Below, piece after piece: positions 1 to 56,790 of a stretch of DNA of 56,790 nucleotides (positions are counted from its first letter, which is position 1; each line of letters starts with the position of its first letter). The position numbers and the translations under genes are program-made. Source of the stretch: Burkholderiales bacterium (lineage in GTDB: Bacteria; Pseudomonadota; Gammaproteobacteria; Burkholderiales; SG8-39). Where the stretch lies: positions 1-56,790 of the forward strand of contig DASSLQ010000107.1 in assembly GCA_035689325.1 (NCBI GenBank). Direction: 5' to 3'. The notes beneath the pieces were generated by a model that searched no databases, was not told the origin of the DNA, and saw only the letters and a list, made by a program, of their open reading frames with translations.

Positions 1-12
1 AAGCGCACGCCG

Positions 13-1437
13 ATGCCGGAGCAGCCGGCGCGCGAGCGGGCGAAGAACTTCAGCGAGGTGGCGTGCGGCTACTCGCTCGAGGACGCGCTGCGCGAGTCCG
101 AGCGCTGCCTTCTCTGCCCCGACCCCACCTGCATCGAAGGCTGCCCGGTGAACATCGACATCTGCGAGTTCATCCGCAAGATCGGCGAGCAGGATTTCAA
201 GGGCGCCTACGACATCATCAGCGCGACGAACCTGCTGCCCGCGATCTGCGGCCGCGTCTGCCCGCAGGAGAGCCAGTGCGAGGAAGTCTGCACGGTCGGC
301 GAGACGCTCGAGCCGGTCGCGATCGGGCGCCTCGAGCGCTTCGTCGGCGACCGCGCGATCGCCGAAGGCTGGGCCGCGACGCCTTCCATCGAGCCGAACG
401 GCTTTCGCGTCGGCATCGTCGGCTCGGGCCCCGCCGGCATGGCCTGCGCCGCCGACATGGCGAAGGCGGGCTGCGAGGTCACCGTGTTCGAGGCGTTCCA
501 GGAGCCGGGCGGCGTGCTCAAGTACGGCATCCCGGATTTCCGCCTGCCCAATCCCGTGATCGACGCCGAGATAGAAAACCTGCGCAAGCTCGGCGTGAAG
601 TTCGAGTGCAACACGCTCGTCGGACGGCTTTTCACCATCGAGCAGATGATCGACGAGATGGGCTATCACGCGGTCTTCATCGGCACCGGCGCCGGTTACC
701 CCTCGATGATGGGCATCCCCGGCGAATCGCTGAACGGCGTGCTTTCCGCCAATGAGCTGCTGACGCGCTGCAACCTGATGCGGGCGCGCGACTTCCCCGA
801 CTTCGACACGCCGCTGCCGGCAGGCAAGAGCGTGGCGGTGATCGGCTCGGGCAACACGGCGATGGACGCGCTGCGCGTAAGCCTGCGCCTGGGGGCGCCA
901 AGCGTGCACTGCATCTACCGGCGCTCGCGCGCCGAGAGCCCGGCGCGCGCGGAAGAGCTGCATCACGCCGAGGAAGAAGGCATCCAGTTCCACTGGCTCA
1001 CCAACCCCGTCGAGATACTGGACGACGGCAAAGGCAACGTCCGCGCCATGCGCTGCATCCGCATGGAGCTCGGCGAGCCCGATGAATCCGGCCGCCGGCG
1101 GCCGCTGCCGGTGAAGGGCAGCGAGTTCGAGTTCCCGGTCGACATCGTGGTCTACGCGATCGGCACCAACGCCAACCCGATCATCGGCCAGACCTGCAAG
1201 CTGAAGCTGAACAAGCGCGGCTACATCGAGACCGACAAGGAGTTCGCCACTTCGATGGCCGGCGTCTTCGCCGGTGGCGACATCGTGACCGGCGCCGCCA
1301 CCGTCATCGAGGCGATGGGCGCCGGCCGCAACGCTGCGCGCAGCATGAAGCGCTATCTGGGGCTCGAGGCCGTCGGCCACGAGCCCATGTTCGGCATTCC
1401 CGCCGGCCAGAAGAATTTCGCCCGCATTCGCGCATGA
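13..1437 (+). CDS. GltD-family NAD(P)H-dependent FeS flavoprotein (glutamate synthase small-subunit-like); probable NAD(P)H-coupling partner of the adjacent 2-oxoglutarate oxidoreductase
   Basis: 474-aa ORF. N-terminal Cys clusters CLLCPDPTCIEGCP and CGRVCPQESQCEEVC. Two dinucleotide folds (VGIVGSGPAGMACA, VAVIGSGNTAMDA). Stop overlaps the next start (ATGA at 1434-1437). Confidence 0.8.
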   Translation: MPEQPARERAKNFSEVACGYSLEDALRESERCLLCPDPTCIEGCPVNIDICEFIRKIGEQDFKGAYDIISATNLLPAICGRVCPQESQCEEVCTVGETLEPVAIGRLERFVGDRAIAEGWAATPSIEPNGFRVGIVGSGPAGMACAADMAKAGCEVTVFEAFQEPGGVLKYGIPDFRLPNPVIDAEIENLRKLGVKFECNTLVGRLFTIEQMIDEMGYHAVFIGTGAGYPSMMGIPGESLNGVLSANELLTRCNLMRARDFPDFDTPLPAGKSVAVIGSGNTAMDALRVSLRLGAPSVHCIYRRSRAESPARAEELHHAEEEGIQFHWLTNPVEILDDGKGNVRAMRCIRMELGEPDESGRRRPLPVKGSEFEFPVDIVVYAIGTNANPIIGQTCKLKLNKRGYIETDKEFATSMAGVFAGGDIVTGAATVIEAMGAGRNAARSMKRYLGLEAVGHEPMFGIPAGQKNFARIRA

Positions 1438-3314
1438 AAAAGACAGAAACGCTCAGGGAACACATCATCGAGATCATCAGCGACTCCGGCGAAGGCGCGC
1501 AGCGCTGCGGCCAGTCGCTCGGCTCGATCGCCGCCCGCATGGGTAACGGCATCTGGACGGTCGAGATCATCCCGGCCGAGATCCGCCCGCCGGCAAGATC
1601 GGTGGCCGGGGCGAGCGGCAACCGCATCCGCATCGGCGCCGGCCCGATCACCAACGGCGGCGACCGCACCGATCTCGCGGTCGCGTTCAACGAGCAGGTG
1701 CTGCTCGGCCGCGTGCGTGCCGGCGAGCTGAAGCCCAATGCGATCATCCTGCTCGAATCCCTGTGGCGCAGCCACAAGGATCCGCTGATCCGCGCTTCGT
1801 ACACCGAGACCGTGACCAAGCTGCTCGCGGCCGGCTATCGCCTACGCGAGATCCCGATGGACGCCGAGTGCCGCAAGCTCGGCCTCGCTCCCGAGCGCGG
1901 CAAGAACATGTTTGCGCTCGGCATGCTGCTCAGCATCTACAGCCTGGACCTGCAGCTCGGGCGCGAGCAGATCGCGCTCACCTTCGGCAAGAAGGACAAG
2001 CAGGTGATCGAGTCGAACGTGAAGCTGCTCGAAGCGGGCCATGCCTGGGCGGAAGCGCAGCTCGATTTCAAATACCGGATTCCCGCCACGCGCCCGACCG
2101 AGCCGAAGATCGTCGTCAACGGCAACACCGCGCTCGCGCTCGGCGTGCTCGCCTCGGGCATGGAAATCTGCGCGATGTACCCGATCACGCCGGCCACCTC
2201 GGCGTCGCACTACCTCTCGGACGTCTTCGAGAAAGTGGGCGGCGTCGTGCACCAGGCCGAAGACGAGATCGCCGCATGCACGTTCGCCATCGGCGCCTCC
2301 TACGCCGGCAAATGCGCCGTGACCATCACCTCCGGTCCCGGCTATTCGCTCAAGCAGGAAGCGATCGGACTCGCCGTCATGGCGGAGATCCCGCTGGTCG
2401 TGGTGAACGTGCAGCGCGGCGGTCCGAGCACCGGGCAGCCGACCAAGGCCGAGCAGGGCGACTTGCTCACTGCCATCTACGGCAGCCACGGCGACGCGCC
2501 CAAGGTGGTGATGGCGGCGAGCACCATCGAGGACTGCTTCTATTCGGTCATCACCGCGCGCAAGCTCGCCGAGACTTTCAATATGGTCGTGGTGGTCCTG
2601 ACGGACGCCAACCTCGCCACCTCGCAGCAGCCCTTCCCGCGGCCGAAGTTCGACCCGGCGTGGATCGCGCCGCCGGCCGAGCAAAGTCCGGTGCCCGAAG
2701 GCGTGCAGCCCTATGACTGGGAAGCGGCCACTGGCCTCGCGCGGCGTTTCATCCCCGGTCAGCCGCGCGGCATGCACGCGATCACCGGCCTCGCGCACGA
2801 CCGCGCGAGCCACGTCGCCTACGACCCGCAGATCAACGAGGAGGCCATCCACTTCAGGAGCCTCAAGCTCGCCGCGCTCCAGAAGACGCTGAAGACGCCG
2901 CCGATCCACGGCGAGCCGCAGGGCGACGTGCTGGTGATCGGCTGGGGCTCGACGCGCGGCGCGATCGAGGAGGCGGTGGACGCCTTGCGCGCGCAGGGCG
3001 CCAAAGTCGGCTCCATGCACCTGCGCTTCCTGCAGCCGCTCGCGCCGGGCATCGGCGAAGCGATGAAGCGGTTCAAGCACGTGATCACGATCGAAGGCAA
3101 CTGGTGCGACCGGCCCGAGGACGAGCTGATCGACGAATCGAACCGCCGCTACTCCGCGCTCGCGATGCTGTTGCGCGCGCGCTATCTGGTGGACGTCGAC
3201 TGCTGGAGCGAAGTGAAGGGCCAGCCGATCAAGCCCTCGACCATCGCCAATGTCGTCAACCGCAAGCTGAAAACAGGGACGGACCACGCTTTGGTCTCGC
3301 CGCAAGCGTCATGA
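1434..3314 (+). CDS. korA: 2-oxoglutarate:ferredoxin oxidoreductase alpha subunit (fused gamma/alpha type)
   Basis: 626-aa ORF with OFOR motifs EGAQRCGQSLG, MYPITPATSASHYL, TSGPGYSLKQE, VNVQRGGPSTGQPT. 4-nt overlaps with both neighbours. Confidence 0.85.
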   Translation: MKKTETLREHIIEIISDSGEGAQRCGQSLGSIAARMGNGIWTVEIIPAEIRPPARSVAGASGNRIRIGAGPITNGGDRTDLAVAFNEQVLLGRVRAGELKPNAIILLESLWRSHKDPLIRASYTETVTKLLAAGYRLREIPMDAECRKLGLAPERGKNMFALGMLLSIYSLDLQLGREQIALTFGKKDKQVIESNVKLLEAGHAWAEAQLDFKYRIPATRPTEPKIVVNGNTALALGVLASGMEICAMYPITPATSASHYLSDVFEKVGGVVHQAEDEIAACTFAIGASYAGKCAVTITSGPGYSLKQEAIGLAVMAEIPLVVVNVQRGGPSTGQPTKAEQGDLLTAIYGSHGDAPKVVMAASTIEDCFYSVITARKLAETFNMVVVVLTDANLATSQQPFPRPKFDPAWIAPPAEQSPVPEGVQPYDWEAATGLARRFIPGQPRGMHAITGLAHDRASHVAYDPQINEEAIHFRSLKLAALQKTLKTPPIHGEPQGDVLVIGWGSTRGAIEEAVDALRAQGAKVGSMHLRFLQPLAPGIGEAMKRFKHVITIEGNWCDRPEDELIDESNRRYSALAMLLRARYLVDVDCWSEVKGQPIKPSTIANVVNRKLKTGTDHALVSPQAS

Positions 3315-4279
3315 CCGAATACGCCAGCCAGTGCCTGCTGCGCCTGCACGACGAGCGCTTCGAGCTCGAGGACTACCAGAGCGGCGTGCCGCGCTGGTGC
3401 TCGGGCTGCGGCGACAACGCGATCCTCGCCGCCGTGCAAAAGCTCTGCCGCGACGAGTCGCTGCACCCGGAGAGGACGGTGTTCGTCTCCGGCATCGGCT
3501 GCTCGAGCCGCTTCCCGCACTACATGAAGACCTACGGCTTCCACGGCATCCACGGCCGCGCGCTGCCGGTCGCCGAAGGCATCCGCATGGCGCGGCCCGA
3601 CCTGCACGTGTTCGTGAACACCGGTGACGGCGACTGCTGCTCGATCGGCGCGGCGCATTGGGTGCACGCGGTGCGCTACAACATGAACATGACGGTGCTG
3701 CTGCACGACAACGAGATCTATGGATTGACGAAGAAGCAGGCGTCGCCGACCTCGCCGCGCGGCACCAGAAGCAACACCACGCCGCGCGGCAGCTACCTCG
3801 AAGGGCTGAATCCGCTCACGGTGACGCTCGGCGTGCAGAACGTCTCGTTCGTCGCGCAGGCGGTCGACTGGATCCCGGAGGTGCTCTACCAGATCGTCAA
3901 AGCCGCGTTCCACCACAAGGGCTTCTCGTTCGTGCGCATCCTGCAGCGCTGTCCCGAATGGCTGCCGGATCACTTCGAGCCCTACGTCAAGGACCCGAAG
4001 AAGACGCTGCTGCTCACGCACAAGGACGGCTTGCAGCTCTCCGAGGCGATCGCGCGCACTTACACGAACCGGCGCGAGCACGACCCGGCGAACCTGGCTC
4101 TCGCGCGCGAGAGCGCCTCGCAGCTGGACCCGATCCCCGTCGGCATCCTCTACCGCAACGAGCAGGTGCCCTGCTACGAGGACCTGCGCCGCTCGACCAA
4201 GCTGCGCACCGCCGAGTACATCAAGGCGGGCCTCGAAGCCGAGTTCGACAAGTTCACCGTATGGCCGCAGGCGGCCTGA
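3311..4279 (+). CDS. korB: 2-oxoglutarate:ferredoxin oxidoreductase beta (TPP-binding) subunit
   Basis: ATG at 3311 inside track ORF 3104..4279; the upstream part is Arg-rich overlap with korA. Motifs WCSGCGDNAIL, SGIGCSSRFP, NTGDGDCCSIGAAH, NEIYGLTKKQ. Confidence 0.85.
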   Translation: MTEYASQCLLRLHDERFELEDYQSGVPRWCSGCGDNAILAAVQKLCRDESLHPERTVFVSGIGCSSRFPHYMKTYGFHGIHGRALPVAEGIRMARPDLHVFVNTGDGDCCSIGAAHWVHAVRYNMNMTVLLHDNEIYGLTKKQASPTSPRGTRSNTTPRGSYLEGLNPLTVTLGVQNVSFVAQAVDWIPEVLYQIVKAAFHHKGFSFVRILQRCPEWLPDHFEPYVKDPKKTLLLTHKDGLQLSEAIARTYTNRREHDPANLALARESASQLDPIPVGILYRNEQVPCYEDLRRSTKLRTAEYIKAGLEAEFDKFTVWPQAA

Positions 4280-4280
4280 T

Positions 4281-6251
4281 ATGCATTCCGAGATCAACGC
4301 CCCGCTCGCCTTCCACCTGACCGGCATCAAGAGCGCCGAGCAGCTCGAGCCGCTCGAGAGCCTGGGACTGCGTCCGGCGCTGCTCGCCGCTTATCGTGAT
4401 CTCGCGAAGCTGCGCTACGACTTCCCGCTGGTGCTGCTCGCCAAGCCGGAGAACGGCGAGTTCGCCCAACCGCTTTGCGCGCTGGTGGACGCCGCGCTGG
4501 CGAACATCAAGGACGAGCGCGTGCGCACGCTGGCGCTGCGCAAGGAGCGCGAGATCCGTGCGCAGGCAGAGATCGAATCGCGGACGCTTGCGCAGCTCTG
4601 GACCGTCGCGCCGCCGCTCGGCGCCTCCGGGCACGTCGTCGACTGTGACGCGCGGCTGCCGGTGCGCTTCATCACCGCGGCGTGGAGCGCGGTGCAGGCG
4701 GAGAAGGCGCGCCGATTCCATGAAGAGGCGGAGCGGCTGATCGTCCAGCTCGAGAACATCCTCGCCGCGGCTCGCGCGCACTCCGACCAGGGACGGAGCG
4801 CCGAACGGCTTGCCGCCTCCCTCGCGGCCACCGACGACAGCTTCGATACGCAGGCGCTTTCGCGCCTGCTCTCCAGGGCATTGCCGGAGCGACGGCTGCC
4901 GCACTCGCGCGAGCGCCGCATCGGCGAGCTCCTGACGACGCTCACGACGCAACGCTTCTTCTCCGGCGGCCAGGGCGAGGAGCGCCCCTACAGCTTCGTC
5001 TTCTATAGCTGTGGCGCGGCGCGGCGCGCGCTGCACGAGCGCCGCAAGGCGGCAGTCGAGCTCGCGCAAGCGATGGCCGCGGCGCGGCTCGAAGTGAAGG
5101 GCGAGTACGTCGAGGGCGTGCATGATGCGCTGCTGCACGCGTTCGTGGACGGCGCGCTCGACCCCGCGCTCGCCCCCGACTACCTGGTGTGCATCAACTC
5201 GCAGAGCCTCAAGGTCCCTGCCGAGGCAAGCGGCCTGGCGGAGCTGCTCGAGAGCGGCCTGCCGGTCAAGATCCTGGTGCAGCACGACGACCTTCTCGAG
5301 AAGCGCACCGCGCTGTGCGCCGAAGCGCGTCTCGTAATGGGCATGGCGCTCGGCCTGAACGACGTCTTCGTCCTGCAGACGAGCGCGTCCAATCTTTACC
5401 CGCTGCGCAGCCGCGTGCTGCGCGGCATCGAGTATCCGGGCACTGCGCTCTTCAGCGTGTTCTCGGGCGGCTCCGGCCGCATCGAGGGAATGCCGCCCTA
5501 CCTGGTGGCCGCCGCGGCGATGGAATCGCGCGTTTTCCCGGCCTTCAGCTACGACCCCTCGGCGCGCGGCGAGCGCTGGGAGCGCTATTCGCTCGAGAAC
5601 AACCCGCAGCCCGACGCCGACTGGGTGCGCCACCGTCTCGACTTCGAGGACGGCGAGCACCAGCGCAGCTCCGAAGAGCTCGCCTTCACGCTGACCGACT
5701 TCGCGTCGCTCGACGCCCGCTTCGCCGGCTACTTCGCGGTCGCGCGGCGCGAGAAACTGAACGGCGCCGACGTGCCGACGCTGCGCATGGTCGACGCCGA
5801 GAACCGCCTGCAGACTGTGATCGTCGCCGAGCCGCTCGCGCGCGCGGCCGAACGCTGCCTCGACGCGTGGCGCGGCCTGCAGTCGCTCGCAAAGCGCCCC
5901 GCCGCGCCGGTAGCCACAGCCGCAGCGGCGCCGCCACCCGCGGCGCCTGCGCCAGCGCCTGCTTCAGCGCCGGCCGCGCCAGAGGCGGCAAAGGTGCCCG
6001 CCGGTGATGCGCCTTATATCGAGACGCCGCGCTGCACGACCTGCGAGGAGTGCGTGAAGATCAACAACCGCATGTTCGTCTACGACGCGAACAAGCAGGC
6101 CTTCATCGCCGATGCGAAGCGAGGCACCTATCGCGAGCTGGTCGAAGCCGCCGAGAACTGCCAGGTCTCCATCATCCATCCGGGCAAGCCGCTCAATGCC
6201 GACGAGCCCGGGCTGGACGAGCTCCTGAAGCGAGCCGAAGCGTTCCAGTAA
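4281..6251 (+). CDS. Unknown 656-aa protein with Ala/Pro-rich linker and C-terminal single-cluster ferredoxin-like domain
   Basis: ATG 1 nt after the korB stop. Linker PAAPVATAAAAPPPAAPAPAPASAPAAPEAAKVPAG (about 5893-6007). Tail YIETPRCTTCEECVKINNRMFVYD...AAENCQVSIIHPG. Confidence 0.6.
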   Translation: MHSEINAPLAFHLTGIKSAEQLEPLESLGLRPALLAAYRDLAKLRYDFPLVLLAKPENGEFAQPLCALVDAALANIKDERVRTLALRKEREIRAQAEIESRTLAQLWTVAPPLGASGHVVDCDARLPVRFITAAWSAVQAEKARRFHEEAERLIVQLENILAAARAHSDQGRSAERLAASLAATDDSFDTQALSRLLSRALPERRLPHSRERRIGELLTTLTTQRFFSGGQGEERPYSFVFYSCGAARRALHERRKAAVELAQAMAAARLEVKGEYVEGVHDALLHAFVDGALDPALAPDYLVCINSQSLKVPAEASGLAELLESGLPVKILVQHDDLLEKRTALCAEARLVMGMALGLNDVFVLQTSASNLYPLRSRVLRGIEYPGTALFSVFSGGSGRIEGMPPYLVAAAAMESRVFPAFSYDPSARGERWERYSLENNPQPDADWVRHRLDFEDGEHQRSSEELAFTLTDFASLDARFAGYFAVARREKLNGADVPTLRMVDAENRLQTVIVAEPLARAAERCLDAWRGLQSLAKRPAAPVATAAAAPPPAAPAPAPASAPAAPEAAKVPAGDAPYIETPRCTTCEECVKINNRMFVYDANKQAFIADAKRGTYRELVEAAENCQVSIIHPGKPLNADEPGLDELLKRAEAFQ

Positions 6252-6268
6252 CCGCGCAGGAGGCAGCC

Positions 6269-6282
6269 TTGACGTCGATCAA
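6269..6282. promoter_or_regulatory. Crp/Fnr-type box TTGACGTCGATCAA upstream of gltA
   Basis: Exact TTGA-N6-TCAA palindrome in the intergenic region. Centre is about 36 bp from the gltA ATG, a position more consistent with repression or a very short leader. Confidence 0.6.
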
Positions 6283-6311
6283 GACGCGCCCTTTCAAAGG
6301 AAAGAGACACC

Positions 6312-7622
6312 ATGGACACAAAATCAGTCAGGACCGCGGCCCTTAATTGCAACGGCACGTCGATCGAGTTTCCTCTGCTCGGCGGCAGCATCGGGCCGGA
6401 CGCGGTGGACATCCGCAGCCTCTACGGCAAGAGCGGCATGTTCACGTACGATCCGGGCTTCCTGTCGACAGCGAGCTGCAACTCGAAGATCACCTATATC
6501 GACGGCGATGCGGGCGTGCTGCTCTACCGGGGCTATCCGATCGAGGAGCTCGCGGCACAGTGCGATTTTCTGGAGACCTGCTACCTGCTGCTCAACGGCG
6601 AGCTGCCCACGCCGGCGCAGAAAACGCGCTTCGTCGGCGCGGTGCGGCGCCACACCATGGTGCACGAGCAGATGCAGTTCTTCATGCGCGGATTCCGGCG
6701 CGATGCGCATCCCATGGCCGTGCTGACGGGACTGGTGGGAGCGCTCGCCGCCTTCTATCACGACTCGCTCGACATCAATAACCCGCAGGACCGCGAGACC
6801 TCGGCGCTGCGCCTGATCGCCAAGATGCCGACGCTGGTGGCGATGTCGTACAAGTATTCCCTCGGACAGCCCTACGTCTACCCGAAGAACGACCTCTCGT
6901 ACACCGCGAACTTCATGCGCATGCTGTTCGCCACGCCGTGCGAGGAGTACAAGGTCAACGACACGCTGGTGCGGGCGATGGATCGGATCTTCATGCTGCA
7001 CGCCGACCACGAGCAGAACGCTTCCACATCCACCGTGCGGCTATGCGGTTCGTCGGGCACCAATCCGTTCGCGGCCATCGCCGCCGGGGTGGCGTGCCTG
7101 TGGGGACCCGCCCATGGCGGCGCCAACGAGGCCTGCCTCAACATGCTGCAGCGGCTGCTGGCGCAGGGCGGGGTGGCGAAGCTCGGCGAGTTCATCGCCA
7201 AGGTCAAGGACCCGAACTCGGGCGCGCGCCTGATGGGTTTCGGACACCGCGTGTACAAGAACTATGATCCGCGCGCGAAGCTCATGCGCGAGACCTGCTA
7301 TGAAGTGCTGGGCGAGCTCGGCCTGGCCGACGATCCGCTGTTCAAGCTGGCGATGGCGCTCGAGAAGGTGGCGCTCGAGGACGAGTACTTCGTGAGACGC
7401 AAGCTCTACCCGAACGTCGACTACTACTCCGGCATCGTGCAGAAAGCGCTCGGCATACCGGTGTCGATGTTCACCGGCGTCTTCGCGCTCGCCCGCACCG
7501 TGGGCTGGATCGCGCAGTGGCAGGAAATGATCACCGACCCCGAGTACAAGATCGGGCGGCCGCGCCAGCTCTACAGCGGCCCGTCGCGCCGGCCGGTGAC
7601 ACCGATCCACAAGCGCGGCTGA
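6312..7622 (+). CDS. gltA: Type II (hexameric-type) citrate synthase
   Basis: 436 aa. Collinear with E. coli GltA from the N-terminus ([37 protein letters not shown]; [14 protein letters not shown]). Confidence 0.9.
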
Positions 7623-7668
7623 GAGCCGTCCGCGCGGGCGCGCTGCCCGAGCGTCCTCCGAAAAAAGG

Positions 7669-8196
7669 ATGAGCGCCATCCTCATTCTCTATTCGACCGT
7701 CGACGGCCACACCGTGAAGATCTGCGAGCGCCTGGGCCGCATCGCCGAGCAGCGTGGCCACCGCATCAGCGTGGCGGCCCTGGAACACGCGTCCCGCATG
7801 GGACCCGAGGGGTTCGACAAGATCGTGATCGGCGCCAGCATCCGCTACGGCAGGCACCGCCCCAATGTGGCGCAATTCATGCGCGCGAACGCAGAGCTGC
7901 TTCGCTCGAAGCCGAGTGCGTTCTTCACCGTGAACATCGTGGCGCGCAAGGCGAACAAGAATACGCCGGAGACCAACCCCTACCTGCGCAAGTTCCTCCG
8001 GCAGCTCCGCTGGCGGCCGCGAGTGCTCGGCGCCTTCGCCGGCAAGCTGGACTATCCACGCTATGGCTTCTGGGACCGGCAGATCATCCGCTTCATCATG
8101 CTCCTCACCGGAGGGCCGACCGATCCGAAGGCGGTGGTGGAATTCACCGACTGGAGCGCGGTGGAGCGATTCGGGCAGCGGGTCAGCGAGATGTAG
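7669..8196 (+). CDS. hemG: Flavodoxin-like quinone-dependent protoporphyrinogen IX dehydrogenase
   Basis: 175 aa. ILILYSTVDGHT flavodoxin start, the long-loop region IVARKANKNTPETNPYLRKFL, and the DYPRYGFWDR motif typical of HemG. Confidence 0.8.
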   Translation: MSAILILYSTVDGHTVKICERLGRIAEQRGHRISVAALEHASRMGPEGFDKIVIGASIRYGRHRPNVAQFMRANAELLRSKPSAFFTVNIVARKANKNTPETNPYLRKFLRQLRWRPRVLGAFAGKLDYPRYGFWDRQIIRFIMLLTGGPTDPKAVVEFTDWSAVERFGQRVSEM

Positions 8197-8208
8197 TCCG
8201 GCGCGCGC

Positions 8209-9900
8209 TCACGCCGCCAGCCGTTGCAGCCCTTCGAGCGCAAAGCGCAGCACGCCGCTCACCGCGAGCGCCACGGCCACCGAGAGCGCGACCGAGGCGA
8301 GCGCCTGGCGGCGGCCGATGGTCTTGGTCATCACCGCGAAGGTGGAAATGCACGGCACGTAGAGGGTTAGAAAGACCAGGAACGTGAAGATCTGCGTCGA
8401 GCTGAGATACGCATCGACGGCGAAGCCGCCAAGCGCGGTATAGATCATGGCGAGCGAGAGTTCCTTGCGCAACACTCCGAAGAGGAGCGGCACACCGAGC
8501 ACGACCGGAAGCCCCAGCCACCACGCCGTCACCGGCGCGAGCGCGAGGTTGATCCAGCGGTCGGCGCCCCAGTGAGCGAGCAGCGCCAGCACCACGCTGC
8601 CGCCGACGAGGAGCGGCGTGACGATGGTGAGGATGTCCCGCGTGCGCAGCCAGGTCTCGCGCGCGAGCGCGCCCCAGCGCGGCGCCGCGTATCCCGGGAT
8701 CTCGAGGATCTGGCCCACGCTCTCGGCGGCGAAGCGGCGTCGCAGCAGGTGGCCCATGGCGGAGATCACCACGCCGGCCACGGCGAACACCGCGAACACA
8801 CCCCAGACGCCGAGATACTTGCCCGCAAGCGCCAGGATGATCGCCGAGCGCGCCGAGCACGGCACGAAGGTGACGAGGAGCGACGCGGTGGTGCGCTCGG
8901 CGCCCTTGGTGGTCGCCCCGACCGTAGAGAGCGCCGGCACATTGCAGCCGAGCCCGAGGAGGAGCGGCAGCGCCACGCCACCGTGCAGTCCCAGCCGGTG
9001 GAACACGCGATCGACGGCAAAGGCGATCCGCGCCATGATGCCGGTCTGCTCGAGCACGATGAGGAGCAGCACCAGCGGCACCATGTACGGTACGACGATG
9101 CCGATGAGCCCGACGAGGCCGTCGACCACCGCGCGCACCACGACACCGGCGGTGGTGTCGGGCTGCCAAGCCGACACCGTTGCGGCGAGCTGCGCCGTCG
9201 TCCTGGCATCGATCCATACGCTGACATAGAAGACCACGAACAGCACCGCGGCGAACACGGCAACGCTGCCGAGCAGTCCCCAGCGCGGGCTCAGGAATAG
9301 CTCGTCGAGCCAATAGCGCCAATCGCGGCGCTCGCGCACGCCGGCGGGACGCGTGGCGAGCTCGGCGAGCGCGGCCGCGCCGAGCGCAGGCTGAGGCACT
9401 GCCGGCGCTCGGCGCGCGGCGTCCGCGGCCGCGCCGAACAGCTCGCGTATGCCGTAGCCCATCGTCGCGATCGTCGCGACCACCGGCACGCGAAGTTGCC
9501 GCGCGAGCGCCCCGGTGGAGACGTGCAGTCCGCGCCGGCGCGTCTGGTCCATGCGGTTCATCACCAGCACCAGCGGTCGCCCGAGCGCGAGCAGCTCGAG
9601 CGTGAATTCGAGATGGCGCTCGAGCGCCGTGGCGTCGAGCACCTGGACGATCACGTCAATCGCCTGCGGATCGTGCGCTAGCCGCAGGCTCGGCACGCGA
9701 GTGATGCGCGCTTCGTCGAAGCCGATGTCGACGTCGCACTCGTCGCCGGCAGCGCCAGGGCGGCCAAGGCGCGTCGCCGTGCTTTCCACGGCGCGGAAGA
9801 TCGTGGTGGTGCCGGCGCCAGGCAGGCCGACGAGCGCGATGCGCAGGCGCTTCTCGCCCCTGAAGAGCGGCTGACGCAGCGGGACGCTGACGGCCTTCAA
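8209..9900 (-). CDS. feoB: FeoB-like ferrous iron transporter with degenerate N-terminal G domain
   Basis: 563 aa. Collinear with the E. coli FeoB G domain (VLDATALERHLEFTLELLALGRPLVLVMNRMD vs [32 protein letters not shown]) and polytopic gate regions. The P-loop reads GLPGAGTT (no Lys). Confidence 0.7.
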   Translation of the reverse strand: MKAVSVPLRQPLFRGEKRLRIALVGLPGAGTTTIFRAVESTATRLGRPGAAGDECDVDIGFDEARITRVPSLRLAHDPQAIDVIVQVLDATALERHLEFTLELLALGRPLVLVMNRMDQTRRRGLHVSTGALARQLRVPVVATIATMGYGIRELFGAAADAARRAPAVPQPALGAAALAELATRPAGVRERRDWRYWLDELFLSPRWGLLGSVAVFAAVLFVVFYVSVWIDARTTAQLAATVSAWQPDTTAGVVVRAVVDGLVGLIGIVVPYMVPLVLLLIVLEQTGIMARIAFAVDRVFHRLGLHGGVALPLLLGLGCNVPALSTVGATTKGAERTTASLLVTFVPCSARSAIILALAGKYLGVWGVFAVFAVAGVVISAMGHLLRRRFAAESVGQILEIPGYAAPRWGALARETWLRTRDILTIVTPLLVGGSVVLALLAHWGADRWINLALAPVTAWWLGLPVVLGVPLLFGVLRKELSLAMIYTALGGFAVDAYLSSTQIFTFLVFLTLYVPCISTFAVMTKTIGRRQALASVALSVAVALAVSGVLRFALEGLQRLAA

Positions 9901-9926
9901 ATGAGAGTCATTCCGGCTCGGGTGTC

Positions 9927-9969
9927 AAAAAAAAAGCACGCGGCTTTGGACGACCAGCAGGCGCGCGTT
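9927..9969 (-). terminator. Possible intrinsic terminator after the 2-oxoacid oxidoreductase operon
   Basis: On the minus strand an imperfect GC-rich hairpin (ACGCGCG...CGCGUGC) is followed by a run of nine U (A9 at 9927-9935 on plus). It lies 45 nt after the stop at 10014. Confidence 0.4.
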
Positions 9970-10013
9970 GGCGATCCGGAAACCGGACGCTTCGCTAAGC
10001 GCCGCAAAGTTGC

Positions 10014-11639
10014 TCATATCGCCTCCGGCACCATGTCGATCGCGCCGCAGGGGCACTCGGCGGCGCACAGGCCGCAGCCCTTGCAGTAGTCGTAGTTGAA
10101 CTCGAAGCGCTTGCCGGGACCGAGCTTGATCACCGCGTTGTCCGGGCAGACGCCGTAGCAGTTGTCGCACTCGAAGCAGTTGCCGCACGAGAGGCAGCGC
10201 CGCGCCTCGAACAGCGCGTTGCGCTCGTCCAGGCCCAGCACCACTTCGTCGAACGTCGACTGGCGCCGCAGCGTGTCGAGCACCGGACGCATGGTCTTGG
10301 GCGCATCCGAGTAGTACCAGGCGTTGAGTCGCTCGTAGGCCGCCGGTGCGTGCTTGGGCGCAGGTTTGTATTCGGTGCCGCGCAGCCAGGCGTCGATGTG
10401 CCGCGCCGCCTTCTTGCCGTGGCCGATGCCGACGGTGACGGTGCGCTCGGCGGGCACCATGTCGCCGCCGGCGAAGATGCCTTCGTGACCGGTCATCATG
10501 TTCGGGCCGACCTTGACGACGCCGTCGACGACTTCGAGGCCCGGCACGTCGCGCAGCAGGCTGAAATCGATATCCTGGCCGAGCGCGAGCACCACCGTGT
10601 CGGCGGCGAGCGTCTCGAGCTCGCCGGTGGGCTGCGGATAGCCTTTTTCGTCCAGGCGCATCTTCTCCACCGTGATCGAGCCTTCGGCCGCCTGCTTGAT
10701 CGTCGAGAGCCACTTCACCATCACGCCTTCCTGCAGCGCCTCCTCGAGCTCCGAGTCATGCGCCGGCATCTTCTCGCGCGTGCGCCGGTAGACGATGAGC
10801 GCCTCCTCGGCGCCCAGGCGCTTCGCGGTGCGCGCGACGTCGAGCGCGGTGTTGCCGCCGCCGTAGACCACGACGCGGCGGCCGAGCTGCGGCTTCTCCG
10901 CGCCTTCCATCGAGCGCAGCACCGAGACTGCATCCAGGATGCGCGCCGATGAGCCGGCGGGGATGTAAGCACGCTTGCCGATATGCGCGCCGATGGCCAG
11001 GAATGCGGCGTGGAAGCGACCGTCCTTCATGCTGCCGAGGAGGTTCGTCACCTTGCGGTTGAGATGCAGCTTCACGCCCAGCTCGAGGATGCGTTTCACC
11101 TCCGCGTCGAGCACCTCGCGCGGCAGGCGGTATTTCGGGATGCCGAAGCGCATCATGCCGCCGGCGAGCGGGCCGGCTTCGTGGATCTGCACCTCATGCC
11201 CGGCGCGCGCCAGGTGATAAGCGGCCGCGAGCCCCGACGGACCGGCGCCGACGACCAGCACGCGCTTGCCGCTGCGTGCCGCCGGCGGCGCGAGTTTCCA
11301 GCCGCGCCTGATCGCCTCGTCGCCGAGGAACCGCTCGATCGAGTTGATGCCCACCGCGCTGTCGAGCGTCGCGCGGTTGCACGCGGTCTCGCACGGGTGG
11401 TAGCACACGCGGCCCATGACCGCGGGCAGCGGGTTGTCTTCCGTCAGCAAGCGCCACGCGCGCTCGTAATCGCCAGACTCGGCGTGCGCGAGCCAGCCCT
11501 GTATGTTCTCGCCCGCCGGGCAGCCGGCGTTGCATGGCGGGAGGCGATCGACGTATACCGGGCGCAGCGTGCGCCACGAGCCGGTGTGGTTGGCGAGGCT
11601 CGACCCCGGATCGAGCGTGATGGCGAAGGGCTTACGCAT
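10014..11639 (-). CDS. GltD-like NAD(P)H flavoprotein fused to a C-terminal 2x[4Fe-4S] ferredoxin (delta-subunit-like) domain
   Basis: 541 aa. Motifs CNAGCPAGENIQ and GRVCYHPCETACNR. Dinucleotide folds VLVVGAGPSGLAAA and VVVYGGGNTALDVA. Tail CLSCGNCFECDNCYGVCP...YCKGCGLCAAECPCGAI. Confidence 0.8.
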   Translation of the reverse strand: MRKPFAITLDPGSSLANHTGSWRTLRPVYVDRLPPCNAGCPAGENIQGWLAHAESGDYERAWRLLTEDNPLPAVMGRVCYHPCETACNRATLDSAVGINSIERFLGDEAIRRGWKLAPPAARSGKRVLVVGAGPSGLAAAYHLARAGHEVQIHEAGPLAGGMMRFGIPKYRLPREVLDAEVKRILELGVKLHLNRKVTNLLGSMKDGRFHAAFLAIGAHIGKRAYIPAGSSARILDAVSVLRSMEGAEKPQLGRRVVVYGGGNTALDVARTAKRLGAEEALIVYRRTREKMPAHDSELEEALQEGVMVKWLSTIKQAAEGSITVEKMRLDEKGYPQPTGELETLAADTVVLALGQDIDFSLLRDVPGLEVVDGVVKVGPNMMTGHEGIFAGGDMVPAERTVTVGIGHGKKAARHIDAWLRGTEYKPAPKHAPAAYERLNAWYYSDAPKTMRPVLDTLRRQSTFDEVVLGLDERNALFEARRCLSCGNCFECDNCYGVCPDNAVIKLGPGKRFEFNYDYCKGCGLCAAECPCGAIDMVPEAI

Positions 11640-12609
11640 CGAGCAATCCGTACTTGCGGATGTTGCGGTCGGCGATCTCCTGGATGCGCATGATCGCTTC
11701 GACCTTTACCTCCGGCGAGAAGAGATGCGCGAAGCGCCGCTGCGGCCGCAGATAGTCCTCCACCGCTCGTTTGCGGCGAATCTTGGAAACGCTCACCACT
11801 TCGCCCTGCTCCGCCTCGTACACCGGAAAAAGCCCGGTCTCCTTGGCGAGGCGAGCGATCTGCACGCTCGCTTCCGACGGGTGTCCCCAGCCGAGCGGGC
11901 ACGAGACGAAGATGTGGATGTAGCGCGCGCCGCGGAATTCCATCGCGCGGCGCACCTTGGCCTCGAGGTCGTGCAGCTCGGCGATGGTCGCCGTTGCGAC
12001 GTACGGAATGCCATGGGCGATGGCGATGGCAGGCACGTTCTTGCCCTGCCCGAATGCATTGCCGGCGGAAGTGGTGGCGGTGCGCGCGGCCGGCGGCGTG
12101 GCCGATGAGCGCTGCACGCCGGTGTTCATGTACGCCTCGTTGTCGTAGCAGATGTAGAGCACGTCGTCGTTGCGCTCGAACATCCCCGATAGGCAGCCGA
12201 AGCCGATGTCGGTGGTGCCGCCATCGCCGCCCTGCGCGACGACGCGCACGTCGTGGCGGCCCTTCACCTTCATCGCCGCCGCGATGCCGGTCGCTACCGC
12301 TGCGGCGTTGCCGAAGAGCGAATGGATCCACGGGATCTGCCAGGACGTCTCCGGGTACGGAGTGGAGAACACTTCCAGGCAGCCGGTAGCGTTGGCGGCA
12401 ATGAGCTGGCGCCCGGTGGCCTGCATCGCCGCATCGAGCGCGTAGCGCGCGCCGAGCGCTTCGCCGCAGCCCTGGCAGGCGCGGTGGCCGGAGTTGAGCG
12501 AGTTCGTGCGGCGCAAGTCCGACTGCACGGCGCGCAGCTCCTCGGGCAGCAGCCGGTTGCCCACCGTGAAGGTGCCGGTCTGGTAGTACTTAACGGGCTG
12601 GAACGCCAT
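11632..12609 (-). CDS. porB: 2-oxoacid (pyruvate-type):ferredoxin oxidoreductase beta (TPP) subunit
   Basis: 325 aa. Motifs GHRACQGCGEALGARY, GGDGGTTDIGFGCLSG, YDNEAYMNTGVQRS. Confidence 0.8.
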   Translation of the reverse strand: MAFQPVKYYQTGTFTVGNRLLPEELRAVQSDLRRTNSLNSGHRACQGCGEALGARYALDAAMQATGRQLIAANATGCLEVFSTPYPETSWQIPWIHSLFGNAAAVATGIAAAMKVKGRHDVRVVAQGGDGGTTDIGFGCLSGMFERNDDVLYICYDNEAYMNTGVQRSSATPPAARTATTSAGNAFGQGKNVPAIAIAHGIPYVATATIAELHDLEAKVRRAMEFRGARYIHIFVSCPLGWGHPSEASVQIARLAKETGLFPVYEAEQGEVVSVSKIRRKRAVEDYLRPQRRFAHLFSPEVKVEAIMRIQEIADRNIRKYGLLDA

Positions 12610-13837
12610 GGCGCTCCTTCAGTACCTGCTCGGCCAGCGGGCCGCTGCGACGCACTTCGGCTTCGCGCGCGAGCACGCGCTCGACCAGCGGCGCGTCGAG
12701 GTCGAGGAATGTGGTGAGGCGCAGCTCGTCGCGCATGCCGTCGGCGAAAACGCGCGCCAGCGCGTTCTTGGTGATCGGGCGGCCGCCGAGTCCGGCAATC
12801 ACGTCGTAGACCGGCACGGCGCGGCCCGAGAGCGTGGTGCGCACGTTGGTCGAGACGATGCCGCCGACGCCGACCGCGAGGCTCTTCTCGACCACGATGA
12901 CGCGCTTCGCGCCCTCGAGCAGCCAGCGCATTTCGGTAAGCGGCCACGGCCGGAAGCACGACACGCCCAGCACTCCGATTCGTTCTCCTTTGGCGCGCAG
13001 CTCGTCGACCGTGTCCTTGATCGTGCCAAGCACCGAGCCGAGCGCAATCACGACGGTCTCAGCGCCCTCGAGCTGGTAGGCGCGCGCGAGACCGCCCGCA
13101 TCGCGGCCGAAAGCGCGGCGGAATTCGCTCGCCCATGCCGGAATCAGGTCGAGCGCGTGCATCTGCTTGGCGTGCGCGAGATAGCGCACCTCGGTGAACG
13201 CCTCCGGCCCGACCATCGCGCCGATCGACACCGGCTCGCGCGGGTCGAGCACCTGGCGCGGCGCGAACGGCGGCAGGAAGGCGTCGACTTGCTTCTGCGT
13301 CGGCAGGTCCACGCGCTCGTAGGCATGCGTGAGGATGAAGCCGTCCATGCACACCATCACCGGCAGCGACAGCTCCTCGGCGAGGCGGAACGCCTGGATG
13401 TGCAGGTCGAGCGCCTCCTGGTTGTTCTCGGCGAACAGCTGGATCCAGCCGCAGTCGCGCTGCGACATGGCGTCGGTGTGGTCGTTCCAGATGTTGATCG
13501 GCGCGCCGATGGCGCGGTTCGCGACCGTCATCACGATCGGCAGGCCCAGGCCGGAAGCGTTGAAGAGCGCTTCCGCCATGTACAGCAGGCCCTGCGATGC
13601 GGTCGCCGTGTAGGCGCGCGCGCCGGCCGCGGAGGCGCCAATCGCCACCGACATCGCGGCGAACTCCGACTCGACGTTGATGAACTCGCACGGCGCGAGC
13701 TTGCCCTCGGCGACGATCTCGCCGAGCGCCTCGACGATGTGCGTCTGCGGCGAGATCGGGTAGGCGCAGATCACTTCGGGCCGGCAGAGCGCGATCGCCT
13801 CGGCGACCGCGCGCGAGCCTTCAAGCTGTTTCAGCAT
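12590..13837 (-). CDS. porA: 2-oxoacid:ferredoxin oxidoreductase alpha subunit
   Basis: 415 aa. Motifs GSRAVAEAIALCRPEVICAYPISPQTHIVE and TATASQGLLYMAE. Confidence 0.8.
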   Translation of the reverse strand: MLKQLEGSRAVAEAIALCRPEVICAYPISPQTHIVEALGEIVAEGKLAPCEFINVESEFAAMSVAIGASAAGARAYTATASQGLLYMAEALFNASGLGLPIVMTVANRAIGAPINIWNDHTDAMSQRDCGWIQLFAENNQEALDLHIQAFRLAEELSLPVMVCMDGFILTHAYERVDLPTQKQVDAFLPPFAPRQVLDPREPVSIGAMVGPEAFTEVRYLAHAKQMHALDLIPAWASEFRRAFGRDAGGLARAYQLEGAETVVIALGSVLGTIKDTVDELRAKGERIGVLGVSCFRPWPLTEMRWLLEGAKRVIVVEKSLAVGVGGIVSTNVRTTLSGRAVPVYDVIAGLGGRPITKNALARVFADGMRDELRLTTFLDLDAPLVERVLAREAEVRRSGPLAEQVLKERHGVPAR

Positions 13838-14381
13838 GTGCGAGCTTCCCGTAGGCCGCGCGCGCGGCGCCGATGTTGGCGAGCGCCACCTTGCCTGTGA
13901 ACTTCTCCTGGATGGCGCCCATCACCGCGTCGAGCGAGACCGCTCCCGAGAATGCGGCAAAGGCCCCGAGCAGCGCGGCATTGGGCACCGGCCGACCGAT
14001 GAACTTGAGCGCGAGCTCCGTCGCCGGCACGGTGCAGGTGCGGTACTTGCCCACCAGCTCGCCCAGGCCGAGCTCGGCGAAGCTGCGTGAGGTGTTGATG
14101 AGAATGTAGCCCTTCGGCGCGATGCCGGCGAAGAGATCGACCTGGTGCAGCAGCGTCGGGTCCTGGATGATGAGCGCGTCGGGCGCGAGGATCGGCTCGC
14201 GCACGCGGATCTCCTTGTCGTCGATGCGGCAGTACGCGACGACCGGCGCGCCGGTGCGCTCGGAGCCGAAGCTCGGGAACGCCTGCGCGTGCTTGCCCTG
14301 GCGGAAGGCGGCGATGGAAAGCATCTCGGCGGCGGTCACTACGCCCTGGCCGCCGCGGCCGTGAATGCGCACCTGGAACAT
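13821..14381 (-). CDS. porG: 2-oxoacid:ferredoxin oxidoreductase gamma subunit
   Basis: 186 aa. MFQVRIHGRGGQGVVTAAEML and FPSFGSERTGAPV are typical gamma-subunit motifs. Confidence 0.8.
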   Translation of the reverse strand: MFQVRIHGRGGQGVVTAAEMLSIAAFRQGKHAQAFPSFGSERTGAPVVAYCRIDDKEIRVREPILAPDALIIQDPTLLHQVDLFAGIAPKGYILINTSRSFAELGLGELVGKYRTCTVPATELALKFIGRPVPNAALLGAFAAFSGAVSLDAVMGAIQEKFTGKVALANIGAARAAYGKLAHAETA

Positions 14382-14414
14382 GAGCCCAGTATCGCGGCCC
14401 GCCCCGGGCTGCCT

Positions 14415-14428
14415 TTGATTTACGTCAA
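14415..14428. promoter_or_regulatory. Crp/Fnr-type box TTGATTTACGTCAA upstream of the por operon
   Basis: Exact TTGA-N6-TCAA. Centre about 40 bp upstream of the porG ATG (14381). Overlaps the lutC stop codon. Confidence 0.6.
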
Positions 14429-14973
14429 CAGGCGATGACGGTGAGGCTGCGGATGCCCTGCGCGCCGCGCACCAGGATGCCTTCGATGTCGGCCGTCGCC
14501 GACGGGCCGGTCATGAGTACCGCGTAGCGCGCTTCGCGAAAGCCCGGCTGCCGATACGCATGGTGCAGATTGGCGACGATGGCTTTCGGGTCAAGCAGCA
14601 CGACGAGGTGCTGCGGCAGGAAGCCGAGCGCGTTCACCTCGAACTCCGCCTCGGACAACCAGACGGAGCCGGTCTCCGCCACGCCAAAACGCGCGCGCAC
14701 GACGCCGAGGTCGACGTCGGCGAGCGCCTTCGGGTCGTCGGGCAGCGGACGGTTCCCCGCCACTTCCGGCGTCGCCGAGCAGATCACGCGCGCGTGGGGA
14801 AACTTCGCGCGGATCAGCGCGGCGGGCTCGCCCTGCAGGAATTCGCCGCCCATGCGCTCCAGGTTGGTCTTGAAGTCGTGCACCACGCCGTCGAAGAGCG
14901 GCACTTCCGGCAGTGCGACCGCCGGCGGCTGGTTGCGGCGCACGCGCGCCAGGATGTCGTCCCGGTTGTTCAT
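14425..14973 (-). CDS. lutC: Lactate utilization protein C
   Basis: ATG at 14973 inside track ORF 14425..15993 (MNNRDDILARVR...). 182 aa, LUD-domain pattern. ATGA overlap with the lutB stop. Confidence 0.75.
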   Translation of the reverse strand: MNNRDDILARVRRNQPPAVALPEVPLFDGVVHDFKTNLERMGGEFLQGEPAALIRAKFPHARVICSATPEVAGNRPLPDDPKALADVDLGVVRARFGVAETGSVWLSEAEFEVNALGFLPQHLVVLLDPKAIVANLHHAYRQPGFREARYAVLMTGPSATADIEGILVRGAQGIRSLTVIAC

Positions 14974-16337
14974 CGGTGCTTGAGATACCACTCGCGGAAC
15001 GATTGCTTGGGCGCCTTGGGCACTTCGCGCTGCCGGCCCCAGGCGTTGAGCGGGTTGTAGATCATCGAGCGTGGCAGATGGTCGAGGCCGGCCTGCGCCG
15101 CCTTCACTGCCAGGCGATAGAGCTTCGGGCTCGCGAGCACCTTGCCCGCCATGCGCATCGCCTCCTGCTTCACCATGGGGAGCTGGCCGCGCTCGGCGAT
15201 CACCTGGCGCCAGCGGTAGATCTGGTCGTGGATGTCGATCTTCACCGGACAGACGGCGGTGCAGCTGCCGTTCAGCGTCGAGGCGAAGGGAAGCGCGCTG
15301 TACTTGCGCAGGTTGAACGTCGGATCGATGATCACGCCGATCGGCCCGGAGTAAGTCGCGCCGTAGGAGAGGCCGCCGCTGCGGCGGTACACCGGGCAGG
15401 TGTTCATGCAGGCGCCGCAGCGGATGCACTTCAGCGAGCGCCAGAAGCCGTCCATCCCCAGCCGCTCGGAGCGGCCGTTGTCCACGAGCACGACATGGAT
15501 CTCCGTGCCCGGACGCGGCGCACGGAAGTGCGAAGTGATCTGCGTGATCGGCGAGCCGAGCGCGCTGCGCGACAGCATGCGCACGAAGACGCCGAGATCC
15601 GCGAGGCGCGGAATCAGCTTCTCGATGCCGATCGAGGCGATGTGCAGCTTCGGCAGGTTGGCGCTGAGATCGGCGTTGCCTTCGTTGGTGCAGACGACGA
15701 AGCTGCCGGTCTCGGCCACCGCGAAGTTCGCGCCGGTCATGCCGGCGCCGGCTTTGAGGTAATACGGGCGCGTATGCTGCCGCTGGCTTTCCGCGAGATA
15801 CGGCACATCGCTCTTCCTCGCGTCCGTGCCGATCGTGCGCGAAAAGACCTGCGCGACGTCGCCGCGCAGCTTGTGCACGGCCGGCACCACGATGTGGCTC
15901 GGCGGCTCGTCGTCGAGCTGCTGGATGCGCTCGCCGAGGTCGGTTTCGATGATCTGGATGCCGCGCGTCTCCAGGAACGGCCGCATCTCGCACTCGTCCG
16001 TCAGCATCGACTTGCTCTTCACCAGCACGGTGGCGCCGTGGCTGCGCAGCAGCTGGTAGACGATCTGGTTGTGCTCGGCGGCATCGAGCGCCCAGTGCAC
16101 CTGCATGCCGTTGGCAATCGCGTTACGCTCGAACTGCTCCAGGTAGTCGCCGAGATGCGACAGCGTGTGCTCCTTGATGCTCGATGCGAGCGTGCGCAGC
16201 TCCTCCCATTCCGGAATCGCCTCGGCTTCGCGGTCGCGCTTCTGCCGCAGGTCCCACAGGCGCTTGTCGTGGAACTCGACGTGCTCCCTCGCGGCAATGA
16301 AGCGCGAGGAGGCTTCGGCGTGATCGACGCGCTTCAT
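14970..16337 (-). CDS. lutB: Lactate utilization iron-sulfur protein B
   Basis: ATG at 16337 (MKRVDHAEASSRF...). 455 aa. Motifs CIRCGACMNTCPVY and NGSCTAVCPVKIDI. Confidence 0.8.
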   Translation of the reverse strand: MKRVDHAEASSRFIAAREHVEFHDKRLWDLRQKRDREAEAIPEWEELRTLASSIKEHTLSHLGDYLEQFERNAIANGMQVHWALDAAEHNQIVYQLLRSHGATVLVKSKSMLTDECEMRPFLETRGIQIIETDLGERIQQLDDEPPSHIVVPAVHKLRGDVAQVFSRTIGTDARKSDVPYLAESQRQHTRPYYLKAGAGMTGANFAVAETGSFVVCTNEGNADLSANLPKLHIASIGIEKLIPRLADLGVFVRMLSRSALGSPITQITSHFRAPRPGTEIHVVLVDNGRSERLGMDGFWRSLKCIRCGACMNTCPVYRRSGGLSYGATYSGPIGVIIDPTFNLRKYSALPFASTLNGSCTAVCPVKIDIHDQIYRWRQVIAERGQLPMVKQEAMRMAGKVLASPKLYRLAVKAAQAGLDHLPRSMIYNPLNAWGRQREVPKAPKQSFREWYLKHR

Positions 16338-17077
16338 GCGCGCGCGCCGTTCAGTACCTGTGCGATGTGGATGAACTTGAGCGGCAGGGCGAGACGCTCG
16401 GCGCAGCCCTTCTGGTGCATGAGGCAGGACGGATCCGGCGTGACGATGTACTCGGCGCCCGCGCCATGGTGATCGCGCACCTTGTCCTGTCCCATGCGTG
16501 CCGACACCGGCTCCTCGGTCACCGAGAAGGTGCCGCCGAAGCCGCAGCACTCGTCGACGCGCGCAGGCTTTACCACTTGCACGCCCTTCACCGCCGAGAG
16601 CAGTGCGAGCGGCTTCGAGTGTCGGGCGCCGGCGATCTCCGAGGTGCTGGCTTCGCCCAGCCCGCGCAGCGTCGCGCAGCCGATGTGCAGGCCCACCTTG
16701 TGCGGAAATTTTGCCCAGGGGAACTCGCTCACCCTGAGCACGTCGTGCAGGAACTCGCACAGCTCGAAGGTGCTCGCGCGCAGCTTCGCGACCTCCGGCG
16801 TCTGCTCGATGGCGGTGAGATGCTGGCGCACATGGTGCGCACAGCTGCCCGAAGGCGTAACGACGTAGTCGAGCTTGCGGAAGTTGCGCGCGAAGAGCCG
16901 CTCGACCGGCGCCGCGTCGGCGTGGCAGCCGGAGTTGGCCAGCGGCTGCCCGCAGCAGGTCTGGTCGAGCGGGTAATGCACGGCGAGCCCGAGCCGCTCG
17001 AGCAGCTCGAGCGTCGCGACGCCGATCTCAGGAAAGAACGCGTCGACGTAGCATGGGATGAAGAGCCCGATCTTCAA
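16334..17077 (-). CDS. lutA: Lactate utilization protein A (Fe-S oxidoreductase, CCG domains)
   Basis: TTG start at 17077 gives (M)KIGLFIPCYVDAFFPEIGVATLELLERLGL..CCGQPLANSG, collinear with B. subtilis LutA / E. coli YkgE. TTGA overlap with the hemerythrin gene stop. Confidence 0.75.
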   Translation of the reverse strand: MKIGLFIPCYVDAFFPEIGVATLELLERLGLAVHYPLDQTCCGQPLANSGCHADAAPVERLFARNFRKLDYVVTPSGSCAHHVRQHLTAIEQTPEVAKLRASTFELCEFLHDVLRVSEFPWAKFPHKVGLHIGCATLRGLGEASTSEIAGARHSKPLALLSAVKGVQVVKPARVDECCGFGGTFSVTEEPVSARMGQDKVRDHHGAGAEYIVTPDPSCLMHQKGCAERLALPLKFIHIAQVLNGARA

Positions 17078-17622
17078 TGCGTGCCGGCCGCGATGTGCCG
17101 GCGCAGCGCGCGGTAACGCTCCTCGGGCCGCTCGCCGAACACCGGATCCGGGACGCTGCCGACCGCCGACTTCACGGCCTGCCAGTCCTCCGGCCCGAGC
17201 AGCGCCGCCGCGCGCGGCAGCACGACCTCGTCTTCCCTCGCGAGATGGTTGGCGTAGTAAACGAGATAGGTCGCGGCGGCGACCTCGACGTCGCTCCTCG
17301 CGATCATCGAGCCGTTCAGGATCGACTCGATGTGCTCGCGCAGCTTTTCGCCCGCGCGCGCGATGATGCGATGCTCCTGTATGAGACGCGCGAGATCGAG
17401 GCTGAGATCCGGACAGCGCTTGGCGAGGCGCGCGAACGCCACGTCCTCGCGCGGATGGTGATACTGGTCGGTGTACTCGCGCAGGTACGAGACGATGTCG
17501 AGCATCAGCTCGTAGTTGGGCCGCTCGCCGCGGTGGAAGCAGTCCAGCTCCTTCTGCAGGAGCTCGAGCAGGCGGCGGAAGTAGACGTGCTCGGTATGCC
17601 ACATCGCAAGGGGTCCGCTCAT
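17074..17622 (-). CDS. Hemerythrin (HHE cation-binding) domain protein
   Basis: 182 aa. Motifs W.TEHVYF, DQYHHPREDVAF, IQEHR, YYANHLAREDEV; His/Glu spacing typical of hemerythrin-like domains. Confidence 0.7.
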   Translation of the reverse strand: MSGPLAMWHTEHVYFRRLLELLQKELDCFHRGERPNYELMLDIVSYLREYTDQYHHPREDVAFARLAKRCPDLSLDLARLIQEHRIIARAGEKLREHIESILNGSMIARSDVEVAAATYLVYYANHLAREDEVVLPRAAALLGPEDWQAVKSAVGSVPDPVFGERPEERYRALRRHIAAGTH

Positions 17623-17656
17623 GACTCGTTTGTACCGGCTGGCCGGGCCACGCCTA

Positions 17657-17670
17657 ATGACCTAGATCAA
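17657..17670. promoter_or_regulatory. Near-consensus Crp/Fnr-type box ATGACCTAGATCAA upstream of hemerythrin-lutABC
   Basis: One mismatch to TTGA-N6-TCAA. Centre about 41 bp upstream of the ATG at 17622. Confidence 0.45.
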
Positions 17671-17677
17671 ATCGCGC

Positions 17678-19351
17678 TCAGGTCATCATGCCGAGGAGGC
17701 GCGGCAGCCAGAGCGAAAGCGGCGGCCAGTACGTCACGATCACCAGGAAAACCAGCATCGTGAGCAGCCAGGGCCACACCGCGATCGTCAGCTCGGTGAT
17801 GCCCATCTTCGTGATGCCGCTCGCGACGTAGAGGTTCAAGCCCACCGGCGGATGGCACATGCCGACTTCCATGTTGACGGTGATGAGAATGCCGAAGTGA
17901 ACCGGGTCGATGCCGAGCTTGGTCGCCACCGGAAAGAGGATCGGTGCGGTGATGAGCACGATGGAAGAAGGCTCCATCACGTTCCCGGCAAGGAGCAGCA
18001 GCAGGTTCACCATCAGCAGGAAGCCGATCGCGCCCAGGCCCTGGCCGATCATCCAGTCGGCCATCGCCTGCGGGATCTGCTCCGAGGTAAGCAGGTAAGA
18101 GAAGAGCACGGCGTTGGTGATGATGTAGAGCAGCATCGCGCTCATGTTCGCGGAGTCGAGCAGCACCTTCGGCACCTGCTTCAGGCCCATGTCCTTGTAG
18201 ACGAACACCGCGACGAAGAACGCGTAGACCGCGCTCATCGCCGCGGCCTCGGTGGGCGTGAAGACGCCGCTGTAGATGCCGCCCAGCACGACGATGACCA
18301 GCAGCAGGCCCCAGACGCTCTCCCAGAAGCTGCGCCAGACGAGGAGCGCTTCGTGCCGCGCGCTGATCGCCATGCCCTCGACGAGGTCGCCCTTTTTCGC
18401 AAGCGGAATGGCGGCGAGGATCCAGATCACGAAAAGCGCGAGCAGCAGTGTGCCGCCGCCCGTCGGCAGGAAAAGCGCGAGCAGCGCATGAACGACAACC
18501 GGCGGCGTTGCGAGGAACGCCACGCTGAAGACCCAGCGCAGGACGAAGCGGTTCTGCGTGAGAAGGCGCGCGACCAGCAGCCAGGCGATGCCGAGAATGA
18601 CGACCAGGATGCCGGTGCCTTCGGGCGCAAGGCGGCCCATCAGCCACCACAGCGCCGCGATCGGTGCGGCGATGAAAAACAGGCTCGCGGAGAGGCCGGC
18701 AATCGTGGCGATGCTCGCCTGGCCGCCAGTGCGGCCGGCGACGAGCTGCATCCGCGGATATTTGTTCTTGCGCGCCCGGTACCAGGTAAGCGCGCCCAGC
18801 ATGAAGGCGAGCACGAGCCCCGGCACTACCCCCGCCATGAAGAGCGTCCCGACCGACGTGTTGGTCGCCACCGAGTACATCACCATCACGATCGACGGCG
18901 GAATGAGGATGCCGAGCGCGCCGGAAGTGGTGATGACGCCCGCGCCGAAGCGCTTCGGGAAGCCGGCCTTCACCATCGCCGGCAGGATGATGGAGCCGAT
19001 CGCCACCACCGTGGCGGGGCTCGAGCCGGACACGGCGGCGAACAGCGCGCACGCCATCACGCCCGCGAGCCCGAGGCCGCCGTGCCAGTGGCCGACGACG
19101 CTGGTGGCGAAGTTGATCATGCGGCGCGCGACGCCGCCGTGCGTAAGGAAGTTGCCGGCGAGGATGAAGAACGGGATCGCCATGATCTCGAAGCGCTCGA
19201 TGCCGGTGAAGAGCTTGAGCGCAACGGACTCGACCGGCACGCTCGTCATGAAGAAGAGAAAGGCGAGCACCGTGAGGCCAAGCGAGATCGACACCGGCAT
19301 GCCGGTGAGCATCAGGCCGAACAGCAGGACGAAGATGATGGTCGCCGTCAC
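17678..19351 (-). CDS. dctM: TRAP transporter large permease with about 125-aa hydrophobic insertion
   Basis: GTG at 19351 (VTATIIFVLLFGLMLTGMPVSISLG), a GTGA overlap with the dctQ stop. 557 aa, versus roughly 430 aa that I recall for typical DctM. Confidence 0.8.
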   Translation of the reverse strand: MTATIIFVLLFGLMLTGMPVSISLGLTVLAFLFFMTSVPVESVALKLFTGIERFEIMAIPFFILAGNFLTHGGVARRMINFATSVVGHWHGGLGLAGVMACALFAAVSGSSPATVVAIGSIILPAMVKAGFPKRFGAGVITTSGALGILIPPSIVMVMYSVATNTSVGTLFMAGVVPGLVLAFMLGALTWYRARKNKYPRMQLVAGRTGGQASIATIAGLSASLFFIAAPIAALWWLMGRLAPEGTGILVVILGIAWLLVARLLTQNRFVLRWVFSVAFLATPPVVVHALLALFLPTGGGTLLLALFVIWILAAIPLAKKGDLVEGMAISARHEALLVWRSFWESVWGLLLVIVVLGGIYSGVFTPTEAAAMSAVYAFFVAVFVYKDMGLKQVPKVLLDSANMSAMLLYIITNAVLFSYLLTSEQIPQAMADWMIGQGLGAIGFLLMVNLLLLLAGNVMEPSSIVLITAPILFPVATKLGIDPVHFGILITVNMEVGMCHPPVGLNLYVASGITKMGITELTIAVWPWLLTMLVFLVIVTYWPPLSLWLPRLLGMMT

Positions 19352-19953
19352 CGCACGTCCCTCGGATGCAGGTCGTCCTTCATCGCGGTGGGGACGAGGT
19401 CCGCGTCGGTGACCTCCGCCACGCCTTCCACGCGCCCATGGTCGTGATGCGGGAGCTGCCCGGTGCGCCAGAACGACCAGGCTACCTGCAGGAAGCGAAA
19501 GCACATCAGGTAGGAGCCGCAGGGGATCGCGAGGAACACGATCCACATCGGCGCCTCGAGATCAGGCGAGACCTGGTCGGTGTGCGCGATCTCCCAGACG
19601 AACTTGGCGCCGAGGGAGCCGACGATGCCAGTGAAGAGCGCGCCGCAGAGCAGCCCGAAGAGCACGAAGCCGGCGCGCGGCTTGTCCGGCATGCGGTTGA
19701 TCAGCACGTCGACGCCGACGTGGATGCCGGTGCGCACGCCGTAGGCGGCGCCGAACTTGGCCATCCAGATGAACATGTAGATGCACAGCTCCTGCGCCCA
19801 CGAGAGGTTGATCGTCAGGAGCCAGTCCTGGAACGCGGGCCACGGGATGCCCGAGGCGTAGCGGTGCACCACGGCGACGAAGATCACCACCGTCGCCGCC
19901 CCCATGAGGAAGGCGATCAACCACTCCTCGAGATGGTCGAGCGCCTTCAGCAC
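19348..19953 (-). CDS. dctQ: TRAP transporter small permease
   Basis: 201 aa, four hydrophobic helices, located between dctP and dctM. Confidence 0.8.
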   Translation of the reverse strand: MLKALDHLEEWLIAFLMGAATVVIFVAVVHRYASGIPWPAFQDWLLTINLSWAQELCIYMFIWMAKFGAAYGVRTGIHVGVDVLINRMPDKPRAGFVLFGLLCGALFTGIVGSLGAKFVWEIAHTDQVSPDLEAPMWIVFLAIPCGSYLMCFRFLQVAWSFWRTGQLPHHDHGRVEGVAEVTDADLVPTAMKDDLHPRDVR

Positions 19954-19960
19954 GCGCGTC

Positions 19961-20962
19961 TTACAGCTTGCTCGGGTCGAAGCCCGTCTCTTTGTAGATC
20001 TCCTGGATCAGCGCCTTGCCGATGGTCGCCTCGCTCTCGCGGTGGACTTTCATGAGCGACTTCTTCCAGGCCTTCTTTTCCTCGGCGCTGAGCGCGATGA
20101 TCTGCGTCTTGCCGGTGGCCTTGACCTTGGCGAGCGCGTCCTCGTTCTCCGCCTTGGCGATGTCGTTGGCGTACTTGGTCGCGTCCTTCATCGCGCCCTC
20201 GAGCGTCGTGCGCACCTCGGCCGGCAGGCCATCCCAGAATTTCTTGTTCGCGATCACGGCGTACTCGATGACGCCGTGGTCGGAGAGCGTCACGTACTTC
20301 TGCACCTCGTTCATCTTCTGGGTGTAGAGATTCGAGGGCGGGTTTTCGGTGCCGTCGACCACGCCCGTCTGCAGCGCCTGGTAGACCTCGGAGAACGCCA
20401 TCACCTGCGGCGTCGCGCCGAGCGCGCGCATCTGCGCGTCGAGCACCTTGGAGGACTGGATGCGCATCTTCAGGCCGCGGAAATCCGCCGGCGTCTTGAG
20501 CGGCTTGTTGGCGCTCATCACCTTGAAGCCGTTGTCCCAATAGGCCAAGCCGACGATGCCCTTGCTGTCCAGTTTCCTGAACAGCTGCTCGCCGATCTTG
20601 CCGCCGGTCACGGCGTGCAGATCGTCGTAGTTGTCGAAGATGTACGGCAGGTCGAACACCTCGAACTCGCGCGCGCCGAGCGGTCCGAACTTCGACACCG
20701 ACGGCGCCAGCATCTGCACGTTGCCGAGCTGCAGCATCTGCATCTCCTCGCCGTCCTTGAAGAGCTGGCTGTTCGGATAGACCTCGACCTTGACGCGGCC
20801 CTTGGTACGGCCCTCCGCGAGCTCCTTGAACTTGAGCGCGCCCTTGCCCTTGGGCGTGTTCTCGGCGACGACGTGGCTGAACTTGATGACGATGGGCTGC
20901 TGCGCCTGGGCGCTGCCGAGCAAGAGCAGCGCCGCGGCCGCGGCGATTGCATAGCGTTTCAT
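19961..20962 (-). CDS. dctP: TRAP C4-dicarboxylate-binding periplasmic protein
   Basis: 333 aa with signal peptide. IVIKFSHVVAENTPKGKGALKFKE and YWDNGFK are typical DctP motifs. Confidence 0.85.
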   Translation of the reverse strand: MKRYAIAAAAALLLLGSAQAQQPIVIKFSHVVAENTPKGKGALKFKELAEGRTKGRVKVEVYPNSQLFKDGEEMQMLQLGNVQMLAPSVSKFGPLGAREFEVFDLPYIFDNYDDLHAVTGGKIGEQLFRKLDSKGIVGLAYWDNGFKVMSANKPLKTPADFRGLKMRIQSSKVLDAQMRALGATPQVMAFSEVYQALQTGVVDGTENPPSNLYTQKMNEVQKYVTLSDHGVIEYAVIANKKFWDGLPAEVRTTLEGAMKDATKYANDIAKAENEDALAKVKATGKTQIIALSAEEKKAWKKSLMKVHRESEATIGKALIQEIYKETGFDPSKL

Positions 20963-21015
20963 GGTTCCTCCTGTGGCTGTGCCCCGGAGCCTAGCGGCGT
21001 GCAGCGGCGCTCGAC

Positions 21016-21029
21016 TTGACCTGCGTCAA
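21016..21029. promoter_or_regulatory. Crp/Fnr-type box TTGACCTGCGTCAA in the dctP / malic enzyme divergent region
   Basis: Exact palindrome; the 14-mer is identical to the box at 28350. Confidence 0.65.
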
Positions 21030-21054
21030 GTCCGGCTGATCGCGCGGGCGCATC

Positions 21055-22686
21055 ATGCATCAACCGGAGAACGCCATGAACGGCCTCGACGTGCTGCGCG
21101 ACCCGCTGCTCAACAAGGGCATGGCCTTCACCGAGCGGGAGCGCGATACGCTCGGCCTGCGCGGCCTGCTGCCGCCGCACGTGCTCTCGCAGGAAGAGCA
21201 AGTGGTACGCGCGCTGGCACACATCCGGCGCCAGCCGACCGACCTCGAGAAGTACATCGAGCTCTACGGCCTTTACGACCGCAACGAGTCGCTGTTCTTC
21301 CGCGTGGTGTGCGAGCACATCGACGAGATGCAGCCGCTCATCTACACGCCGACCGTCGGCCTCGCCTGCCAGAGGTACGGCCACATCCTGCAGCGGCCGC
21401 ACGGCCTGTTCATCGGCGCCAACGATCGCGGCCGCATCGAGCAGGTGCTGCGCAACTGGCCGCATCGCGCCGCCATCATCGTCGTTACCGACGGCGAGCG
21501 CATCCTCGGCCTGGGCGACCTCGGCGCGAACGGCATGGGCATCCCGGTCGGCAAGCTCTCGCTCTACACCGCCTGTGCCGGCATCCATCCGCAGCTCTGC
21601 CTGCCGGTGATGCTGGATGTCGGCACCAACAACGACGAGCTGCTCGCCGATCCCTACTACGTGGGCCTGCGCCAGCACCGGCTGCGCGGCGCAGCCTACG
21701 AGGAGCTGGTGGAGGAGTTCATGGTCGCGGCCGAGCGCGTGTTTCCCGGCGTGCTGATCCAGTTCGAGGATTTCGCCAACCGCAATGCGTTCCGGCTGCT
21801 GCGCGAATACCGCAATCGGTTTTGCTGCTTCAACGACGACATCCAGGGCACCGCGGCGGTGGTGCTCGCCGGCATTCTCTCGGCGCTGCGCGTCAGCGGC
21901 GCACGGCTCGCCGACCAGACGTTCCTCTTCCTCGGCGCCGGCGAGGCGGCGAGCGGCATCGCCAACCTGATCGTGGCGGCCATGGTGGAGCACGGCTTGC
22001 ACGTGGAGGCCGCACGCCAGCGCTGCTGGCTGTTCGACTCGCATGGGCTGGTGGTCACCGGGCGCCACGACCTCGCCGAGCACAAACTCGCCTTTGCGCA
22101 TCCGCACGCGGCGATCGAAGACTTTCCGAGCGCGGTGCGGGTGCTCAGGCCGAGCGCCATCATCGGCGTCGCGGCCGTGGGCGGCACATTCACGAGCGAG
22201 GTGCTGCAGGATATGGCGCGCATCAACCCGCGGCCGATCGTCCTCGCGCTCTCCAACCCGACGTCGAAATCGGAGTGCACGGCGGAACAGGCCTACCGCC
22301 ACACGCAAGGCCGGGCGCTGTTTGCCTGCGGCAGCCCGTTCGAGCCGGTCACGGTCGATGGCGAGCGGCATGTGCCGCGCCAGGGGAATAACTCCTATGT
22401 CTTCCCCGGCATCGGGCTCGGCGTGATCGCGAGCCGCGCGCGCCGCGTGAGCGACGAGATGTTCATGGCGGCGGCGCGCACGCTCGCCGAGCAGGTCGCG
22501 CCTTCCGATCTTGCGCAGGGCAGTCTCTATCCGCCGCTCGCCGCGATCCGCGAGGTCTCGGCCCGCATTGCCGCCGCGGTGGCCGCGATCGCCTACGAGC
22601 AGCAGGTCGCCGCCGGGCCCCGTCCGGCGGATTTCCTCGCCTTCGCCAAGGCGCAGATGTACGAGCCGCGCTACGCGAGCTCCTAG
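21055..22686 (+). CDS. maeA: NAD(P)-dependent malic enzyme
   Basis: 543 aa. Motifs LLNKGMAFTERERDTLGLRGLLPP, VVTDGERILGLGDLG, FNDDIQGTAAV. The start could alternatively be the ATG at 21076. Confidence 0.9.
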   Translation: MHQPENAMNGLDVLRDPLLNKGMAFTERERDTLGLRGLLPPHVLSQEEQVVRALAHIRRQPTDLEKYIELYGLYDRNESLFFRVVCEHIDEMQPLIYTPTVGLACQRYGHILQRPHGLFIGANDRGRIEQVLRNWPHRAAIIVVTDGERILGLGDLGANGMGIPVGKLSLYTACAGIHPQLCLPVMLDVGTNNDELLADPYYVGLRQHRLRGAAYEELVEEFMVAAERVFPGVLIQFEDFANRNAFRLLREYRNRFCCFNDDIQGTAAVVLAGILSALRVSGARLADQTFLFLGAGEAASGIANLIVAAMVEHGLHVEAARQRCWLFDSHGLVVTGRHDLAEHKLAFAHPHAAIEDFPSAVRVLRPSAIIGVAAVGGTFTSEVLQDMARINPRPIVLALSNPTSKSECTAEQAYRHTQGRALFACGSPFEPVTVDGERHVPRQGNNSYVFPGIGLGVIASRARRVSDEMFMAAARTLAEQVAPSDLAQGSLYPPLAAIREVSARIAAAVAAIAYEQQVAAGPRPADFLAFAKAQMYEPRYASS

Positions 22687-23021
22687 GAGCCGCTGACGAC
22701 GTCGAGCTTGTTCTCGACCGCCTTGACGCCTTCGACCTTCGCCGCCACCTGAGCGGCGAGGCCGCGTTCCTTCGCGCTGGGCGCGCTGCCCCACAGCGTC
22801 ACGGCGCCGCCCGTGGCGACGACGTCAACGTTGTAGAGCTTCGCGCCTTCGAGCGCGCGCGACACGCGCTGTGCGAGCTCCTTGTCGGCGTCCGGCTTCG
22901 CCGGCTCGACGGGCGCGGCGATCAGCTTTGCGCTGGTGCTCGCGGCCGGCGCGAGCCTCGGGTTCTCGCTGCCGCACGCGGCGAGGCCGAGGATCATTGC
23001 GAGCACGACTGTCTTCTTCAT
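22683..23021 (-). CDS. BON-domain lipoprotein
   Basis: ATG at 23021 preceded by GGAGG. MKKTVVLAMILGLAAC lipobox. Single BON-like domain (VDVVATGGAVTLWGSAPSAKERGLAAQVAAKVEGVKAVENKL). Confidence 0.7.
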   Translation of the reverse strand: MKKTVVLAMILGLAACGSENPRLAPAASTSAKLIAAPVEPAKPDADKELAQRVSRALEGAKLYNVDVVATGGAVTLWGSAPSAKERGLAAQVAAKVEGVKAVENKLDVVSGS

Positions 23022-23118
23022 AATCAACCTCCGTTGTTGGATGCCGGAAGGTTGCCCGCTCAGCATGACGCCCGCGGGGCGCGATGAGGGCAAAGCGATG
23101 GCGAATTCTTCGCGACCC

Positions 23119-24459
23119 CTATTCGGGCGTCAGGAAGCGGTGGTATTGGCCGTCGGGAATCTCGTTGAGCTCGCAGGCAGTGCCCGGTGCAAAGAAGGAC
23201 CACGGTGTCGCCGTCTGCCGATCGGCAAACACGAAGCGCGCGCGCACGCTCCAGAAGTATCGCTGACCGGGCTTCAGCGCCTGCTCGATCCGGTGCTCGG
23301 GGCGCGTGAGGCCGTCTCGCTGATAGACGAGGCTGCGCCGTGAGCAGTCTTCCTCGTCCCAGACGCGCAGGTCGTAGGTGACGTGGCTGACGCTCGAGGC
23401 GAGCTCGCGGTCGAGCGCGCGCGGGAACGCCTCCCAGGTGAGCAGCGGCTGAACCGAGTCGGCGCTGCCGAAGCGCAGCGCGCTGCCCATGCACAGGTCC
23501 TTGCCATACTTGATGAAGGGCGCACTGACGAAGTCGCCGATACCGAGCGGCTTGGCGGCCGGCTTGCGCGGCTCGAGCCAGCACAGGCCATATTGCGGGT
23601 CGACCTCGGGCAGCCGGCCGAAGCTCGACGGCATGGCGAGGTCGACCGCGCCGAGCAGGAAGAAGCCATCGGCGATGCGCCCCGCGAGATCGTCGTAGGC
23701 CCGGTCGAGCTCTTCATCGATCAGCTTCGCGCCGTCCGCCGTCCAGCGAGCGAGCTCGCGCCGCGGACTGTGGTAGCGCAGCTCGCGCGCAAAGAGCGCT
23801 TCCTCGTCGCCGGCGTGCAGCAGGCGCGCGCGCACCGTGAGCGTCAGCGCGAGCGCCGGATTGCGGGTGCCGCCGGGACACGGATTGGCATCGAAGGGCG
23901 CGCGCGCCACGCATCCTTCCAGCTCGATCGCGAGCACGGCGAGCTCGAGCACCGTATCGGCGGGCGCTTCTTGGGCCACACGTACCGCTCCGTCGGCACC
24001 GAGCACGCTCGCGACGCGCGCCGCCAATGCCCGCTGGCTGTCGAGGCGAGCCGCCGCGTCGTGAATCACTTTGTCGATCTCGCGCGCCTTGTCGGCCGGC
24101 ACCGCATGCACGCTGCCTTCCACGGCACCGCCGGCGGCCTCCGCCGTGATCACCACGGGCGCCATGAGGAGCACGTAGGGCGTCGCCGCCCCGGCGCTCG
24201 CCGCGACGATCAGCACGGCGAGGCCCGCCTCGGTGCCGCGCCCGAGCGCGCCGAGCGCGGCGCCCGTCGGGCGGCTCTTGGCGAAGGTGGCGAAATTGGA
24301 GCGCGGGACGCTGTCCGCAGGAAGGATGACGACGGTGCCAACGGCGGCCTGCACCTCCGGCGGCGGCGACGCGGCGCCTTGCGTCGTGCAGCCGCTCAGC
24401 GCCGCTTCAAGCGAGAACCAGATACACGGCAGCGAGCGTGCCCAGGAACGCGAACCCAT
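23119..24459 (-). CDS. Unknown 446-aa putative lipoprotein
   Basis: ATG at 24459; LSGC lipobox near the N-terminus. No recognisable family. Overlaps the frdD 3-prime end by 53 nt. Confidence 0.55.
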   Translation of the reverse strand: MGSRSWARSLPCIWFSLEAALSGCTTQGAASPPPEVQAAVGTVVILPADSVPRSNFATFAKSRPTGAALGALGRGTEAGLAVLIVAASAGAATPYVLLMAPVVITAEAAGGAVEGSVHAVPADKAREIDKVIHDAAARLDSQRALAARVASVLGADGAVRVAQEAPADTVLELAVLAIELEGCVARAPFDANPCPGGTRNPALALTLTVRARLLHAGDEEALFARELRYHSPRRELARWTADGAKLIDEELDRAYDDLAGRIADGFFLLGAVDLAMPSSFGRLPEVDPQYGLCWLEPRKPAAKPLGIGDFVSAPFIKYGKDLCMGSALRFGSADSVQPLLTWEAFPRALDRELASSVSHVTYDLRVWDEEDCSRRSLVYQRDGLTRPEHRIEQALKPGQRYFWSVRARFVFADRQTATPWSFFAPGTACELNEIPDGQYHRFLTPE

Positions 24460-24751
24460 GGAAGATCGCCTTGAGGCCGGGCCCGACGTGCACGCCGAAG
24501 TCGTGCACGCAGTGGTACATGCGATGCAGGCCGTGGAACAGGAAGAGCCCGATCACGGCAACGATCGCGAGCTTGCCGATCGGGTTATGGACGAGCGCGA
24601 GCATGCGCTCGTAGCTCATCGTCTCGCGCGACATCAGGCCCATTGGCACGGCGATGCCGGTGATGAAGATGAGCACCGGCCCGATCAGCGCCGACAGCAT
24701 GCCGCCCGCGCCGAACAGCGACCAGAAGATCGGCTTGTTCGAGCGCTTCAT
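24407..24751 (-). CDS. frdD: Quinol:fumarate reductase membrane anchor subunit D
   Basis: ATG at 24751. KPIFWSLFGAGGMLSALIGPV...LSYERMLA...GLHRMYHCVHDFGVHV is collinear with E. coli FrdD. Confidence 0.85.
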   Translation of the reverse strand: MKRSNKPIFWSLFGAGGMLSALIGPVLIFITGIAVPMGLMSRETMSYERMLALVHNPIGKLAIVAVIGLFLFHGLHRMYHCVHDFGVHVGPGLKAIFHGFAFLGTLAAVYLVLA

Positions 24752-25116
24752 GCGCGCGCCGCCCACAACAGCAGCACCGAGCAGATGCCGATCGCCGTCA
24801 CGCCGGCGACGACGATCGCCTTGTCGGGCACCGGCACGCGCGGCAGGGTCTTCGGCATGATCTTGAACCAGGTCCAGGCGTGATACGCGACGAGCACGAA
24901 CGCGAGCACGTGGTACGCAATGACCCACGGGCGCGAGAGCCGCTCGAGCCAGTCCTCGTAGCGCACCTCGCTCTGCGTCAGGCGCGCGACGCCGACGAGC
25001 AGCGTAAGCGCGTAGATCGTGAGAACGACGCAGCTCGCCTCGCGCACCATGTACCACACGTAGTACGGATTGCGCCGCCACCACCACGCGGTCACCGGGC
25101 GCCGATAGGCCTTCAT
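24748..25116 (-). CDS. frdC: Quinol:fumarate reductase membrane anchor subunit C
   Basis: 122 aa. RRPVTAWWWRRNPYYVWYMVREAS resembles E. coli FrdC [24 protein letters not shown]. Confidence 0.85.
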   Translation of the reverse strand: MKAYRRPVTAWWWRRNPYYVWYMVREASCVVLTIYALTLLVGVARLTQSEVRYEDWLERLSRPWVIAYHVLAFVLVAYHAWTWFKIMPKTLPRVPVPDKAIVVAGVTAIGICSVLLLWAARA

Positions 25117-25847
25117 CTGCCACTCCGCGGCGCGAGGAAGCGCAGGAAGTAGTCCTTGGTGCTTTCGATCTTGTTCTGGTTCACCGCGCGCGCCGGATCG
25201 ACACCCTTCGGGCAGACCTCGGAGCAGTAGCCCACCAGCGTGCAGCCCCAGACGCCGTCCTCGGCGTTGACGAGCTGCATGCGCTCCTGTTTTCCACCGT
25301 CGCGGGAATCGGCGTTATAGCGGTGCAGCAGCGCGAGCACGGCCGGGCCGGTGAATTTCTCGTTCAGCCCGTACTGCGGGCACGCGGCGTAGCACAGCAG
25401 GCAGTTGATACATTGCGAGTACTGGTAGTAGTCGGCCAGCTGCTCCGGTGTCTGGCGGTGCGGCTCGGCGCCGGGATCGACCTTCGGCATGAGCCAGGGC
25501 TTGGCGGACTCGAGCTTCGCCAGGAAATCGGATTGGTCGATGGCGAGATCGCGCACGATCGGGAAATGCGTAAGCGGCTCTACGCGCAGCGGTCCGGGGT
25601 AGTAGTCGCGCAGGAAGGTCTCGCATCCGAGCCGCGGCACCCCGTTCACCATGGTGCCGCAGCTGCCGCAGATCGCCATGCGGCAGGACCAGCGGAAGGT
25701 GAGGCTGCCGTCGAGCTCGTCCTTGATGTACTGCAGGCCCTGCAGCACGGTCATGTCGTCGGTAAAGGGCACGTCGTAGTGCTGCCAGTGCGGCGCGGCA
25801 TCCGCCTCCGGGTGGTAGCGCAGGCACTCGATGGCGATCGTTCTCAT
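25113..25847 (-). CDS. frdB: Fumarate reductase iron-sulfur subunit
   Basis: ATG at 25847 (MRTIAIECLRYHPE). Motifs CRMAICGSCGTMVNG, CINCLLCYAACP, CTLVGYCSEVCPK. Confidence 0.9.
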   Translation of the reverse strand: MRTIAIECLRYHPEADAAPHWQHYDVPFTDDMTVLQGLQYIKDELDGSLTFRWSCRMAICGSCGTMVNGVPRLGCETFLRDYYPGPLRVEPLTHFPIVRDLAIDQSDFLAKLESAKPWLMPKVDPGAEPHRQTPEQLADYYQYSQCINCLLCYAACPQYGLNEKFTGPAVLALLHRYNADSRDGGKQERMQLVNAEDGVWGCTLVGYCSEVCPKGVDPARAVNQNKIESTKDYFLRFLAPRSGR

Positions 25848-27604
25848 GTCATCACCGCCTGCTTGCCGGCGCCCCCGTAGTGACGCTGGCGGGGCGCGGA
25901 CTTGGTGATGGTTACCGGCTGGTGCTCTATGCGCGGAGCGCCATCGCCGCCGTGGTGAGCGAGCGTGTGCTTGAGGAAGTTGGCGTCGTCGCGCCGCTCG
26001 TAGCCGTCGAGGCGCTGGTGCGCGCCCCGCGACTCGCGGCGCGAGAGTGCCGAGTGCGCCATCGCCTCCGCCACTTCGAGCATGAAGCCGAGCTCGATCG
26101 CCGTAAGCCACTCGGTGTTGAAGGCCCGGCCGCGATCGTCGAGCTTCACGCCGCGCCGGTAGCGTTCGCGCAGCTCGGCGAGCTTGCTGCAGGCGGCCTT
26201 CATGCCGGACGCGTCGCGATAGATGCCCACGCCCTCCTCCATGGCGTCGCGCATCCCGTCGCGCAGCTTGGCCACGCGCTCGCCCTGCTCATTGCTCAAC
26301 ATCGCGCCAAAGCGGGCCGCCGATGCGGCGGCGGCCTCGACGTTGCGCACCGGCCGCGCGCTGCGCGCGAACTCGGCGGCCGCGTCGCCCGCGGCGCGGC
26401 CGAACACCACGATCTCGACCAGCGAATTCGAGCCCAGGCGGTTCGCGCCGTGGATGCCGACGCTCGCGCACTCGCCGGCCGCATACAGCCCCGCGAGCGG
26501 CGTCTCGCAGCGCACATTCGTGTAGATGCCGCCCATCGTGTAATGCACCGCCGGGCACACGGGGATCGGCTGCTTCACCGTATCGATGCCGGCGAAGGTC
26601 TTCGCCGCCTCGGTAATGAGCGGCAGGCGCTCGTGGATCTTCTTCGCGCCGAGGTGGCGCAGATCGAGGTGCACTGCCGGCCCCTGCGGCGTGGCGATGG
26701 TGCGGCCCTTGTGCAGCTCGTGCCAGAACGCCTGCGAGAGGCGGTCGCGCGGGCCGAGCTCCATCGCTTTCACGCGCGGCCACGGATCGACCGGGCCGAG
26801 GCCGTAGTCCTGGAGATAGCGATAGCCGTCCTTGTTGACGAGGATCGCGCCTTCGCCGCGGCATGCCTCGGTGATCAGGATGCCGGTGCCCGGGAGGCAG
26901 GTCGGGTGCCACTGCATGAACTCCATGTCGCGCAGCGGCGCGCCGTGGCGGAACGCGAGGCCCATGCCGTCGCCGGTAACGGTACCGGCGTTGGTGTTCT
27001 GGCGATAGACGCGCCCGGCACCGCCGGTCGCGAGCACTACGGCAGCGCATTCGATGAGCACGAACTCGCCGCTCGCGATATCGATCGTGAGCACACCGCG
27101 CACGCGGCCGTCCTCGACGATGAGATCGGCGCAGAAATGCTCGTCGTAACGCCGGATCTGCGGATACTTGAGCGACGTCTGGAAGAGCGTATGCAGGATG
27201 TGAAAGCCGCTGCGGTCCGCCGCGAACCAGGTACGCTGGATCGACATGCCGCCAAAGAAGCGCGTGTTGATCGTCCCGTCGCTCTTGCGGCTCCACGGAC
27301 AGCCCCAGTGCTCGAGCTGCATCAGCTCGGCGTTGCAGCGCTCGACGAAATAATCGACCACGTCCTGGTCGCACAGCCAGTCGCCGCCCGACACGGTGTC
27401 GTTGAAGTGCGCTTCCAGGCTGTCGTCATCGCGCGTGACGCCGGCCGCGCCGCCTTCGGCTGCCACGGTGTGGCTCCTCATCGGCAGCACCTTGGAGACG
27501 AGCGCGACAGTCAGGCGCGTGTCCTGCGCGGCCACGGCGAGGGCTGCGCGCAAGCCCGCGCCACCGGCGCCCACTACGACGACATCCGCCTTGGCCGATT
27601 GCAT
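25844..27604 (-). CDS. frdA: Fumarate reductase flavoprotein subunit
   Basis: 586 aa. Motifs VVVVGAGGAGLRAAL, SHTVAAEGG (covalent-FAD His context), HYTMGGI. Confidence 0.9.
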   Translation of the reverse strand: MQSAKADVVVVGAGGAGLRAALAVAAQDTRLTVALVSKVLPMRSHTVAAEGGAAGVTRDDDSLEAHFNDTVSGGDWLCDQDVVDYFVERCNAELMQLEHWGCPWSRKSDGTINTRFFGGMSIQRTWFAADRSGFHILHTLFQTSLKYPQIRRYDEHFCADLIVEDGRVRGVLTIDIASGEFVLIECAAVVLATGGAGRVYRQNTNAGTVTGDGMGLAFRHGAPLRDMEFMQWHPTCLPGTGILITEACRGEGAILVNKDGYRYLQDYGLGPVDPWPRVKAMELGPRDRLSQAFWHELHKGRTIATPQGPAVHLDLRHLGAKKIHERLPLITEAAKTFAGIDTVKQPIPVCPAVHYTMGGIYTNVRCETPLAGLYAAGECASVGIHGANRLGSNSLVEIVVFGRAAGDAAAEFARSARPVRNVEAAAASAARFGAMLSNEQGERVAKLRDGMRDAMEEGVGIYRDASGMKAACSKLAELRERYRRGVKLDDRGRAFNTEWLTAIELGFMLEVAEAMAHSALSRRESRGAHQRLDGYERRDDANFLKHTLAHHGGDGAPRIEHQPVTITKSAPRQRHYGGAGKQAVMT

Positions 27605-28294
27605 CTAGCGCCTGGTGATGGTCAGAAGCTGGTACAGGCCGCCGAAGAACGTTTGCTTCTCCACGCGAGCGACGGCGCCCGCCGGGAACCAGTCGGCGAT
27701 CTCGTGGCGCCAGAGATCCATGGCGAAGGGCTCGAGCGTCTTGAGGATGCCGACCATCGGCAGATAGAGCGGGTTCGATTTCCGCGGGCGGTGGTAATCG
27801 ACGATGACGAGCTGCCCTCCCGGCTTCACCACGCGCAGCGCCTCGGCGATGGTGCGCCGGCGCACGTCTTCGGGCTGCTCGTGCAGCAGGAAAAAGAGCA
27901 GCGCACGGTCATAGGCGCCGCTGGCGATGTCGAGCGCGGCGCTGTCGCCCTGCATCAGGCCGACGCGCGGATCGCCGGGGAGCTTGCGTGCGAGGTTGTC
28001 GAGTTGCACACGCAGGATGTCGACCACGTCGAGGCTGCCGCCGGTGCCAAGGCGCGAGCGCAGCCGGTCGGTAAGGTTGCCGTAGACGCAAGCGATCTGC
28101 AGCGTCCGCCCTTCGAGGCGCGCGCCGAGCGCGTCAAGCGCGGCGTCGCGCAGGCGGCCGAAGTTGCCCCACAGGATCAGGTTGACGAGCCATTGGCGCT
28201 CGAACAAGCGCACCGCGTTCGGGTGGACGTAGGCCCACCAGTAGGTCTGCGCGAGGTAGCGGGGTACGGCGATGGGTTCGATGGCGCGCTGCAA
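27605..28294 (-). CDS. rquA: Rhodoquinone biosynthesis methyltransferase-like protein RquA
   Basis: Pattern YWWAYVHPNAVRLFERQ..ILWG..LQIACVYG..FFLLHEQPEDVRR..VIVDYHRP..NPL..LEPFAMDLWRHEI matches what I recall of the RquA family (atypical QxACVYG motif I). Likely TTG start at 28294, 7 nt after AGGAG; the track start at 28363 is a TTG inside the regulatory box. The TAG stop abuts the frdA ATG. Confidence 0.65.
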   Translation of the reverse strand: MQRAIEPIAVPRYLAQTYWWAYVHPNAVRLFERQWLVNLILWGNFGRLRDAALDALGARLEGRTLQIACVYGNLTDRLRSRLGTGGSLDVVDILRVQLDNLARKLPGDPRVGLMQGDSAALDIASGAYDRALLFFLLHEQPEDVRRRTIAEALRVVKPGGQLVIVDYHRPRKSNPLYLPMVGILKTLEPFAMDLWRHEIADWFPAGAVARVEKQTFFGGLYQLLTITRR

Positions 28295-28349
28295 GTTTCG
28301 ACTCCTCCGGGTTACGCCGTCGATTGTGCGAGGCGCGCGCCGCGCCGAT

Positions 28350-28363
28350 TTGACCTGCGTCAA
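28350..28363. promoter_or_regulatory. Crp/Fnr-type box TTGACCTGCGTCAA upstream of rquA-frdABCD
   Basis: Exact palindrome. Centre about 62 bp upstream of the proposed rquA start and 47 nt downstream of the stop of the cytochrome gene at 28410. Confidence 0.65.
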
Positions 28364-28409
28364 AAAGGGGCGCCCGCGCGCCCCGATTCGGAATTTTCCG
28401 AGTCCGGCG

Positions 28410-28694
28410 CTACTTGGCCGCGAGCACCTGCTCGACCGCGCTCTTCAGCTCCGCGTCCGAGGCATTGACCTTCATATGGCCTTTGCCTTCTTTCAGCTTG
28501 GCGACGAGCGCGGCCTCGGCGCCTTTATTGTCCTTGTACTTCGCCGCAACCTCCTTGAAGGCCGGGCCGACTTTCTTCTTGTCCATCTCGTGGCAGTTCA
28601 GGCAGCCCTTGGCCTTGAGGACGTCGGACTGAGCAAGGACAGCGCCGCTCGCAGCGGCGGCGACCACGGCAGCGGCAATCAGCAGGTTCTTCAT
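28410..28694 (-). CDS. Monohaem class I cytochrome c, MtoD-like
   Basis: 94 aa with signal peptide and a single CLNCH. VGPAFKEVAAKYK...KLKEGKGH pattern. Lies immediately downstream of an MtoB-type porin gene. Confidence 0.75.
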   Translation of the reverse strand: MKNLLIAAAVVAAAASGAVLAQSDVLKAKGCLNCHEMDKKKVGPAFKEVAAKYKDNKGAEAALVAKLKEGKGHMKVNASDAELKSAVEQVLAAK

Positions 28695-28709
28695 TCCTTG
28701 GTTCCTCGT

Positions 28710-30860
28710 CTAGAACTTGTACTTGGCGAGAGCGTACACGATGTTGGTGGTGTAGGGCTGGAAGGCGTACTGCCCGGTCGTGTAGGAGAAAGACGGAGCG
28801 GTGACGCCGACGGTCGTGACGTACTTCGTATTGTCGTAGCCGATGTCGCTGTACCAGTAGTGCTCGTACGCGTAGCCGCCGGTGAATTCCCAGCTGCGGT
28901 TGTAGTCGTAGATCGCGCGCAGGCTGAGGGACGTGCGCCGCGTATTGTCGAAGTTGTTGATCGGCTGGAACACGGTGGTGGCACCGCCCGGTTGCGCGGT
29001 AAAGTCGGCGGCGCCGTTGGTCTCCGCATAGGTCGCCGAGCCCTTCAGCGTCAGCTTCTCGCGCGGCTTCCAATCTGCGCCGACGCCAACTTCCCAGCTC
29101 TTGTCGGTGTTGTTGGCATTCCAGTTGTAGGTCGAAGTGGTCGGCGGCGCCGATGGATCGGGGTTGCCGGTGCCGACGCGGTGCGTCGACTTGAATTTCG
29201 TGTATTCGAAGTCGGTGAAGGCGAGCACGCGGAAGCGCGACGGATCGCCGTATCCGACGCTCAGGTACAGCTCCTGGCGCTGGTCGGACGTGCGGCCGAG
29301 CTGCGTGTCCTTGTAGTTGTTGTCCTTGAAGATCGCCTCCACGCCGACGTCGAAGCCGCCGCCCGGCACCATGTCCAGCACGGCCTTGATCAGGTTCTGG
29401 TTGACATTGGCGAAATCGAAGCGCCGCACGAAGAGGTCCATCGGGTTCGCCGCAAGCGTCGCGACGTCCGCCTCAAAATCCGAGCGCCGCTCCAGGAACT
29501 GGTACTTGACGCGGCTCGTCAGCCAGTCGAGGGAGCTGTTCTTCCACTCGACGAAGACTTTGTTGTCCTTGGTGCTCGGGAAATCGGCGCGCTCGCGCTC
29601 GGTGTGCAGGTATTCGTAGCCGCCGGAGAACCTGTTTTCGCGCGACAGGCGGTAGTTCGCCTCGGCCCCGATGTCGTGCCTGCGGTAGTGGAACAGGTCC
29701 GCGCTGCACAACACGCCCGCCGCAGCGGCGCAGTTGACGCGCGGGTCGGTCGAGCCCAGGCGCAGCCCCGACGCGACGGTCGGGTTGAACGTCATCTCGG
29801 TCGAATCGTTCTTCTGACTCGCGTAGTCGTAGTAGAGCCGCGTATCGAGCGTCTTCGTCGGATGCGAGGCGAGCGAGACCGAGGCGGTGGTGTTCTTGAT
29901 GTCGCCGTGGAAGCTGGACTCGTTCGGATTGGTGGCCGGGAACGCTCCCCCGGTGGAGAGCATCGTCTGCTGGATGTTCACGTCGTTGGTCAGGTGGCTC
30001 GTCGTGAAGCGCCCGGCGAGCGTCGAATCCATCGGCAGCTGACGCAGGTTGCCGTTGATGGCGAGCCGCGTGAGGTCGTTGCTCGGCGTAAGCACGGTCG
30101 TATCGAGGCCGTTGCCGAAGAAATCGTTCTGCCAGCGCAGCAGGGCGTTGCCGTTGTCGAAGCTGCTGTGCATGAGGTTTATCGCGAGATGTCCGCGCTT
30201 GCTGGAGTAGCCAGCCTCGCCGCTCACATTGCGCGTCGTGTAGTCGATCGGCGTGGGCAGGTCCATGAAGCCGTTGCCGGGGCTCGTGCCTTTGGCGCCT
30301 GCGAACACATTGATGCCCTTGCGCGTCACCTCGTTGCCGTCGAGGCGGAAATAGAAGGGCGACGCCGCCTGCCACTCGGCGAAGCCGCCGACGTCCCTGC
30401 GCTTGTAGGAGTGGTCGAAGCTATTCCAGGTCGCGGGGTTGGTGTTCGGGAACGTACCCGTGAGCGTGGTGCCGCCGATGCCGATGTACGGCGAGAGCGC
30501 GCCGGGACCCGAGCCGAAGTTGTGCCGCAGCTCGTTGTCGTAAAGGCGGTACTTGTACGTGCCGTAGCGTCCGCCCTGCAGGTTGAGGTACTGGTCATCG
30601 CGCCCGAGGTTCTCGCCGTAAGCGTTGAGATAGTTCGATTCGCCGCGCTGCCGCAGCTCGAAGGCGCCGATCGGCTTCGTGCCTTCGCTCAGATCGCGAT
30701 ACTCATTCAGCTTCGAGGGATCGCTGGCACTCTCGCTGACATGGCGGCCGCCGACGGTGACCGAGCCGGACCATTCCTTCTGCGTTTGGGTCTCCTGGGC
30801 TCCCGCGAACGTGGGAACGAACAGCCCTGCGACGAGAACCGATAAGAGCTTGCGTTCCAT
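28710..30860 (-). CDS. mtoB: MtrB/PioB/MtoB-family outer-membrane porin (module 1)
   Basis: 716 aa with signal peptide. LNEYRDLSEGT...YLNLQGGRYGTYKYRLYDNELRHNF is typical of the family. Beta-strand-rich, ends in aromatic ...AKYKF. Confidence 0.8.
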   Translation of the reverse strand: MERKLLSVLVAGLFVPTFAGAQETQTQKEWSGSVTVGGRHVSESASDPSKLNEYRDLSEGTKPIGAFELRQRGESNYLNAYGENLGRDDQYLNLQGGRYGTYKYRLYDNELRHNFGSGPGALSPYIGIGGTTLTGTFPNTNPATWNSFDHSYKRRDVGGFAEWQAASPFYFRLDGNEVTRKGINVFAGAKGTSPGNGFMDLPTPIDYTTRNVSGEAGYSSKRGHLAINLMHSSFDNGNALLRWQNDFFGNGLDTTVLTPSNDLTRLAINGNLRQLPMDSTLAGRFTTSHLTNDVNIQQTMLSTGGAFPATNPNESSFHGDIKNTTASVSLASHPTKTLDTRLYYDYASQKNDSTEMTFNPTVASGLRLGSTDPRVNCAAAAGVLCSADLFHYRRHDIGAEANYRLSRENRFSGGYEYLHTERERADFPSTKDNKVFVEWKNSSLDWLTSRVKYQFLERRSDFEADVATLAANPMDLFVRRFDFANVNQNLIKAVLDMVPGGGFDVGVEAIFKDNNYKDTQLGRTSDQRQELYLSVGYGDPSRFRVLAFTDFEYTKFKSTHRVGTGNPDPSAPPTTSTYNWNANNTDKSWEVGVGADWKPREKLTLKGSATYAETNGAADFTAQPGGATTVFQPINNFDNTRRTSLSLRAIYDYNRSWEFTGGYAYEHYWYSDIGYDNTKYVTTVGVTAPSFSYTTGQYAFQPYTTNIVYALAKYKF

Positions 30861-30869
30861 GTGCCCCCC

Positions 30870-31832
30870 TTAGCGGAAGAAGAGCTTGCCGCGCACCGCA
30901 GGCGCGTTGCTGCCGTGCAGGTTGTAGTGACAGTTGACGCAGCCGCGCGCGATGAGCCGGGTGTTCTGCGTGCCGGTCCAGGAGCCGCTCGCGTCGTAGA
31001 TCGTGCCCGGATGCCGGGACGCGTCGTGGCAGTCCTGGCAGACGTTGGGCGCCTTTTCGGCAAGCAGCCGCGCGTGGTTCGCGCCATGCGGGTTATGGCA
31101 GGTGAGGCAGTTCTCCTCGACCGGCGGATGGTTCCAGACGAACGGGCCGCGCTTTTCCGCATGGCAGCTGGTGCAGAGCTGCGGGATCGATTCGGCGTTG
31201 ACCATCGCCTTGGAAAGCGCGCCGTGCGGGTTGTGGCAGTCGGTGCACGCGAGCTTGCCCTCGATGATCGGGTGATGCGACGGCTTGAGCAGCTGCGAGC
31301 GGATCTGCTTGTGGCAGGTCGTGCAGGTCTCGTACTGCAGCTGGCGCTCCGTGGTCTGGAACGGCGCGACCGTGGGGTTGGGCTTCTTCAGCGCGATCGT
31401 CGCGCCCGGCCCGGGCTTGCCGTGCAGGCTGTGGCAGTCGTTGCACGCCACGTCCTGCTTCTTGTGCGCACCCGAGTCCCAGAAGGCGAGGTGGCGGTTG
31501 CCCTGGTGGCAGGAGAGGCAGACGCCGGCCTTCTGGCCGGCGGGGATTGCCGGGTTGTTGAAGCCGACGATGCCGCCGACGCCGCGGCCGCCGCCAAGTT
31601 TGGCGTGCTCGAGCGCGGTGCCGTGGCAGGTCGTGCAGGTCGGGCCGGCGACGTTGCCGACCTGGCCGTGCTTCGTCTCGAAGTAGCTCTGGACCTGGTC
31701 GGCGTGGCAATTCTTGCAGACCTCGGACTCGGGGGCCTTGGGTTTCTCTTGTTGTCCTAGCGCAGGCGCCCCGGCCAACACGGCGACGCAAGCGAACGCG
31801 GCCGACAGAACACGCAGTAGTAAGCCCTGCAT
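30870..31832 (-). CDS. mtoA: Periplasmic decahaem cytochrome c, MtrA/MtoA/PioA/DmsE family (module 1)
   Basis: ATG at 31832 preceded by GGAGGAG. 320 aa with signal peptide and ten CXXCH motifs (CKNCH...CVNCH). Confidence 0.85.
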   Translation of the reverse strand: MQGLLLRVLSAAFACVAVLAGAPALGQQEKPKAPESEVCKNCHADQVQSYFETKHGQVGNVAGPTCTTCHGTALEHAKLGGGRGVGGIVGFNNPAIPAGQKAGVCLSCHQGNRHLAFWDSGAHKKQDVACNDCHSLHGKPGPGATIALKKPNPTVAPFQTTERQLQYETCTTCHKQIRSQLLKPSHHPIIEGKLACTDCHNPHGALSKAMVNAESIPQLCTSCHAEKRGPFVWNHPPVEENCLTCHNPHGANHARLLAEKAPNVCQDCHDASRHPGTIYDASGSWTGTQNTRLIARGCVNCHYNLHGSNAPAVRGKLFFR

Positions 31833-31905
31833 TGTTGTCTCCTCCAGTGCGGCTCGCGCATGCACGCGCCGACGAGCCATTGAACTGCGTTGGCGTCATC
31901 ATCGT

Positions 31906-31919
31906 TTGATCTGGAGCAA
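31906..31919. promoter_or_regulatory. Degenerate Crp/Fnr-like box TTGATCTGGAGCAA
   Basis: One mismatch in the right half-site. Centre is exactly 40 bp from the box at 31946. Confidence 0.3.
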
Positions 31920-31945
31920 AGCGCCTGCGGGAGAGCCGCCAAACG

Positions 31946-31959
31946 TTGACCGGCATCAA
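31946..31959. promoter_or_regulatory. Crp/Fnr-type box TTGACCGGCATCAA upstream of mtoA (module 1)
   Basis: Exact palindrome in the 193-bp gap between the module-2 porin stop and the module-1 mtoA start. Confidence 0.6.
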
Positions 31960-32025
31960 CGTCCAAGAGGGCGGGAATGACCGGCGCCGGGGCGAGCGCC
32001 GCGAATCCGAAATCTGCGAAACGTC

Positions 32026-34374
32026 TTAGAAGTTGTAGATCAAGCTCGCGTAGACGACGTTGACAGAGTAGCTCGGCGCCCGCTGGTTCGTCGGCAGCAC
32101 CGCTGTCGGCGTGAACCCGGTCTGCATGCCGTTGTAGATGAAGTCATCGCTCGTCAGGTGCTGATAGAGATAGCCGAGCTTGAATGTCGACTGCTTCGTC
32201 ACCTGATAGAGGCCGCTGATCTTGAACTGGAAGAGCTTGTTCGTGATGAGCGGCGTAGGGACGCAGGTCAGGAAGAAAGGATCGGCGCAAGTCCTTCCGC
32301 TTGCATCCGTCGTCGAATAGTTCAGGACGGTGCTGTACTCAGTCCTGGTGTACGAATAGAGTGCATCGCCGAGAAGGTCCAGCCGTCCGCCCATGAATCC
32401 GCCGTGTTTGACACCAACGCCGATGGTGCTGTCGCTGTCTTTCATGGCGTTGCTCCAAGTGGCACCGGAGGGCACGCCGATCGTGGTGGCGCCGGGAGCG
32501 GTAGGAGTGGTCGTGGGCGATCTTTGCTGGTTGGTCAGGTCGCGTATGCGCTCCTGCTGAGTCCAATACGCGGTGATCGTGCCGTTTTCGTGATACCGGT
32601 AAGTGCCGTCGGCATTCAGGGACCATGACTTGCCGCGCTGCATGCCGAAGTCGGTGCCGTAATTGTCTACGGTGAGGCGCCCGTTCAGCCCCAGAGACAG
32701 CCGGTCGGCTGCCTCCCAGTTGGCTCCGGCCTTCAGCATGTTCTGCTTGCGCGACGCTTCGAAGAACGGATTGAAGCCTCTGAACTCGCCACCGTTGATA
32801 CCGGTGATGCCCGCGGGCGTACCTACGCCAGGAAGCGCTGGCGCCACGACGGCGTTGCCGTCCAGGCCAATCATGGGGGCTCGTGCGGTCAGATCGCGGT
32901 CTGATCTGCGGTTGCTGAAGCTGTAAGACGCGTTCAGGTTAAGTCCGTCAGCGGCTCTCAGCCTATAGAGGACGCCGAGCTTGTCTTCTTTGGTGCGCGG
33001 TACGGTCACACAGTTGGTGCCCGGCGCGTAGGGTGGCGTGCCGCCGCCCGACGCGTACTGGTTGCAGAAGCGGTGCGTATCGTCGTGGTTATACGCGAGC
33101 CGCAGTTTCTGGCTCGTGCTCAGCCGATAATCTCCAGCGAGCTCAGCTTGTTCCTTCTTGTAACTGAGTGGCGCATTCGGATAGTTGGCCGTATTCCCGC
33201 CGCTGATCGCGTTGTAGTTGTAAATGTTCGAAGCGGTCTGGTTGTCGCGGTAGTCGTACTTGAACCCGCCGGACAAGATCAGGTTGCGGGTAGTCTGGTC
33301 GGTGATCTTGAGATCGGCGTGGGAGGTCTTCACGACGCCGTCCAGCGACGTGGTCGGCGCCGGCGTCACCATCACCGTGGGCACGATGTTGTCGTAGGCG
33401 TAGACCATGTCCTGCCTGTTGTAGCCATAGGAAAGACCGCCGGCCAGCTTGGTTCTCGCCGATAGCGCATAGCCTCCGGTGAAGTTGAGCTGGTGGAACT
33501 GGCTGCTCGGCGGCGTGCCCATGGTTTCGTTCACGTTCGCGCCGGCCCAGGTCGTGAATCTCACCCCGTTGTAGTTATCCTGGAAATACGAGCCGAAGTA
33601 CGACAACGTCGCGTTCGACCTGCTGCCAAGCCAATTCAGGGCCAGATTGACCGTGTCGGTGGTGTAGTTCGTGGGCATCGGCAGTATGGCCGGCCTCTCC
33701 CCGGTAGCGCCGCTGATGGCGGCGGCGCCGAATGCCATCAGTTTCGCGCCCGACTGTTCGAGATGGTTTGCTTCCAGCTTGACACTCCAGCGCGGATCAA
33801 TGATGAGGGTGCCGCTGGCCGAGGTGTTTTCCCGCTCGTTGCTGATCTTCATGGTTTGAAACTGCCCGAGCTGCGCGGCCGAGAGCGTGCGCGCATTCGC
33901 GGCGGTACCGAAGCTCGGCAGGGTGAAGCTGTTGCCGCCCATGCTGCCGGTATACGGCGTCTGGTAGCTGTCCGACGTGTAGTGCGTCAGCTGATCGAAG
34001 CCGACGCCGATGGTCCACCGGCCCTGATCGCCTACCGTGGCGGCCAGGCTACGCGAAGTCAGGCCGAGATCCGTGCCGATCAATTGCCAGCGTCTGGTGC
34101 CATTGCCGTCCGCGTAGGCGTCGCCGCCGCGGACGTCGAAGTTGCCGATCAGGTAGGCGCCAGACCTGACGAGCCCGGTGTACTCGCCGAACTTGTAGGA
34201 ATCCTTCGAAACCGTCGCCACGCCGAGCTCCACGAAGTTCGGCGGCGCTCTGAGCGAGCCGAGTTGCGTGTCCTGAGCACGGGCAGGCACGGCGGCCATC
34301 GCGATGAGCACTCCCTGTACCGCGAGCGCGATCGCGCTTGCTTTGACTTTTTCGTTACGCGTTTTCATCGCCAT
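32026..34374 (-). CDS. mtoB: MtrB/PioB/MtoB-family outer-membrane porin (module 2, larger)
   Basis: 782 aa. YKFGEYTGLVRSGAYLIGNFDVRGGD is typical of the family; ends ...SLIYNF. The start may be the second ATG at 34368, which has better SD spacing. Confidence 0.8.
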   Translation of the reverse strand: MAMKTRNEKVKASAIALAVQGVLIAMAAVPARAQDTQLGSLRAPPNFVELGVATVSKDSYKFGEYTGLVRSGAYLIGNFDVRGGDAYADGNGTRRWQLIGTDLGLTSRSLAATVGDQGRWTIGVGFDQLTHYTSDSYQTPYTGSMGGNSFTLPSFGTAANARTLSAAQLGQFQTMKISNERENTSASGTLIIDPRWSVKLEANHLEQSGAKLMAFGAAAISGATGERPAILPMPTNYTTDTVNLALNWLGSRSNATLSYFGSYFQDNYNGVRFTTWAGANVNETMGTPPSSQFHQLNFTGGYALSARTKLAGGLSYGYNRQDMVYAYDNIVPTVMVTPAPTTSLDGVVKTSHADLKITDQTTRNLILSGGFKYDYRDNQTASNIYNYNAISGGNTANYPNAPLSYKKEQAELAGDYRLSTSQKLRLAYNHDDTHRFCNQYASGGGTPPYAPGTNCVTVPRTKEDKLGVLYRLRAADGLNLNASYSFSNRRSDRDLTARAPMIGLDGNAVVAPALPGVGTPAGITGINGGEFRGFNPFFEASRKQNMLKAGANWEAADRLSLGLNGRLTVDNYGTDFGMQRGKSWSLNADGTYRYHENGTITAYWTQQERIRDLTNQQRSPTTTPTAPGATTIGVPSGATWSNAMKDSDSTIGVGVKHGGFMGGRLDLLGDALYSYTRTEYSTVLNYSTTDASGRTCADPFFLTCVPTPLITNKLFQFKISGLYQVTKQSTFKLGYLYQHLTSDDFIYNGMQTGFTPTAVLPTNQRAPSYSVNVVYASLIYNF

Positions 34375-34389
34375 CTCCGATCTCCGGGC

Positions 34390-35376
34390 CTAGCGCTGGA
34401 AGTAGCCGCCATTGGGGCTGTTCGAGCCGTGGATCACGCTGTGGCAGTTGAGGCAGGCGCGTCCCAGGGCCTGGTTGCTCGGGCTCTGGTTCGTGAGCCC
34501 CGCCTGATTGCTGGCGGCGTTACGGCCGACCGGGTTCTCGCTCGAATGCTGTCCGTCATGGCACGACTGGCACAGCCAGGGAGCGCGGGACACCAGCAGC
34601 GGCGTGAGGTTCGAGCCGTGCGGCGTATGGCAGTTGGCGCAGTTCTCCACGACCGGCTGGTGCTCGAACAGGAACGGGCCGCGCTTCTCGGCGTGGCAAG
34701 TGAAGCAAGTCTCGTTGATGGTGTTCTTCTTCACCATGGTCGGCCCGGGCGAGCCGTGGGGGTTGTGGCAGTCGGAGCACACGACCTTGCCGACCTGGAT
34801 CGGATGGGTGGAAATCTTGTAGCTGTCGGCGCGCTGCTCGCGGTGGCAAGCAAAGCAGACCTGCGTTTGGGTCTTCTTGTAGAGCACGGCGTCTGTGGCC
34901 GCATGACTCTGGTGGCAGTCGCTGCAGGACATCAGATTCACCTGGTGCGCGCTGCCCGCCCAGTGCGTACGCGCCGTTCCCCGGTGGCAGCTCAAGCAGG
35001 CTTCGCTGCGCTGCTCGACCGGCGTAGCCGCGTGCTTGCCGAACATGAGGTCCGGCTTGTCCGCGCCGGGATTGGACTGGTGCGCCACGCTCTCGCCGTG
35101 GCAGCTGGTGCAGGTCGGCGTGCGGCTGTCGCCGCGCACGCCATGCTTCGTCTTGCCGATCTCAAGAACCGGATAGGGCCAGCTCTCGTCGTGGCAGGTC
35201 GTGCACTTGGCGTCGCCGCGCAGGACCTTGTCCTTCTCCTGCGCGGCGGGCTGCTGCGCATGCGCAGGAGGAACGAGCAGCGCGTCAGCTGCGATCAGCG
35301 CCAGCAGTCCGAGCGCGAGGAAAAGAAGGCGCCGCCATGCATGGCGCGAAAATGACGCAGTACCGCCGAAGCTCAT
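34390..35376 (-). CDS. mtoA: Periplasmic decahaem cytochrome c, MtrA/MtoA family (module 2)
   Basis: 328 aa. GGAGGAG lies 5 nt before the ATG. Signal peptide and ten CXXCH motifs (CTTCH...CLNCH). Confidence 0.85.
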   Translation of the reverse strand: MSFGGTASFSRHAWRRLLFLALGLLALIAADALLVPPAHAQQPAAQEKDKVLRGDAKCTTCHDESWPYPVLEIGKTKHGVRGDSRTPTCTSCHGESVAHQSNPGADKPDLMFGKHAATPVEQRSEACLSCHRGTARTHWAGSAHQVNLMSCSDCHQSHAATDAVLYKKTQTQVCFACHREQRADSYKISTHPIQVGKVVCSDCHNPHGSPGPTMVKKNTINETCFTCHAEKRGPFLFEHQPVVENCANCHTPHGSNLTPLLVSRAPWLCQSCHDGQHSSENPVGRNAASNQAGLTNQSPSNQALGRACLNCHSVIHGSNSPNGGYFQR

Positions 35377-35452
35377 GACCGGCTCCTCCCAGGGGCGGGG
35401 TGCTTACTCTTACTTATCGTTGGCTATAGTGCAGCGGCGCAAATCCCTCTGA

Positions 35453-35466
35453 TTGATGTAGATCAA
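35453..35466. promoter_or_regulatory. Consensus FNR-type box TTGATGTAGATCAA in the mtoA(2) / c5 divergent region
   Basis: Perfect TTGAT-N4-ATCAA, about 83 bp from the mtoA ATG and about 78 bp from the c5 ATG. Confidence 0.7.
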
Positions 35467-35537
35467 TGCCGAAATGGCGGCGCCGGCGCGGTTTCACTAT
35501 GATTGATGCCGAGCCATGCGCCAGGGGATGCTGCGCT

Positions 35538-36164
35538 ATGCGCAAGCCGATCGTTGGTAAGACGCTGATTGCTATCGCGATGCTGAGCGCGGCGTCGGCA
35601 CTGCACGCCCAAAGCACGGGCGGGGAACGCAGCGGCAAGCAGGTCGTCGATCAGGTCTGCGCCCGCTGCCATCGCGCCGGCGTCGACGGCGCGCCGAAGA
35701 TTGGCGACAAGGAAGCCTGGGCGAAGCGCTCCTCACGCGGACTCTCCAGCCTCACGAAGAGCGCGATCAACGGCATCCGCAAGATGCCGCCGCATGGCGG
35801 CCATCCGGAGCTGAGCGATACCGAGATCAAGCGCGCCGTTACCTATATGGTGAACCGGTCTGGCGGCCACTGGGTCGAGCCGGTCGGCGCCAAGCCGGCC
35901 GCGGAACGCAGTGGCCAGGCGATCGTCAAGGCGCAGTGCGCCAAGTGCCACGCGAGCGGCAAGGGCGGCGCGCCGAAGCTCGGCGACCGTGCGGCGTGGT
36001 CCGAGCGCGTAAAGCCGGGCGTCGACGCCCTGGTGCGCTCGGCGATCAACGGTCACGGCGGCATGCCGGCGCGCGGTGGCATGGCGAATCTCACCGATGT
36101 CGAGATCCGCAACGCGGTGAACTACATGGTGACCACCAGCATCGCGCCGCGCAAAGGCGAGTAG
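35538..36164 (+). CDS. Dihaem cytochrome c, two c5-type domains
   Basis: ATG at 35538 (MRKPIVGKTLIAIAMLSAASALHA). Two repeats: CARCH..GAPKIGDKEAW..MPPHGG and CAKCH..GAPKLGDRAAW..MPARGG. Confidence 0.8.
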   Translation: MRKPIVGKTLIAIAMLSAASALHAQSTGGERSGKQVVDQVCARCHRAGVDGAPKIGDKEAWAKRSSRGLSSLTKSAINGIRKMPPHGGHPELSDTEIKRAVTYMVNRSGGHWVEPVGAKPAAERSGQAIVKAQCAKCHASGKGGAPKLGDRAAWSERVKPGVDALVRSAINGHGGMPARGGMANLTDVEIRNAVNYMVTTSIAPRKGE

Positions 36165-36179
36165 GGCACAGCGGCTGGG

Positions 36180-36193
36180 TTGACATGGATCAA
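36180..36193. promoter_or_regulatory. Crp/Fnr-type box TTGACATGGATCAA upstream of the CbcL-like gene
   Basis: Exact palindrome. Centre about 65 bp upstream of the ATG at 36252. Confidence 0.6.
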
Positions 36194-36251
36194 CTGCGGC
36201 TCGAGTTACCTCGGGCAGCTACGCCCGCCGCTTGTTAGCTTAGCGGCCATC

Positions 36252-38729
36252 ATGAGGCTCCTTGCGTGCGCTGCGCTGCTCACGGCAGCCATGCCCTTGT
36301 GCACCTCCCTGCAAGACGCGCAGGCGCAGACCGGCGCCGACTCGGCGCTCGCGGAATCGAAGGGCTGCTTCAGCTGCCATGCGATCGACAAGCAGGTTGT
36401 CGGACCGGCGTTCCGCGATGTGGCGAACAAATACGGCGGCGACCAGCGCGCGGCAGCCAGGCTCGCCGACCAGCTGAAGAAAGGCACCGGCCACCCGATC
36501 AAGGTCGAAGGCACCGACGCCGAGGTCGAGGCGCTGGTGCGCTATGTGCTCGCGCAGGGCGGCGCGGCCGCGCCGCGAGCGCCCAAGGCACCTGCGAAAC
36601 CGGCTGCGGCCACCGCGCTGCTCGAAGCGAAGGGCTGCCTCGGCTGTCACGGCGTCGACAAGCCGGGGGTCGGCCCGGCATTCAAGGACGTGGCCGCGAA
36701 GTACAAGAACGAGAAGACCGCCGAGGCGACGCTGATCGCGAAGCTGCGCGAGGGAAAGGGCCATCCCGTCAAGGCCGAGGCGTCGCAAGCGGAATTGAAG
36801 ACGCTGGTGCAATTCGTGCTCGCACAGGCGGCTGCCGCCAAGCCTGCCGGCAAATCGCAGGCGGCCACGGCGGCGAGCCCGCCGCTCGACAACGCCGTGT
36901 GCCTCGGCTGCCACGGGCAGCCGGGCTTTTCGATCACCGGCGTCGACGGCGCGCCGCGTGCGCTGCACGTGACGAAGGAGCGCTTCGAGAGCAGCGTCCA
37001 CGGCAAGCGGCAATGCGTCGAATGCCATCGCAACATCACCGAGATACCGCACAAGCCCGGTACGCAGGTGCGGGTGAGCTGCATCACCTGCCACGATGAC
37101 CTGTGGAAGCAGGCGCAGCGTCAAGGCACCACGGGCGAGCACGCGCGTCTCGGCGTGGTGGTCGCGCAGATCGACCGTTACATGAAGTCGGTGCACGCGC
37201 GGCCGAGCCGCGAAGATCAGTCGCGCACCAACGCCACCTGCTACAACTGCCACGATGCGCACTACGTCTATCCGCTCGGCACGACCGAGCGCGCCGACTG
37301 GCGCCTGAGCATCCCGCAGGTCTGCGGCAAGTGTCATGCGGAGAAGCTCGACGCCTACGCCACCTCGGTGCATGGTACGGAAGTGCTGAAGCTCCGCAAC
37401 CCCGCCGCCGCCATCTGCTCCGACTGCCACACTACACACGACATCCAATCGCCCGAAGGGACTGCTACCAAGCTCGTCATCGTCAAGAACTGCGGCGGCT
37501 GCCACGTCGCGAGCTTCAAGTCCTATACCAGCACCTATCACGGCCAAGTCCATCTGCTCGGCTACACCTATACCGCGAAGTGCTTCGACTGCCACGGCAG
37601 CCACGGCATCAAGCGCGTGAGCGATCCTTCGTCCAGCGTGAACCTCGAAAACCGCCTCGCCACGTGCCGCAAGTGCCACGCCAATGCAACCGCCGGCTAC
37701 GTCAGCTTCGAGCCGCACGCGACGACGCACGACTTCCACCGCTTCCCCCAAGTGTGGCTGTCGGCCAAGTTCATGATCGGCCTGCTCGCCGGCACGTTCC
37801 TCTTCTTCTGGACCCATACGGCGCTTTGGTTCTACCGCGAGTACCACGAGCGCCAGCGCGGCGCAATGCGCACGCACGTGAGCACGGCCGAGCTGCCCGG
37901 CGTGGCGGCCGGCAAGCAGTACCAGCGCTTCGGTCCCTGGTGGCGCCTCGCGCATCTGCTCTTCGCGGTCAGCCTGATGGTCCTCACGCTCACCGGCATG
38001 ACCGTGCTCTATGCGGAATCGAGCTGGGCGCCGGTGGTCATCAAGCTGCTCGGCGGCACGCGCAGCGCAGCGATCATCCATCGCCTGGCGGCCGTGGTGT
38101 TCGCCAGCGTCTTCCTCGTCCACCTGGTGGTGGTGCTCAACCGGGTGCGCAAGTGGCGCACGCTCGAGCAGTGGTTCGGTCCGCGCTCGCTGATCCCGAG
38201 CTGGCAGGACATCAAAGACATCTTCTTCATGTTCCGCTGGTTCGTCGGCAAGGGGCCGCGCCCGTTCTTCGACCGCTGGACCTACTGGGAGAAATTCGAC
38301 TATTGGGCGCCCTTCTGGGGCGTGACGATCATCGGCGTAAGCGGGCTCATGATGTGGCTGCCCGCGCTCACCGCGTCGCTCTTGCCCGGGTGGGTGTTCA
38401 ACGTCGCGATCCTGGTGCACGGCGAGGAAGCGCTGCTCGCAGCGCTGTTCCTCTTCACGGTGCATTTCTTCAACAACCACTTCCGGCCGGACAAGTTCCC
38501 GCTCGACGTGGTGATGTTCACGGGCAGCATGCCGATCGAGGAGTTCCGCCGCGAGCATCGCCTGGAATACGAGCGGCTCGTGCGCACGGGGGAATTGCAG
38601 AAGCACTTGGTGGATGCGCCCTCGCTGCCGATGTCGCGCGGCTCGCGCATCCTCGGCTTCACGCTGATCGGCACCGGCCTCGTTCTCCTCCTGCTGGTGC
38701 TGGTCGGTTTCTTCGGGCACGCCGCGTAA
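36252..38729 (+). CDS. Fusion protein: 2 x MtoD-like monohaem c domains + nine-haem c domain + C-terminal FdnI/HydC-type cytochrome b membrane domain (CbcL-like)
   Basis: ATG at 36252 with signal peptide; 825 aa; 11 CXXCH motifs. Residues about 30-205 are two repeats collinear with the 94-aa cytochrome at 28410. Residues about 495-825 carry 4-5 TM helices with conserved His (WRLAHLLF, IIHRLAAVVFASVFLVH, ILVHGEE..FTVHFFNNH). Confidence 0.75.
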   Translation: MRLLACAALLTAAMPLCTSLQDAQAQTGADSALAESKGCFSCHAIDKQVVGPAFRDVANKYGGDQRAAARLADQLKKGTGHPIKVEGTDAEVEALVRYVLAQGGAAAPRAPKAPAKPAAATALLEAKGCLGCHGVDKPGVGPAFKDVAAKYKNEKTAEATLIAKLREGKGHPVKAEASQAELKTLVQFVLAQAAAAKPAGKSQAATAASPPLDNAVCLGCHGQPGFSITGVDGAPRALHVTKERFESSVHGKRQCVECHRNITEIPHKPGTQVRVSCITCHDDLWKQAQRQGTTGEHARLGVVVAQIDRYMKSVHARPSREDQSRTNATCYNCHDAHYVYPLGTTERADWRLSIPQVCGKCHAEKLDAYATSVHGTEVLKLRNPAAAICSDCHTTHDIQSPEGTATKLVIVKNCGGCHVASFKSYTSTYHGQVHLLGYTYTAKCFDCHGSHGIKRVSDPSSSVNLENRLATCRKCHANATAGYVSFEPHATTHDFHRFPQVWLSAKFMIGLLAGTFLFFWTHTALWFYREYHERQRGAMRTHVSTAELPGVAAGKQYQRFGPWWRLAHLLFAVSLMVLTLTGMTVLYAESSWAPVVIKLLGGTRSAAIIHRLAAVVFASVFLVHLVVVLNRVRKWRTLEQWFGPRSLIPSWQDIKDIFFMFRWFVGKGPRPFFDRWTYWEKFDYWAPFWGVTIIGVSGLMMWLPALTASLLPGWVFNVAILVHGEEALLAALFLFTVHFFNNHFRPDKFPLDVVMFTGSMPIEEFRREHRLEYERLVRTGELQKHLVDAPSLPMSRGSRILGFTLIGTGLVLLLLVLVGFFGHAA

Positions 38730-38738
38730 ACGCCTTTG

Positions 38739-38752
38739 TTGACCTAAATCAA
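38739..38752. promoter_or_regulatory. Crp/Fnr-type box TTGACCTAAATCAA upstream of the tetrahaem c4-type gene
   Basis: Exact palindrome. Centre about 40 bp upstream of the ATG at 38785. Confidence 0.55.
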
Positions 38753-38784
38753 GGCCGGATTGGCGCGGGACGATAGGGTCAGGC

Positions 38785-39996
38785 ATGCTCAAGGCTGCCG
38801 TGCGCGTACTCTTGCCGACGCTGCTCCTGCTATGGGCCGCATGCGCCGTGGCCCAGCCTGCGCGGCTTAAGCCCGCGGCGGATGCGGACCTGCGGGCGCT
38901 CTATGCCAACGCCGCGGACATCGCGGAAGGCAAACGCCTGGCGGAGAGCTCCTGCGCACGCTGCCATGGCGCGAACGGCATCAGCTCAACGCGCGGCATC
39001 CCGAACATCGCCGGGCAGCGTGCGGCCTATCTGCACCTGCAGCTGCGCGCCTACCGGCAGGGCGCGCGCGCCAAGGGCCCGATGGGCGGCGCGGTGGGCT
39101 TCCTGAGCGACGAGGCGCTCATCAAGGTGGCCGCCTATTTCGGCAGCCTGGAGCCGGCGAAGCCAGCGGCGGCGAAGCCGGTAGCGCAGAAGTCCGACCC
39201 GCTGCAGGCCGGCAAGGCGGCGGCCGCCGCCTGCGGCGCCTGCCACGGCGACAACGGCACGAGCAAGACGCCGGGCACGCCGAGCCTCGTCGGCTTCAAT
39301 CCGACATACTTCGTCGCGGCCATGAGCGCCTACAAGAGCGGCCAACGCAAGAACGACATGATGAAGTCCATGGCCGGCAGCCTGAACGACGCCGACCTCG
39401 CCAACGTCGCCCTCTACTATGCGCTGCAGAAACCCGCGCGTGCGCAGACGCCGGCCGCCGGCGATGCGGCAGCGGGCAAGGCGGCCGCCGGCGCCTGCAG
39501 CGGCTGCCACGGCGAAACCGGGGTCAGCGCCAGCCCGGAGACCCCGAGCCTTGCCGGCCAGGACGCCCAGTACCTGAGCGCCGCCCTGCTCGCCTACAAG
39601 GACAAGGCGCGCAAGGACGAAGCAATGCAGGGCATCGCCGCGGCGCTGGACGAGCAGACGACCAGAAACATCGCCGCGTATTACGCTGCGCAGCAGCCGC
39701 AGGCGCCGGGCGTTCGCAAGCCCCTCAGCGTCGCCGAGTGGGTCGAGCGCTGCGATCGCTGCCACGGTTCGAATGGCAACAGCACCGATGCGCTGATCCC
39801 GGCGCTCGCCGGGCAGCGCGCCGACTGGCTGGAAACGGTGCTGCAGGCATACCGCAGCGGCGCGCGCAAGAGCGCGGCGATGAGCGCCATGTCCTCGGGG
39901 CTGAGCGAGACGGACATCAAAGAACTGTCGGCGTACTACGCGCGCCAGACGCCGCGCGCGGTGCTCTATGTGGTGGTTCCGGAGGGGCAACGATGA
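38785..39996 (+). CDS. Tetrahaem cytochrome c built from four c4-type class I domains
   Basis: 403 aa with signal peptide. CARCH, CGACH, CSGCH, CDRCH, each followed by the P.L/IAGQ...YL...L.AY..G.R pattern. Confidence 0.8.
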   Translation: MLKAAVRVLLPTLLLLWAACAVAQPARLKPAADADLRALYANAADIAEGKRLAESSCARCHGANGISSTRGIPNIAGQRAAYLHLQLRAYRQGARAKGPMGGAVGFLSDEALIKVAAYFGSLEPAKPAAAKPVAQKSDPLQAGKAAAAACGACHGDNGTSKTPGTPSLVGFNPTYFVAAMSAYKSGQRKNDMMKSMAGSLNDADLANVALYYALQKPARAQTPAAGDAAAGKAAAGACSGCHGETGVSASPETPSLAGQDAQYLSAALLAYKDKARKDEAMQGIAAALDEQTTRNIAAYYAAQQPQAPGVRKPLSVAEWVERCDRCHGSNGNSTDALIPALAGQRADWLETVLQAYRSGARKSAAMSAMSSGLSETDIKELSAYYARQTPRAVLYVVVPEGQR

Positions 39997-40796
39997 GGAT
40001 CAACGAGCCTACGGTGGACGACGAGCCGCTGCACCGGCTTTTCTACCATTTCTCCGAGATGCCGAAGAGCCTTCGCGTGCTCTATACCGCGACGCTCCTC
40101 GTGCTCGGGATGGGCTACCTGTTCGCGCTGATTTATCTCTTCCATACGTACTCGGGCAAGGACGGCAATCCGGGAACGCTCTCGTATGAGGACATCGTCA
40201 TCGCCTACAGCGGCAGCGGCAAGGGCTCGCGTCTGGAGTCGGCGCTGCGCGGCCCGATGTCCACGATGCTGCCGCGCGACGAGATGACGCCGATTCTCGC
40301 GTGGCTGCAGCAAGGCGCCGGTCGCGACGCCTTCGAGAAGACGATCCGGCCAACGCTCGACAAGCGCTGCATGGCCTGCCATGACGGCAGCAACCCGCAC
40401 CTGCCCAACCTGAACGGCTTCGACAACGTGCAGAAGCTCACCGAGCGCGACACCGGCACCGGGGTCTTTACCCTGGTTCGCGTATCGCACATTCACCTCT
40501 TTGGCCTCACGTTCATCTTCTTCCTGCTGGGAACGATCTTCAGCCACGCCTACGTGCGGCCGGTGTGGTTCAAGTGCACCGTCATCGTGCTGCCTTTCGT
40601 CGCCCTGGTGATGGACGTGAGCTCCTGGTATTTCACGAAGCTGTTCCACCCCTTTGCGCTGGTGGTGATGGCCGGCGGCGGCCTGATGGGACTGTCCTTC
40701 GCCTTCATGTGGGTGGTGTCCATGTATCAGCTCTGGTGGTCGAAGCCGCCGAGCCCGGTCGTGCAAAGAGCCACCGCAACCGTTGATGTCGGCTGA
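39993..40796 (+). CDS. Unknown polytopic membrane protein with one CXXCH motif
   Basis: ATG at 39993 (ATGA overlap with the previous stop). 267 aa, about 4 TM helices, periplasmic loop with CMACHDGSNPHLPNL, and His-rich TM (VSHIHLFGLTFIFF). Confidence 0.6.
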   Translation: MRINEPTVDDEPLHRLFYHFSEMPKSLRVLYTATLLVLGMGYLFALIYLFHTYSGKDGNPGTLSYEDIVIAYSGSGKGSRLESALRGPMSTMLPRDEMTPILAWLQQGAGRDAFEKTIRPTLDKRCMACHDGSNPHLPNLNGFDNVQKLTERDTGTGVFTLVRVSHIHLFGLTFIFFLLGTIFSHAYVRPVWFKCTVIVLPFVALVMDVSSWYFTKLFHPFALVVMAGGGLMGLSFAFMWVVSMYQLWWSKPPSPVVQRATATVDVG

Positions 40797-40812
40797 TGCT
40801 GCGAGGTGTTCG

Positions 40813-41946
40813 ATGAAAAGCCTGAAGCTGGGAATCGTCGTTTCGCTGGCGCTCGCCGCCTGCTCACCGGAGCAGCCGGCCGGCAAGGCGGATGCCGCGA
40901 AGCTCGCGCCGGGCAATGCGGCCGCCGGCAAGCCGATCGCGGAGAAGGAATGCAAAGGCTGCCACGGCCTCGACGGCAAAGGCGCGGCGCCGGGCATCCC
41001 GCATCTCGCCGCGCAGAGCGAGCGCTATCTTGTCTCGGCGCTCAAGGAATACAAGGACAACAACCGCACGCACGCCGCCCTCAGGGCCATCGCCGAGGGC
41101 CTGACGGATGCCGACACGCGCAACGTGGCCGCGTATTACGCGGGCCTGCCGCCGGTGCAGCTCGCATCGCAGACCCAGCCGAAGCAGATCACGCCCTACG
41201 AGCACGGCAAGGCGCTCGCGAGCGCCTGCGCGCAATGCCACGGCCCGGACGGCAATAGCAAGACCTCAGGCACGCCGAGCCTCGCCGGACAGCAGTTGCG
41301 CTACCTGGTCGTTGCCATGGACGAGTACCTGCACAGCGAGCGCAAGGCGGCTTCGATGCACGCCGTGGTGCCGCGCCTGGGCAAGCTCGACAAGGAAGAC
41401 CTGGCCCTCTATTTCGCTTCGCAGACCCCGGTGCAGCGCGCGGCCGCGCCTTTCGGCGATGCGGCGGCGGGCGAACCGCTCACCGCGGTGTGCGGCGGAT
41501 GCCATGGGGCGCAGGGCGTGAGCGCCGACAGCGCGACGCCCACGCTCGCCGGTCAGGACGCCGCCTACCTGGTCGAAGCGATCAAGGCCTACCGCACCAC
41601 GCGCAAGCGCGAAAATATGCGTCTATACGTCACCGGTTTGAAGGAGGCGGACATCCGCAACATCGCGGCGTTCTACACGACGCAGAAATCGCTCGCATCA
41701 GAAAAAGGGGACACCGTGGCTCAGCAGGTCGCCGACAAGTGCGAACGCTGCCACGGCAGTGGCGACAATCCGGCGCTGTCGGTGCCCAAGATCCGGGGCC
41801 AGGACCGGGACTACCTGATCATGGCGCTGCGCGCCTACCGCGACGATCGGCGCGGCAGCTCGACGATGCACAAGATGAGCATCCCCTACGGCGACTCGAT
41901 CATCGAAAGCCTGGCGTCGTACTACGCGAGCCAACCGCCCAGATAG
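40813..41946 (+). CDS. Tetrahaem c4-type cytochrome lipoprotein
   Basis: ATG at 40813. MKSLKLGIVVSLALAAC lipobox. CKGCH, CAQCH, CGGCH, CERCH with c4-type repeats. Confidence 0.8.
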   Translation: MKSLKLGIVVSLALAACSPEQPAGKADAAKLAPGNAAAGKPIAEKECKGCHGLDGKGAAPGIPHLAAQSERYLVSALKEYKDNNRTHAALRAIAEGLTDADTRNVAAYYAGLPPVQLASQTQPKQITPYEHGKALASACAQCHGPDGNSKTSGTPSLAGQQLRYLVVAMDEYLHSERKAASMHAVVPRLGKLDKEDLALYFASQTPVQRAAAPFGDAAAGEPLTAVCGGCHGAQGVSADSATPTLAGQDAAYLVEAIKAYRTTRKRENMRLYVTGLKEADIRNIAAFYTTQKSLASEKGDTVAQQVADKCERCHGSGDNPALSVPKIRGQDRDYLIMALRAYRDDRRGSSTMHKMSIPYGDSIIESLASYYASQPPR

Positions 41947-41959
41947 GGCCGCGTCATCA

Positions 41960-42271
41960 TCACTTGCCCTTGAGCGACGCGTAATACGCCGCTATGTCGG
42001 CCATGTCCTGATCGCTCAGCTTGCTCGCAAATGTCTTCATGACGGCGTTCGTGCGCTTGCCCGACTTGTAGTCGTTCATCGCTTGCACGAGCTCGCCCTC
42101 CGGCTTTCCGGCGAGGGGCGGGTTCGGCTTGCGCCCTTCGCCGTTTGCGCCATGGCAGCCGGCGCAGCTGCTCGTTTTGGCCTTGCCGGCGCCGGCATTG
42201 CCGCCCGCCTGGACGGCACTCATCGCTCCGAGCAAGGCGAAGATTGCAGCGGCGAGAATTGCACGTTTCAT
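41960..42271 (-). CDS. Monohaem class I cytochrome c
   Basis: ATG at 42271; 103 aa with signal peptide. CAGCHGANGEG...PLAGK...YKSGKR..VM...DIAAYYA. Confidence 0.8.
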   Translation of the reverse strand: MKRAILAAAIFALLGAMSAVQAGGNAGAGKAKTSSCAGCHGANGEGRKPNPPLAGKPEGELVQAMNDYKSGKRTNAVMKTFASKLSDQDMADIAAYYASLKGK

Positions 42272-42303
42272 TGTCTGCTCCTGTGATGACCCAATGGACG
42301 ATT

Positions 42304-43518
42304 CTAGGCGACGGCTTCGTCGCCGACGAGACCTTCTGCGCCCGGCTCGTGCCTCGCTGCCGCCGGTTCCGTCCACGGCGGAAAGAAGCGCACGGCAATC
42401 GATAGCAGCAAGAATGGCATGACGAGCACCGCCAATGCCGCGAGCAGTCCCTCACGCCCGAAGACCGCCGGGTGGTAGGCCAGGATCCCCTTGCCGGTCT
42501 TCGCGATCTCCTGTCCGCCGATCACCACATTCCAGCGCATCATCAGCACGGCAAGCAATACCAGCACTGCACTCGCCGTGGCGCCGGCGATCAGCGCCCT
42601 TCCGGCCGTGCCGCGCCAGACCATATAGGTGAGCGTCAGCAGCGGCACCAGCGAGCCGATGCCGAACTGCAACACGAAGAACGGCAGGAGGAGCGGCCCC
42701 TTCACGTACTCCATGATCGCCTCGATGCCCTCGCGGCCGCGATACACCAGCGCCCCGAACTCGACCCCTTCGAGCACCAGCGTGAACATGAGGAATCCCC
42801 ACAGCGCATAGACCATGCCTTTCAGGCAGTCGAGGTCGACCGCAACGCGCCGCAGGCGGCAGGAGACCACGTAAAGCAACATGACGAGCGCTGTGCCCGA
42901 GATGATCGCCGAGAACAGGAATATCGCGGGCATCAGATCCGAAGACCACCATTCGCGCGACTTGACCGAGCCGAAGACGAAGCCGACGTAGCCGTGAAGC
43001 CCGTGCGCCGCCGGAATGCCCACGACCGCCAAGGCGAAGATCCATTTGCGGTCGTAGCGCATCGCCGCTTCGGAGAGGTCATTGGAGCCGAGCGACAGCG
43101 CGCGATAAATCCATCCGAGCACGCCGTTGCGCTCCTGCGCCTGGCGCACGATATGCGGCCGGAAGACGAACCAGTTCTCGAGCATGAGCAGCGTGACGTA
43201 GAAGCTCGCCATGTAGCCGAACATGACGAAGGCGGAGGTCCAGTGCGGCGTGATCATGGCGTTGAACGCGCGCTCCGGATGGCCGAGGTGCAGCATCAGC
43301 GGGATCGGCACGACCACCATGAAGCACAGCGATGCCAGCAGGGCGAGATGCGCCGCCGGCTTGAACCGCTGCATGCCGAACACCTGGTAGAGGCTCGAGA
43401 TGGTGAATGCCCCGGCGACCAGCCCGGTGAGGTAGGGGTACACCACGATCAGCGCCGACCAGCCGATGACGCTCTCGTTCGGATAGACGTAGCCGGTGAA
43501 AGTCATCACATGATCCAT
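42304..43518 (-). CDS. NrfD/PsrC-family integral membrane quinone-interacting subunit
   Basis: ATG at 43518 (MDHVMTFTGYVYPNESVIGWSALIVVYPYLTGLVAG). 404 aa, about 8-10 TM helices. Confidence 0.8.
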   Translation of the reverse strand: MDHVMTFTGYVYPNESVIGWSALIVVYPYLTGLVAGAFTISSLYQVFGMQRFKPAAHLALLASLCFMVVVPIPLMLHLGHPERAFNAMITPHWTSAFVMFGYMASFYVTLLMLENWFVFRPHIVRQAQERNGVLGWIYRALSLGSNDLSEAAMRYDRKWIFALAVVGIPAAHGLHGYVGFVFGSVKSREWWSSDLMPAIFLFSAIISGTALVMLLYVVSCRLRRVAVDLDCLKGMVYALWGFLMFTLVLEGVEFGALVYRGREGIEAIMEYVKGPLLLPFFVLQFGIGSLVPLLTLTYMVWRGTAGRALIAGATASAVLVLLAVLMMRWNVVIGGQEIAKTGKGILAYHPAVFGREGLLAALAVLVMPFLLLSIAVRFFPPWTEPAAARHEPGAEGLVGDEAVA

Positions 43519-44351
43519 CAGCTCACATCCTTGTCGATGCCGACATAGAACCCGTTGGGCGCGTTGCCCGACTCGGGCTTCAGCACATGCGTGCGGTTCT
43601 CGCGCAGGAAGCGGCTGATCGGGCTTTGCTTGTCGGCGCGGTCGCCGAACACGCGCGCGCCGGTCGGGCAGACTTCGACGCAGGCCGGCTGCAATCCTTT
43701 GGTGATGCGGTGGTAGCACCACGTGCACTTGTCGGTGACGTGCTTGCGCTCATCGAAGAAGCGCGCGCCGTAAGGGCAGGCCTGCACGCAGTACTGGCAG
43801 CCGATGCAGTACTTGTGGTCGATGACGACCACGCCATCCTTGGTCTTGTACGTGGCGCCGGTGGGGCACACCTGCACGCAAGCCGGATTGGTGCACTGGT
43901 TGCAGAGCTTGGGTACGAAAAAGGCCTTTTCTACCTGCTCGTCCGGATAACGATTGGCGAATCGATATTCGCCTTCGGCTAAGGAAGCGGCGATGTTCAC
44001 CGGATCGTGCTGGCTGTCGATGCGCGGCCGGTCTTCGCCTTGCAGATAGACGTAGCGCTCGACCCAGGTGCGGAAATGATGTGCATCCAGCGGCACGCCG
44101 TTCTCGGTCTTGCACGCCTCGACACAGCGCAGGCAGCCGATGCACTTGGTCGCGTCGACGCCGAATGCCCAATGGTGCTGCGTCCAGTCGTAGCCCGGAA
44201 TGGGCGAGTCGCTGCTCGCCGCTTCGGCCTCGCGCAGCGCCGCGTTGCTCGCGAGCGCGGCGCCCGCGCCCGCGGCCGCGCCGCCCAGCAACCGTAGAAA
44301 GCGCCGCCGCGCGGCCCTTGCCTGATCGGTGCTGCGGGTCAGCCCGTTCAT
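43518..44351 (-). CDS. Tat-exported 4x[Fe-S] ferredoxin subunit (NrfC/PsrB/HybA-like)
   Basis: ATG at 44351. Twin-arginine motif ARRRFLRLLGG. Cys clusters CIGCLRCVEAC, CNQCTNPACVQVCP, CIGCQYCVQACP, CTWCYHR...CVEVCP. Confidence 0.85.
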   Translation of the reverse strand: MNGLTRSTDQARAARRRFLRLLGGAAAGAGAALASNAALREAEAASSDSPIPGYDWTQHHWAFGVDATKCIGCLRCVEACKTENGVPLDAHHFRTWVERYVYLQGEDRPRIDSQHDPVNIAASLAEGEYRFANRYPDEQVEKAFFVPKLCNQCTNPACVQVCPTGATYKTKDGVVVIDHKYCIGCQYCVQACPYGARFFDERKHVTDKCTWCYHRITKGLQPACVEVCPTGARVFGDRADKQSPISRFLRENRTHVLKPESGNAPNGFYVGIDKDVS

Positions 44352-44361
44352 GTGCGTGGTC

Positions 44362-45375
44362 TCAATTGGCGCTCGCGTAATGCTCCGCCAAGGCATCCAT
44401 CTCGGCGTCGCTCAGTCCGCCGGCCACGCCGGCCATCAACTCATTCTTGCGAGCACCTGTCTTGTAGGCCTTCAGCGCGCTCACGAGGTATTGCTTCGAC
44501 TGTCCGGCGAGATTGGGCCACGCTGGGTTGGCGCTGATGCCCGCGGCGCCGTGGCACGGCACGCACGCGGCGACGTTCGCCTGGCTTGCGGCGCGTTTGG
44601 CTTCGCTGCGCGGCCGCGCCAAGCGAGCGTAGTAACCGGCGATCTTGCTGATGTCGCCATCGCCCAGCGCTTTGGCGGTTGCGGACATCATGGCGTTGTC
44701 GCGAGCGCCCGTCTTATAGGCCTTGAGCGCGTCGCTGAGGTAAGTGCTTTGCTGCCCGGCGAGATTCGGCCATGCTGGATTGGCGCTTATCCCGTTGGCG
44801 CCGTGACAACCCGAGCAGCTTGCGACCTTGCCCGCCGTCGCGTCAGTGGATCGGCCCGCGGGCGCCGCGGCGGTGCGTATCATTTTCGGCGAATGGGGGT
44901 TGTGGCAGCTCGTGCATTGCTGCGTGCCGGCATGCGTGGCAAGCACGATCTGTGGCTGCGCGGCCGGCCGGCCCGCCGTCTTTTCGTGGCACAGGGAACA
45001 GAGCTTGCGCGAATCGGCGGGAACGGCAAGCTTGCCGCTCGCCGGATGGTCGACACCGGTGCTCACGTGCTGAAAGAGCCCGCCTGCATCGCGTCCGCCC
45101 GCCGCCCCGTGGCAGACCTCGCACTGCACGGCCTTGCCCCGCTCGGTAGCGTGATGCACGCCTTTCGACCACTCCGCAAAGCGCTCGGCATGGCAATCGC
45201 GGCAATACTCCGAGCCCGTGAACTTCGGCTTGTCGGCGGCGATCTCCGCCACCGACGCGCCTCGATAGTGCCCGTAGAGGTAGAACGAATCGGCGGTAAA
45301 GAAGCGCTTCGCCGCATACGCCGCTACTCCGGCGGCAACCATGAGTGCAACGAGCCGAGTGATGTGTCTTGGCAC
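44362..45375 (-). CDS. Membrane-anchored hexahaem cytochrome c (tetrahaem domain + two c4-type domains)
   Basis: 337 aa with N-terminal TM helix. CRDCH, CEVCH, CSLCH, CTSCH, then a duplicated GISANPAWPNLAGQ..YL..ALKAYKTGAR domain with CSGCH and CVPCH. Confidence 0.8.
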   Translation of the reverse strand: MPRHITRLVALMVAAGVAAYAAKRFFTADSFYLYGHYRGASVAEIAADKPKFTGSEYCRDCHAERFAEWSKGVHHATERGKAVQCEVCHGAAGGRDAGGLFQHVSTGVDHPASGKLAVPADSRKLCSLCHEKTAGRPAAQPQIVLATHAGTQQCTSCHNPHSPKMIRTAAAPAGRSTDATAGKVASCSGCHGANGISANPAWPNLAGQQSTYLSDALKAYKTGARDNAMMSATAKALGDGDISKIAGYYARLARPRSEAKRAASQANVAACVPCHGAAGISANPAWPNLAGQSKQYLVSALKAYKTGARKNELMAGVAGGLSDAEMDALAEHYASAN

Positions 45376-45428
45376 GGGCCGCGACTGTCCCTCCGATTCG
45401 CACCTTGCACCACGCGACGCTGGACGTG

Positions 45429-45442
45429 TTGATGCACATCAA
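45429..45442. promoter_or_regulatory. Consensus FNR-type box TTGATGCACATCAA upstream of the hexahaem-NrfCD operon
   Basis: Perfect TTGAT-N4-ATCAA. Centre about 60 bp upstream of the ATG at 45375. Confidence 0.7.
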
Positions 45443-45580
45443 CCGGCTAACGGAGGGCCTGCCGAGCAAAGGACGAAATCGTCCGCGTCGCAGCCGAGCA
45501 CGTACTGGCCGCCCCGCGCGCGGCAGCTTCTTCAGCGTTGTCTTAGCGGCGCATTGGGCACCGGGAAAGGCATACGGCAG

Positions 45581-45594
45581 TTGACTCAGATCAA
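45581..45594. promoter_or_regulatory. Crp/Fnr-type box TTGACTCAGATCAA
   Basis: Exact palindrome. Centre is exactly 40 bp from the next box (45621). Confidence 0.6.
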
Positions 45595-45620
45595 ACGGCC
45601 TGTGATGCTCGCTATTAGAT

Positions 45621-45634
45621 TTGACGCGCGTCAA
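45621..45634. promoter_or_regulatory. Crp/Fnr-type box TTGACGCGCGTCAA upstream of regulator 1
   Basis: Exact palindrome. Centre about 41 bp upstream of the ATG at 45669. Confidence 0.6.
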
Positions 45635-45668
45635 CAACGGCCGCCATGCGGGGGCGATACTGCAAGAT

Positions 45669-46400
45669 ATGAGTAATGGCGTAAACAACGGCGTGCAGCG
45701 CGACCGTCCGCTCATCGAGGGCGTAGTGGCGAACCTGCCGCTCTTCTGGAGCGTTTCGCCGGCACAGCGCCAGGTCCTTGCCGCCGGCTGCTGGAGCCTG
45801 AGCGCAGCGCGCGGCGCTTCGCTGCTGCAGGCGGGCAGCCGTCCGCCGGGTCTGTTCGCCGTCGCGTATGGCGCGGTGAAGCTCGCGCTTCGCAACGGCG
45901 GCGCCGCCGAGCGCCTGCTGCGCGTGGTTGCTGCGCGGCAGACATTCGCCGAGGCGAGCGCGCTGCTCGGCCGCCCGGCGCCCTATGACGCCGTGGCGAT
46001 CACCGACGCGAAGCTGGTCGTCATCCCGAGCGCGGCGCTGCTCGGGCTGCTCGAGCGCGAAACCGGGTTCGCCAAGTCGCTCATTAACACCCTCGCCGAA
46101 GGTCACCTGCAGCTTTGCGCCGAGATCGGAGCGGCGACGCTGCAGCGCGGCGCGGCGCGCCTCGCGGGCTATCTCGACGCCCTGGTGGGCAATGGTGCAG
46201 GCGACGCAGAGTGCACCGTGGAGCTGCCGTTGAGCAAGACGCTGGTCGCGGCGCGGCTCGGCATGAAGAAGGAGACGCTCTCGCGGCTACTGCGTCAGTT
46301 GGGCGAGGCCGGCGTCATAGCGGTTTCCCGCCGCAGCGTCCTCATCCGCGACCGCGGGCGCCTGCAAGCCGCGGCGAGCGGACACCGCAGCGCCGATTGA
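45669..46400 (+). CDS. Crp/Fnr-family transcription regulator (no FNR-type N-terminal Cys cluster)
   Basis: ATG at 45669. cNMP-like beta-roll followed by an HTH with the E--SR recognition motif (KKETLSRLLRQL). Confidence 0.8.
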   Translation: MSNGVNNGVQRDRPLIEGVVANLPLFWSVSPAQRQVLAAGCWSLSAARGASLLQAGSRPPGLFAVAYGAVKLALRNGGAAERLLRVVAARQTFAEASALLGRPAPYDAVAITDAKLVVIPSAALLGLLERETGFAKSLINTLAEGHLQLCAEIGAATLQRGAARLAGYLDALVGNGAGDAECTVELPLSKTLVAARLGMKKETLSRLLRQLGEAGVIAVSRRSVLIRDRGRLQAAASGHRSAD

Positions 46401-46410
46401 CCCATATCAA
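46397..46410. promoter_or_regulatory. Crp/Fnr-type box TTGACCCATATCAA upstream of regulator 2
   Basis: Exact palindrome. Overlaps the stop codon of regulator 1; centre about 36 bp before the ATG at 46440. Confidence 0.55.
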
Positions 46411-46439
46411 ATGCTGCTCCTTGCGCCCGGCTAGCCTCG

Positions 46440-47120
46440 ATGCCAATGCGGGCGATTGCAGGCCTTTGGGGCATGTCGCAGGCACAGGCGGCTGCGCTGG
46501 CGGAGCATTGCCGGCCGCTGAGCGCGCCGCGCGGCGAGGTGATCGCGCAGCGCGGCACACTGCTTCCCGGCGTGCTCGTGCTGTGCGCTGGGTCGGTGAA
46601 GCTTTGCCTGCGCAGCGCGGAGGGCGACGAGCGCGTGCTGCGCATTGTCGCCGCCGGCGAGAGCTTCGGCGAGCCGACGGCGCTCCTGCGCAAGCCCTGT
46701 CTCTACGACGCCATCGCCCTCACCGACGCGAAGCTCTTGAGCATCGCCACCGCTGGCATCTTTGCGCTGCTCTCGCGCGACCGGCGCTTCGCGCGCTCAG
46801 TGGTGGTGGCGCTCGCCGAGCGCTCCTACACCGTGCTCACAGAGCTCGAGGCCGCGACTACGCAGCGCGGCGCGCAGCGGCTCGCCGGCTACCTCGAGTC
46901 CCTGCCGCGCCGTCAGGGCGCGCGCGGCGCGGCGAAAGTGCTGCTGCCGGTGAGCAAGACCGTCGTCGCAGCGCTCCTCGGCATGAAGAAGGAGACGCTC
47001 TCGCGCCTGCTGCGGCAGCTCACCGCTGACGGCGTGATCGGCATGACGCGCCGCGAGATCGACATCCTCGACCCCGCCCGGCTGAGCGCCGCCGCGGCGC
47101 ACGAACGCGCTAGGGCTTGA
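46440..47120 (+). CDS. Crp/Fnr-family transcription regulator, paralogue of the preceding gene
   Basis: 226 aa. Same architecture and an identical KKETLSRLLRQL recognition helix segment. Confidence 0.8.
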   Translation: MPMRAIAGLWGMSQAQAAALAEHCRPLSAPRGEVIAQRGTLLPGVLVLCAGSVKLCLRSAEGDERVLRIVAAGESFGEPTALLRKPCLYDAIALTDAKLLSIATAGIFALLSRDRRFARSVVVALAERSYTVLTELEAATTQRGAQRLAGYLESLPRRQGARGAAKVLLPVSKTVVAALLGMKKETLSRLLRQLTADGVIGMTRREIDILDPARLSAAAAHERARA

Positions 47121-47265
47121 GCGGCTTGTCGTCGTCGGCGACGATGTCGTGCGCCGGCCGCTCGAGGTCGTCGAACTGCCCGGACTCGAGCGCGCGCCAG
47201 AAGAGCCAGCCGCTCAGGAATACGAGTACGACGGAAAGCGGGACGAGGAGGTAGAGGCTTTCCAT
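47110..47265 (-). CDS. ccoS: cbb3 oxidase maturation protein CcoS/FixS
   Basis: 51-aa ORF, below the track cutoff: MESLYLLVPLSVVLVFLSGWLFWRALESGQFDDLERPAHDIVADDDKPLKP. This is the classic CcoS pattern, and it lies downstream of ccoI. Confidence 0.75.
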   Translation of the reverse strand: MESLYLLVPLSVVLVFLSGWLFWRALESGQFDDLERPAHDIVADDDKPLKP

Positions 47266-49544
47266 GGCGATTGCACGCCGAGCGTGCGCGAAGCGTTCAG
47301 CATAACGATGATCGAGCTCGCCGCCATGCCGAGCGCGGCTTCCCAGGGGCCGATGAAGGCGGCGGCGGCGAGCGCGAGCGCCGCGCCGTTATAGGCGAGC
47401 GCCCATCCGAAGTTCCCGCGCACGAGCTGCATCGCGCGGCGCGAGCCCACCAGCGCATCGATGATGGCGCCGAGCCGGTTGCCGGGCAGCACGACATCGG
47501 CCGCAAGCTGCGCGGCATCGGCGCCGGCGCCCATCGCGAACGACACGTCCGCGCGGGCGAGCACCGGCGTGTCGTTGAGCCCGTCGCCGACCATGGCGAC
47601 CACGCGCCCCGCGCGCTGCAGGCGCGCGACGTAGTCGCACTTGTCCTGCGGCGCCATGTCACCCGCATAGCGCTCGATCCAGAGCAGGCGCGCAATCGCC
47701 GCCCCGGCCTCGAGCCGGTCGCCGGTCGCGAGATGCACGCCGAGCCGCCGCGCGCGCAGCGCGGCGATGAACGCCGCGGCTTCCGGCCGCAGCGCATCGC
47801 GCAGCTCGAACGCCGCGATCCACTCCTGCTCGGCGGCGAGGAACACGCGGCAGTCATCCAGGCTTTGATGGCAGGGCGCCGGCGGACCGGCCAGCTCGCG
47901 GCAGAAGCGCTCGGTGCCGATGCGCACGCGCCGCTCGCCCACCGTGGCTTCGATTCCTTCGCCGGCGACGTGGCGCTGCGATTGCACCGCGAGCGTCGGC
48001 CCATCGCCGTAGGCGCGCGACAACGGATGCCGGCTCGCCGCTTCGAGCGAGCGCGCGAGCGTGATCGCCGCCCGCTCGCTTTGCGTGCCGAGGAGCACCG
48101 TGCGAGCGAGCGTCATGCGCCCGCTCGTCAGCGTGCCGGTCTTGTCGAGCACCACGTCGGTGACGCGCGCGAGCGTCTCGTACGCAGCGCTGCGCGTGAC
48201 CAGCGCGCCGCGCGCAAGCAGCCACGCGTTCGCGCGCGTGAGCACGATCGGCGCGGCGAGGCCGAGCGCGCAGGGACACGTCGCAATCAATACCGCTACC
48301 GCGACCCACACGTCGCCCCAGTAGAGCGCCGCGCCCAGCGCCGTGGCGAGCACCAGCACGGTGAGCTGGCGCGCGATGCGATCGGCTGCCGCGACCAGCG
48401 GGGGTCTTTGCGATGCGGCGCGCTCGGCAAGCCGCGCGATCGCCGCTGCCTGGGTGTCGGCGCCCGCGCGTGTCACGCGCATCGTGAGCGGCTGCTCGTA
48501 GTTCACCGACCCGGCGAGCAGCGCGTCGCCGGGATGCTTCGGCACCGCTCGTGCTTCGCCGGTAAGGAGCGATTCGTCCGCACTGGAGATGCCCTGCTCC
48601 ACGATGCCATCTGCGGGCACGCGCTCGCCGGGGGCGATGGTGACGCGCTCGCCGGGCGCGAGCGCCGCGGACGGCGCCCAGGCAAGGAGCCGATCGAGCT
48701 GCGCGGTGGCGCGCCGCGTCGCCACGAGCTGGGCATAGCGCGCGGCGAGCAGGAGGAAAGCGAGCATGCTGATGGAATCGAAGTACACCTCTGCCGTGCC
48801 GGTGAAGGTGGCCCAGCTGCTCGCCACGAATGCGCCGGCGAGGCCGAGCGCGATCGGCGTGTCGAGACCGATGCGGCGGCTACGCAGGTCGCCCAGCGCG
48901 CCGGCGAAGAACGGCTGGCAGGAGAAAAGCACGACCGGCAGGGTGATGAGCAGGCTCGCCCAGCGCATGAGCTGCGCTGCTTCGCCGCTCAGCTCGCCTC
49001 GGCTGATGTAGGCCGGGAAGGCGTACATCATGACTTGCATTGCGCCGAAGCCGGCGACGAACAGCCGCCACAGCGCGACGCGCCGCTCGCGCCGGTAGAG
49101 CGCTTCCTGGCGTTGCGGGTCGTACGGCGTGGCGTCGTAGCCGACCGCCCGGATCGACGCGATCAGCTCGGCGAGCCTGGTTTGCGCCGGATCCCAGGCG
49201 AGCTGCGCGCGCCGTGTCGTGTAGTTCACGTCGGCGCGGATGATGCCGGGCGCCCGGCGCAGCACCTGCTCGATCAGCCACAGGCAGGCGGCGCAGCGCA
49301 CCCCCTCCAGGATGAGCGCAGCCTCGCCGCCGTCACCGGCAACGGCTACCGGAGCATGCTCGCGCGGCGTCGGCGCCGGCTGCGTGCGGGTCTCGTAGTA
49401 CGCGCCGAAGCCACCCTCGACGATGGTGCGCGCGACCGCCTCGCAGCCCGCGCAGCAGACCTCGCGCTCGACGCCAAGCAGAAGAAAAGCGCGCCTGCCG
49501 GCGGGAGGAACCGGCAGGCCGCAGTGGAAGCAGGGAGCGCTCAG
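47214..49544 (-). CDS. ccoI: Copper-translocating P1B-type ATPase CcoI/FixI
   Basis: The track ORF begins at the GTG inside the LEGVRCAAC metal-binding motif. The same frame stays open upstream and encodes CFHCGLPVP...VCCAGCEAVARTIVEGGFGAYYETR, typical of FixI N-termini. No ATG/GTG/TTG is available there, so the start is tentatively placed at the CTG at 49544. Confidence 0.7.
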   Translation of the reverse strand: MSAPCFHCGLPVPPAGRRAFLLLGVEREVCCAGCEAVARTIVEGGFGAYYETRTQPAPTPREHAPVAVAGDGGEAALILEGVRCAACLWLIEQVLRRAPGIIRADVNYTTRRAQLAWDPAQTRLAELIASIRAVGYDATPYDPQRQEALYRRERRVALWRLFVAGFGAMQVMMYAFPAYISRGELSGEAAQLMRWASLLITLPVVLFSCQPFFAGALGDLRSRRIGLDTPIALGLAGAFVASSWATFTGTAEVYFDSISMLAFLLLAARYAQLVATRRATAQLDRLLAWAPSAALAPGERVTIAPGERVPADGIVEQGISSADESLLTGEARAVPKHPGDALLAGSVNYEQPLTMRVTRAGADTQAAAIARLAERAASQRPPLVAAADRIARQLTVLVLATALGAALYWGDVWVAVAVLIATCPCALGLAAPIVLTRANAWLLARGALVTRSAAYETLARVTDVVLDKTGTLTSGRMTLARTVLLGTQSERAAITLARSLEAASRHPLSRAYGDGPTLAVQSQRHVAGEGIEATVGERRVRIGTERFCRELAGPPAPCHQSLDDCRVFLAAEQEWIAAFELRDALRPEAAAFIAALRARRLGVHLATGDRLEAGAAIARLLWIERYAGDMAPQDKCDYVARLQRAGRVVAMVGDGLNDTPVLARADVSFAMGAGADAAQLAADVVLPGNRLGAIIDALVGSRRAMQLVRGNFGWALAYNGAALALAAAAFIGPWEAALGMAASSIIVMLNASRTLGVQSPWKASTSSSRFPSYSYS

Positions 49545-49963
49545 GAGACCGTGATGCGCCGCGAGGCGCTGCCTGCTTTCTTCGGCAGGACGAGCTTGAG
49601 AACGCCGTCCCGGTATTCGGCGATGACCGCCTTGTCGTCGACCTCGACGGGCAGCGTGAAGCTGCGCGCGACCATGCCATAGCTGCGTTCGCTATAGAGG
49701 GTCGTCTCGTCCGCCTTCTCGTCCTTCGCCGCCTTCACCTCCGCGCGCAGCGAGACGGTATCACCGTCGATCTCGACGCTGATGTCGTCCTTCTTGACGC
49801 CGGGAATCTCTGCGAAGACGGTGAAATCCCTGTCCGTTTCCTTCACGTCGATCTTCATCGCGAGCTCAGTCTCGCCGGGATAGGCGAGCGGCGGCAGGAA
49901 CAGGACTTTGCCGAAATCCTTGAAGAAATCATCGAACGGTGCACGACGAGCGATGGTGTACAT
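49541..49963 (-). CDS. Hsp20/alpha-crystallin small heat-shock protein
   Basis: 140 aa. Motifs MKIDVKETDRDFTVFAEIPGVKKDDISVEIDGDTVSL and AEYRDGVLKLVLPK. Confidence 0.85.
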   Translation of the reverse strand: MYTIARRAPFDDFFKDFGKVLFLPPLAYPGETELAMKIDVKETDRDFTVFAEIPGVKKDDISVEIDGDTVSLRAEVKAAKDEKADETTLYSERSYGMVARSFTLPVEVDDKAVIAEYRDGVLKLVLPKKAGSASRRITVS

Positions 49964-50025
49964 AAAGCCTCCAAACGACTGTTTCCGTGGGCCACCCTAT
50001 CGTAGGCCTTGCGCCCGCGGCGGTA

Positions 50026-50039
50026 TTGATCTCCGTCAA
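50026..50039. promoter_or_regulatory. Crp/Fnr-type box TTGATCTCCGTCAA in the hsp20 / pat-like divergent region
   Basis: Exact palindrome, about 69 bp from the hsp20 ATG and about 40 bp from the ATG at 50072. Confidence 0.55.
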
Positions 50040-50071
50040 AGCCGTTCGCGGTACATTTGCCAGCCTCGCGC

Positions 50072-52738
50072 ATGCTCCGCCATTACCTCCAGCCGCTGCT
50101 TGCGCCGCGCAGCGTGGCGCTCGTCGGCGCGACCGAGCGCGAAGGCGCGCTCGGCAACATCGTGCATCGCAATCTGGCGGCGGCCGGCCTGCGCGGCCCG
50201 CTCTGGACGGTAAATCCAAAGCACTCGACGCTCTTCGGCGCAAAGTGCTATGCGCGCCTCGGCGAGCTGCCGCAGCCGCCCGAGCTCGCCGTGATCGTCA
50301 CGCCGGCGCGCACCGTGTCCGCAATCGTGCGCGAGGCCGGCCAGGCCGGCGTCAAGGCCGCGGTCGTGCTCACCAGCGGCTTCGCCGAAGTGGGCGACCA
50401 AGGCAAGCGCCTGCAGGCGGACCTGCTGGCCGCGGCGCGTGGCGCGCGCGTGCGCCTGCTCGGGCCGAATTGCCTCGGCCTCATGCGCACGGACGTCGGC
50501 CTCAACGCCACCTTTGCGCGCAGCTACGCGCATGCCGGCCCGCTCGCGCTCGTCTCGCAGTCCGGCGCGATGTGCACCGCGATGCTCGATTGGGCGTACG
50601 CGGCGGGCGTGGGATTTACCAGCGTGGTGTCGCTCGGCGGCGCGGCCGACATCGATTTCGGCGAGGTGCTCGACTTCCTCGTCGCCGACGAGCCGACGCG
50701 CGCGATCCTCATGTACGTTGAAGGCATCCACGACGCCCGCCGCTTCGTCTCGGCCTTGCGCGCCGCGGCGCGCGTCAAGCCGGTGATCGCGCTGAAAGTA
50801 GGCCGCTTTGCGAGCGGCTCGCGGGCGGCGACGAGCCACACGGGCGCCCTCGTCGGCAGCGACGCGGTGTTCGATGCGGCGCTACGGCGCAGCGGCACCG
50901 TGCGCGTCAAGACCTATACGCAGCTTTTTGCCGCGGCGCGCGTCCTCGCCAGCGGCGTGCTGCCGGCAGGCGAGCGCCTCGCCATCCTCACGAACGGCGG
51001 CGGACCGGGCGTGGTGGCGGCCGACAGCGCGGCCGAAAACGGCGTGCCGCTCGCCCAGCTCGCCGCCGATACGCTCGCGCGGCTCGATGCCGCGCTGCCG
51101 CCGCAGTGGTCGCACGGCAATCCGATCGACATCATCGGCGACGCGCCAGCCGAGCGCTTCGCCGTGGCCACGGCCGCCGCGCTCGCGGATCCGGGCGTGG
51201 ACGCGCTGCTCGCGCTTTATTCACCGGTCGCCGTGACCTCGCCGCAGGAGGCGGCGCGCGCCGTGGTGCAGGCGGCACGCGGCACGCGCAAGCCGGTGCT
51301 CGCCGGCTGGCTCGGCGACATCAATCCGAACGAAACGCGCCGCTACCTCGACAGCGAGCGCATTGCGAACTTCTATACGCCGGAGAACGCGGTAGAGGCC
51401 TTCTCGTTCGTGTGCGCCTACCGGCGCAACCAGCAGCAGCTCATGCAGGCGCCGCCGGCGCTGCACGGCGAGGAAACGCGCCCCGCGACGGCGAAGGTGA
51501 GCGCCATTCGCGACGCGGCGATCGCAGAACGCCGCAATCTGCTGAACGAGCGCGAGGCGAATGCGCTGCTCGGCGCCTTCGGCCTGCCCGTGCCACGGAG
51601 CGCGCTGGTCACGTCGAAAGAAGCCGCCATCGAGGCGGCGCGCGGCATCGGCTTCCCGGCCGTGCTCAAGATCCAGTCGCGCGACCTCGCGCACAAGAGC
51701 GACGTCGGCGGCGTGCGGCTCAACCTGCAGAACGCCGACATGGTGGCCTCCGCCTACGACGACATGATGCGCCACGTGCGCGCGCTGCGGCCCGATGCGC
51801 GCGTCGAAGGCGCGATCGTGCAGCCGATGCTGCGCTATGAGCATGCGCGCGAAGTGCTCGTGGGGGTGGCGAGCGACGCGGTGTTCGGACCGGTGATCTC
51901 GTTCGGCGCCGGCGGTGTCGCCGTGGAAGCAGTGCGCGATACCGCGCTCGCGCTGCCGCCGCTCAACGCGGCGCTCGCGCTCGAGCTGATGCAGCGCACT
52001 CGCGTGCATCGCTTGCTGGGTGCCTATCGCAACGTACCGGCGGTCGACATGGAGGCGCTCTGCGCGCTGCTGAACGGCGTCTCGCGCATGGTGTGCCTGC
52101 TGCCCTGGCTCGCCGAGATGGACTTGAATCCGGTGCTCGCCCACCCGGGCGGCGCGGTCATTGCCGACGCGCGCATCGTCATCGATCCCGCGCGCACCAA
52201 GCCGTTGCCGCGCTACGGCCACATGGCGATACACCCTTACCCGGTGGAGCTCGAGCAGGAGCTCGCGCTCGCCGACGGCACGCGCGTTCGCATTCGCCCG
52301 ATACGGCCGGAGGATACCGATCTCGAGCAGCGGTTTTTCGATTCGCTCTCCGAGCGCTCGCGCTACCAGCGCTTCATGCAGCACATGCAGCACCTGCCGC
52401 CGTACCTCCTCGCGCGCTTTACGCAACTCGACTACGACCGCGAGCTTGCGCTGGTGGCCCTCCACGCGGACAGTTTCATCGCGGTAGGACGTTACGCGCC
52501 GAACCCCGACGGCGAGACGGCGGAGTTCGCCCTCGTGGTGGGCGATGCCTGGCAAGGCAAGGGGCTCGGGCGCGCGCTGCTCGAGCGCCTGTGCGAGGCG
52601 GCACGCGCCGCCGGCTATCGAGCGCTCTACGGCGAGATCCTGAACGCCAACCACGACATGCTCGACCTCGCCCGGCGCCTCGGCTTCATCGAAGAACAGC
52701 GTGCCGGCGGCGAGGTGACCGTCGCGCGCCGCCTTTGA
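50072..52738 (+). CDS. Bifunctional ADP-forming acyl-CoA synthetase-like / GNAT acetyltransferase (Pat/YfiQ-type protein lysine acetyltransferase)
   Basis: ATG at 50072; 888 aa. N-terminal CoA-binding and ATP-grasp regions (SVALVGATEREG, LLGPNCLGLM). C-terminal GNAT (IRPIRPEDTDLEQRFFDSLSERSRYQRF...GKGLGRALLERL). Confidence 0.8.
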   Translation: MLRHYLQPLLAPRSVALVGATEREGALGNIVHRNLAAAGLRGPLWTVNPKHSTLFGAKCYARLGELPQPPELAVIVTPARTVSAIVREAGQAGVKAAVVLTSGFAEVGDQGKRLQADLLAAARGARVRLLGPNCLGLMRTDVGLNATFARSYAHAGPLALVSQSGAMCTAMLDWAYAAGVGFTSVVSLGGAADIDFGEVLDFLVADEPTRAILMYVEGIHDARRFVSALRAAARVKPVIALKVGRFASGSRAATSHTGALVGSDAVFDAALRRSGTVRVKTYTQLFAAARVLASGVLPAGERLAILTNGGGPGVVAADSAAENGVPLAQLAADTLARLDAALPPQWSHGNPIDIIGDAPAERFAVATAAALADPGVDALLALYSPVAVTSPQEAARAVVQAARGTRKPVLAGWLGDINPNETRRYLDSERIANFYTPENAVEAFSFVCAYRRNQQQLMQAPPALHGEETRPATAKVSAIRDAAIAERRNLLNEREANALLGAFGLPVPRSALVTSKEAAIEAARGIGFPAVLKIQSRDLAHKSDVGGVRLNLQNADMVASAYDDMMRHVRALRPDARVEGAIVQPMLRYEHAREVLVGVASDAVFGPVISFGAGGVAVEAVRDTALALPPLNAALALELMQRTRVHRLLGAYRNVPAVDMEALCALLNGVSRMVCLLPWLAEMDLNPVLAHPGGAVIADARIVIDPARTKPLPRYGHMAIHPYPVELEQELALADGTRVRIRPIRPEDTDLEQRFFDSLSERSRYQRFMQHMQHLPPYLLARFTQLDYDRELALVALHADSFIAVGRYAPNPDGETAEFALVVGDAWQGKGLGRALLERLCEAARAAGYRALYGEILNANHDMLDLARRLGFIEEQRAGGEVTVARRL

Positions 52739-52748
52739 CTTGCGTCAA
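52735..52748. promoter_or_regulatory. Crp/Fnr-type box TTGACTTGCGTCAA upstream of the usp gene
   Basis: Exact palindrome overlapping the preceding stop codon. Centre about 61 bp upstream of the ATG at 52803. Confidence 0.6.
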
Positions 52749-52802
52749 TAGCGGGGCAGCGCCTTGGCCTACGCTGAAGCGTCATCGTTGAGGGAGCACG
52801 AC

Positions 52803-53246
52803 ATGTTCAAGCGCATCCTGATACCGACCGACGGTTCGCCGGTGGCCACCAAGGCGATCAAGGCCGGCGTGGCGCTCGCCAAGGAAATGGGCGCCTCGGT
52901 GACCGGCTATTACGCGATCGAACCGCCGCCGACGCACGTTTACGGCGAGGGCTATCTCGCCGATCGCAAGCTGGTCGCGGAACTCGAGCGCCGCTCGCGC
53001 GACGTGGCGCAGCGCGCGGTCGACGAGGTGAGCGACGCCGCCAGGGCCGTGGGCGTACCGTGCGATACCGTGGTCGACAAGGCGGTGGTGCCCTACAAGG
53101 GCATCATCCAGGCGGCAGAAGAAAGGAAATGCGACGCGGTGTTCATGGCCTCGCACGGCCACCGCGGCCTGACCGGGTTACTGATCGGCAGCGTGACGCA
53201 GCAGGTGCTCACGCATTCCAAGGTTCCGGTGCTCGTCTTCCGCTGA
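52803..53246 (+). CDS. Universal stress protein (UspA family)
   Basis: ATG at 52803. Motifs MFKRILIPTDGS and MASHGHRGLTGLLIGSVTQQVLTHSKVPVLVFR. Confidence 0.85.
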   Translation: MFKRILIPTDGSPVATKAIKAGVALAKEMGASVTGYYAIEPPPTHVYGEGYLADRKLVAELERRSRDVAQRAVDEVSDAARAVGVPCDTVVDKAVVPYKGIIQAAEERKCDAVFMASHGHRGLTGLLIGSVTQQVLTHSKVPVLVFR

Positions 53247-53249
53247 GGA

Positions 53250-53600
53250 CTAGAACCGGCGCCCGACGACCCTGAACGTCTCGATGGCGGCGCGCATATC
53301 GGCGCGCAGCACCGCGAGCTTGCGGTGCTCGACTCTCGGCGTGCGCAGAAGCGTGGCGCCGCGCTGGAATACGCCGAAGAGCAACTCCACTTCGTCCAGC
53401 CGCCGTTGCGAGCCTGAATCCCGGTCGAGCACGTAGATTGGCGCCACCTCGGCGAGCGCCGTCGCCACGGCCTGCAGCACGGCGTTCGACTGCGCGACGC
53501 CGCTCGGCTGCAGCGGCTGTTCCATGACCTGGTGATACACGATTGCCGCCGCCGTGGAGACGGAAAGGAATTCGACGATGTGCAGGCGGGCGCGTTCCAT
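53250..53600 (-). CDS. Hypothetical 116-aa protein
   Basis: ORF with non-artefactual composition in a locally lower-GC patch. No recognisable motif. Confidence 0.35.
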   Translation of the reverse strand: MERARLHIVEFLSVSTAAAIVYHQVMEQPLQPSGVAQSNAVLQAVATALAEVAPIYVLDRDSGSQRRLDEVELLFGVFQRGATLLRTPRVEHRKLAVLRADMRAAIETFRVVGRRF

Positions 53601-53796
53601 TCGGCAGCGAATTCTGCACCAGCGGCAACGAGCGAGCGCTCATATAACGCGCGCGGGAGGCACAAGTTGTTGTTCGTTGTCCTCATGTCGGGCTGAAGCG
53701 ACGGCGTTTCGGCCGCGTTCGGCTTCACAAGCCGCAAATTCGCTACGTCATTCGAGCGCTCTGCCGCATAGTGAGAAGTCGCGAACCGGGAGGCAC

Positions 53797-54216
53797 ATGA
53801 AGCAAGTCGTCAGCAGCGTAGTTGCGATTGCTGGATTCGCGTTGCTTGCCGCAAATGTGGTCTGGGCGCAGGGCAGCAACCTTGAAAAGGCCGCGCATAT
53901 GCTCGATCAGCAAGCGCGCGCCGGCAAAGGCGAGTTCGTCACCTATCTCACGGGCGCGGCGGCCGCGTACCGCTGGGTGGGCGTGAAGAGCGATGTCGAA
54001 GGATCAGCGTCGATCTACTGCCCGCCGCCTGAAGCGCAGCTCGATGGTCGGGGCTACGCCAAGATCGCGCTGGCGGAATACGAGCGCAACAAAGGCGCGT
54101 ACGCGGGCATGAAAGACTTCCCGCTGAATGTGCTGGCGCTCGCCCTGTTGCGCGGCCTGCAGGAGCGCTATCCCTGCGCGACCGAGGCGCAAGCGCCGTC
54201 GGTGAAGCCGCAGTAG
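53797..54216 (+). CDS. Hypothetical secreted 139-aa two-Cys protein
   Basis: ATG at 53797 preceded by GGGAGG. Signal peptide MKQVVSSVVAIAGFALLAANVVWA. The pattern IYCPPP...LLRGLQERYPC faintly recalls Rap1a/Tai4-type periplasmic proteins. Confidence 0.5.
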   Translation: MKQVVSSVVAIAGFALLAANVVWAQGSNLEKAAHMLDQQARAGKGEFVTYLTGAAAAYRWVGVKSDVEGSASIYCPPPEAQLDGRGYAKIALAEYERNKGAYAGMKDFPLNVLALALLRGLQERYPCATEAQAPSVKPQ

Positions 54217-54217
54217 G

Positions 54218-54934
54218 TCAGAGCCCGAGATACGCGCGGCGGATCTCCGGCCGCGACTCGAGCTGCGCGGGCGGGCCTTCGGTGAAGAGCCGACCTTCGG
54301 CGATGACGTAAGCGTAGTCGCTGAGCGAGAACGCGAGGTGCACGTTCTGCTCGACCAGCACGATCGTCAGTCCTTCGCTCTTGAGCGACTCGAGCTTCGC
54401 GAAGAGCTCGTGCACGACGATCGGCGCGAGCCCGAGCGAAAGCTCGTCGATGATGACGAGCTCGGGATCGGCCATCAACCCGCGCGCAATGGCGAGCATC
54501 TGCTGCTCGCCGCCCGAAAGCGTGCCGGCGCGCTGGAAGCGGCGCTCCTTCAGACGAACAAAGAGCGCGTAGATGTGCTCGAGGCGCGCCGCGTAGTCGC
54601 GCGCTGCGCGCCCGGTATACGCGCCCATCTGCAGGTTCTCCTCCACCGTCATGGTGTGGAAAAGCTGCCGCCCCTCTGGCACCAGCACCAGGCCGCGGGC
54701 CGTCTTGGCGTGCGGCGCCAGCCGCGTCACGTCTTCGCCCTTGAAGAGCACGCGTCCGCCCCAGGGGCGCAAGCTCCCGGCGATAGCGCGCAAGGTCGTC
54801 GTCTTGCCAACGCCGTTCGCGCCGACAATCGTCGTCAGGCGGCCGCGCTCGGCGGCGAGCGAGATGCCCCACAGCACTTGCACCTCGCCGTACCCGGCTT
54901 CCAGCCCTTCGACGCGCAGCAGCGGTTCGCTCAT
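54218..54934 (-). CDS. livF: Branched-chain amino acid ABC transporter ATP-binding protein
   Basis: 238 aa. Walker A GANGVGKTT, signature LSGGEQQMLAI. Confidence 0.85.
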   Translation of the reverse strand: MSEPLLRVEGLEAGYGEVQVLWGISLAAERGRLTTIVGANGVGKTTTLRAIAGSLRPWGGRVLFKGEDVTRLAPHAKTARGLVLVPEGRQLFHTMTVEENLQMGAYTGRAARDYAARLEHIYALFVRLKERRFQRAGTLSGGEQQMLAIARGLMADPELVIIDELSLGLAPIVVHELFAKLESLKSEGLTIVLVEQNVHLAFSLSDYAYVIAEGRLFTEGPPAQLESRPEIRRAYLGL

Positions 54935-55677
54935 TGCGGCCGGCGCTGCACCATGCCGGGATCGCCGAGATAGGCCTCGACCACGGCGGGATCATGCGCG
55001 ACCTGCGCCGGCGCGCCTTCGCTCAGTTTCTTCCCGGAGTTCAATACGACGATGCGATCGGAGAGACTCATGATCGCCTGCATCAGGTGCTCGATCATGA
55101 GGATGGAGACGCCGCGGCCGCGAATCGTGCGCAGGATCTCGATCATGTGCGCCACCTCGGTCGGGTTGAGGCCGGCGAGCACCTCGTCGAGCATCAGCAG
55201 CGCCGGCCGCGCGGCGAGCGCGCGCGCGAGCTCGAGGCGCTTCTTGCCGGCGATGGTGAGCTCCAGTGCCGGCGCTTCGAGGCGCTTTTCCAGCCCGACC
55301 AGCGCGGCGGCCTCGTGCGCGGCTTCTCTCGCTCGGGCGAGCGGCAGGTTCTCGCGGCCGAAGCAGGCACCCACCGTGCAGTTGTCGAGCACCGTCATGC
55401 CCGCGAAGGGCTGCACGATCTGGTGCGTGCGCGCGAGGCCGAGGCGCGCCACGCGATAAGGCGCCGCGCCGGTGATATCGGCGCCGCGAAACGCGACGCG
55501 GCCGCTGTTGGGTGCGAACACGCCGTTGATCAGGTTGAAGACGGTCGACTTGCCGGCGCCGTTCGGCCCGATCAGGCCGAGGATCTCGCCCTCGCCGACC
55601 GTGAAGTTCAGCGACGCGACCGCCTGCAGGCCGCCGAAGCGCTTGCTGAGATCCGCGACCTCCAGCAGCGCGCTCAT
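54931..55677 (-). CDS. livG: Branched-chain amino acid ABC transporter ATP-binding protein
   Basis: 248 aa. Motifs GPNGAGKST and FGGLQAV, typical of LivG. Confidence 0.85.
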   Translation of the reverse strand: MSALLEVADLSKRFGGLQAVASLNFTVGEGEILGLIGPNGAGKSTVFNLINGVFAPNSGRVAFRGADITGAAPYRVARLGLARTHQIVQPFAGMTVLDNCTVGACFGRENLPLARAREAAHEAAALVGLEKRLEAPALELTIAGKKRLELARALAARPALLMLDEVLAGLNPTEVAHMIEILRTIRGRGVSILMIEHLMQAIMSLSDRIVVLNSGKKLSEGAPAQVAHDPAVVEAYLGDPGMVQRRPQ

Positions 55678-56633
55678 TCGAATATGCGCCGCAGACGCGG
55701 CCAGCGGCGGTAGAAGAAGCCCATCAGGCCGTCGGGGGCGAACTGCACGATCACAAGCAGCAGCACGCCCGCCACCACGAGCTGAAAGTTGGCGAAGGTC
55801 TCCGAAGTGAGCAGCCAGCCGCGCAGCTCCTCATAAAGGTAGGCGCCGAGCGCGGGCCCGACGATCGTGCCCTGTCCGCCGAGCATGGTGATGACGATCG
55901 CCTCGGTGGAAAGCGTGAGGTCGAAGGCGTCGGCGGGCTGGATGAACGCCCCCTTGAAGAAATACAGACCGCCGGCGACCGCGGGCAGAAGGGCCGAAGC
56001 GCTGTAGGCGAGCGCCTTGTAGCGCGGCGTCGGCACGCCGAGCACCGCTGCGGCGTCCTCGTTCTGGCCGATCGACAGGAGTCCGAGCCCGAATTTCGAG
56101 CGCTTGATGAAGTAGCTGAGATAGAGCGAGACGCCCATGATCGCAACCAGCAGGTAATAGATGATCCAGAGCGCCGGCCCCGGGCCGCCGAGCGGCTGGA
56201 ACAGCTCGGTCGAGAGATAGATGCCGGTCGAGCCGCCCCAGGGCTGGAAGTTGGTGACGAACGCCATCACCGCCTCGTTAACGCCGATGGTCGCGAGTGC
56301 GAAGTGCACGCCGCGCAGCCGCAGGATGCCAAGGCCGAAGACGAGCGCGGCGGCGGTGACGGCGGCGCCCGAGGCGACGAGCGACGGCGCGAGCCCCCAG
56401 CCGAGCGTGCCCATGAAGTACACGCAGAAGTAGCCGCCCAGCCCGAAGAACACGATGCTGCCGAAGTTGACATAGCCGGCGTAACCGAGCATCAGGTTGA
56501 GGTTGCTCGCGAGCGTGATGTACACCGCCGCGAGCAGCAGGCTCTCGCGCAGTTCGACATCGGCGCCGCGCGGCGCCGCGGCGAAGACCGCGATCGTGAG
56601 GGCGATGATCCAGAAGAACGGACGCCTGAGCAT
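55674..56633 (-). CDS. livM: Branched-chain amino acid ABC transporter permease
   Basis: 319 aa polytopic protein. NLNLMLGYAGYVNFGSIVFFGLGGY motif. Confidence 0.8.
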   Translation of the reverse strand: MLRRPFFWIIALTIAVFAAAPRGADVELRESLLLAAVYITLASNLNLMLGYAGYVNFGSIVFFGLGGYFCVYFMGTLGWGLAPSLVASGAAVTAAALVFGLGILRLRGVHFALATIGVNEAVMAFVTNFQPWGGSTGIYLSTELFQPLGGPGPALWIIYYLLVAIMGVSLYLSYFIKRSKFGLGLLSIGQNEDAAAVLGVPTPRYKALAYSASALLPAVAGGLYFFKGAFIQPADAFDLTLSTEAIVITMLGGQGTIVGPALGAYLYEELRGWLLTSETFANFQLVVAGVLLLVIVQFAPDGLMGFFYRRWPRLRRIFE

Positions 56634-56661
56634 CAGTGGACGGCGAAGGGACGCCGGAACA

Positions 56662-56790
56662 TCAGCGGACGGCGGGACGCCGCCGCCCGATCGAGATCAG
56701 ACCGCCGGGGAACGTGATGAGAACGATGACGAAGAGGACGAACTCGATGACCAGCGTCCAGCTCACCGGCATGAACGGCGTCGCCAGGCC
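56662..56790 (-). CDS. livH: Branched-chain amino acid ABC transporter permease, C-terminal fragment (gene continues beyond the window)
   Basis: Open frame from the window edge: GLATPFMPVSWTLVIEFVLFVIVLITFPGGLISIGRRRPAVR, stop at 56662-56664. Position upstream of livM. Confidence 0.6.
   Translation of the reverse strand, partial: GLATPFMPVSWTLVIEFVLFVIVLITFPGGLISIGRRRPAVR

Follow-up and report, generated by a model that had tools for sequence, protein, structure and literature searches.

TTGAY-N4-RTCAA boxes mark a predicted Crp/Fnr-type low-oxygen regulon across a 47-kb island of a Burkholderiales bacterium

The window analysed here, 56,790 nt in length, is the whole of contig DASSLQ010000107.1 from a soil Burkholderiales bacterium and has a measured G+C content of 67.3%, against about 70% judged by eye in the original prediction. 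Its 47-kb island carries genes for citrate synthase, pyruvate:ferredoxin oxidoreductase, a hemerythrin with lactate utilisation, C4-dicarboxylate uptake with malic enzyme, rhodoquinone synthesis with fumarate reductase, two MtoA/MtrB-type porin-cytochrome modules, periplasmic and quinol-linked cytochromes (among them a fusion of c-type domains, a multihaem region and a b-type membrane domain), Hsp20, a Pat-like acyl-CoA synthetase/GNAT acetyltransferase, a universal stress protein (Usp) and two Crp/Fnr-family regulators in tandem (Table 1). The gene map was built from GC3 and Pfam/NCBIfam matches with start codons corrected, and the gene labels proposed earlier hold: RquA lies above its NCBIfam equivalog cut-off (293 bits versus 175) and both MtoA-like proteins pass the DmsE-family decahaem model, each adjoining an MtrB/PioB porin. 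A pattern scan of the full window for TTGANNNNNNTCAA returned 14 exact matches, starting between 6269 and 52735.

Table 1. Boxes, control regions and regulator genes of the island. Offsets are counted in nt past the box; a point marks features without a single orientation.
Feature	Position	Strand	Details
gltA (citrate synthase) box, TTGACGTCGATCAA	6269..6282	+	ATG 6312
porGABD (pyruvate:ferredoxin oxidoreductase) box	14415..14428	-	-10 GATACT at +22; ATG 14381, offset 34
lutC stop codon inside box	14425-14427	minus	
hemerythrin-lutABC one-mismatch box, oriented TTGATCTAGGTCAT	17657..17670	-	centre 41.5 nt from ATG 17622
dctPQM / malic enzyme common box, divergent	21016..21029	.	ATG 20962 (60.5 nt) / ATG 21076 (53.5 nt)
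rquA-frdABCD box	28350..28363	-	-10 CACAAT at +22
mtoA1-mtoB1-cyt c tandem boxes	31906..31959	-	40 bp apart
mtoA1 proximal box, one-mismatch	31906-31919	-	TTCAAT at +22
mtoA1 distal box, exact	31946-31959	-	
mtoA2-mtoB2 / dihaem cytochrome c common box, divergent	35453..35466	.	ATG 35376 / ATG 35538
fusion cytochrome box	36180..36193	+	ATG 36252, 65.5 nt from centre; weak -10
tetrahaem c4-like cytochrome operon box	38739..38752	+	-10 TAGGGT at +22; ATG 38785, offset 33
hexahaem-NrfC-NrfD-cyt c operon box	45429..45442	-	GTG 45375, 60.5 nt from centre; -10 CAAGGT at +22
regulator 1 control region	45552..45634	.	distal box 45581, proximal box 45621, 40 bp apart
regulator 1, Crp/Fnr-family, 243 aa	45669..46400	+	recognition helix KETLSRLLRQL
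regulator 2 box, over regulator 1 stop	46397..46410	+	-10 TAGCCT at +22; ATG 46446, offset 36
regulator 1 stop codon inside box	46398-46400		
regulator 2, 224 aa, paralogue of regulator 1 (50% identity)	46446..47120	+	identical recognition helix
hsp20 / pat-like common box, divergent	50026..50039	.	ATG 49963 / ATG 50072
usp box, over pat stop	52735..52748	+	-10 TACGCT at +22
pat stop codon inside box	52736-52738		

These 14 palindromes are exactly those listed in the original prediction, with none added, and its chance estimate of about 0.1 in 57 kb was of the right order: dinucleotide shuffles of the window gave an expectation of 0.21 and a maximum of 2, and shuffled intergenic DNA an expectation of 0.006 for the non-coding part alone. 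The division of half-sites into T/A, C/G and hybrid boxes and the identity of the 14-mers at 21016 and 28350 were likewise recovered. Given that position 5 of the half-site is a pyrimidine in 28/28 cases, the true core is TTGAY-N4-RTCAA, which extends beyond TTGA-N6-TCAA; conservation is limited to these arms of 4-5 nt, and the box centres and flanks vary. The two near-matches noted earlier, at 17657 and 31906, are both present and are the sole intergenic one-mismatch hits to this core in the window. Non-coding DNA makes up only 2,456 nt (4.3%) of the window and contains all 14 box centres (P ~8e-20 under random placement). The claim that no exact match lies inside a gene body stands for the centres but not for the full boxes, three of which overlap coding sequence (lutC, regulator 1 and pat) by 4 nt because the upstream gene has its stop codon in the TGA of TTGA. 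In the porGABD box it is the minus-strand TGA that doubles as the lutC stop. Between 6.2 and 53 kb, 17/18 inferred transcription units have an exact or one-mismatch box, in agreement with the prediction of a box before almost every operon.

Orienting each box towards the gene it precedes gave 17 box-to-gene pairs, and in 11 of these a hexamer of the form nAnnnT begins exactly 22 nt after the box (background 2.45% per position; binomial P = 2e-14), with 0-4 occurrences at each other offset. This -10-like hexamer therefore places the box at -41.5, where class II activation by Fnr/Crp classically occurs, on the assumption of 7 nt between the hexamer and a predicted transcript start. In Escherichia coli, Fnr/Crp-dependent promoters of class II have the box centred at -41.5. 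The six pairs without nAnnnT at +22 are those of dctP, whose hexamer lies one nt off the rule at +23, the proximal mtoA1 box, gltA, the dihaem cytochrome, the fusion cytochrome and hemerythrin, which has just TACAAA at +23; the last four fit the geometry poorly. At 35453 the mtoA2 side has CACTAT at +22 and the best -10 on the dihaem cytochrome side, TATGAT, would put the box near -50.5. Box 21016 is flanked by -10-like hexamers on either side (TAGGCT and CATCAT). The tandem-box geometry of mtoA1 implies a start codon at 31832 rather than 31880. Among the genes further from their boxes, rquA starts at TTG 28294 behind the Shine-Dalgarno sequence GGAGGAG, usp at ATG 52803 behind GAGGGAG, and hsp20 has a -10 TACGAT and GGAGG. 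The proximal box of regulator 1 is followed by GATACT, with ATG 45669 at offset 35, and its control region also contains a conserved CATTGGGC, which reads CCCAAT on the reverse strand and is likely the -10 of a divergent promoter.

Comparison with six related metagenomic loci (52-81% protein identity) indicates that the boxes, their spacing and their start-codon offsets are kept. The regulator 1 homologue is preceded by two boxes 39-40 bp apart and by a -10-like hexamer at +22 in 6/6 loci, with the ATG at offset 34-35 in 5/6. Offsets of the regulator 2 and pat boxes are kept in loci L001 and L008, where the mtoA2/cytochrome box is also found; that of the hemerythrin box is kept in L008 (box 2223), and in L010 a one-mismatch hemerythrin box at 4359-4372, read from the flank, suggests the same geometry. 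Recurrent neighbours of the regulator 1 homologue are genes for cytochrome c, NapC/NirT, MtoA/MtrB, RquA, hemerythrin, DctPQM, Frd, Usp and Pat. rquA lies in a boxed operon in the window, L010 and L011, and in L008 directly 3' of mtoA-mtoB, behind box 6650.

Both local regulators have cNMP-binding and HTH_Crp_2 domains and a Fnr-type E-x2-SR (ETLSR) recognition helix, which together with the box positions kept in relatives supports the prediction of Crp/Fnr-type sites. Within this helix KETLSRL is invariant in 23 family members and aligns with ETFSRIM of DNR from Pseudomonas aeruginosa, which among solved structures is the most closely related to regulator 1 (E = 1.7e-22). Neither protein reaches the cut-off of a named family, the best being FtrB at 89 bits against 211, and both fall below those of Fnr, FixK and FnrL: the Fnr model gives regulator 2 a score of 30 bits, short of its cut-off of 228, and for regulator 1 it is missing from the families listed at E 1e-5 or better. 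The Fnr cysteine cluster is absent from both regulators and there is no conserved four-cysteine set across the family alignment; with the sub-cut-off scores, this rules out that they are Fnr proper. The columns of DNR His139 and His187, its proposed haem ligands, are Q and R in the alignment with regulator 1. Given the lack of known oxygen- or NO-sensing ligands in the local regulators, sensing of the primary signal may fall to a protein from outside the window. No master sensor gene is visible within the window; a true Fnr/Anr or FixLJ is possibly encoded elsewhere in the genome.

Taken together, these observations point, with a probability of roughly 0.8, to the 14 exact boxes and the two near-matches being operators for a dimeric activator of the Crp/Fnr family that would place the island under one low-oxygen switch. 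The activator would belong to the Fnr/FixK/Dnr specificity class, its E-x2-SR helix reading TTGAY-N4-RTCAA. At almost all sites the box would lie about 41.5 bp upstream of the transcript start and stand in for the -35 element, so that the bound dimer could recruit RNA polymerase to a weak -10. In this way some 17 transcription units, with the respiratory, fermentative and stress genes described above, may be joined into one switch, of which oxygen limitation is the most likely trigger. The tandem regulators, each with its own box, would lie inside the regulon and probably bind the same boxes, as positive autoregulation or as a second tier of a cascade. Regulons of this type are well known; what is unusual is the cargo and the number of predicted leaderless genes.

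It is possible, if distinctly less probable, that a canonical oxygen-sensing Fnr or Anr of the [4Fe-4S] type, encoded elsewhere, is the sole reader of the boxes, and that the local regulators are mere targets with other or subset recognition, on the pattern of the Anr-to-Dnr or FixK-to-FtrB cascades. Both regulator genes have boxes ahead of them, as does dnr in P. aeruginosa, which is preceded by an Anr box, and the missing cysteine cluster and low family scores fit this reading. Fumarate reductase, usp, hsp20 and por are also typical of Fnr/Anr regulons (PMC3721108). However, there are two reasons to favour a part for the local proteins: first, given the invariant, Fnr-type KETLSRL helix, they should recognise the same core sequence. 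Second, the tight synteny of regulator 1 homologues with boxed cytochrome, MtoAB and RquA operons in the six loci suggests a dedicated role.

The distances from box centre to start codon fall into two groups, 36.5-42.5 nt and 53.5-83.5 nt, as proposed before start-codon correction, and the shorter distances had been read as repression or very short leaders. The boxes of the shorter group, with centres 36-42 nt from the start codon, are in general unlikely to be repressor sites over a core promoter or transcript start, although Fnr is known to repress some E. coli promoters such as ndh. Repression would suit gltA, an atypical site: class II activation cannot apply given its Shine-Dalgarno sequence and its centre 36.5 nt from the ATG, it has no -10 at +22, one half (TTGACG) resembles a -35 element, and repression or a roadblock is possible. 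The remaining six genes (por, hemerythrin, c4, regulators 1 and 2, and pat, whose ATG 50072 is at offset 33) argue against it. Five of the six have nAnnnT exactly at +22, as in the long-distance promoters, and none has a Shine-Dalgarno core (8/10 among long-distance genes; Fisher P = 0.007), whereas a leadered, repressed gene would need a ribosome-binding site. Their ATGs lie 33-36 nt past the box, and an offset of 33-37 nt is kept in orthologous loci although the intervening sequence has diverged; the start of regulator 1 is the same in an independent gene call (P0001, 243 aa). Given the same -10 offset, the lack of a Shine-Dalgarno core and the conserved ATG offset, these six most plausibly give leaderless, activated mRNAs, with predicted starts at or a few bases from the ATG; of the earlier alternatives, repression is still a possible reading for gltA alone. 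To our knowledge, leaderless mRNAs have not been described for the Fnr regulon of E. coli. They have been mapped in Burkholderia cenocepacia, where regulators are enriched among them (PMC4603805).

That the signal is nitric oxide or nitrogen oxides, as for Dnr/NnrR-type regulators, instead of oxygen limitation is more improbable still. DNR is the nearest solved relative and some homologues carry the label 'dissimilatory nitrate respiration regulator', but such labels are automatic annotations, the two DNR histidines are not conserved, and nir, nor, nos and nar genes are absent from the window and the six related loci. Finally, beyond their palindromic form nothing favours chance or a non-regulatory repeat (terminator hairpins or a mobile family), and this is effectively refuted by the counts against shuffles, the non-coding placement, the conservation of the arms alone and the fixed distances to -10 elements and start codons at conserved orthologous positions.

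The closest precedent for the proposed low-oxygen regulon is the low-oxygen-activated (lxa) locus of B. cenocepacia J2315, in which a 4-bp inverted repeat with a 6-bp spacer, likened by its authors to the TGA-N6-TCA of Anr/Fnr motifs, occurs at 17 intergenic points. Low oxygen induces this locus, which has usp, alpha-crystallin and Anr-related regulators among its genes (PMC3721108). The two loci each have about 50 genes, come from Burkholderiales and show such a repeat at many intergenic points; shared genes are those for Usp, alpha-crystallin/Hsp20, a cation P-type ATPase and a Crp-family regulator related to Anr (BCAM0287 in lxa, likened by family). They differ in that lxa has been presented as a locus for persistence in an obligate aerobe (PMC3721108), whereas the genes carried here serve respiration and fermentation (RquA with fumarate reductase, two MtoA/MtrB modules, POR, a TRAP dicarboxylate transporter, NrfCD-type and fusion cytochromes), and in that low-oxygen induction was measured for lxa and is predicted here from sequence. 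With E. coli class II Fnr/Crp promoters the island shares a TTGAT-N4-ATCAA-like palindrome replacing the -35, the E-x2-SR helix and a -10 beginning 22 nt past the 14-mer; in contrast, TTGAC half-sites are here as frequent as TTGAT, the local regulators lack an N-terminal cysteine cluster and predicted leaderless mRNAs come from about one third of the promoters. The Anr-to-Dnr (P. aeruginosa) and FixK-to-FtrB (Caulobacter) cascades also involve paralogous Crp/Fnr regulators with near-identical boxes and a box ahead of the downstream regulator gene, and supply the closest solved structure (DNR) and best-scoring named family (FtrB) for the local regulators, but here the family scores are far under cut-off, the DNR histidines are not conserved, and the window has neither denitrification genes nor a master sensor. 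FNR control has also been predicted for the oxygen-independent ubiquinone pathway ubiTUV across Pseudomonadota, in a study that places rquA mainly in Betaproteobacteria (PMC11707229). Both cases have anaerobic quinone genes behind predicted Fnr boxes at activation-like positions; in the passages of that study examined, Fnr sites are reported for ubiT and ubiU only and none for rquA (PMC11707229); in the island rquA is boxed.

Several island genes are transcribed in situ: soil metatranscriptome contigs 100% identical to the window, sparse assemblies that carry neither strand nor 5'-end resolution, cover hsp20, both regulators, the hexahaem and c4 cytochromes and other cytochromes. The hsp20 contig with the greatest depth stops at 49979, 12 nt short of the predicted start at 49991, and never crosses the box.

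A pattern search returned exactly 14 exact TTGA-N6-TCAA boxes, at the same starts as in the original prediction, against a mean of 0.21 and a maximum of 2 in dinucleotide-preserving shuffles of the window; the pattern is real and far above chance. Given that the window is G+C-rich (67.3%) and crowded with spurious open reading frames, the gene map was built from third-position G+C, Pfam and NCBIfam scans and six-frame inspection of the gaps, the last of which brought lutA, lutC and the gene for a small cytochrome c to light. After start-codon correction the non-coding share of the window is 2,456 nt (4.3%), and the claim that the boxes are intergenic stands, with all 14 centres falling within this fraction, where an intergenic shuffle gives an expectation of 0.006 boxes. 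Present in promoter regions and far above chance, these sites have the character of Fnr/FixK-type operators, and their explanation as terminators, REP-like repeats or chance matches was rejected. An exact or one-mismatch box precedes 17 of the 18 transcription units inferred between 6.2 and 53 kb, feoB being the sole exception, in agreement with the description of boxes ahead of almost every operon. The statement that no box lies inside a gene body holds for the centres and fails at the edges of three boxes, which touch coding sequence because the TGA of TTGA doubles as the stop codon of the preceding gene, whose last bases thus belong to the operator of the following gene as well.

The motif as first described is real but too short: every one of the 28 half-sites carries a pyrimidine as its fifth base and position 7 is never A, giving an extended core of TTGAY-N4-RTCAA. 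A one-mismatch search with this core found three extra sites, of which two are intergenic and recover the near-matches noted earlier, and the third lies in an open reading frame. This third site matches the box at 31946 at 13 of 14 positions, and the product of the frame has no match in Pfam or NCBIfam. No convincing degenerate box (two mismatches or fewer) was found in further intergenic regions, two candidates being discarded. Hybrid boxes in the window share one orientation, with TTGAC distal and ATCAA proximal (6/6), but two of the related metagenomic loci, L009 and L010, break this rule, and it was dropped.

Coordinates of features in the window and of the RNA contigs that cover them
Feature	Position	Strand	Remark
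Third one-mismatch site, CTGACCGGCATCAA	4317-4330		36 nt within the frame below
Open reading frame	4281-6251		656 aa, C-terminal CxxCxxC; between OFOR and gltA
Degenerate candidate, feoB	9887		overlaps putative start codon
lutC stop codon in box	14425-14427	minus	
One-mismatch site	17657		intergenic
Degenerate candidate	23014		simply the start of the BON gene
mtoA1 start codon, corrected	31832		
mtoA1 transcription start, predicted	~31871		
mtoA1 ATG of longest frame	31880		
One-mismatch site	31906		intergenic
Box to ATG of dihaem cytochrome gene	35453-35538		
Fusion protein	36252-38729		825 aa
RNA contigs over small cytochrome c gene	41893-42272		100% identical
Small monohaem cytochrome c gene	41960-42271	minus	~103 aa; downstream of nrfD
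Boxes of the two putative hexahaem operon promoters	45429, 45581		45581 is the distal regulator 1 box
CATTGGGC	45552-45559		reverse strand GCCCAATG
RNA contig	46070-46441		end of regulator 1, box and start of regulator 2
Regulator 1 stop codon in box	46398-46400		same arrangement in L001 (5151) and L008 (10522)
hsp20 RNA contigs	49485-49979		several soil metatranscriptomes
Deepest hsp20 contig	49608-49979		
P-type ATPase, frame open to	49691		start uncertain
hsp20 transcription start, predicted	49991		
TACATTTG	50052-50059		
pat stop codon in box	52736-52738		

The Pfam/NCBIfam-based map bears out the earlier gene labels. The island encodes OFOR, POR, citrate synthase, a flavodoxin, FeoB, hemerythrin together with LutABC, DctPQM, malic enzyme and RquA, with FrdABCD after RquA. 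It also encodes two decahaem cytochromes of the DmsE family, each paired with an MtrB/PioB porin, several c-type cytochromes, a cytochrome c/b fusion, a hexahaem-NrfC-NrfD unit, a tandem pair of Crp/Fnr regulators, a P-type ATPase, Hsp20, Usp and a Pat-like acyl-CoA synthetase/GNAT. RquA scores 293 bits against the NF038261 equivalog cut-off of 175, which places it in rhodoquinone biosynthesis, and the decahaem cytochromes exceed the TIGR03508 cut-off of 192 bits, with scores of 230 and 275; PF11854 matches both of the porins adjoining them, identifying modules of the MtoAB/PioAB/MtrAB kind. The fusion protein, which has no NCBIfam match, is built of two c-type domains with one haem each, a multihaem region and a membrane domain resembling cytochrome b561; it is a possible quinol dehydrogenase supplying the porin-cytochrome modules. 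The small monohaem cytochrome c carries a signal peptide and a CAGCH motif.

The position of the boxes relative to the genes points to activation. Hexamers of the form nAnnnT were counted at each offset after the box in the 17 oriented box-to-gene pairs, and such a hexamer begins exactly at +22 in 11 of them, against 0-4 at any other offset (background 2.45% per position; binomial P = 2e-14). The eleven are GATACT (twice), TACGAT, TACGCT, TAGCCT, TAGGGT, CACAAT, CACTAT, CATCAT, CAAGGT and CAGCCT. A -10 hexamer at +22 puts the box centre at -41.5, where Fnr and Crp sit at standard class II promoters, and class II activation is thus the predicted mode of the island promoters, supported by the -10-like hexamers and by their conservation in relatives. 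The spacing of box and -10 also serves as a ruler that corrects the start codons of mtoA1, regulators 1 and 2, pat, usp, rquA and the fusion and dihaem cytochromes. At mtoA1, the tandem-box geometry puts the predicted transcription start downstream of the ATG of the longest frame, and the real start codon would therefore be the later ATG, which opens a signal peptide (MQGLLL...) and has GGAGGAG just before it. An atypical case is the dihaem cytochrome gene, whose best -10, TATGAT (TACAAT in the related loci L001 and L008), lies 31-37 nt after the box, which would set the box near -50.5 from the predicted start, a position associated with Fnr repression at E. coli ndh. At pat, the stretch from the box to the predicted -10 contains TACATTTG, which is the same in the window, L001 and L008 amid variable neighbours and could be a second -10 (TACATT) or the site of another protein.

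The two groups of distance from box to start codon persist after start-codon correction, with centres 36.5-42.5 nt from the start codon in the short class (gltA 36.5; c4 and pat 39.5; porG 40.5; regulator 1 and hemerythrin 41.5; regulator 2 42.5) and 53.5-83.5 nt in the remaining genes. The short distances had been taken to hint at repression or very short leaders. Leaderless class II activation is preferred over repression for two reasons: first, in the short class other than gltA, the ATG lies 6-9 nt past the -10 hexamer, where transcription should start, and this spacing is kept in relatives. Second, a Shine-Dalgarno core is found in 0/6 of these genes and in 8/10 of the long-distance genes (Fisher P = 0.007). 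Both observations support the prediction that the six genes yield leaderless mRNAs from class II promoters and are not repressed. An independent gene call gave the same start codon for regulator 1. Leaderless transcripts have been mapped experimentally in Burkholderia cenocepacia, where regulators are enriched among them (PMC4603805). The gltA gene stands apart: it lacks a -10 at +22 but does have a good Shine-Dalgarno sequence, and its box would therefore lie within or after the core promoter, which suggests repression or a roadblock at this gene.

The same arrangement recurs in relatives. Regulator 1 has homologues in uncultured Burkholderiales of soil and freshwater, and the comparison set comprised six related loci with 52-81% protein identity; a contig search contributed one true relative, L001, and six distant Crp loci (Lachnospiraceae, Mesonia) were left out. 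Two boxes 39-40 bp apart precede the regulator 1 homologue in all six loci, the proximal one is followed by nAnnnT at +22 in 6/6 (GACACT twice, CACACT, CATCAT, AACAAT and GACGAT), and the ATG lies at offset 34-35 in 5/6. Upstream of the distal box by 22 nt, CATTGGGC is invariant in the window, L001 and L008; its GCCCAA core lies at +22 from a box in L009, L010 and L012, and in L011 does so at box 2377, which is not the regulator box. Read on the reverse strand, CCCAAT is probably the -10 of a divergent cytochrome-operon promoter. The tandem boxes would then be best seen as two back-to-back class II promoters, and the hexahaem operon of the window would have two box-dependent promoters. Offsets are kept at the regulator 2 and pat boxes in L001 and L008 and at the hemerythrin box in L008, the mtoA2/cytochrome box is present in L001 and L008, and the hemerythrin gene of L010 has a one-mismatch box upstream with the 41.5-nt geometry of the window, as read from the flanking sequence. 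Recurrent neighbours of the regulator 1 homologues are cytochrome c, NapC/NirT, MtoA/MtrB, RquA, hemerythrin, DctPQM, Frd, Usp and Pat; rquA lies in a boxed operon in the window, L010 and L011, and in L008 directly downstream of mtoA-mtoB, behind box 6650.

Regulators 1 and 2 are paralogues with 50% identity, and both match PF00027 (cNMP-binding type) and PF13545 (Crp-type helix-turn-helix) above cut-off, placing them in the Crp/Fnr superfamily. Their recognition helix, KETLSRLLRQL, is identical; KETLSRL is invariant among 23 family members and lines up with ETFSRIM in DNR, the protein of solved structure closest to regulator 1 (E = 1.7e-22). The E-x2-SR signature reads TTGA in Fnr-type proteins (E209, S212 and R213 in E. 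coli FNR), and its presence assigns both regulators to the Fnr/FixK/Dnr class of DNA specificity. Given that this helix is identical in the two proteins and its KETLSRL part invariant in the family, it is likely that regulators 1 and 2 bind the boxes; a master oxygen sensor encoded outside the contig is a live alternative. As to the type of regulator, FtrB (PRK09392) is the best named family, with scores of 89.5 and 80.4 bits, below the equivalog cut-off of 211, and FixK reaches ~33 bits against 300; neither name, both of them given to regulators of hypoxia cascades that lack a sensory cofactor, applies. A haem-based NO sensor of the DNR/NnrR type is suggested by the best solved match and is contradicted by the histidines: the columns of His139 and His187, the proposed haem ligands of DNR, contain Q and R in regulator 1, and no histidine is invariant among the 23 members. 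Fnr proper, whose [4Fe-4S] cluster is held by three N-terminal cysteines and one central cysteine, is ruled out by the absence of a conserved four-cysteine set among the 23 members, by the PRK11161 score (30 bits for regulator 2 against a cut-off of 228; regulator 1 not listed at E 1e-5 or better) and by the lack of an FNR structure among PDB matches at E 1e-3 or better.

The interpretation of the boxes as a Crp/Fnr-type regulon is therefore supported and sharpened to class II activation with predicted leaderless promoters. A more tentative reading, given a probability of about 0.3, is that regulator 1 and its homologues form a distinct, unnamed Crp/Fnr branch of uncultured Burkholderiales, without the Fe-S and haem ligands of Fnr and DNR and with a conserved leaderless tandem-box class II promoter, which would act as a dedicated switch coupling porin-cytochrome extracellular electron transfer to rhodoquinone-dependent fumarate respiration and would possibly sense a signal other than O2 or NO.

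Among known systems the lxa locus of B. cenocepacia comes closest. It comprises 50 genes, among them usp, alpha-crystallin, cation ATPase and Anr-related regulator genes, and is induced by low oxygen; inverted repeats with 4-bp arms and a 6-bp spacer, likened by the authors to the Anr/Fnr TGA-N6-TCA, occur at 17 of its intergenic points (PMC3721108). The island has the same clustered-regulon architecture and matching usp, hsp20 and Anr-like regulator content; its cargo differs in comprising rhodoquinone synthesis and fumarate reductase, porin-cytochrome modules, POR and dicarboxylate uptake. The type of regulon is already well known, and the moderately interesting part is this cargo together with the predicted leaderless architecture. 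Passages of a quinone-pathway survey describe predicted Fnr sites ahead of ubiT and ubiU and a mostly betaproteobacterial rquA, and report no Fnr sites for rquA (PMC11707229); in the searchable literature no description of rquA regulation and no link between MtoA and Fnr were found. The island offers a concrete, testable wiring diagram for an anaerobic energy switch in uncultured soil Burkholderiales, with MtoA/MtrB-type modules and rhodoquinone synthesis behind the same Fnr-type switch as fumarate reductase and POR. This joint switch argues that the "Mto" modules work under oxygen limitation, and bears on electron export versus iron oxidation by Mto without settling the direction. If confirmed, the predicted leaderless class II cluster would be a clean natural proteobacterial system in which activator-dependent transcription is coupled to leaderless translation.

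The window is near-identical to contigs from a soil metagenome, and run X1 contains 98% of the words sampled from its region 44000-50000. Public metatranscriptomes, which consist of sparse assembled contigs, include soil contigs 100% identical to the hexahaem gene, regulator 1, the junction of regulators 1 and 2, c4, other cytochromes, the ATPase and hsp20, the last being the most consistently detected gene. The deepest hsp20 contig stops 12 nt before it would reach the predicted start and does not extend across the box, which is weakly supportive of the predicted class II start. For por, nearly all contigs come from related organisms (95-99% and higher identity over short stretches), two X23 contigs are exact, and no 5' end is resolved among them. 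The small monohaem cytochrome c gene is covered by identical RNA contigs. One RNA contig spanning the regulator 2 box suggests some read-through from regulator 1 into regulator 2, besides the predicted regulator 2 promoter, though it may reflect DNA carry-over. The P-type ATPase gene downstream of hsp20 is without a box of its own. The hsp20 RNA contigs end 17-56 nt beyond the stop codon, and hsp20 therefore appears to be monocistronic.

Follow-up and report, generated by a model that had tools for sequence, protein, structure and literature searches.

Rhodoquinone synthesis, fumarate reductase and Mto-type electron conduits in a respiratory island of a Burkholderiales bacterium

Introduction

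Experiments to date connect the two-component outer-membrane conduits MtoAB and PioAB with electron uptake. In related clusters, as pointed out by Baker et al. 2022, Group 4 mtrCAB genes often neighbour frdABCD, with both travelling together and being absent from Mtr-less relatives, and a bidirectional electron transfer was floated (PMC8805035). In this line, Supplementary file 1 of Stairs et al. 2018 lists rquA beside MtrB_PioB in two genomes, and the same work gives the potentials of rhodoquinone (-63 mV) and fumarate (+30 mV) (PMC5953543). Regarding the quinones, CymA is menaquinone-specific, as cited in passages of PMC13390432 and PMC4412085, and rhodoquinone rarely occurs alongside menaquinone (5 of 84 RquA genomes; PMC11707229). 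A tie of rhodoquinone to Mtr, Mto, CymA or extracellular electron transfer was not found in the literature searched, and the novelty claimed for rquA in an Mto/Mtr-type cluster by an earlier note on this DNA stands for that link, but not for the adjacencies of Mtr to frdABCD (PMC8805035) and of rquA to MtrB (PMC5953543), which were already known.

Gene content of the island

The window, by which we mean the whole stretch of DNA that was analysed (56.8 kb; 56,790 nt), belongs to contig DASSLQ010000107.1 of a soil Burkholderiales bacterium (GCA_035689325.1). Gene identities were checked through translation, Pfam and NCBIfam, and all the genes listed in the earlier note proved to be real. On the minus strand, frdABCD (24407..27604) encodes a quinol:fumarate reductase of the E. 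coli type (type D, with a haem-free anchor), made of frdD (24407-24751; NCBIfam FrdD 135 bits, cut-off 60), frdC (24748-25116; Pfam Fumarate_red_C 120 bits), frdB (25113-25847; NCBIfam FrdB 380 bits, cut-off 333) and frdA (25844-27604; NCBIfam FrdA 981 bits, equivalog cut-off 854). It is preceded by rquA (27605..28294, minus strand; NF038261 equivalog 292.6 bits, cut-off 175), for the synthesis of rhodoquinone from ubiquinone, which shows an atypical motif I (QIACVYGN) and whose most probable start codon, a TTG at 28294, stands behind a GGAGGA ribosome-binding site, so that the protein would have 229 aa and not 252.

Two conduits follow on the same strand. The first comprises the periplasmic decahaem MtoA1 of the DmsE/MtrA family (30870-31832; TIGR03508 230 bits, cut-off 192; 10 CXXCH; MtrA 6R2Q_A, E 4e-50) and the MtrB/PioB-family porin MtoB1 (28710-30860; PF11854 242 bits), which has a signal peptide and a C-terminal Phe and reaches 205 bits with TIGR03509, under the cut-off of 240. 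Next to it lies an MtoD-like periplasmic monohaem class-I cytochrome c of the c551/c552 family (28410-28694; PDB c551, E 8e-12; MtoD 4XXL, E 4e-8) with a conserved GxGH motif 38 residues past its CXXCH. The second conduit is formed by the porin MtoB2 (32026-34374; TIGR03509 433 bits, cut-off 240; MtrB 6R2Q_B, E 4e-24) and the periplasmic decahaem MtoA2, also of the DmsE/MtrA family (34390-35376; TIGR03508 275 bits; 6R2Q_A, E 8e-69), which shares 38-52% identity with the decahaems of 20 rquA loci and is the orthologue of the conduit cytochrome adjoining rquA in relatives.

The divergent plus strand opens with a periplasmic dihaem c5-like class-I cytochrome c (35538-36164; two copies of Pfam Cytochrome_CBB3), followed by an inner-membrane cytochrome with 11 CXXCH and a Pfam cytochrome b domain (36252-38729). 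The latter, formerly described as an 11-haem/cytochrome b fusion, is indeed so and can now be placed in the known CbcL/MtrH/MtoC family, and the cluster is therefore of the Mto type (mtoA, B, C, D). This protein, which has more than 1,220 homologues, carries two class-I haem domains resembling MtoD, a further nine CXXCH of multihaem type and, in six helices, an FdnI-type dihaem cytochrome b domain; its AlphaFold2 model (pLDDT 75.6) shows six long helices, with FdnI 1KQF_C as the top Foldseek match (probability 1.0). As defined in PMC6295460, the family occurs in Fe(III) reducers and Fe(II) oxidisers alike, and the direction of the electrons is not readable from its sequences. Downstream, a membrane protein of four helices with a single CXXCH on the periplasmic side (39993-40796; Pfam PF27139, Aq_1264_TM), 72-87% identical across 29 aligned homologues of the 4,584 found, is encoded between two tetrahaem c4-like cytochromes: the periplasmic c4a, with two PdsA/c4-like dihaem units (38785-39996), and a second one with a lipobox (40813-41946). 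The Aq_1264_TM gene is likewise always flanked by c4-like genes in loci L082-L084, and in L082 the c4-like tetrahaem is fused to the MtoC-type protein.

A convergent minus-strand operon encodes a membrane-anchored hexahaem with four NrfB-like haems and a C-terminal PdsA/c4-like dihaem domain (44362-45375), a Tat-exported NrfC/DsrO-type four-cluster ferredoxin (43518-44351; Fer4_11; RRRFL Tat motif; 194.5 bits against DsrO, cut-off 200), an NrfD-type quinone-interacting membrane subunit (42304-43518; PF03916 134 bits) and, as final gene, a monohaem class-I cytochrome c (41960-42271), for which the ORF 41922-42455 was rejected as being in the wrong frame. In L083 and L084 the hexahaem gene lies downstream of the second c4-like gene and shares its strand.

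At the other end of the island, the minus-strand lipoprotein (23119..24459), whose first 53 nt overlap the 3' end of frdD, has no Pfam or NCBIfam match. The earlier note had considered every gene between 24407 and 45375 as respiratory with this sole exception; the listed genes are confirmed, but the lipoprotein is not an outsider. Only 27 homologues were found, among them genes downstream of MtrB-RquA in L086 and of MtrB in L085; a lipobox and four Cys are conserved, and the lipoprotein is a recurrent accessory of Mto/RquA clusters. Other probable accessories are a DctM/DctQ/DctP TRAP C4-dicarboxylate transporter (17678..20962, minus strand; Pfam DctM, DctQ, DctP), which would supply fumarate or malate, and a malic enzyme (21055..22686, plus strand; Pfam malic, Malic_M), which in L082 adjoins frdD. 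A HemG-like flavodoxin occurs at 7669-8196 and also inside the L083 island, and ccm genes flank some clusters (L085).

The tally of 50 CXXCH motifs (1+10+10+2+11+4+1+4+1+6) was exact, all within the ten named proteins, and among the remaining stop-to-stop frames of 60 aa or more in the window, the only one with a CXXCH is an overlapping wrong frame; an MtrC-type surface cytochrome is therefore absent from the window, and the conduits are two-component like MtoAB and PioAB. Class-I haems of the c4/c5/c551 type, which are usually high-potential, account for 13 of the 50 motifs, and a Met was seen by eye at the expected ligand position in each of the four c4a domains. Such a number of His/Met-type class-I domains would fit conduits that oxidise Fe(II) or Mn(II) and feed high-potential c4/c551-type cytochromes towards a cbb3 oxidase or denitrification enzymes, the rquA-frd adjacency then reflecting a shared anaerobic or micro-oxic regulon and the travel of the island, with no direct rhodoquinone path. 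In this regard, the MtoD of Sideroxydans, at +155 mV, is a proposed oxidase feeder, mtrCAB is expressed by Ramlibacter lithotrophicus in a co-culture that oxidises Mn(II) (PMC8805035), and the local regulators described below are FixK/Dnr-like. We regard this explanation as unlikely, since the window carries no oxidase or nir/nor/nos genes, rquA sits in relatives within monohaem c-cymA-mtoA-mtoB operons (L045, L086, L012), and three kinds of quinone-interacting modules (MtoC, NapC/NirT and NrfCD) recur beside it.

FNR boxes and predicted transcription units

Allowing up to one mismatch, the window contains 11 FNR boxes against 0.20 expected, a number reached by none of 100 shuffles, and all of them are intergenic, a fraction covering 4.5% of the window. 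They precede mtoA1 (two boxes with one mismatch each, 31906..31959), the divergent mtoA2/dihaem promoter (perfect, 35453..35466), mtoC (one mismatch, 36180..36193, 65.5 nt upstream of the start and at the same place in L083), c4a (38739), the hexahaem gene (perfect, 45429..45442, 60.5 nt upstream), both regulators (45581 and 46397, one before each) and other anaerobic genes. With two mismatches, a box is found at 21016 in the divergent promoter of the TRAP transporter and malic enzyme, and another one 62.5 nt ahead of the rquA start codon, directly behind a terminator-like hairpin (28384-28367) 3' of the monohaem gene; this minus-strand region (28350..28384) is the predicted rquA-frdABCD promoter. 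The minus-strand array, taken before as nearly gapless, is thus divided by the hairpin and the FNR boxes into at least three predicted transcription units. The two regulators (45621..47120, plus strand) are of the CRP/FNR family, with an E--SR recognition helix and, as in FixK/Dnr, without the N-terminal Cys cluster; pairs of CRP-family genes also flank the clusters of L083 and L086, which repeat the FNR-box layout. Moreover, 19 of 78 loci have boxes with up to one mismatch ahead of rquA, compared with a background of 1.4%. Altogether, the island is a predicted FNR-box regulon.

Linkage of rquA in relatives

Among 80 species-level rquA loci, covered for up to 10 kb per side and less at contig ends, frdA was present in 49, a full MtoA plus MtoB conduit in 20, and one or more parts of a conduit or quinol dehydrogenase in 32; where 8 kb or more was available on each side (36 loci), the figures were 24 for frd and 13 for the full conduit. 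The search proposed earlier for rquA within 10 kb of MtrB/PioB-type genes in other genomes was therefore positive and, with synteny recurring in many species, the adjacency is conserved in relatives; together with the common FNR-box regulon, this supports a functional link of rhodoquinone synthesis, fumarate reductase and conduits. In Roseateles violae PFR6 (L045), an operon of rquA, monohaem c, NapC/NirT, MtoA and MtoB has no frd for 10 kb in either direction, and none was found in the flanks of L086 (monohaem c, NapC/NirT, MtoA, MtoB, RquA, lipoprotein; ~3.6 kb past rquA to the contig end) or L012 (monohaem c, NapC/NirT, MtoA, MtoB, rquA; ~3 kb to the locus end). Conversely, an MtoC-type gene directly adjoins frdABCD-rquA in L029, L058, L062, L065 and L082, with no porin found within at most 10 kb per side, less at contig ends.

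Both arrangements speak against rhodoquinone as a carrier dedicated to linking conduit and fumarate reductase, as formerly suggested, and fit rhodoquinol as a hub with two sinks. They also bear on a proposal of Baker et al. 2022, in which FrdABCD adjoins cytochrome genes to supply succinate for succinyl-CoA, 5-aminolevulinate and the haem demand (PMC8805035). The HemG-like flavodoxin and the ccm genes would agree with it, but conduit operons with rquA and no nearby frd, as well as the MtoC/NrfCD linkage, are left unexplained, and Frd is a respiratory enzyme with an adjoining dicarboxylate transporter here, so we find this proposal very improbable.

The reading preferred in the earlier note was inward flow. 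Here MtoAB would take up electrons supplied by a cathode, by reduced humics, by Fe(0)/FeS or by a partner cell, and these would reach the rhodoquinone pool via MtoC, a CymA-like protein or NrfCD, and then fumarate through FrdABCD. Shewanella is known to reduce fumarate with cathode electrons by running its Mtr pathway in reverse. The lack of MtrC, the mtoC-frdABCD-rquA operons (L029, L058, L062, L065) and the modelled FdnI-type fold, a fold made for reducing quinones with electrons from the periplasm while conserving energy, argue in the same direction, and bidirectional Mtr use with Frd was already raised (PMC8805035). Nevertheless, a lower-potential quinone is harder, not easier, to reduce, and the rquA-conduit operons without nearby frd are not accounted for. 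As for Fe(II)-driven fumarate respiration, the ferrihydrite/Fe2+ potential lies near or above 0 mV, so that by standard potentials the span to rhodoquinone and fumarate would be nil or uphill and the process energetically poor. Inward flow therefore seems doubtful to us.

A possible role for rhodoquinol

Gene identities, FNR boxes and the repeated clustering of rquA with conduits, MtoC/CymA-type genes and frd lead us to give an even chance to an oxygen-repressed respiratory island built around rhodoquinone, in which fumarate reductase and outward transfer would both draw on rhodoquinol as their common low-potential donor. Under anoxia, FNR/FixK-type boxes would control the island and RquA would turn part of the ubiquinone pool into rhodoquinone (about -63 mV). 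Rhodoquinol might then be oxidised by FrdABCD, with fumarate supplied through the DctPQM transporter and the malic enzyme encoded nearby, or by two inner-membrane modules passing electrons to the periplasm, namely the MtoC/CbcL-type cytochrome bc fusion with its c4/Aq_1264_TM/c4 partners and the hexahaem-NrfC-NrfD complex. From there, periplasmic class-I cytochromes (MtoD-like and c4/PdsA-like) would ferry electrons to the two MtoAB conduits and out of the cell. We infer both the use of rhodoquinone by these modules and outward flow as the usual direction, and the chain is probably reversible; the missing MtrC, the experimental ties of two-component conduits to uptake and the class-I haems, which would suit inward flow to oxidases or denitrification enzymes better than the passing of electrons to low-potential MtrA-type haems, count against an outward direction.

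The recurrence in many relatives suggests that rhodoquinone may be the quinone so far missing from the picture of extracellular electron transfer by menaquinone-less bacteria. Since a single gene, rquA, supplies it, the island would be self-sufficient once transferred to a ubiquinone-only host. Whereas CymA in Shewanella and CbcL in Geobacter have menaquinone as their quinone partner, rhodoquinone would fill that part in the island proposed here.

Gene content of the respiratory island

Translation together with Pfam and NCBIfam matches confirmed every gene listed in the earlier note, and its tally of 50 CXXCH motifs is exact. On the minus strand lie frdDCBA (24407-27604; NCBIfam/Pfam), the rhodoquinone synthesis gene rquA (27605-28294), a monohaem class-I cytochrome c (28410-28694) and two pairs of porin and decahaem genes, the first formed by MtoB1 (28710-30860) and MtoA1 (30870-31832) and the second by MtoB2 (32026-34374) and MtoA2 (34390-35376). 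Genes for a dihaem c (35538-36164) and an 11-CXXCH protein with a C-terminal cytochrome b domain (36252-38729) lie on the plus strand, followed by those for two tetrahaem c4-like proteins (38785-39996 and 40813-41946) with a one-CXXCH membrane protein (39993-40796) between them. A convergent minus-strand module follows, made of a monohaem c (41960-42271), NrfD (42304-43518), an NrfC-type ferredoxin with a Tat signal (43518-44351) and a hexahaem cytochrome (44362-45375). Longer ORFs at 41922-42455, 36266-37099 and 37103-38776 were rejected as Arg-rich wrong frames. Among stop-to-stop frames of at least 60 aa in the whole 56.8-kb window, no further CXXCH was found except in one overlapping wrong frame and, CXXCH being absent outside the named proteins, the window has no MtrC-type gene.

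RquA matched NF038261 over its full length with 292.6 bits (cut-off 175), and the Pfam families Methyltransf_25/11 and Ubie_methyltran place it in the class I SAM-methyltransferase fold. Its motif I reads QIACVYGN in place of a GxGxG-type sequence, and is retained in relatives; such an atypical motif has been described for RquA (PMC5953543). Conversion of ubiquinone to a low-potential quinone is an established activity of RquA (PMC9814641), and the window's enzyme, whose nearest relatives (83% identity) occur in soil Burkholderiales MAGs, is predicted to make rhodoquinone from ubiquinone. The A-B-C-D subunit order with two small haem-free anchors is that of a type D quinol:fumarate reductase; FrdA, FrdB and FrdD score above the NCBIfam equivalog cut-offs, and FrdC passes with Pfam (119.6 bits) and fails with its NCBIfam equivalog (79 vs 143).

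Recurrence of rquA beside conduits in relatives

RquA was searched in one genome per GTDB species; of the 275 relatives obtained, the best 80 went into a tblastn comparison with the window's proteins. Among these 80 loci, which are the nearest RquA relatives and no random sample, the rquA-conduit adjacency anticipated in the earlier note does recur: an MtoA-like decahaem together with an MtrB-like porin lies within 10 kb of rquA in 20 (13 of the 36 with at least 8 kb on both sides). At the same distance we find frdA in 49/80 (24/36), a NapC/NirT tetrahaem in 14/80, an MtrC-like decahaem of 800-950 aa in 13/80, and at least one conduit or quinol-dehydrogenase component in 32/80 (16/36). By a rough estimate rather than a computation, the chance of an MtrB-family gene (1-2 per genome) falling in a 20-kb window is below 1%. 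The carriers include the isolates Ramlibacter lithotrophicus, Caenimonas terrae, Roseateles violae, Pseudaquabacterium terrae and Aquabacterium humicola, as well as MAGs of Piscinibacter, Usitatibacter, Rhodocyclaceae and Steroidobacteraceae.

Two patterns have diagnostic value. In Roseateles violae PFR6 (L045) rquA is part of a conduit operon and frd is absent within 10 kb on either side, and rquA belongs to a conduit operon in L086 and L012 as well, where the sequence available past it, roughly 3 kb, contains no frd. In L029, L058, L062, L065 and L082, a gene for a homologue of the 11-CXXCH cytochrome b protein (MtoC type, see below) stands directly beside frdABCD-rquA, and no porin was found in the available sequence. 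Both patterns have in common rquA plus a quinone-interacting cytochrome.

The closest synteny to the window was found in a soil Burkholderiales MAG (L083), with rquA, a monohaem c, a porin and a decahaem, then CRP and dihaem c genes, a HemG-like flavodoxin, and seven same-strand genes (mtoC, c4, Aq_1264_TM, c4, hexahaem, nrfC and nrfD). A HemG-like flavodoxin, of the type of quinone-dependent protoporphyrinogen oxidases (Flavodoxin_5), is also encoded in the window at 7669-8196 (+), the similar gene of L083 lying at 5615-6151, and hemG has been reported near mtrCAB in Rhodoferax (Baker et al., PMC8805035). Through such a protein, haem synthesis under anoxia could be coupled to the pool of rhodoquinone.

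Two diverged porin-cytochrome conduits

Both decahaem proteins have a signal peptide and 10 CXXCH motifs, score above the TIGR03508 cut-off of 192 (230 bits for MtoA1, 275 for MtoA2) and match MtrA (6R2Q_A) with E values of 4e-50 and 8e-69. The porins match PF11854 (242 bits for MtoB1, 386 for MtoB2); with TIGR03509 (cut-off 240) MtoB2 passes at 433 and MtoB1 stays below at 205, and MtoB2 also matches MtrB (6R2Q_B; E 4e-24). In each pair, the gene of the MtrB/PioB-family porin lies directly 3' of the decahaem gene, as expected for a conduit, and no extracellular decahaem lipoprotein of the MtrC/OmcA kind, the third component of MtrCAB, was found within the window. With identities of only 37% between MtoA1 and MtoA2 and 23% between MtoB1 and MtoB2, a recent tandem duplication was rejected, and the two pairs are old paralogues. 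The conduit that most relatives have next to rquA is orthologous to pair 2, and a porin of the pair-1 type is present again in Usitatibacter (L056), where there are likewise two conduits.

The G+C content drops to 0.605-0.66 over the mto genes (28000-35000), with its minimum at mtoB2, against about 0.68-0.70 in the flanks, and GC skew is also higher across this segment. The low G+C over the conduits is consistent with horizontal acquisition.

Inner-membrane modules and periplasmic cytochromes

The C-terminal third of the 11-CXXCH protein was modelled by AlphaFold2 as six long helices (pLDDT 75.6), and its best structural match was FdnI (1KQF_C; probability 1.0, target TM-score 0.75), which is the dihaem cytochrome b of formate dehydrogenase-N. 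The helices carry invariant His residues, and the match to PF01292 (26.7 bits) is under the cut-off of 30.1. The CbcL/MtrH/MtoC family is recognised by an N-terminal part with 3-23 CX2CH motifs, fused to a dihaem b domain of six helices that resembles HydC/FdnI and has conserved His; in Dechloromonas aromatica and Gallionella capsiferriformans, its member MtoC serves the mtoA-mtoB-mtoD clusters as their partner at the inner membrane (PMC6295460). The window's protein has this architecture, and by architecture and modelled fold it most probably belongs to the family, so that the window would hold an Mto-type cluster. It has two extra class-I haem domains similar to the adjoining monohaem protein, and the lengths of its homologues (about 650, 725 and 825 aa) would fit 0, 1 or 2 such domains. 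In a JGI metagenome contig (L082), a 1,096-aa form (6695-9985) is fused to the first c4-like tetrahaem, which argues that both proteins work together; this island has rquA-frdABCD and malic enzyme, and no porin within the 20.8 kb examined.

The monohaem protein belongs to the c551/c552 family, whose members match better than MtoD (4XXL; E 4e-8). It has in common with both fused domains a His 38 residues past CXXCH, within GHM in the stand-alone protein and GHP, lacking Met, in the two fused copies. The haem ligands of MtoD are His47 and His95, and the common His with no Met in the fused copies hints at a bis-His ligation of the MtoD kind in these class-I domains.

In the convergent module, NrfD (PF03916, 134 bits), the four-cluster ferredoxin (Fer4_11 with an RRRFL Tat motif) and the N-terminally anchored hexahaem cytochrome have the general composition of an NrfBCD/NetBCD quinol dehydrogenase. 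Identity with NetBCD itself was rejected for failing family-specific features: the hexahaem gave no match with NetB, and the equivalog scores are too low (NrfD 42 vs 348, NrfC 147 vs 378), the closest equivalog for the ferredoxin being DsrO (194.5, cut-off 200). An alternative complex III, which would have an ActB with a molybdopterin-like domain along with ActD and ActF, was also rejected, with an iron-sulfur subunit of only 277 aa and no extra NrfD-like or ActD gene. The c4-like domains gave weak matches to the PdsA profile (81-115 bits).

Accessory proteins

The one-CXXCH membrane protein (39993-40796, +) has four helices, with the motif on the periplasmic side, and belongs to Pfam PF27139 (Aq_1264_TM), a family name with no mention in the literature searched. 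We found 4,584 homologues; in 29 aligned ones (72-87% identical), CXXCH and His14/19/166/168/185 are invariant. Its gene always lies between tetrahaem c4-like genes in the window and in L082-L084, and its AlphaFold2 model is poor (pLDDT 57.6). A 5,385-bp Logan contig from run SRR25158189 is 100% identical to the window over 38.2-43.5 kb.

The lipoprotein encoded at 23119-24459 (-) had been set apart in the earlier note as an outsider to the respiratory genes, a view contradicted by its contexts elsewhere. It ends the operon of L086 (monohaem c, NapC/NirT, decahaem, MtrB, RquA, then the lipoprotein at 7371-8687) and follows MtrB in L085 (3704-4906), placements that argue for an accessory of the system. 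The protein has only 27 homologues, no Pfam match and no family assignment, and the family conserves a lipobox, a Gly/Ala-rich hydrophobic stretch and four Cys, and carries no haem motif; a role at the surface or in the outer membrane, as partner of conduits lacking MtrC, is possible. A hemerythrin-domain gene of the window (17074-17622, -) recurs beside the islands of L083, L085 and L086, directly 3' of the lipoprotein gene in the last two, and a role as O2, NO or iron sensor for the island is possible.

FNR-type regulation

Sites that match the FNR/FixK consensus TTGAT-N4-ATCAA with no more than one mismatch number 11 in the window against 0.20 expected, and 0/100 shuffles reached 11; with up to two mismatches allowed there are 28 against 5.35. 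All 11 sites are intergenic, in a window with 4.5% intergenic sequence. They precede mtoA1 (two boxes), mtoC, the first c4-like gene and the hexahaem gene (perfect), occupy the divergent mtoA2/dihaem promoter (perfect), and also lie 5' of both regulators, citrate synthase, the 2-oxoacid:ferredoxin oxidoreductase operon and the gene of an ADP-forming acyl-CoA synthetase. The gap between the monohaem gene and rquA holds a GC-rich hairpin with a T-run (28384-28367) and, immediately after it, a two-mismatch box centred 62.5 nt 5' of the rquA start codon, then a GGAGGA site before the TTG start at 28294, an arrangement that predicts an own FNR-type promoter for rquA-frdABCD. The nearly gapless minus-strand array of the earlier note is thus not a single unit, as hairpin and boxes divide it into at least three co-regulated ones.

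Boxes with at most one mismatch were found upstream of rquA in 19/78 related loci against 1.4% of random segments, and the window's box layout is repeated in L083 and L086. None was detected directly 5' of mtoA orthologues in other loci, where cymA or mtrC precede mtoA within the operon, making their absence uninformative. Two tandem CRP/FNR-family regulators (45621-47120, +), each with its own FNR box, have identical recognition helices (GMKKETLSRLLRQL); the E--SR helix without an FNR-type Cys cluster makes them FixK/Dnr-like and suggests an autoregulated cascade of this kind. Paired CRP-family genes occur again at L083 and L086.

Boxes starting at 6269, 14415, 17657, 21016, 50026 and 52735 stand before genes for citrate synthase, the 2-oxoacid:ferredoxin oxidoreductase operon, hemerythrin, dctP/malic enzyme, ADP-forming acyl-CoA synthetase/GNAT and a universal stress protein and, with boxes across so many genes, almost the whole 57-kb window resembles a single anaerobic regulon. 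There are two 2-oxoacid:ferredoxin oxidoreductase clusters (13-4279, +; 10014-14381, -), each with an NAD(P)H flavoprotein like the glutamate synthase small subunit, alongside a 656-aa protein with no family match (4281-6251), citrate synthase, FeoB and LutABC. This carbon-metabolism context is unusually anaerobic for a Burkholderiales genome.

Rhodoquinone and the direction of electron flow

Conduits of the Mtr/Mto type are common among Betaproteobacteria, whose quinone is as a rule ubiquinone, with no menaquinone made, and in model organisms the inner-membrane feeders of conduits require a low-potential quinol. The recurrence of rquA in or beside conduit clusters makes rhodoquinone a candidate for that quinone. 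Under anoxia, RquA would turn the resident ubiquinone into a low-potential quinone, and rhodoquinol would then serve as common donor both to FrdABCD and, modelled on menaquinol-dependent CymA and CbcL, to MtoC, NrfCD and, in relatives, CymA-type dehydrogenases, from which electrons would pass through periplasmic cytochromes to the MtoAB conduits. Rhodoquinone as a hub is the parsimonious reading and, with outward flow by default, one that we regard as evenly poised between right and wrong. It fits the potential of ubiquinol (about +100 mV), too high for more than a poor donor to low-potential multihaem chains. It also fits the rarity of menaquinone in RquA genomes (5/84; PMC11707229) and the menaquinone specificity of CymA. 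Recipients of an mtr island have been assumed to need menaquinone genes beforehand (Baker et al., PMC8805035). The same work found that frdABCD and ccm genes accompany Mtr and are missing along with it from relatives (PMC8805035); with rhodoquinol as hub, frdABCD would travel with the conduits because both depend on the same carrier. Mere co-location, with no rhodoquinone path between the genes, seems to us unlikely, and a role of frdABCD in supplying haem precursors highly improbable.

The weak point of the hub reading is direction. Whether Mto and MtoC proteins serve uptake or discharge is not readable from sequence (PMC6295460), and Fe(II) oxidation or electron uptake by the window's Mto pathway is a candidate function only. 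Inward flow would be allowed in that MtrC is missing, many class-I haems are of the His/Met type, and MtoC occurs in Fe(II) oxidisers. A path from Fe(II) through rhodoquinone to fumarate is energetically unattractive, though donors of lower potential would work; uptake through the conduits ending on fumarate is, in our view, a doubtful alternative to rhodoquinol-driven discharge. We would also advance, as a speculative and rather unlikely proposal, that the island is a complete, horizontally mobile kit for rhodoquinone-dependent reversible extracellular electron exchange, with discharge to minerals, uptake for fumarate respiration and the single gene rquA replacing the whole menaquinone pathway in ubiquinone-only Betaproteobacteria. 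If true, the uptake would amount to a lithotrophic or electrotrophic fumarate respiration not recognised before.

Several culturable species have the arrangement, which makes it testable in isolates. It bears on iron and manganese cycling in soils and on an ecological role of bacterial rhodoquinone past fumarate respiration; rquA would be an added marker for genome-based prediction of extracellular electron transfer and one extra gene to engineer it in a ubiquinone-only chassis.

Comparison with known systems

The MtoC/CbcL family and the Mto clusters are known from Shi 2012 and Zhong & Shi 2018. Compared by description, the Mto clusters (PMC6295460) share with the window the decahaem MtoA, the porin MtoB, the monohaem MtoD and the multihaem cytochrome b fusion MtoC, whereas the window's MtoC has two N-terminal MtoD-like domains (11 haems) and is joined to rquA-frdABCD. 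The Group 4 mtrCAB clusters of Baker 2022 (PMC8805035) are likewise island-like Burkholderiales loci with an MtrA/MtrB conduit by frdABCD and MtoC/MtoD-type accessories, and orthologues of them were recovered in, among others, Ramlibacter, Caenimonas and Aquabacterium; unlike them, the window lacks MtrC and has two diverged conduits and added NrfCD and c4/Aq_1264_TM modules. In that work ccm and frdABCD are 'passenger' genes of Group 4 (Betaproteobacteria) clusters and a bidirectional use of the Mtr-frdABCD linkage is remarked on, and its text contains neither rquA nor the words "rhodoquinone" or "methyltransferase" (PMC8805035).

The immediate 5' position of rquA relative to an E. coli-type frdABCD is known from Stairs 2018 (PMC5953543). 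For Burkholderiales bacterium JOSHI_001 and Noviherbaspirillum denitrificans, Supplementary file 1 of that work also has MtrB_PioB and multihaem genes beside rquA, under the label "Complex II & Cytochrome" and with no tie to extracellular electron transfer. The earlier note's claim that rquA in an Mto/Mtr-type cluster was undescribed hence holds only in part: the adjacency had been tabulated, and the tie to extracellular electron transfer was not found, as searches for rhodoquinone with Mtr, CymA, decahaem or extracellular electron transfer gave no relevant paper in the open-access literature, which leaves most subscription journals outside.

Shewanella CymA-MtrCAB, Geobacter CbcL and Aeromonas NetBCD-PdsA-MtrCAB follow a common logic, from low-potential quinol to a multihaem or NrfD-type inner-membrane dehydrogenase, periplasmic shuttle and porin-cytochrome; in the window the quinone would be rhodoquinone instead of menaquinone, and there is no MtrC or OmcA. 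Altogether, the rquA-frd and Mtr-frdABCD linkages, the MtoC/CbcL family and the tabulated rquA-MtrB_PioB neighbours are known already. New are the recurrence of rquA in conduit islands, also independently of frd, their common FNR-box control, and the unusually complete version found in the window, which combines two conduits with three inner-membrane modules, has an MtoC with fused domains, and adds the Aq_1264_TM protein and the lipoprotein as accessories.

Follow-up and report, generated by a model that had tools for sequence, protein, structure and literature searches.

The question raised by this locus is whether the enzyme that forms rhodoquinone and the enzyme that consumes rhodoquinol would be produced from a single transcription unit and, if so, under the control of which promoter. 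The window, i.e. the whole stretch of 56,790 nucleotides that was analysed, belongs to an uncultured soil Burkholderiales bacterium (a MAG lineage) and contains rquA followed by frdABCD, all on the minus strand. The preferred reading, to which we assign a probability of about 0.8, is that rquA opens an operon of five genes, rquA-frdABCD, with RquA as the rhodoquinone-forming enzyme, FrdABCD acting on rhodoquinol, and expression from a class II promoter of the CRP/FNR family. It builds on the gene identities, the gene junctions, the excess of regulator boxes in the window and the conservation of their position across orthologous loci, all of which are directly observed.

Gene order and junctions

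The rquA gene (27605..28294, minus strand; TTG start, 229 residues) is followed on the same strand by frdA (25844..27604), encoding the 586-residue flavoprotein of quinol:fumarate reductase, which matched the NF006686 model with 981 bits (cutoff, 854). The iron-sulfur subunit FrdB (25113..25847) scored 381 bits with NF009051 (cutoff, 333), and the membrane anchor FrdD (24407..24751) was recognized both by NF003977 (134-137 bits; cutoff, 60) and by PF02313. The other membrane anchor, FrdC (24748..25116), reached 79 bits with the FrdC model, below the cutoff of 143, yet its position and size are right. With the four subunits found in the order A, B, C, D, the assignment of the genes downstream of rquA to an E. 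coli-type quinol:fumarate reductase, FrdABCD, is well supported by these profile matches. An open reading frame of 446 residues found after frdD (23119-24459) gave no Pfam or NCBIfam match and had no homologue in 80 loci, and was rejected as a conserved part of the operon.

The rquA stop codon (TAG, 27607-27605) directly abuts the frdA start codon (ATG, 27604-27602), forming with a spacer of zero the TAGATG junction at 27602..27607 of the minus strand (cgcTAGATGcaa) that the initial annotation had pointed out. The rquA stop is the natural end of the gene, because the match to the RquA model extends to residue 228 of 229, and the frdA ATG is the true start, because positions 1-587 of NF006686 align with residues 1-582 and because a Met-Gln start (ATGCAG/ATGCAA) recurs in related loci. 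The genes are closely packed at each of the four junctions of the operon, the ATG codons of frdB, frdC and frdD overlapping the stop codons of frdA, frdB and frdC, respectively, in ATGA sequences; with three such overlaps within frd, a zero spacer is nothing unusual for an operon junction. Among related loci there are likewise rquA/frdA junctions with a spacer of 0 or with overlaps of 1 or 4 nt. From these junctions we infer that rquA-frdABCD is co-transcribed and translationally coupled, so that ribosomes could move from cistron to cistron through TAGATG and the three ATGA sequences.

A survey of 80 species-representative genomes found rquA directly upstream of frdA in 28, and the order frdABCD then rquA in a further arrangement seen in 12. 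The spacer of the 28 rquA-frdA loci was zero or an overlap (1, 4 or 14 nt) in 12 and 4-11 nt in 5; it was 37-143 nt in the remaining 11, so that tight coupling is not required.

Promoter, start codon and candidate regulators

Upstream of rquA, a TTGA-N6-TCAA palindrome (TTGACGCAGGTCAA, 28350..28363, minus strand, centre at 28356.5; TTGACCTGCGTCAA on the plus strand) has the form of a CRP/FNR-family box. Exact copies of this motif number 14 in the window, against 0.21 ± 0.48 expected from shuffled sequences, none of 100 shuffles having reached 14; 13 copies lie between called genes and one at the mechanically assigned 5' end of an open reading frame. The excess is clearly not due to chance. Fifteen of the rquA loci from other genomes that are closest to this one have the same box ahead of the gene. 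In the window a -10-like hexamer, CACAAT (28323..28328, minus strand), begins exactly 21 nt past the box, and NANAAT is found at exactly this distance in 11 (a -10-like hexamer at 21 nt in 11-12) of the 16 promoters formed by the window and its 15 relatives, in which the half-sites and the hexamer are kept while the spacer between box and hexamer is just 35% identical. Since the hexamer sits at a fixed 21 nt after the box, the centre of the latter would fall near -41.5 with respect to the predicted (unmapped) transcription start at approximately 28316-28315. A class II site is understood here as a TTGA-N6-TCAA dyad near -41.5 from the transcription start that stands in for the -35 element; measured from the hexamer conserved among the orthologous promoters, the box has this geometry, and it is a probable class II site for a regulator of the CRP/FNR family. 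A scan of 27400-28800 with the sigma-70 consensus returned no -35/-10 pair, which fits an activator-dependent promoter and proves nothing. According to the proposed mechanism, a CRP/FNR-family dimer, bound at a site centred approximately 41.5 bp ahead of the predicted transcription start, would act together with CACAAT to drive the operon, and a leader of approximately 21 nt would precede the TTG start at 28294, led by GGAGGAG; a class II-type site followed by a short leader had been anticipated before this comparison.

The position of the promoter also bears on the rquA start codon. Mechanical calling places it at TTG 28363, the first triplet of TTGACGCAGGTCAA; as this triplet belongs to the regulator site, the call is judged wrong. 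Between 28363 and 28294 the reading frame contains neither ATG nor GTG, and TTG 28294 is favoured over 28363 because the predicted transcription start falls downstream of the latter. The Shine-Dalgarno sequence GGAGGAG (28302..28308, minus strand) is found 7 nt ahead of TTG 28294, and homologues have their start at the corresponding position, likewise after a Shine-Dalgarno sequence, with equivalent sites of the GGAGG type ahead of rquA in loci L001, L005, L006 and L008. The initial annotation had preferred the same TTG and had placed the box centre about 62 bp upstream of it; both proposals are borne out, 28356.5 being 62 nt from TTG 28294.

Across the rquA loci surveyed, an exact box was found within 200 bp upstream of the gene in 22 of the 78 that could be tested, with a background of approximately 0.017 per 200 bp in the same loci. 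Even allowing for one mismatch, the box is absent from a large number of rquA loci, among them 10 of the 27 that could be tested and have rquA leading to frdA, and where frdABCD comes before rquA (12 loci) no exact copy precedes frdA. Judging from these sequences, the box promoter is a trait of a Burkholderiales-like clade and not of every rquA/frd cluster.

The identity of the protein that binds the box affects the signal to which the operon would respond. Two CRP/FNR regulators are encoded in the window (45621-46400 and 46440-47120), 17-18 kb from the rquA operon. Both carry an ETLSR motif (E--SR recognition helix), and both lack an N-terminal Cys cluster. With the Fnr model NF008365 they reach 30 bits (cutoff, 228), no named regulator model scores above its cutoff for either of them, and the best sub-threshold match is FtrB. 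As the regulators of the window are without the Cys cluster, the term 'FNR-type' originally applied to the box is valid at the family level only. The preferred reading includes a presumed activation of the operon at low oxygen. It is quite conceivable, if rather short of an even chance, that the box is bound instead by a FixK/Dnr/FtrB-like regulator of the CRP family that does not sense oxygen, e.g. one of the two just described, in which case the signal might be NO, a two-component cascade, redox or carbon status. The ETLSR motif would fit the TTGA half-sites, the missing Cys cluster and the affinity to FtrB point in the same direction, and the presence of TTGA-N6-TCAA boxes ahead of each of the two regulator genes suggests a cascade. 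On the other hand, with 57 kb of the genome seen, the gene for a canonical FNR could lie in another part of it, and the genes linked to the box (those for fumarate reductase, 2-oxoacid:ferredoxin oxidoreductases, Usp, Hsp20 and multihaem cytochromes) would suit an anaerobic switch.

The box is also common to two mtrAB pairs, to an NrfD/4Fe-4S/multihaem module and to a multihaem-cytochrome b fusion of the window, and in 15 of the 80 species-representative loci a decahaem mtrA-like gene is found no more than 6 kb from rquA. Menaquinol feeds CymA/MtrCAB in Shewanella. By analogy, rquA-frdABCD could be one unit of an anaerobic island of approximately 45 kb under one CRP/FNR-type regulon (14 sites, two seemingly self-regulating regulators), in which rhodoquinone would also drive MtrAB-type extracellular electron transfer in a ubiquinone-only Betaproteobacterium; in this extended form the proposal is rather doubtful.

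With respect to the upstream boundary of the operon, an intrinsic-terminator-like hairpin (GGGGCGCGCGGGCGCCCC, 28367..28384, minus strand) followed by a T-run ends the preceding cytochrome c gene (28694-28410, minus strand) and would set rquA apart from it. The T-run enters the box, and all the genes concerned lie on the same strand; it might be argued that rquA-frdABCD lacks a relevant promoter and depends mainly on transcripts continuing from the mtrA-mtrB-cytochrome c operon that precedes it and has its own box at 31946-31959, the palindrome at 28350-28363 being only terminator and T-run context. Transcript data came from four soil RNA runs of one study, which contributed only fragments of 151-248 nt at a depth of 2-3. 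These sparse metatranscriptome fragments map to frdA and to the cytochrome c gene ahead of rquA, and the junction between rquA and frdA is spanned by none of them. One fragment of 151 nt, identical to the window over its whole length (28247-28397), takes in the box together with the predicted transcription start and the stem of the terminator, and would be explained either by some transcription continuing out of the cytochrome c gene or by contaminating DNA. However, depth at this fragment is 2 and the library may hold DNA, and the box with its -10 hexamer at fixed spacing is kept in loci whose upstream regions are unrelated and lack a hairpin (e.g. L002, L005, L006, L009 and L014). Dependence on read-through is accordingly regarded as unlikely, and a promoter proper to rquA-frdABCD as the better description.

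Identity of the rquA product

The 229-residue protein matched the RquA equivalog model NF038261 with 293.1 bits (cutoff, 175), positions 1-218 of the 218 of the model corresponding to residues 10-228, while UbiE/MenG models gave just 21-31 bits with the same protein (cutoffs, 158-420). The five motifs YWWAY, LQIACVYG, FLLHE, VDYHRP and LEPFA are all present and fall on invariant or nearly invariant columns in a comparison of nine diverse RquA sequences (59-87% identity), including that of Brachymonas denitrificans DSM 15123. LQIACVYG takes the place of SAM motif I of the class I methyltransferase fold and is without GxGxG, a degeneration described as a feature of RquA (PMC5953543); its residues Q66, C69, Y71 and G72 are invariant in all nine sequences. 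Thus, the attribution to RquA made by the initial annotation from the motif pattern holds in the profile comparison, and the protein is a well-supported candidate for the rhodoquinone-forming enzyme. That it is rather an ordinary UbiE/UbiG-type C- or O-methyltransferase, as might be suggested by the generic methyltransferase domains returned by Pfam and by the UbiE label given by JGI to many close homologues, is effectively refuted by the model scores and by the exchange of GxGxG for LQIACVYG, as in other RquA (PMC5953543).

With R. rubrum RquA (Rru_A3227) the protein shares the full-length, above-cutoff match to NF038261 and the atypical motif I. Two Asp residues, D92 and D117, may correspond to the essential SAM-pocket pair D118 and D143 of the R. 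rubrum enzyme, the spacing being 25 residues in both cases; D92 is invariant in the nine sequences and D117 is Asn in that of Brachymonas. The protein is shorter at the N-terminus, a part that R. rubrum RquA can do without (PMC9814641). For the R. rubrum enzyme, SAM was demonstrated to be the amino donor and Mn2+ the cofactor (PMC9814641), and by the same chemistry RquA of the window would convert ubiquinone into the low-potential rhodoquinone. The resulting rhodoquinol would be oxidized by the E. coli-type FrdABCD with reduction of fumarate. The rquA gene of the window is the predicted first gene of an frdABCD operon.

Relation to known systems and significance

E. coli frdABCD is an FNR-activated quinol:fumarate reductase operon. 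The predicted operon of the window resembles it in the four-subunit type of the enzyme (FrdA and FrdB matching their equivalog models above cutoff), in the tight packing of the cistrons and in the predicted FNR-family site. It differs in that E. coli Frd uses menaquinol, whereas here the operon carries the gene for making its own low-potential quinone from ubiquinone.

Direct adjacency of rquA and frdA was tabulated, and operon linkage proposed, by Stairs et al. in 2018 (eLife, PMC5953543), with Rhodospirillaceae bacterium BRH_c57 (RquA at 0, FrdA, FrdB, FrdC and FrdD at -1 to -4) and Novispirillum itersonii (FrdA at -1 from RquA) among the examples, so that the present gain is incremental. 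The window comes from a soil Burkholderiales MAG lineage, and the exact stop/start abutment and the predicted, conserved class II CRP/FNR promoter are not in that paper. Across Pseudomonadota, a 14-bp palindromic FNR-type motif has been predicted at activation-type positions in front of ubiTUV, genes of anaerobic quinone biosynthesis (ISME J 2024, PMC11707229); that work scanned ubiT, ubiU and ubiV and not rquA, for which the sites are those of the present analysis. No published FNR sites at rquA were found in the collection of papers searched, and the conserved CRP/FNR-type rquA promoter seems to be undescribed; together with the very dense regulon island it constitutes an incremental addition.

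For annotation, it is of use that many homologues of this RquA are still named UbiE and that the mechanical start at 28363 needs correcting, and the same information should help to predict the anaerobic capacity of soil Burkholderiales MAGs. The dense regulon island could serve to define the FNR-type motif of the lineage. For the biology of these organisms, rquA and frdABCD may be seen as a gene set, complete in itself and transferable, that would equip ubiquinone-only bacteria for fumarate respiration, and in which the tight operon and a shared promoter of the low-oxygen type would account for the joint production of the quinone and of the enzyme that consumes it.

RquA and its junction with the fumarate reductase genes

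The 229-residue product of rquA (28294–27605, minus strand) matches the NCBIfam model NF038261 ('rhodoquinone biosynthesis methyltransferase RquA') end to end with 293 bits (cutoff 175), whereas the UbiE/MenG models reach only 21–31 bits against cutoffs of 158–420, and Pfam finds only generic methyltransferase domains. The initial annotation, which had favoured RquA over UbiE/UbiG on the basis of sequence motifs, is thus confirmed. YWWAY, LQIACVYG (replacing GxGxG), FLLHE, VDYHRP and LEPFA are all present and occupy columns that are invariant or nearly so when the protein is aligned with eight further RquA sequences (59–87% identity), including those of Brachymonas denitrificans DSM 15123, Roseateles violae and Noviherbaspirillum. 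The degenerate motif I has been described as characteristic of RquA (PMC5953543), an enzyme that converts ubiquinone directly to rhodoquinone with SAM as the amino donor and Mn2+ as the cofactor (PMC9814641). Many close homologues are labelled 'UbiE' by JGI.

On the minus strand the junction with frdA reads ...ACCAGGCGC-TAG-ATG-CAATCG..., where TAG (27607–27605) ends the 229/252-codon rquA ORF and ATG (27604–27602) opens the 586-codon frdA ORF, with zero bases in between as originally read. Since the frdA/B, frdB/C and frdC/D junctions are all ATGA overlaps, the TAGATG junction is of the same kind as those inside the frd operon, of which rquA would behave as the first cistron; co-transcription and translational coupling of rquA and frdA are likely. 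From the model scores (frdA, NF006686, 981 bits, cutoff 854; frdB, NF009051, 381 bits, cutoff 333; frdC, 79 bits, under the cutoff of 143; frdD, 134–137 bits, cutoff 60), frdABCD encodes an E. coli-type four-subunit quinol:fumarate reductase, which presumably uses rhodoquinol. The 3' end of frdD is overlapped by 53 nt by a 446-residue ORF (23119–24459, minus strand) with a lipoprotein-like signal (LSGC) and a coding-like GC3 of 0.87, which neither Pfam nor NCBIfam matches and which has no homologue in any of the 80 related loci with rquA; it looks like an insertion, specific to the lineage, between frdD and a BON-domain gene.

The rquA start codon and predicted promoter

The mechanical ORF list starts rquA at TTG 28363 (minus strand), which, as noticed initially, lies in a perfect palindrome, TTGACGCAGGTCAA (28363–28350, minus strand), being its first triplet. 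The in-frame start that follows is TTG 28294, with no in-frame ATG or GTG between the two; it lies 7 nt past GGAGGAG (28308–28302, minus strand), and homologues have their starts at the corresponding codon, likewise preceded by GGAGG-type sites, so that the earlier preference for this TTG is upheld. The distance from the box centre to it, first put at about 62 bp, measures 62 nt.

Of the 80 closest rquA loci, all from species-representative genomes, 78 could be tested, and 22 of these have an exact TTGA-N6-TCAA box in the 200 bp preceding rquA; the background in these loci is approximately 0.017 per 200 bp. When the 15 closest box-bearing loci were compared with the window (16 promoters), the half-sites proved invariant, with an identity of only 47% in the N6 core and only 35% in the next 17-nt spacer. 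Exactly 21 nt past the box, 11 of the 16 carry a NANAAT hexamer (CACAAT, GACAAT or CAGAAT), and in four of the other five an AT-rich hexamer resembling a −10 element lies at +21 or at most 1 nt off. Setting this hexamer at −12 to −7 places the rquA box centre at approximately −40.5 to −41.5, where FNR/CRP activators bind at class II promoters. No sigma-70 −35/−10 pair was found near rquA, as expected if the promoter is activator-dependent. Transcription is predicted to start at approximately 28316–28315 (minus strand), which makes the leader up to TTG 28294 about 21 nt long, in keeping with the class II-type site and short leader first proposed; because this predicted start is downstream of 28363, the mechanical TTG would be excluded. 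Shortly ahead of the box, the upstream cytochrome c gene closes with a terminator-like hairpin (28384–28367, minus strand; seven G-C pairs and a T-run).

Contigs of a soil metagenome are near-identical to the window, with 92% of the sampled words present in X1. Four soil metatranscriptome runs of one study contain near-identical fragments at a depth of 2–3, covering frdA (26808–27381) and the cytochrome c gene (28402–28697), with none over the junction region 27582–27680; these suggest expression in situ, from libraries that may contain DNA. A single 151-nt fragment (28247–28397) spans the box together with the terminator stem and the predicted start, a weak indication of read-through into rquA.

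The regulon island and its candidate regulators

The box occurs 14 times in the 56.8-kb window (starts at 6269, 14415, 21016, 28350, 31946, 35453, 36180, 38739, 45429, 45581, 45621, 46397, 50026 and 52735), against 0.21 ± 0.48 expected from dinucleotide-preserving shuffles, none of 100 of which reached 14. Thirteen copies lie between called genes, and box 36180 is at the mechanical 5' end of a multihaem-cytochrome b ORF. Boxes precede citrate synthase, a 2-oxoacid:ferredoxin oxidoreductase operon, divergent dctPQM and malic enzyme genes, two mtrA-mtrB-like pairs and several cytochrome c genes, a multihaem gene heading an NrfD/4Fe-4S module, hsp20 and an ADP-forming acyl-CoA synthetase/GNAT fusion, and a usp gene. 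This is a coherent anaerobic energy metabolism set, which supports a functional reading of the rquA box and makes the region 6269–52748 a dense CRP/FNR-type regulon island.

Boxes 14415–14428 (minus strand), 38739–38752 and 45621–45634 (both plus strand) lie approximately 40 nt upstream of an ATG, with −10-like hexamers (GATACT, TAGGGT and GATACT, respectively) 21 nt past the box and 5–7 nt before the ATG. Leaderless mRNAs are thus predicted for an oxidoreductase gamma subunit, a cytochrome c and the first Crp/Fnr regulator, whose real start by this geometry would be ATG 45669, not TTG 45621. The 849-residue ORF at 36180–38729 (plus strand) combines cytochrome c/multihaem motifs with a C-terminal cytochrome b561 (Ni_hydr_CYTB-like) membrane domain and has no NCBIfam match; as its mechanical TTG is the first triplet of the box, translation probably begins further downstream. 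Two separate 2-oxoacid:ferredoxin oxidoreductase systems (13–4279, plus strand; 10014–14381, minus strand), each accompanied by a GltD-like NAD(P)H-binding Fe-S flavoprotein, flank citrate synthase, flavodoxin and FeoB, suggesting a ferredoxin-linked or reversible TCA branch beside fumarate reductase.

Two CRP/FNR-family proteins are encoded on the plus strand (45621–46400 and 46440–47120), both with PF00027 and PF13545 and with ETLSR, a form of the E--SR motif by which TTGA half-sites are recognized. Both genes have boxes upstream, three for the first (45429, 45581 and 45621) and one for the second (46397), and the tandem looks like an autoregulated cascade; box 45429 may instead serve a divergent multihaem gene. 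Neither protein has an N-terminal Cys cluster, and the best named model for both is FtrB, far under cutoff. Therefore, the initial term 'FNR-type' holds for the rquA box at the CRP/FNR family level but does not extend to an FNR proper in the window. Either an O2-sensing FNR encoded elsewhere or the FixK/FtrB-like proteins of the window may act on it, and rquA-frd may be under oxygen control. Overall, the initial annotation described every element of the sequence correctly, and its interpretation is supported.

Related loci and known arrangements

Among the 80 related loci, rquA directly precedes frdA on the same strand in 28, follows frdABCD in 12 (the Competibacter and Contendobacter group), has frd on the opposite strand in three and no frd within 6 kb in 37. 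A survey of the abutment in the 28 gave spacers of 0 nt in three and overlaps of 1, 4 or 14 nt in nine, with 4–11 nt in five but 37–143 nt in 11. The three closest relatives have TGAATG, TAGATG and TAAATG at their junctions, and tight coupling is typical of this clade rather than universal. dctP follows frdD in three loci (L012, L014 and L031), is separated from it by a BON-domain gene in L001, and directly follows rquA, without frd genes, in L005 (2891–3892) and L006 (1735–2736), which suggests a larger fumarate/C4-dicarboxylate module including a TRAP C4-dicarboxylate transporter. Several metagenome-assembled genomes with this Burkholderiales-like locus (e.g. L006, L014 and L016) are labelled Enterobacteriaceae, Clostridia, Streptomycetaceae, Ktedonobacterales or Chloroflexota, probably through binning or labelling errors and not real transfers.

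Just upstream of rquA are two pairs of MtrA (decahaem) and MtrB/PioB porin genes (28710–31880 and 32026–35376, minus strand), and 15 of the 80 species-representative loci (L004, L007, L012, L013, L019, L029, L034, L044, L048, L058, L069, L070, L075, L078 and L079) have an mtrA-like gene no more than 6 kb from rquA; rhodoquinone may be linked to extracellular electron transfer.

A frequent location of rquA close to complex II genes, perhaps in the same operon, has been reported (Stairs et al. 2018, PMC5953543), and the supplementary table of that study places FrdA, B, C and D at positions −1 to −4 of RquA in BRH_c57 and FrdA at −1 in Novispirillum itersonii, so that the rquA-frdABCD arrangement found here is a known one. 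Predicted FNR sites have been described at the anaerobic ubiquinone genes ubiTUV across Pseudomonadota, in a scan outside which rquA fell (PMC11707229); nothing further of relevance was found in the literature searched on rquA or rhodoquinone and FNR. The modest new element is thus a conserved, predicted class II CRP/FNR-type promoter before rquA, inside an unusually dense regulon island.
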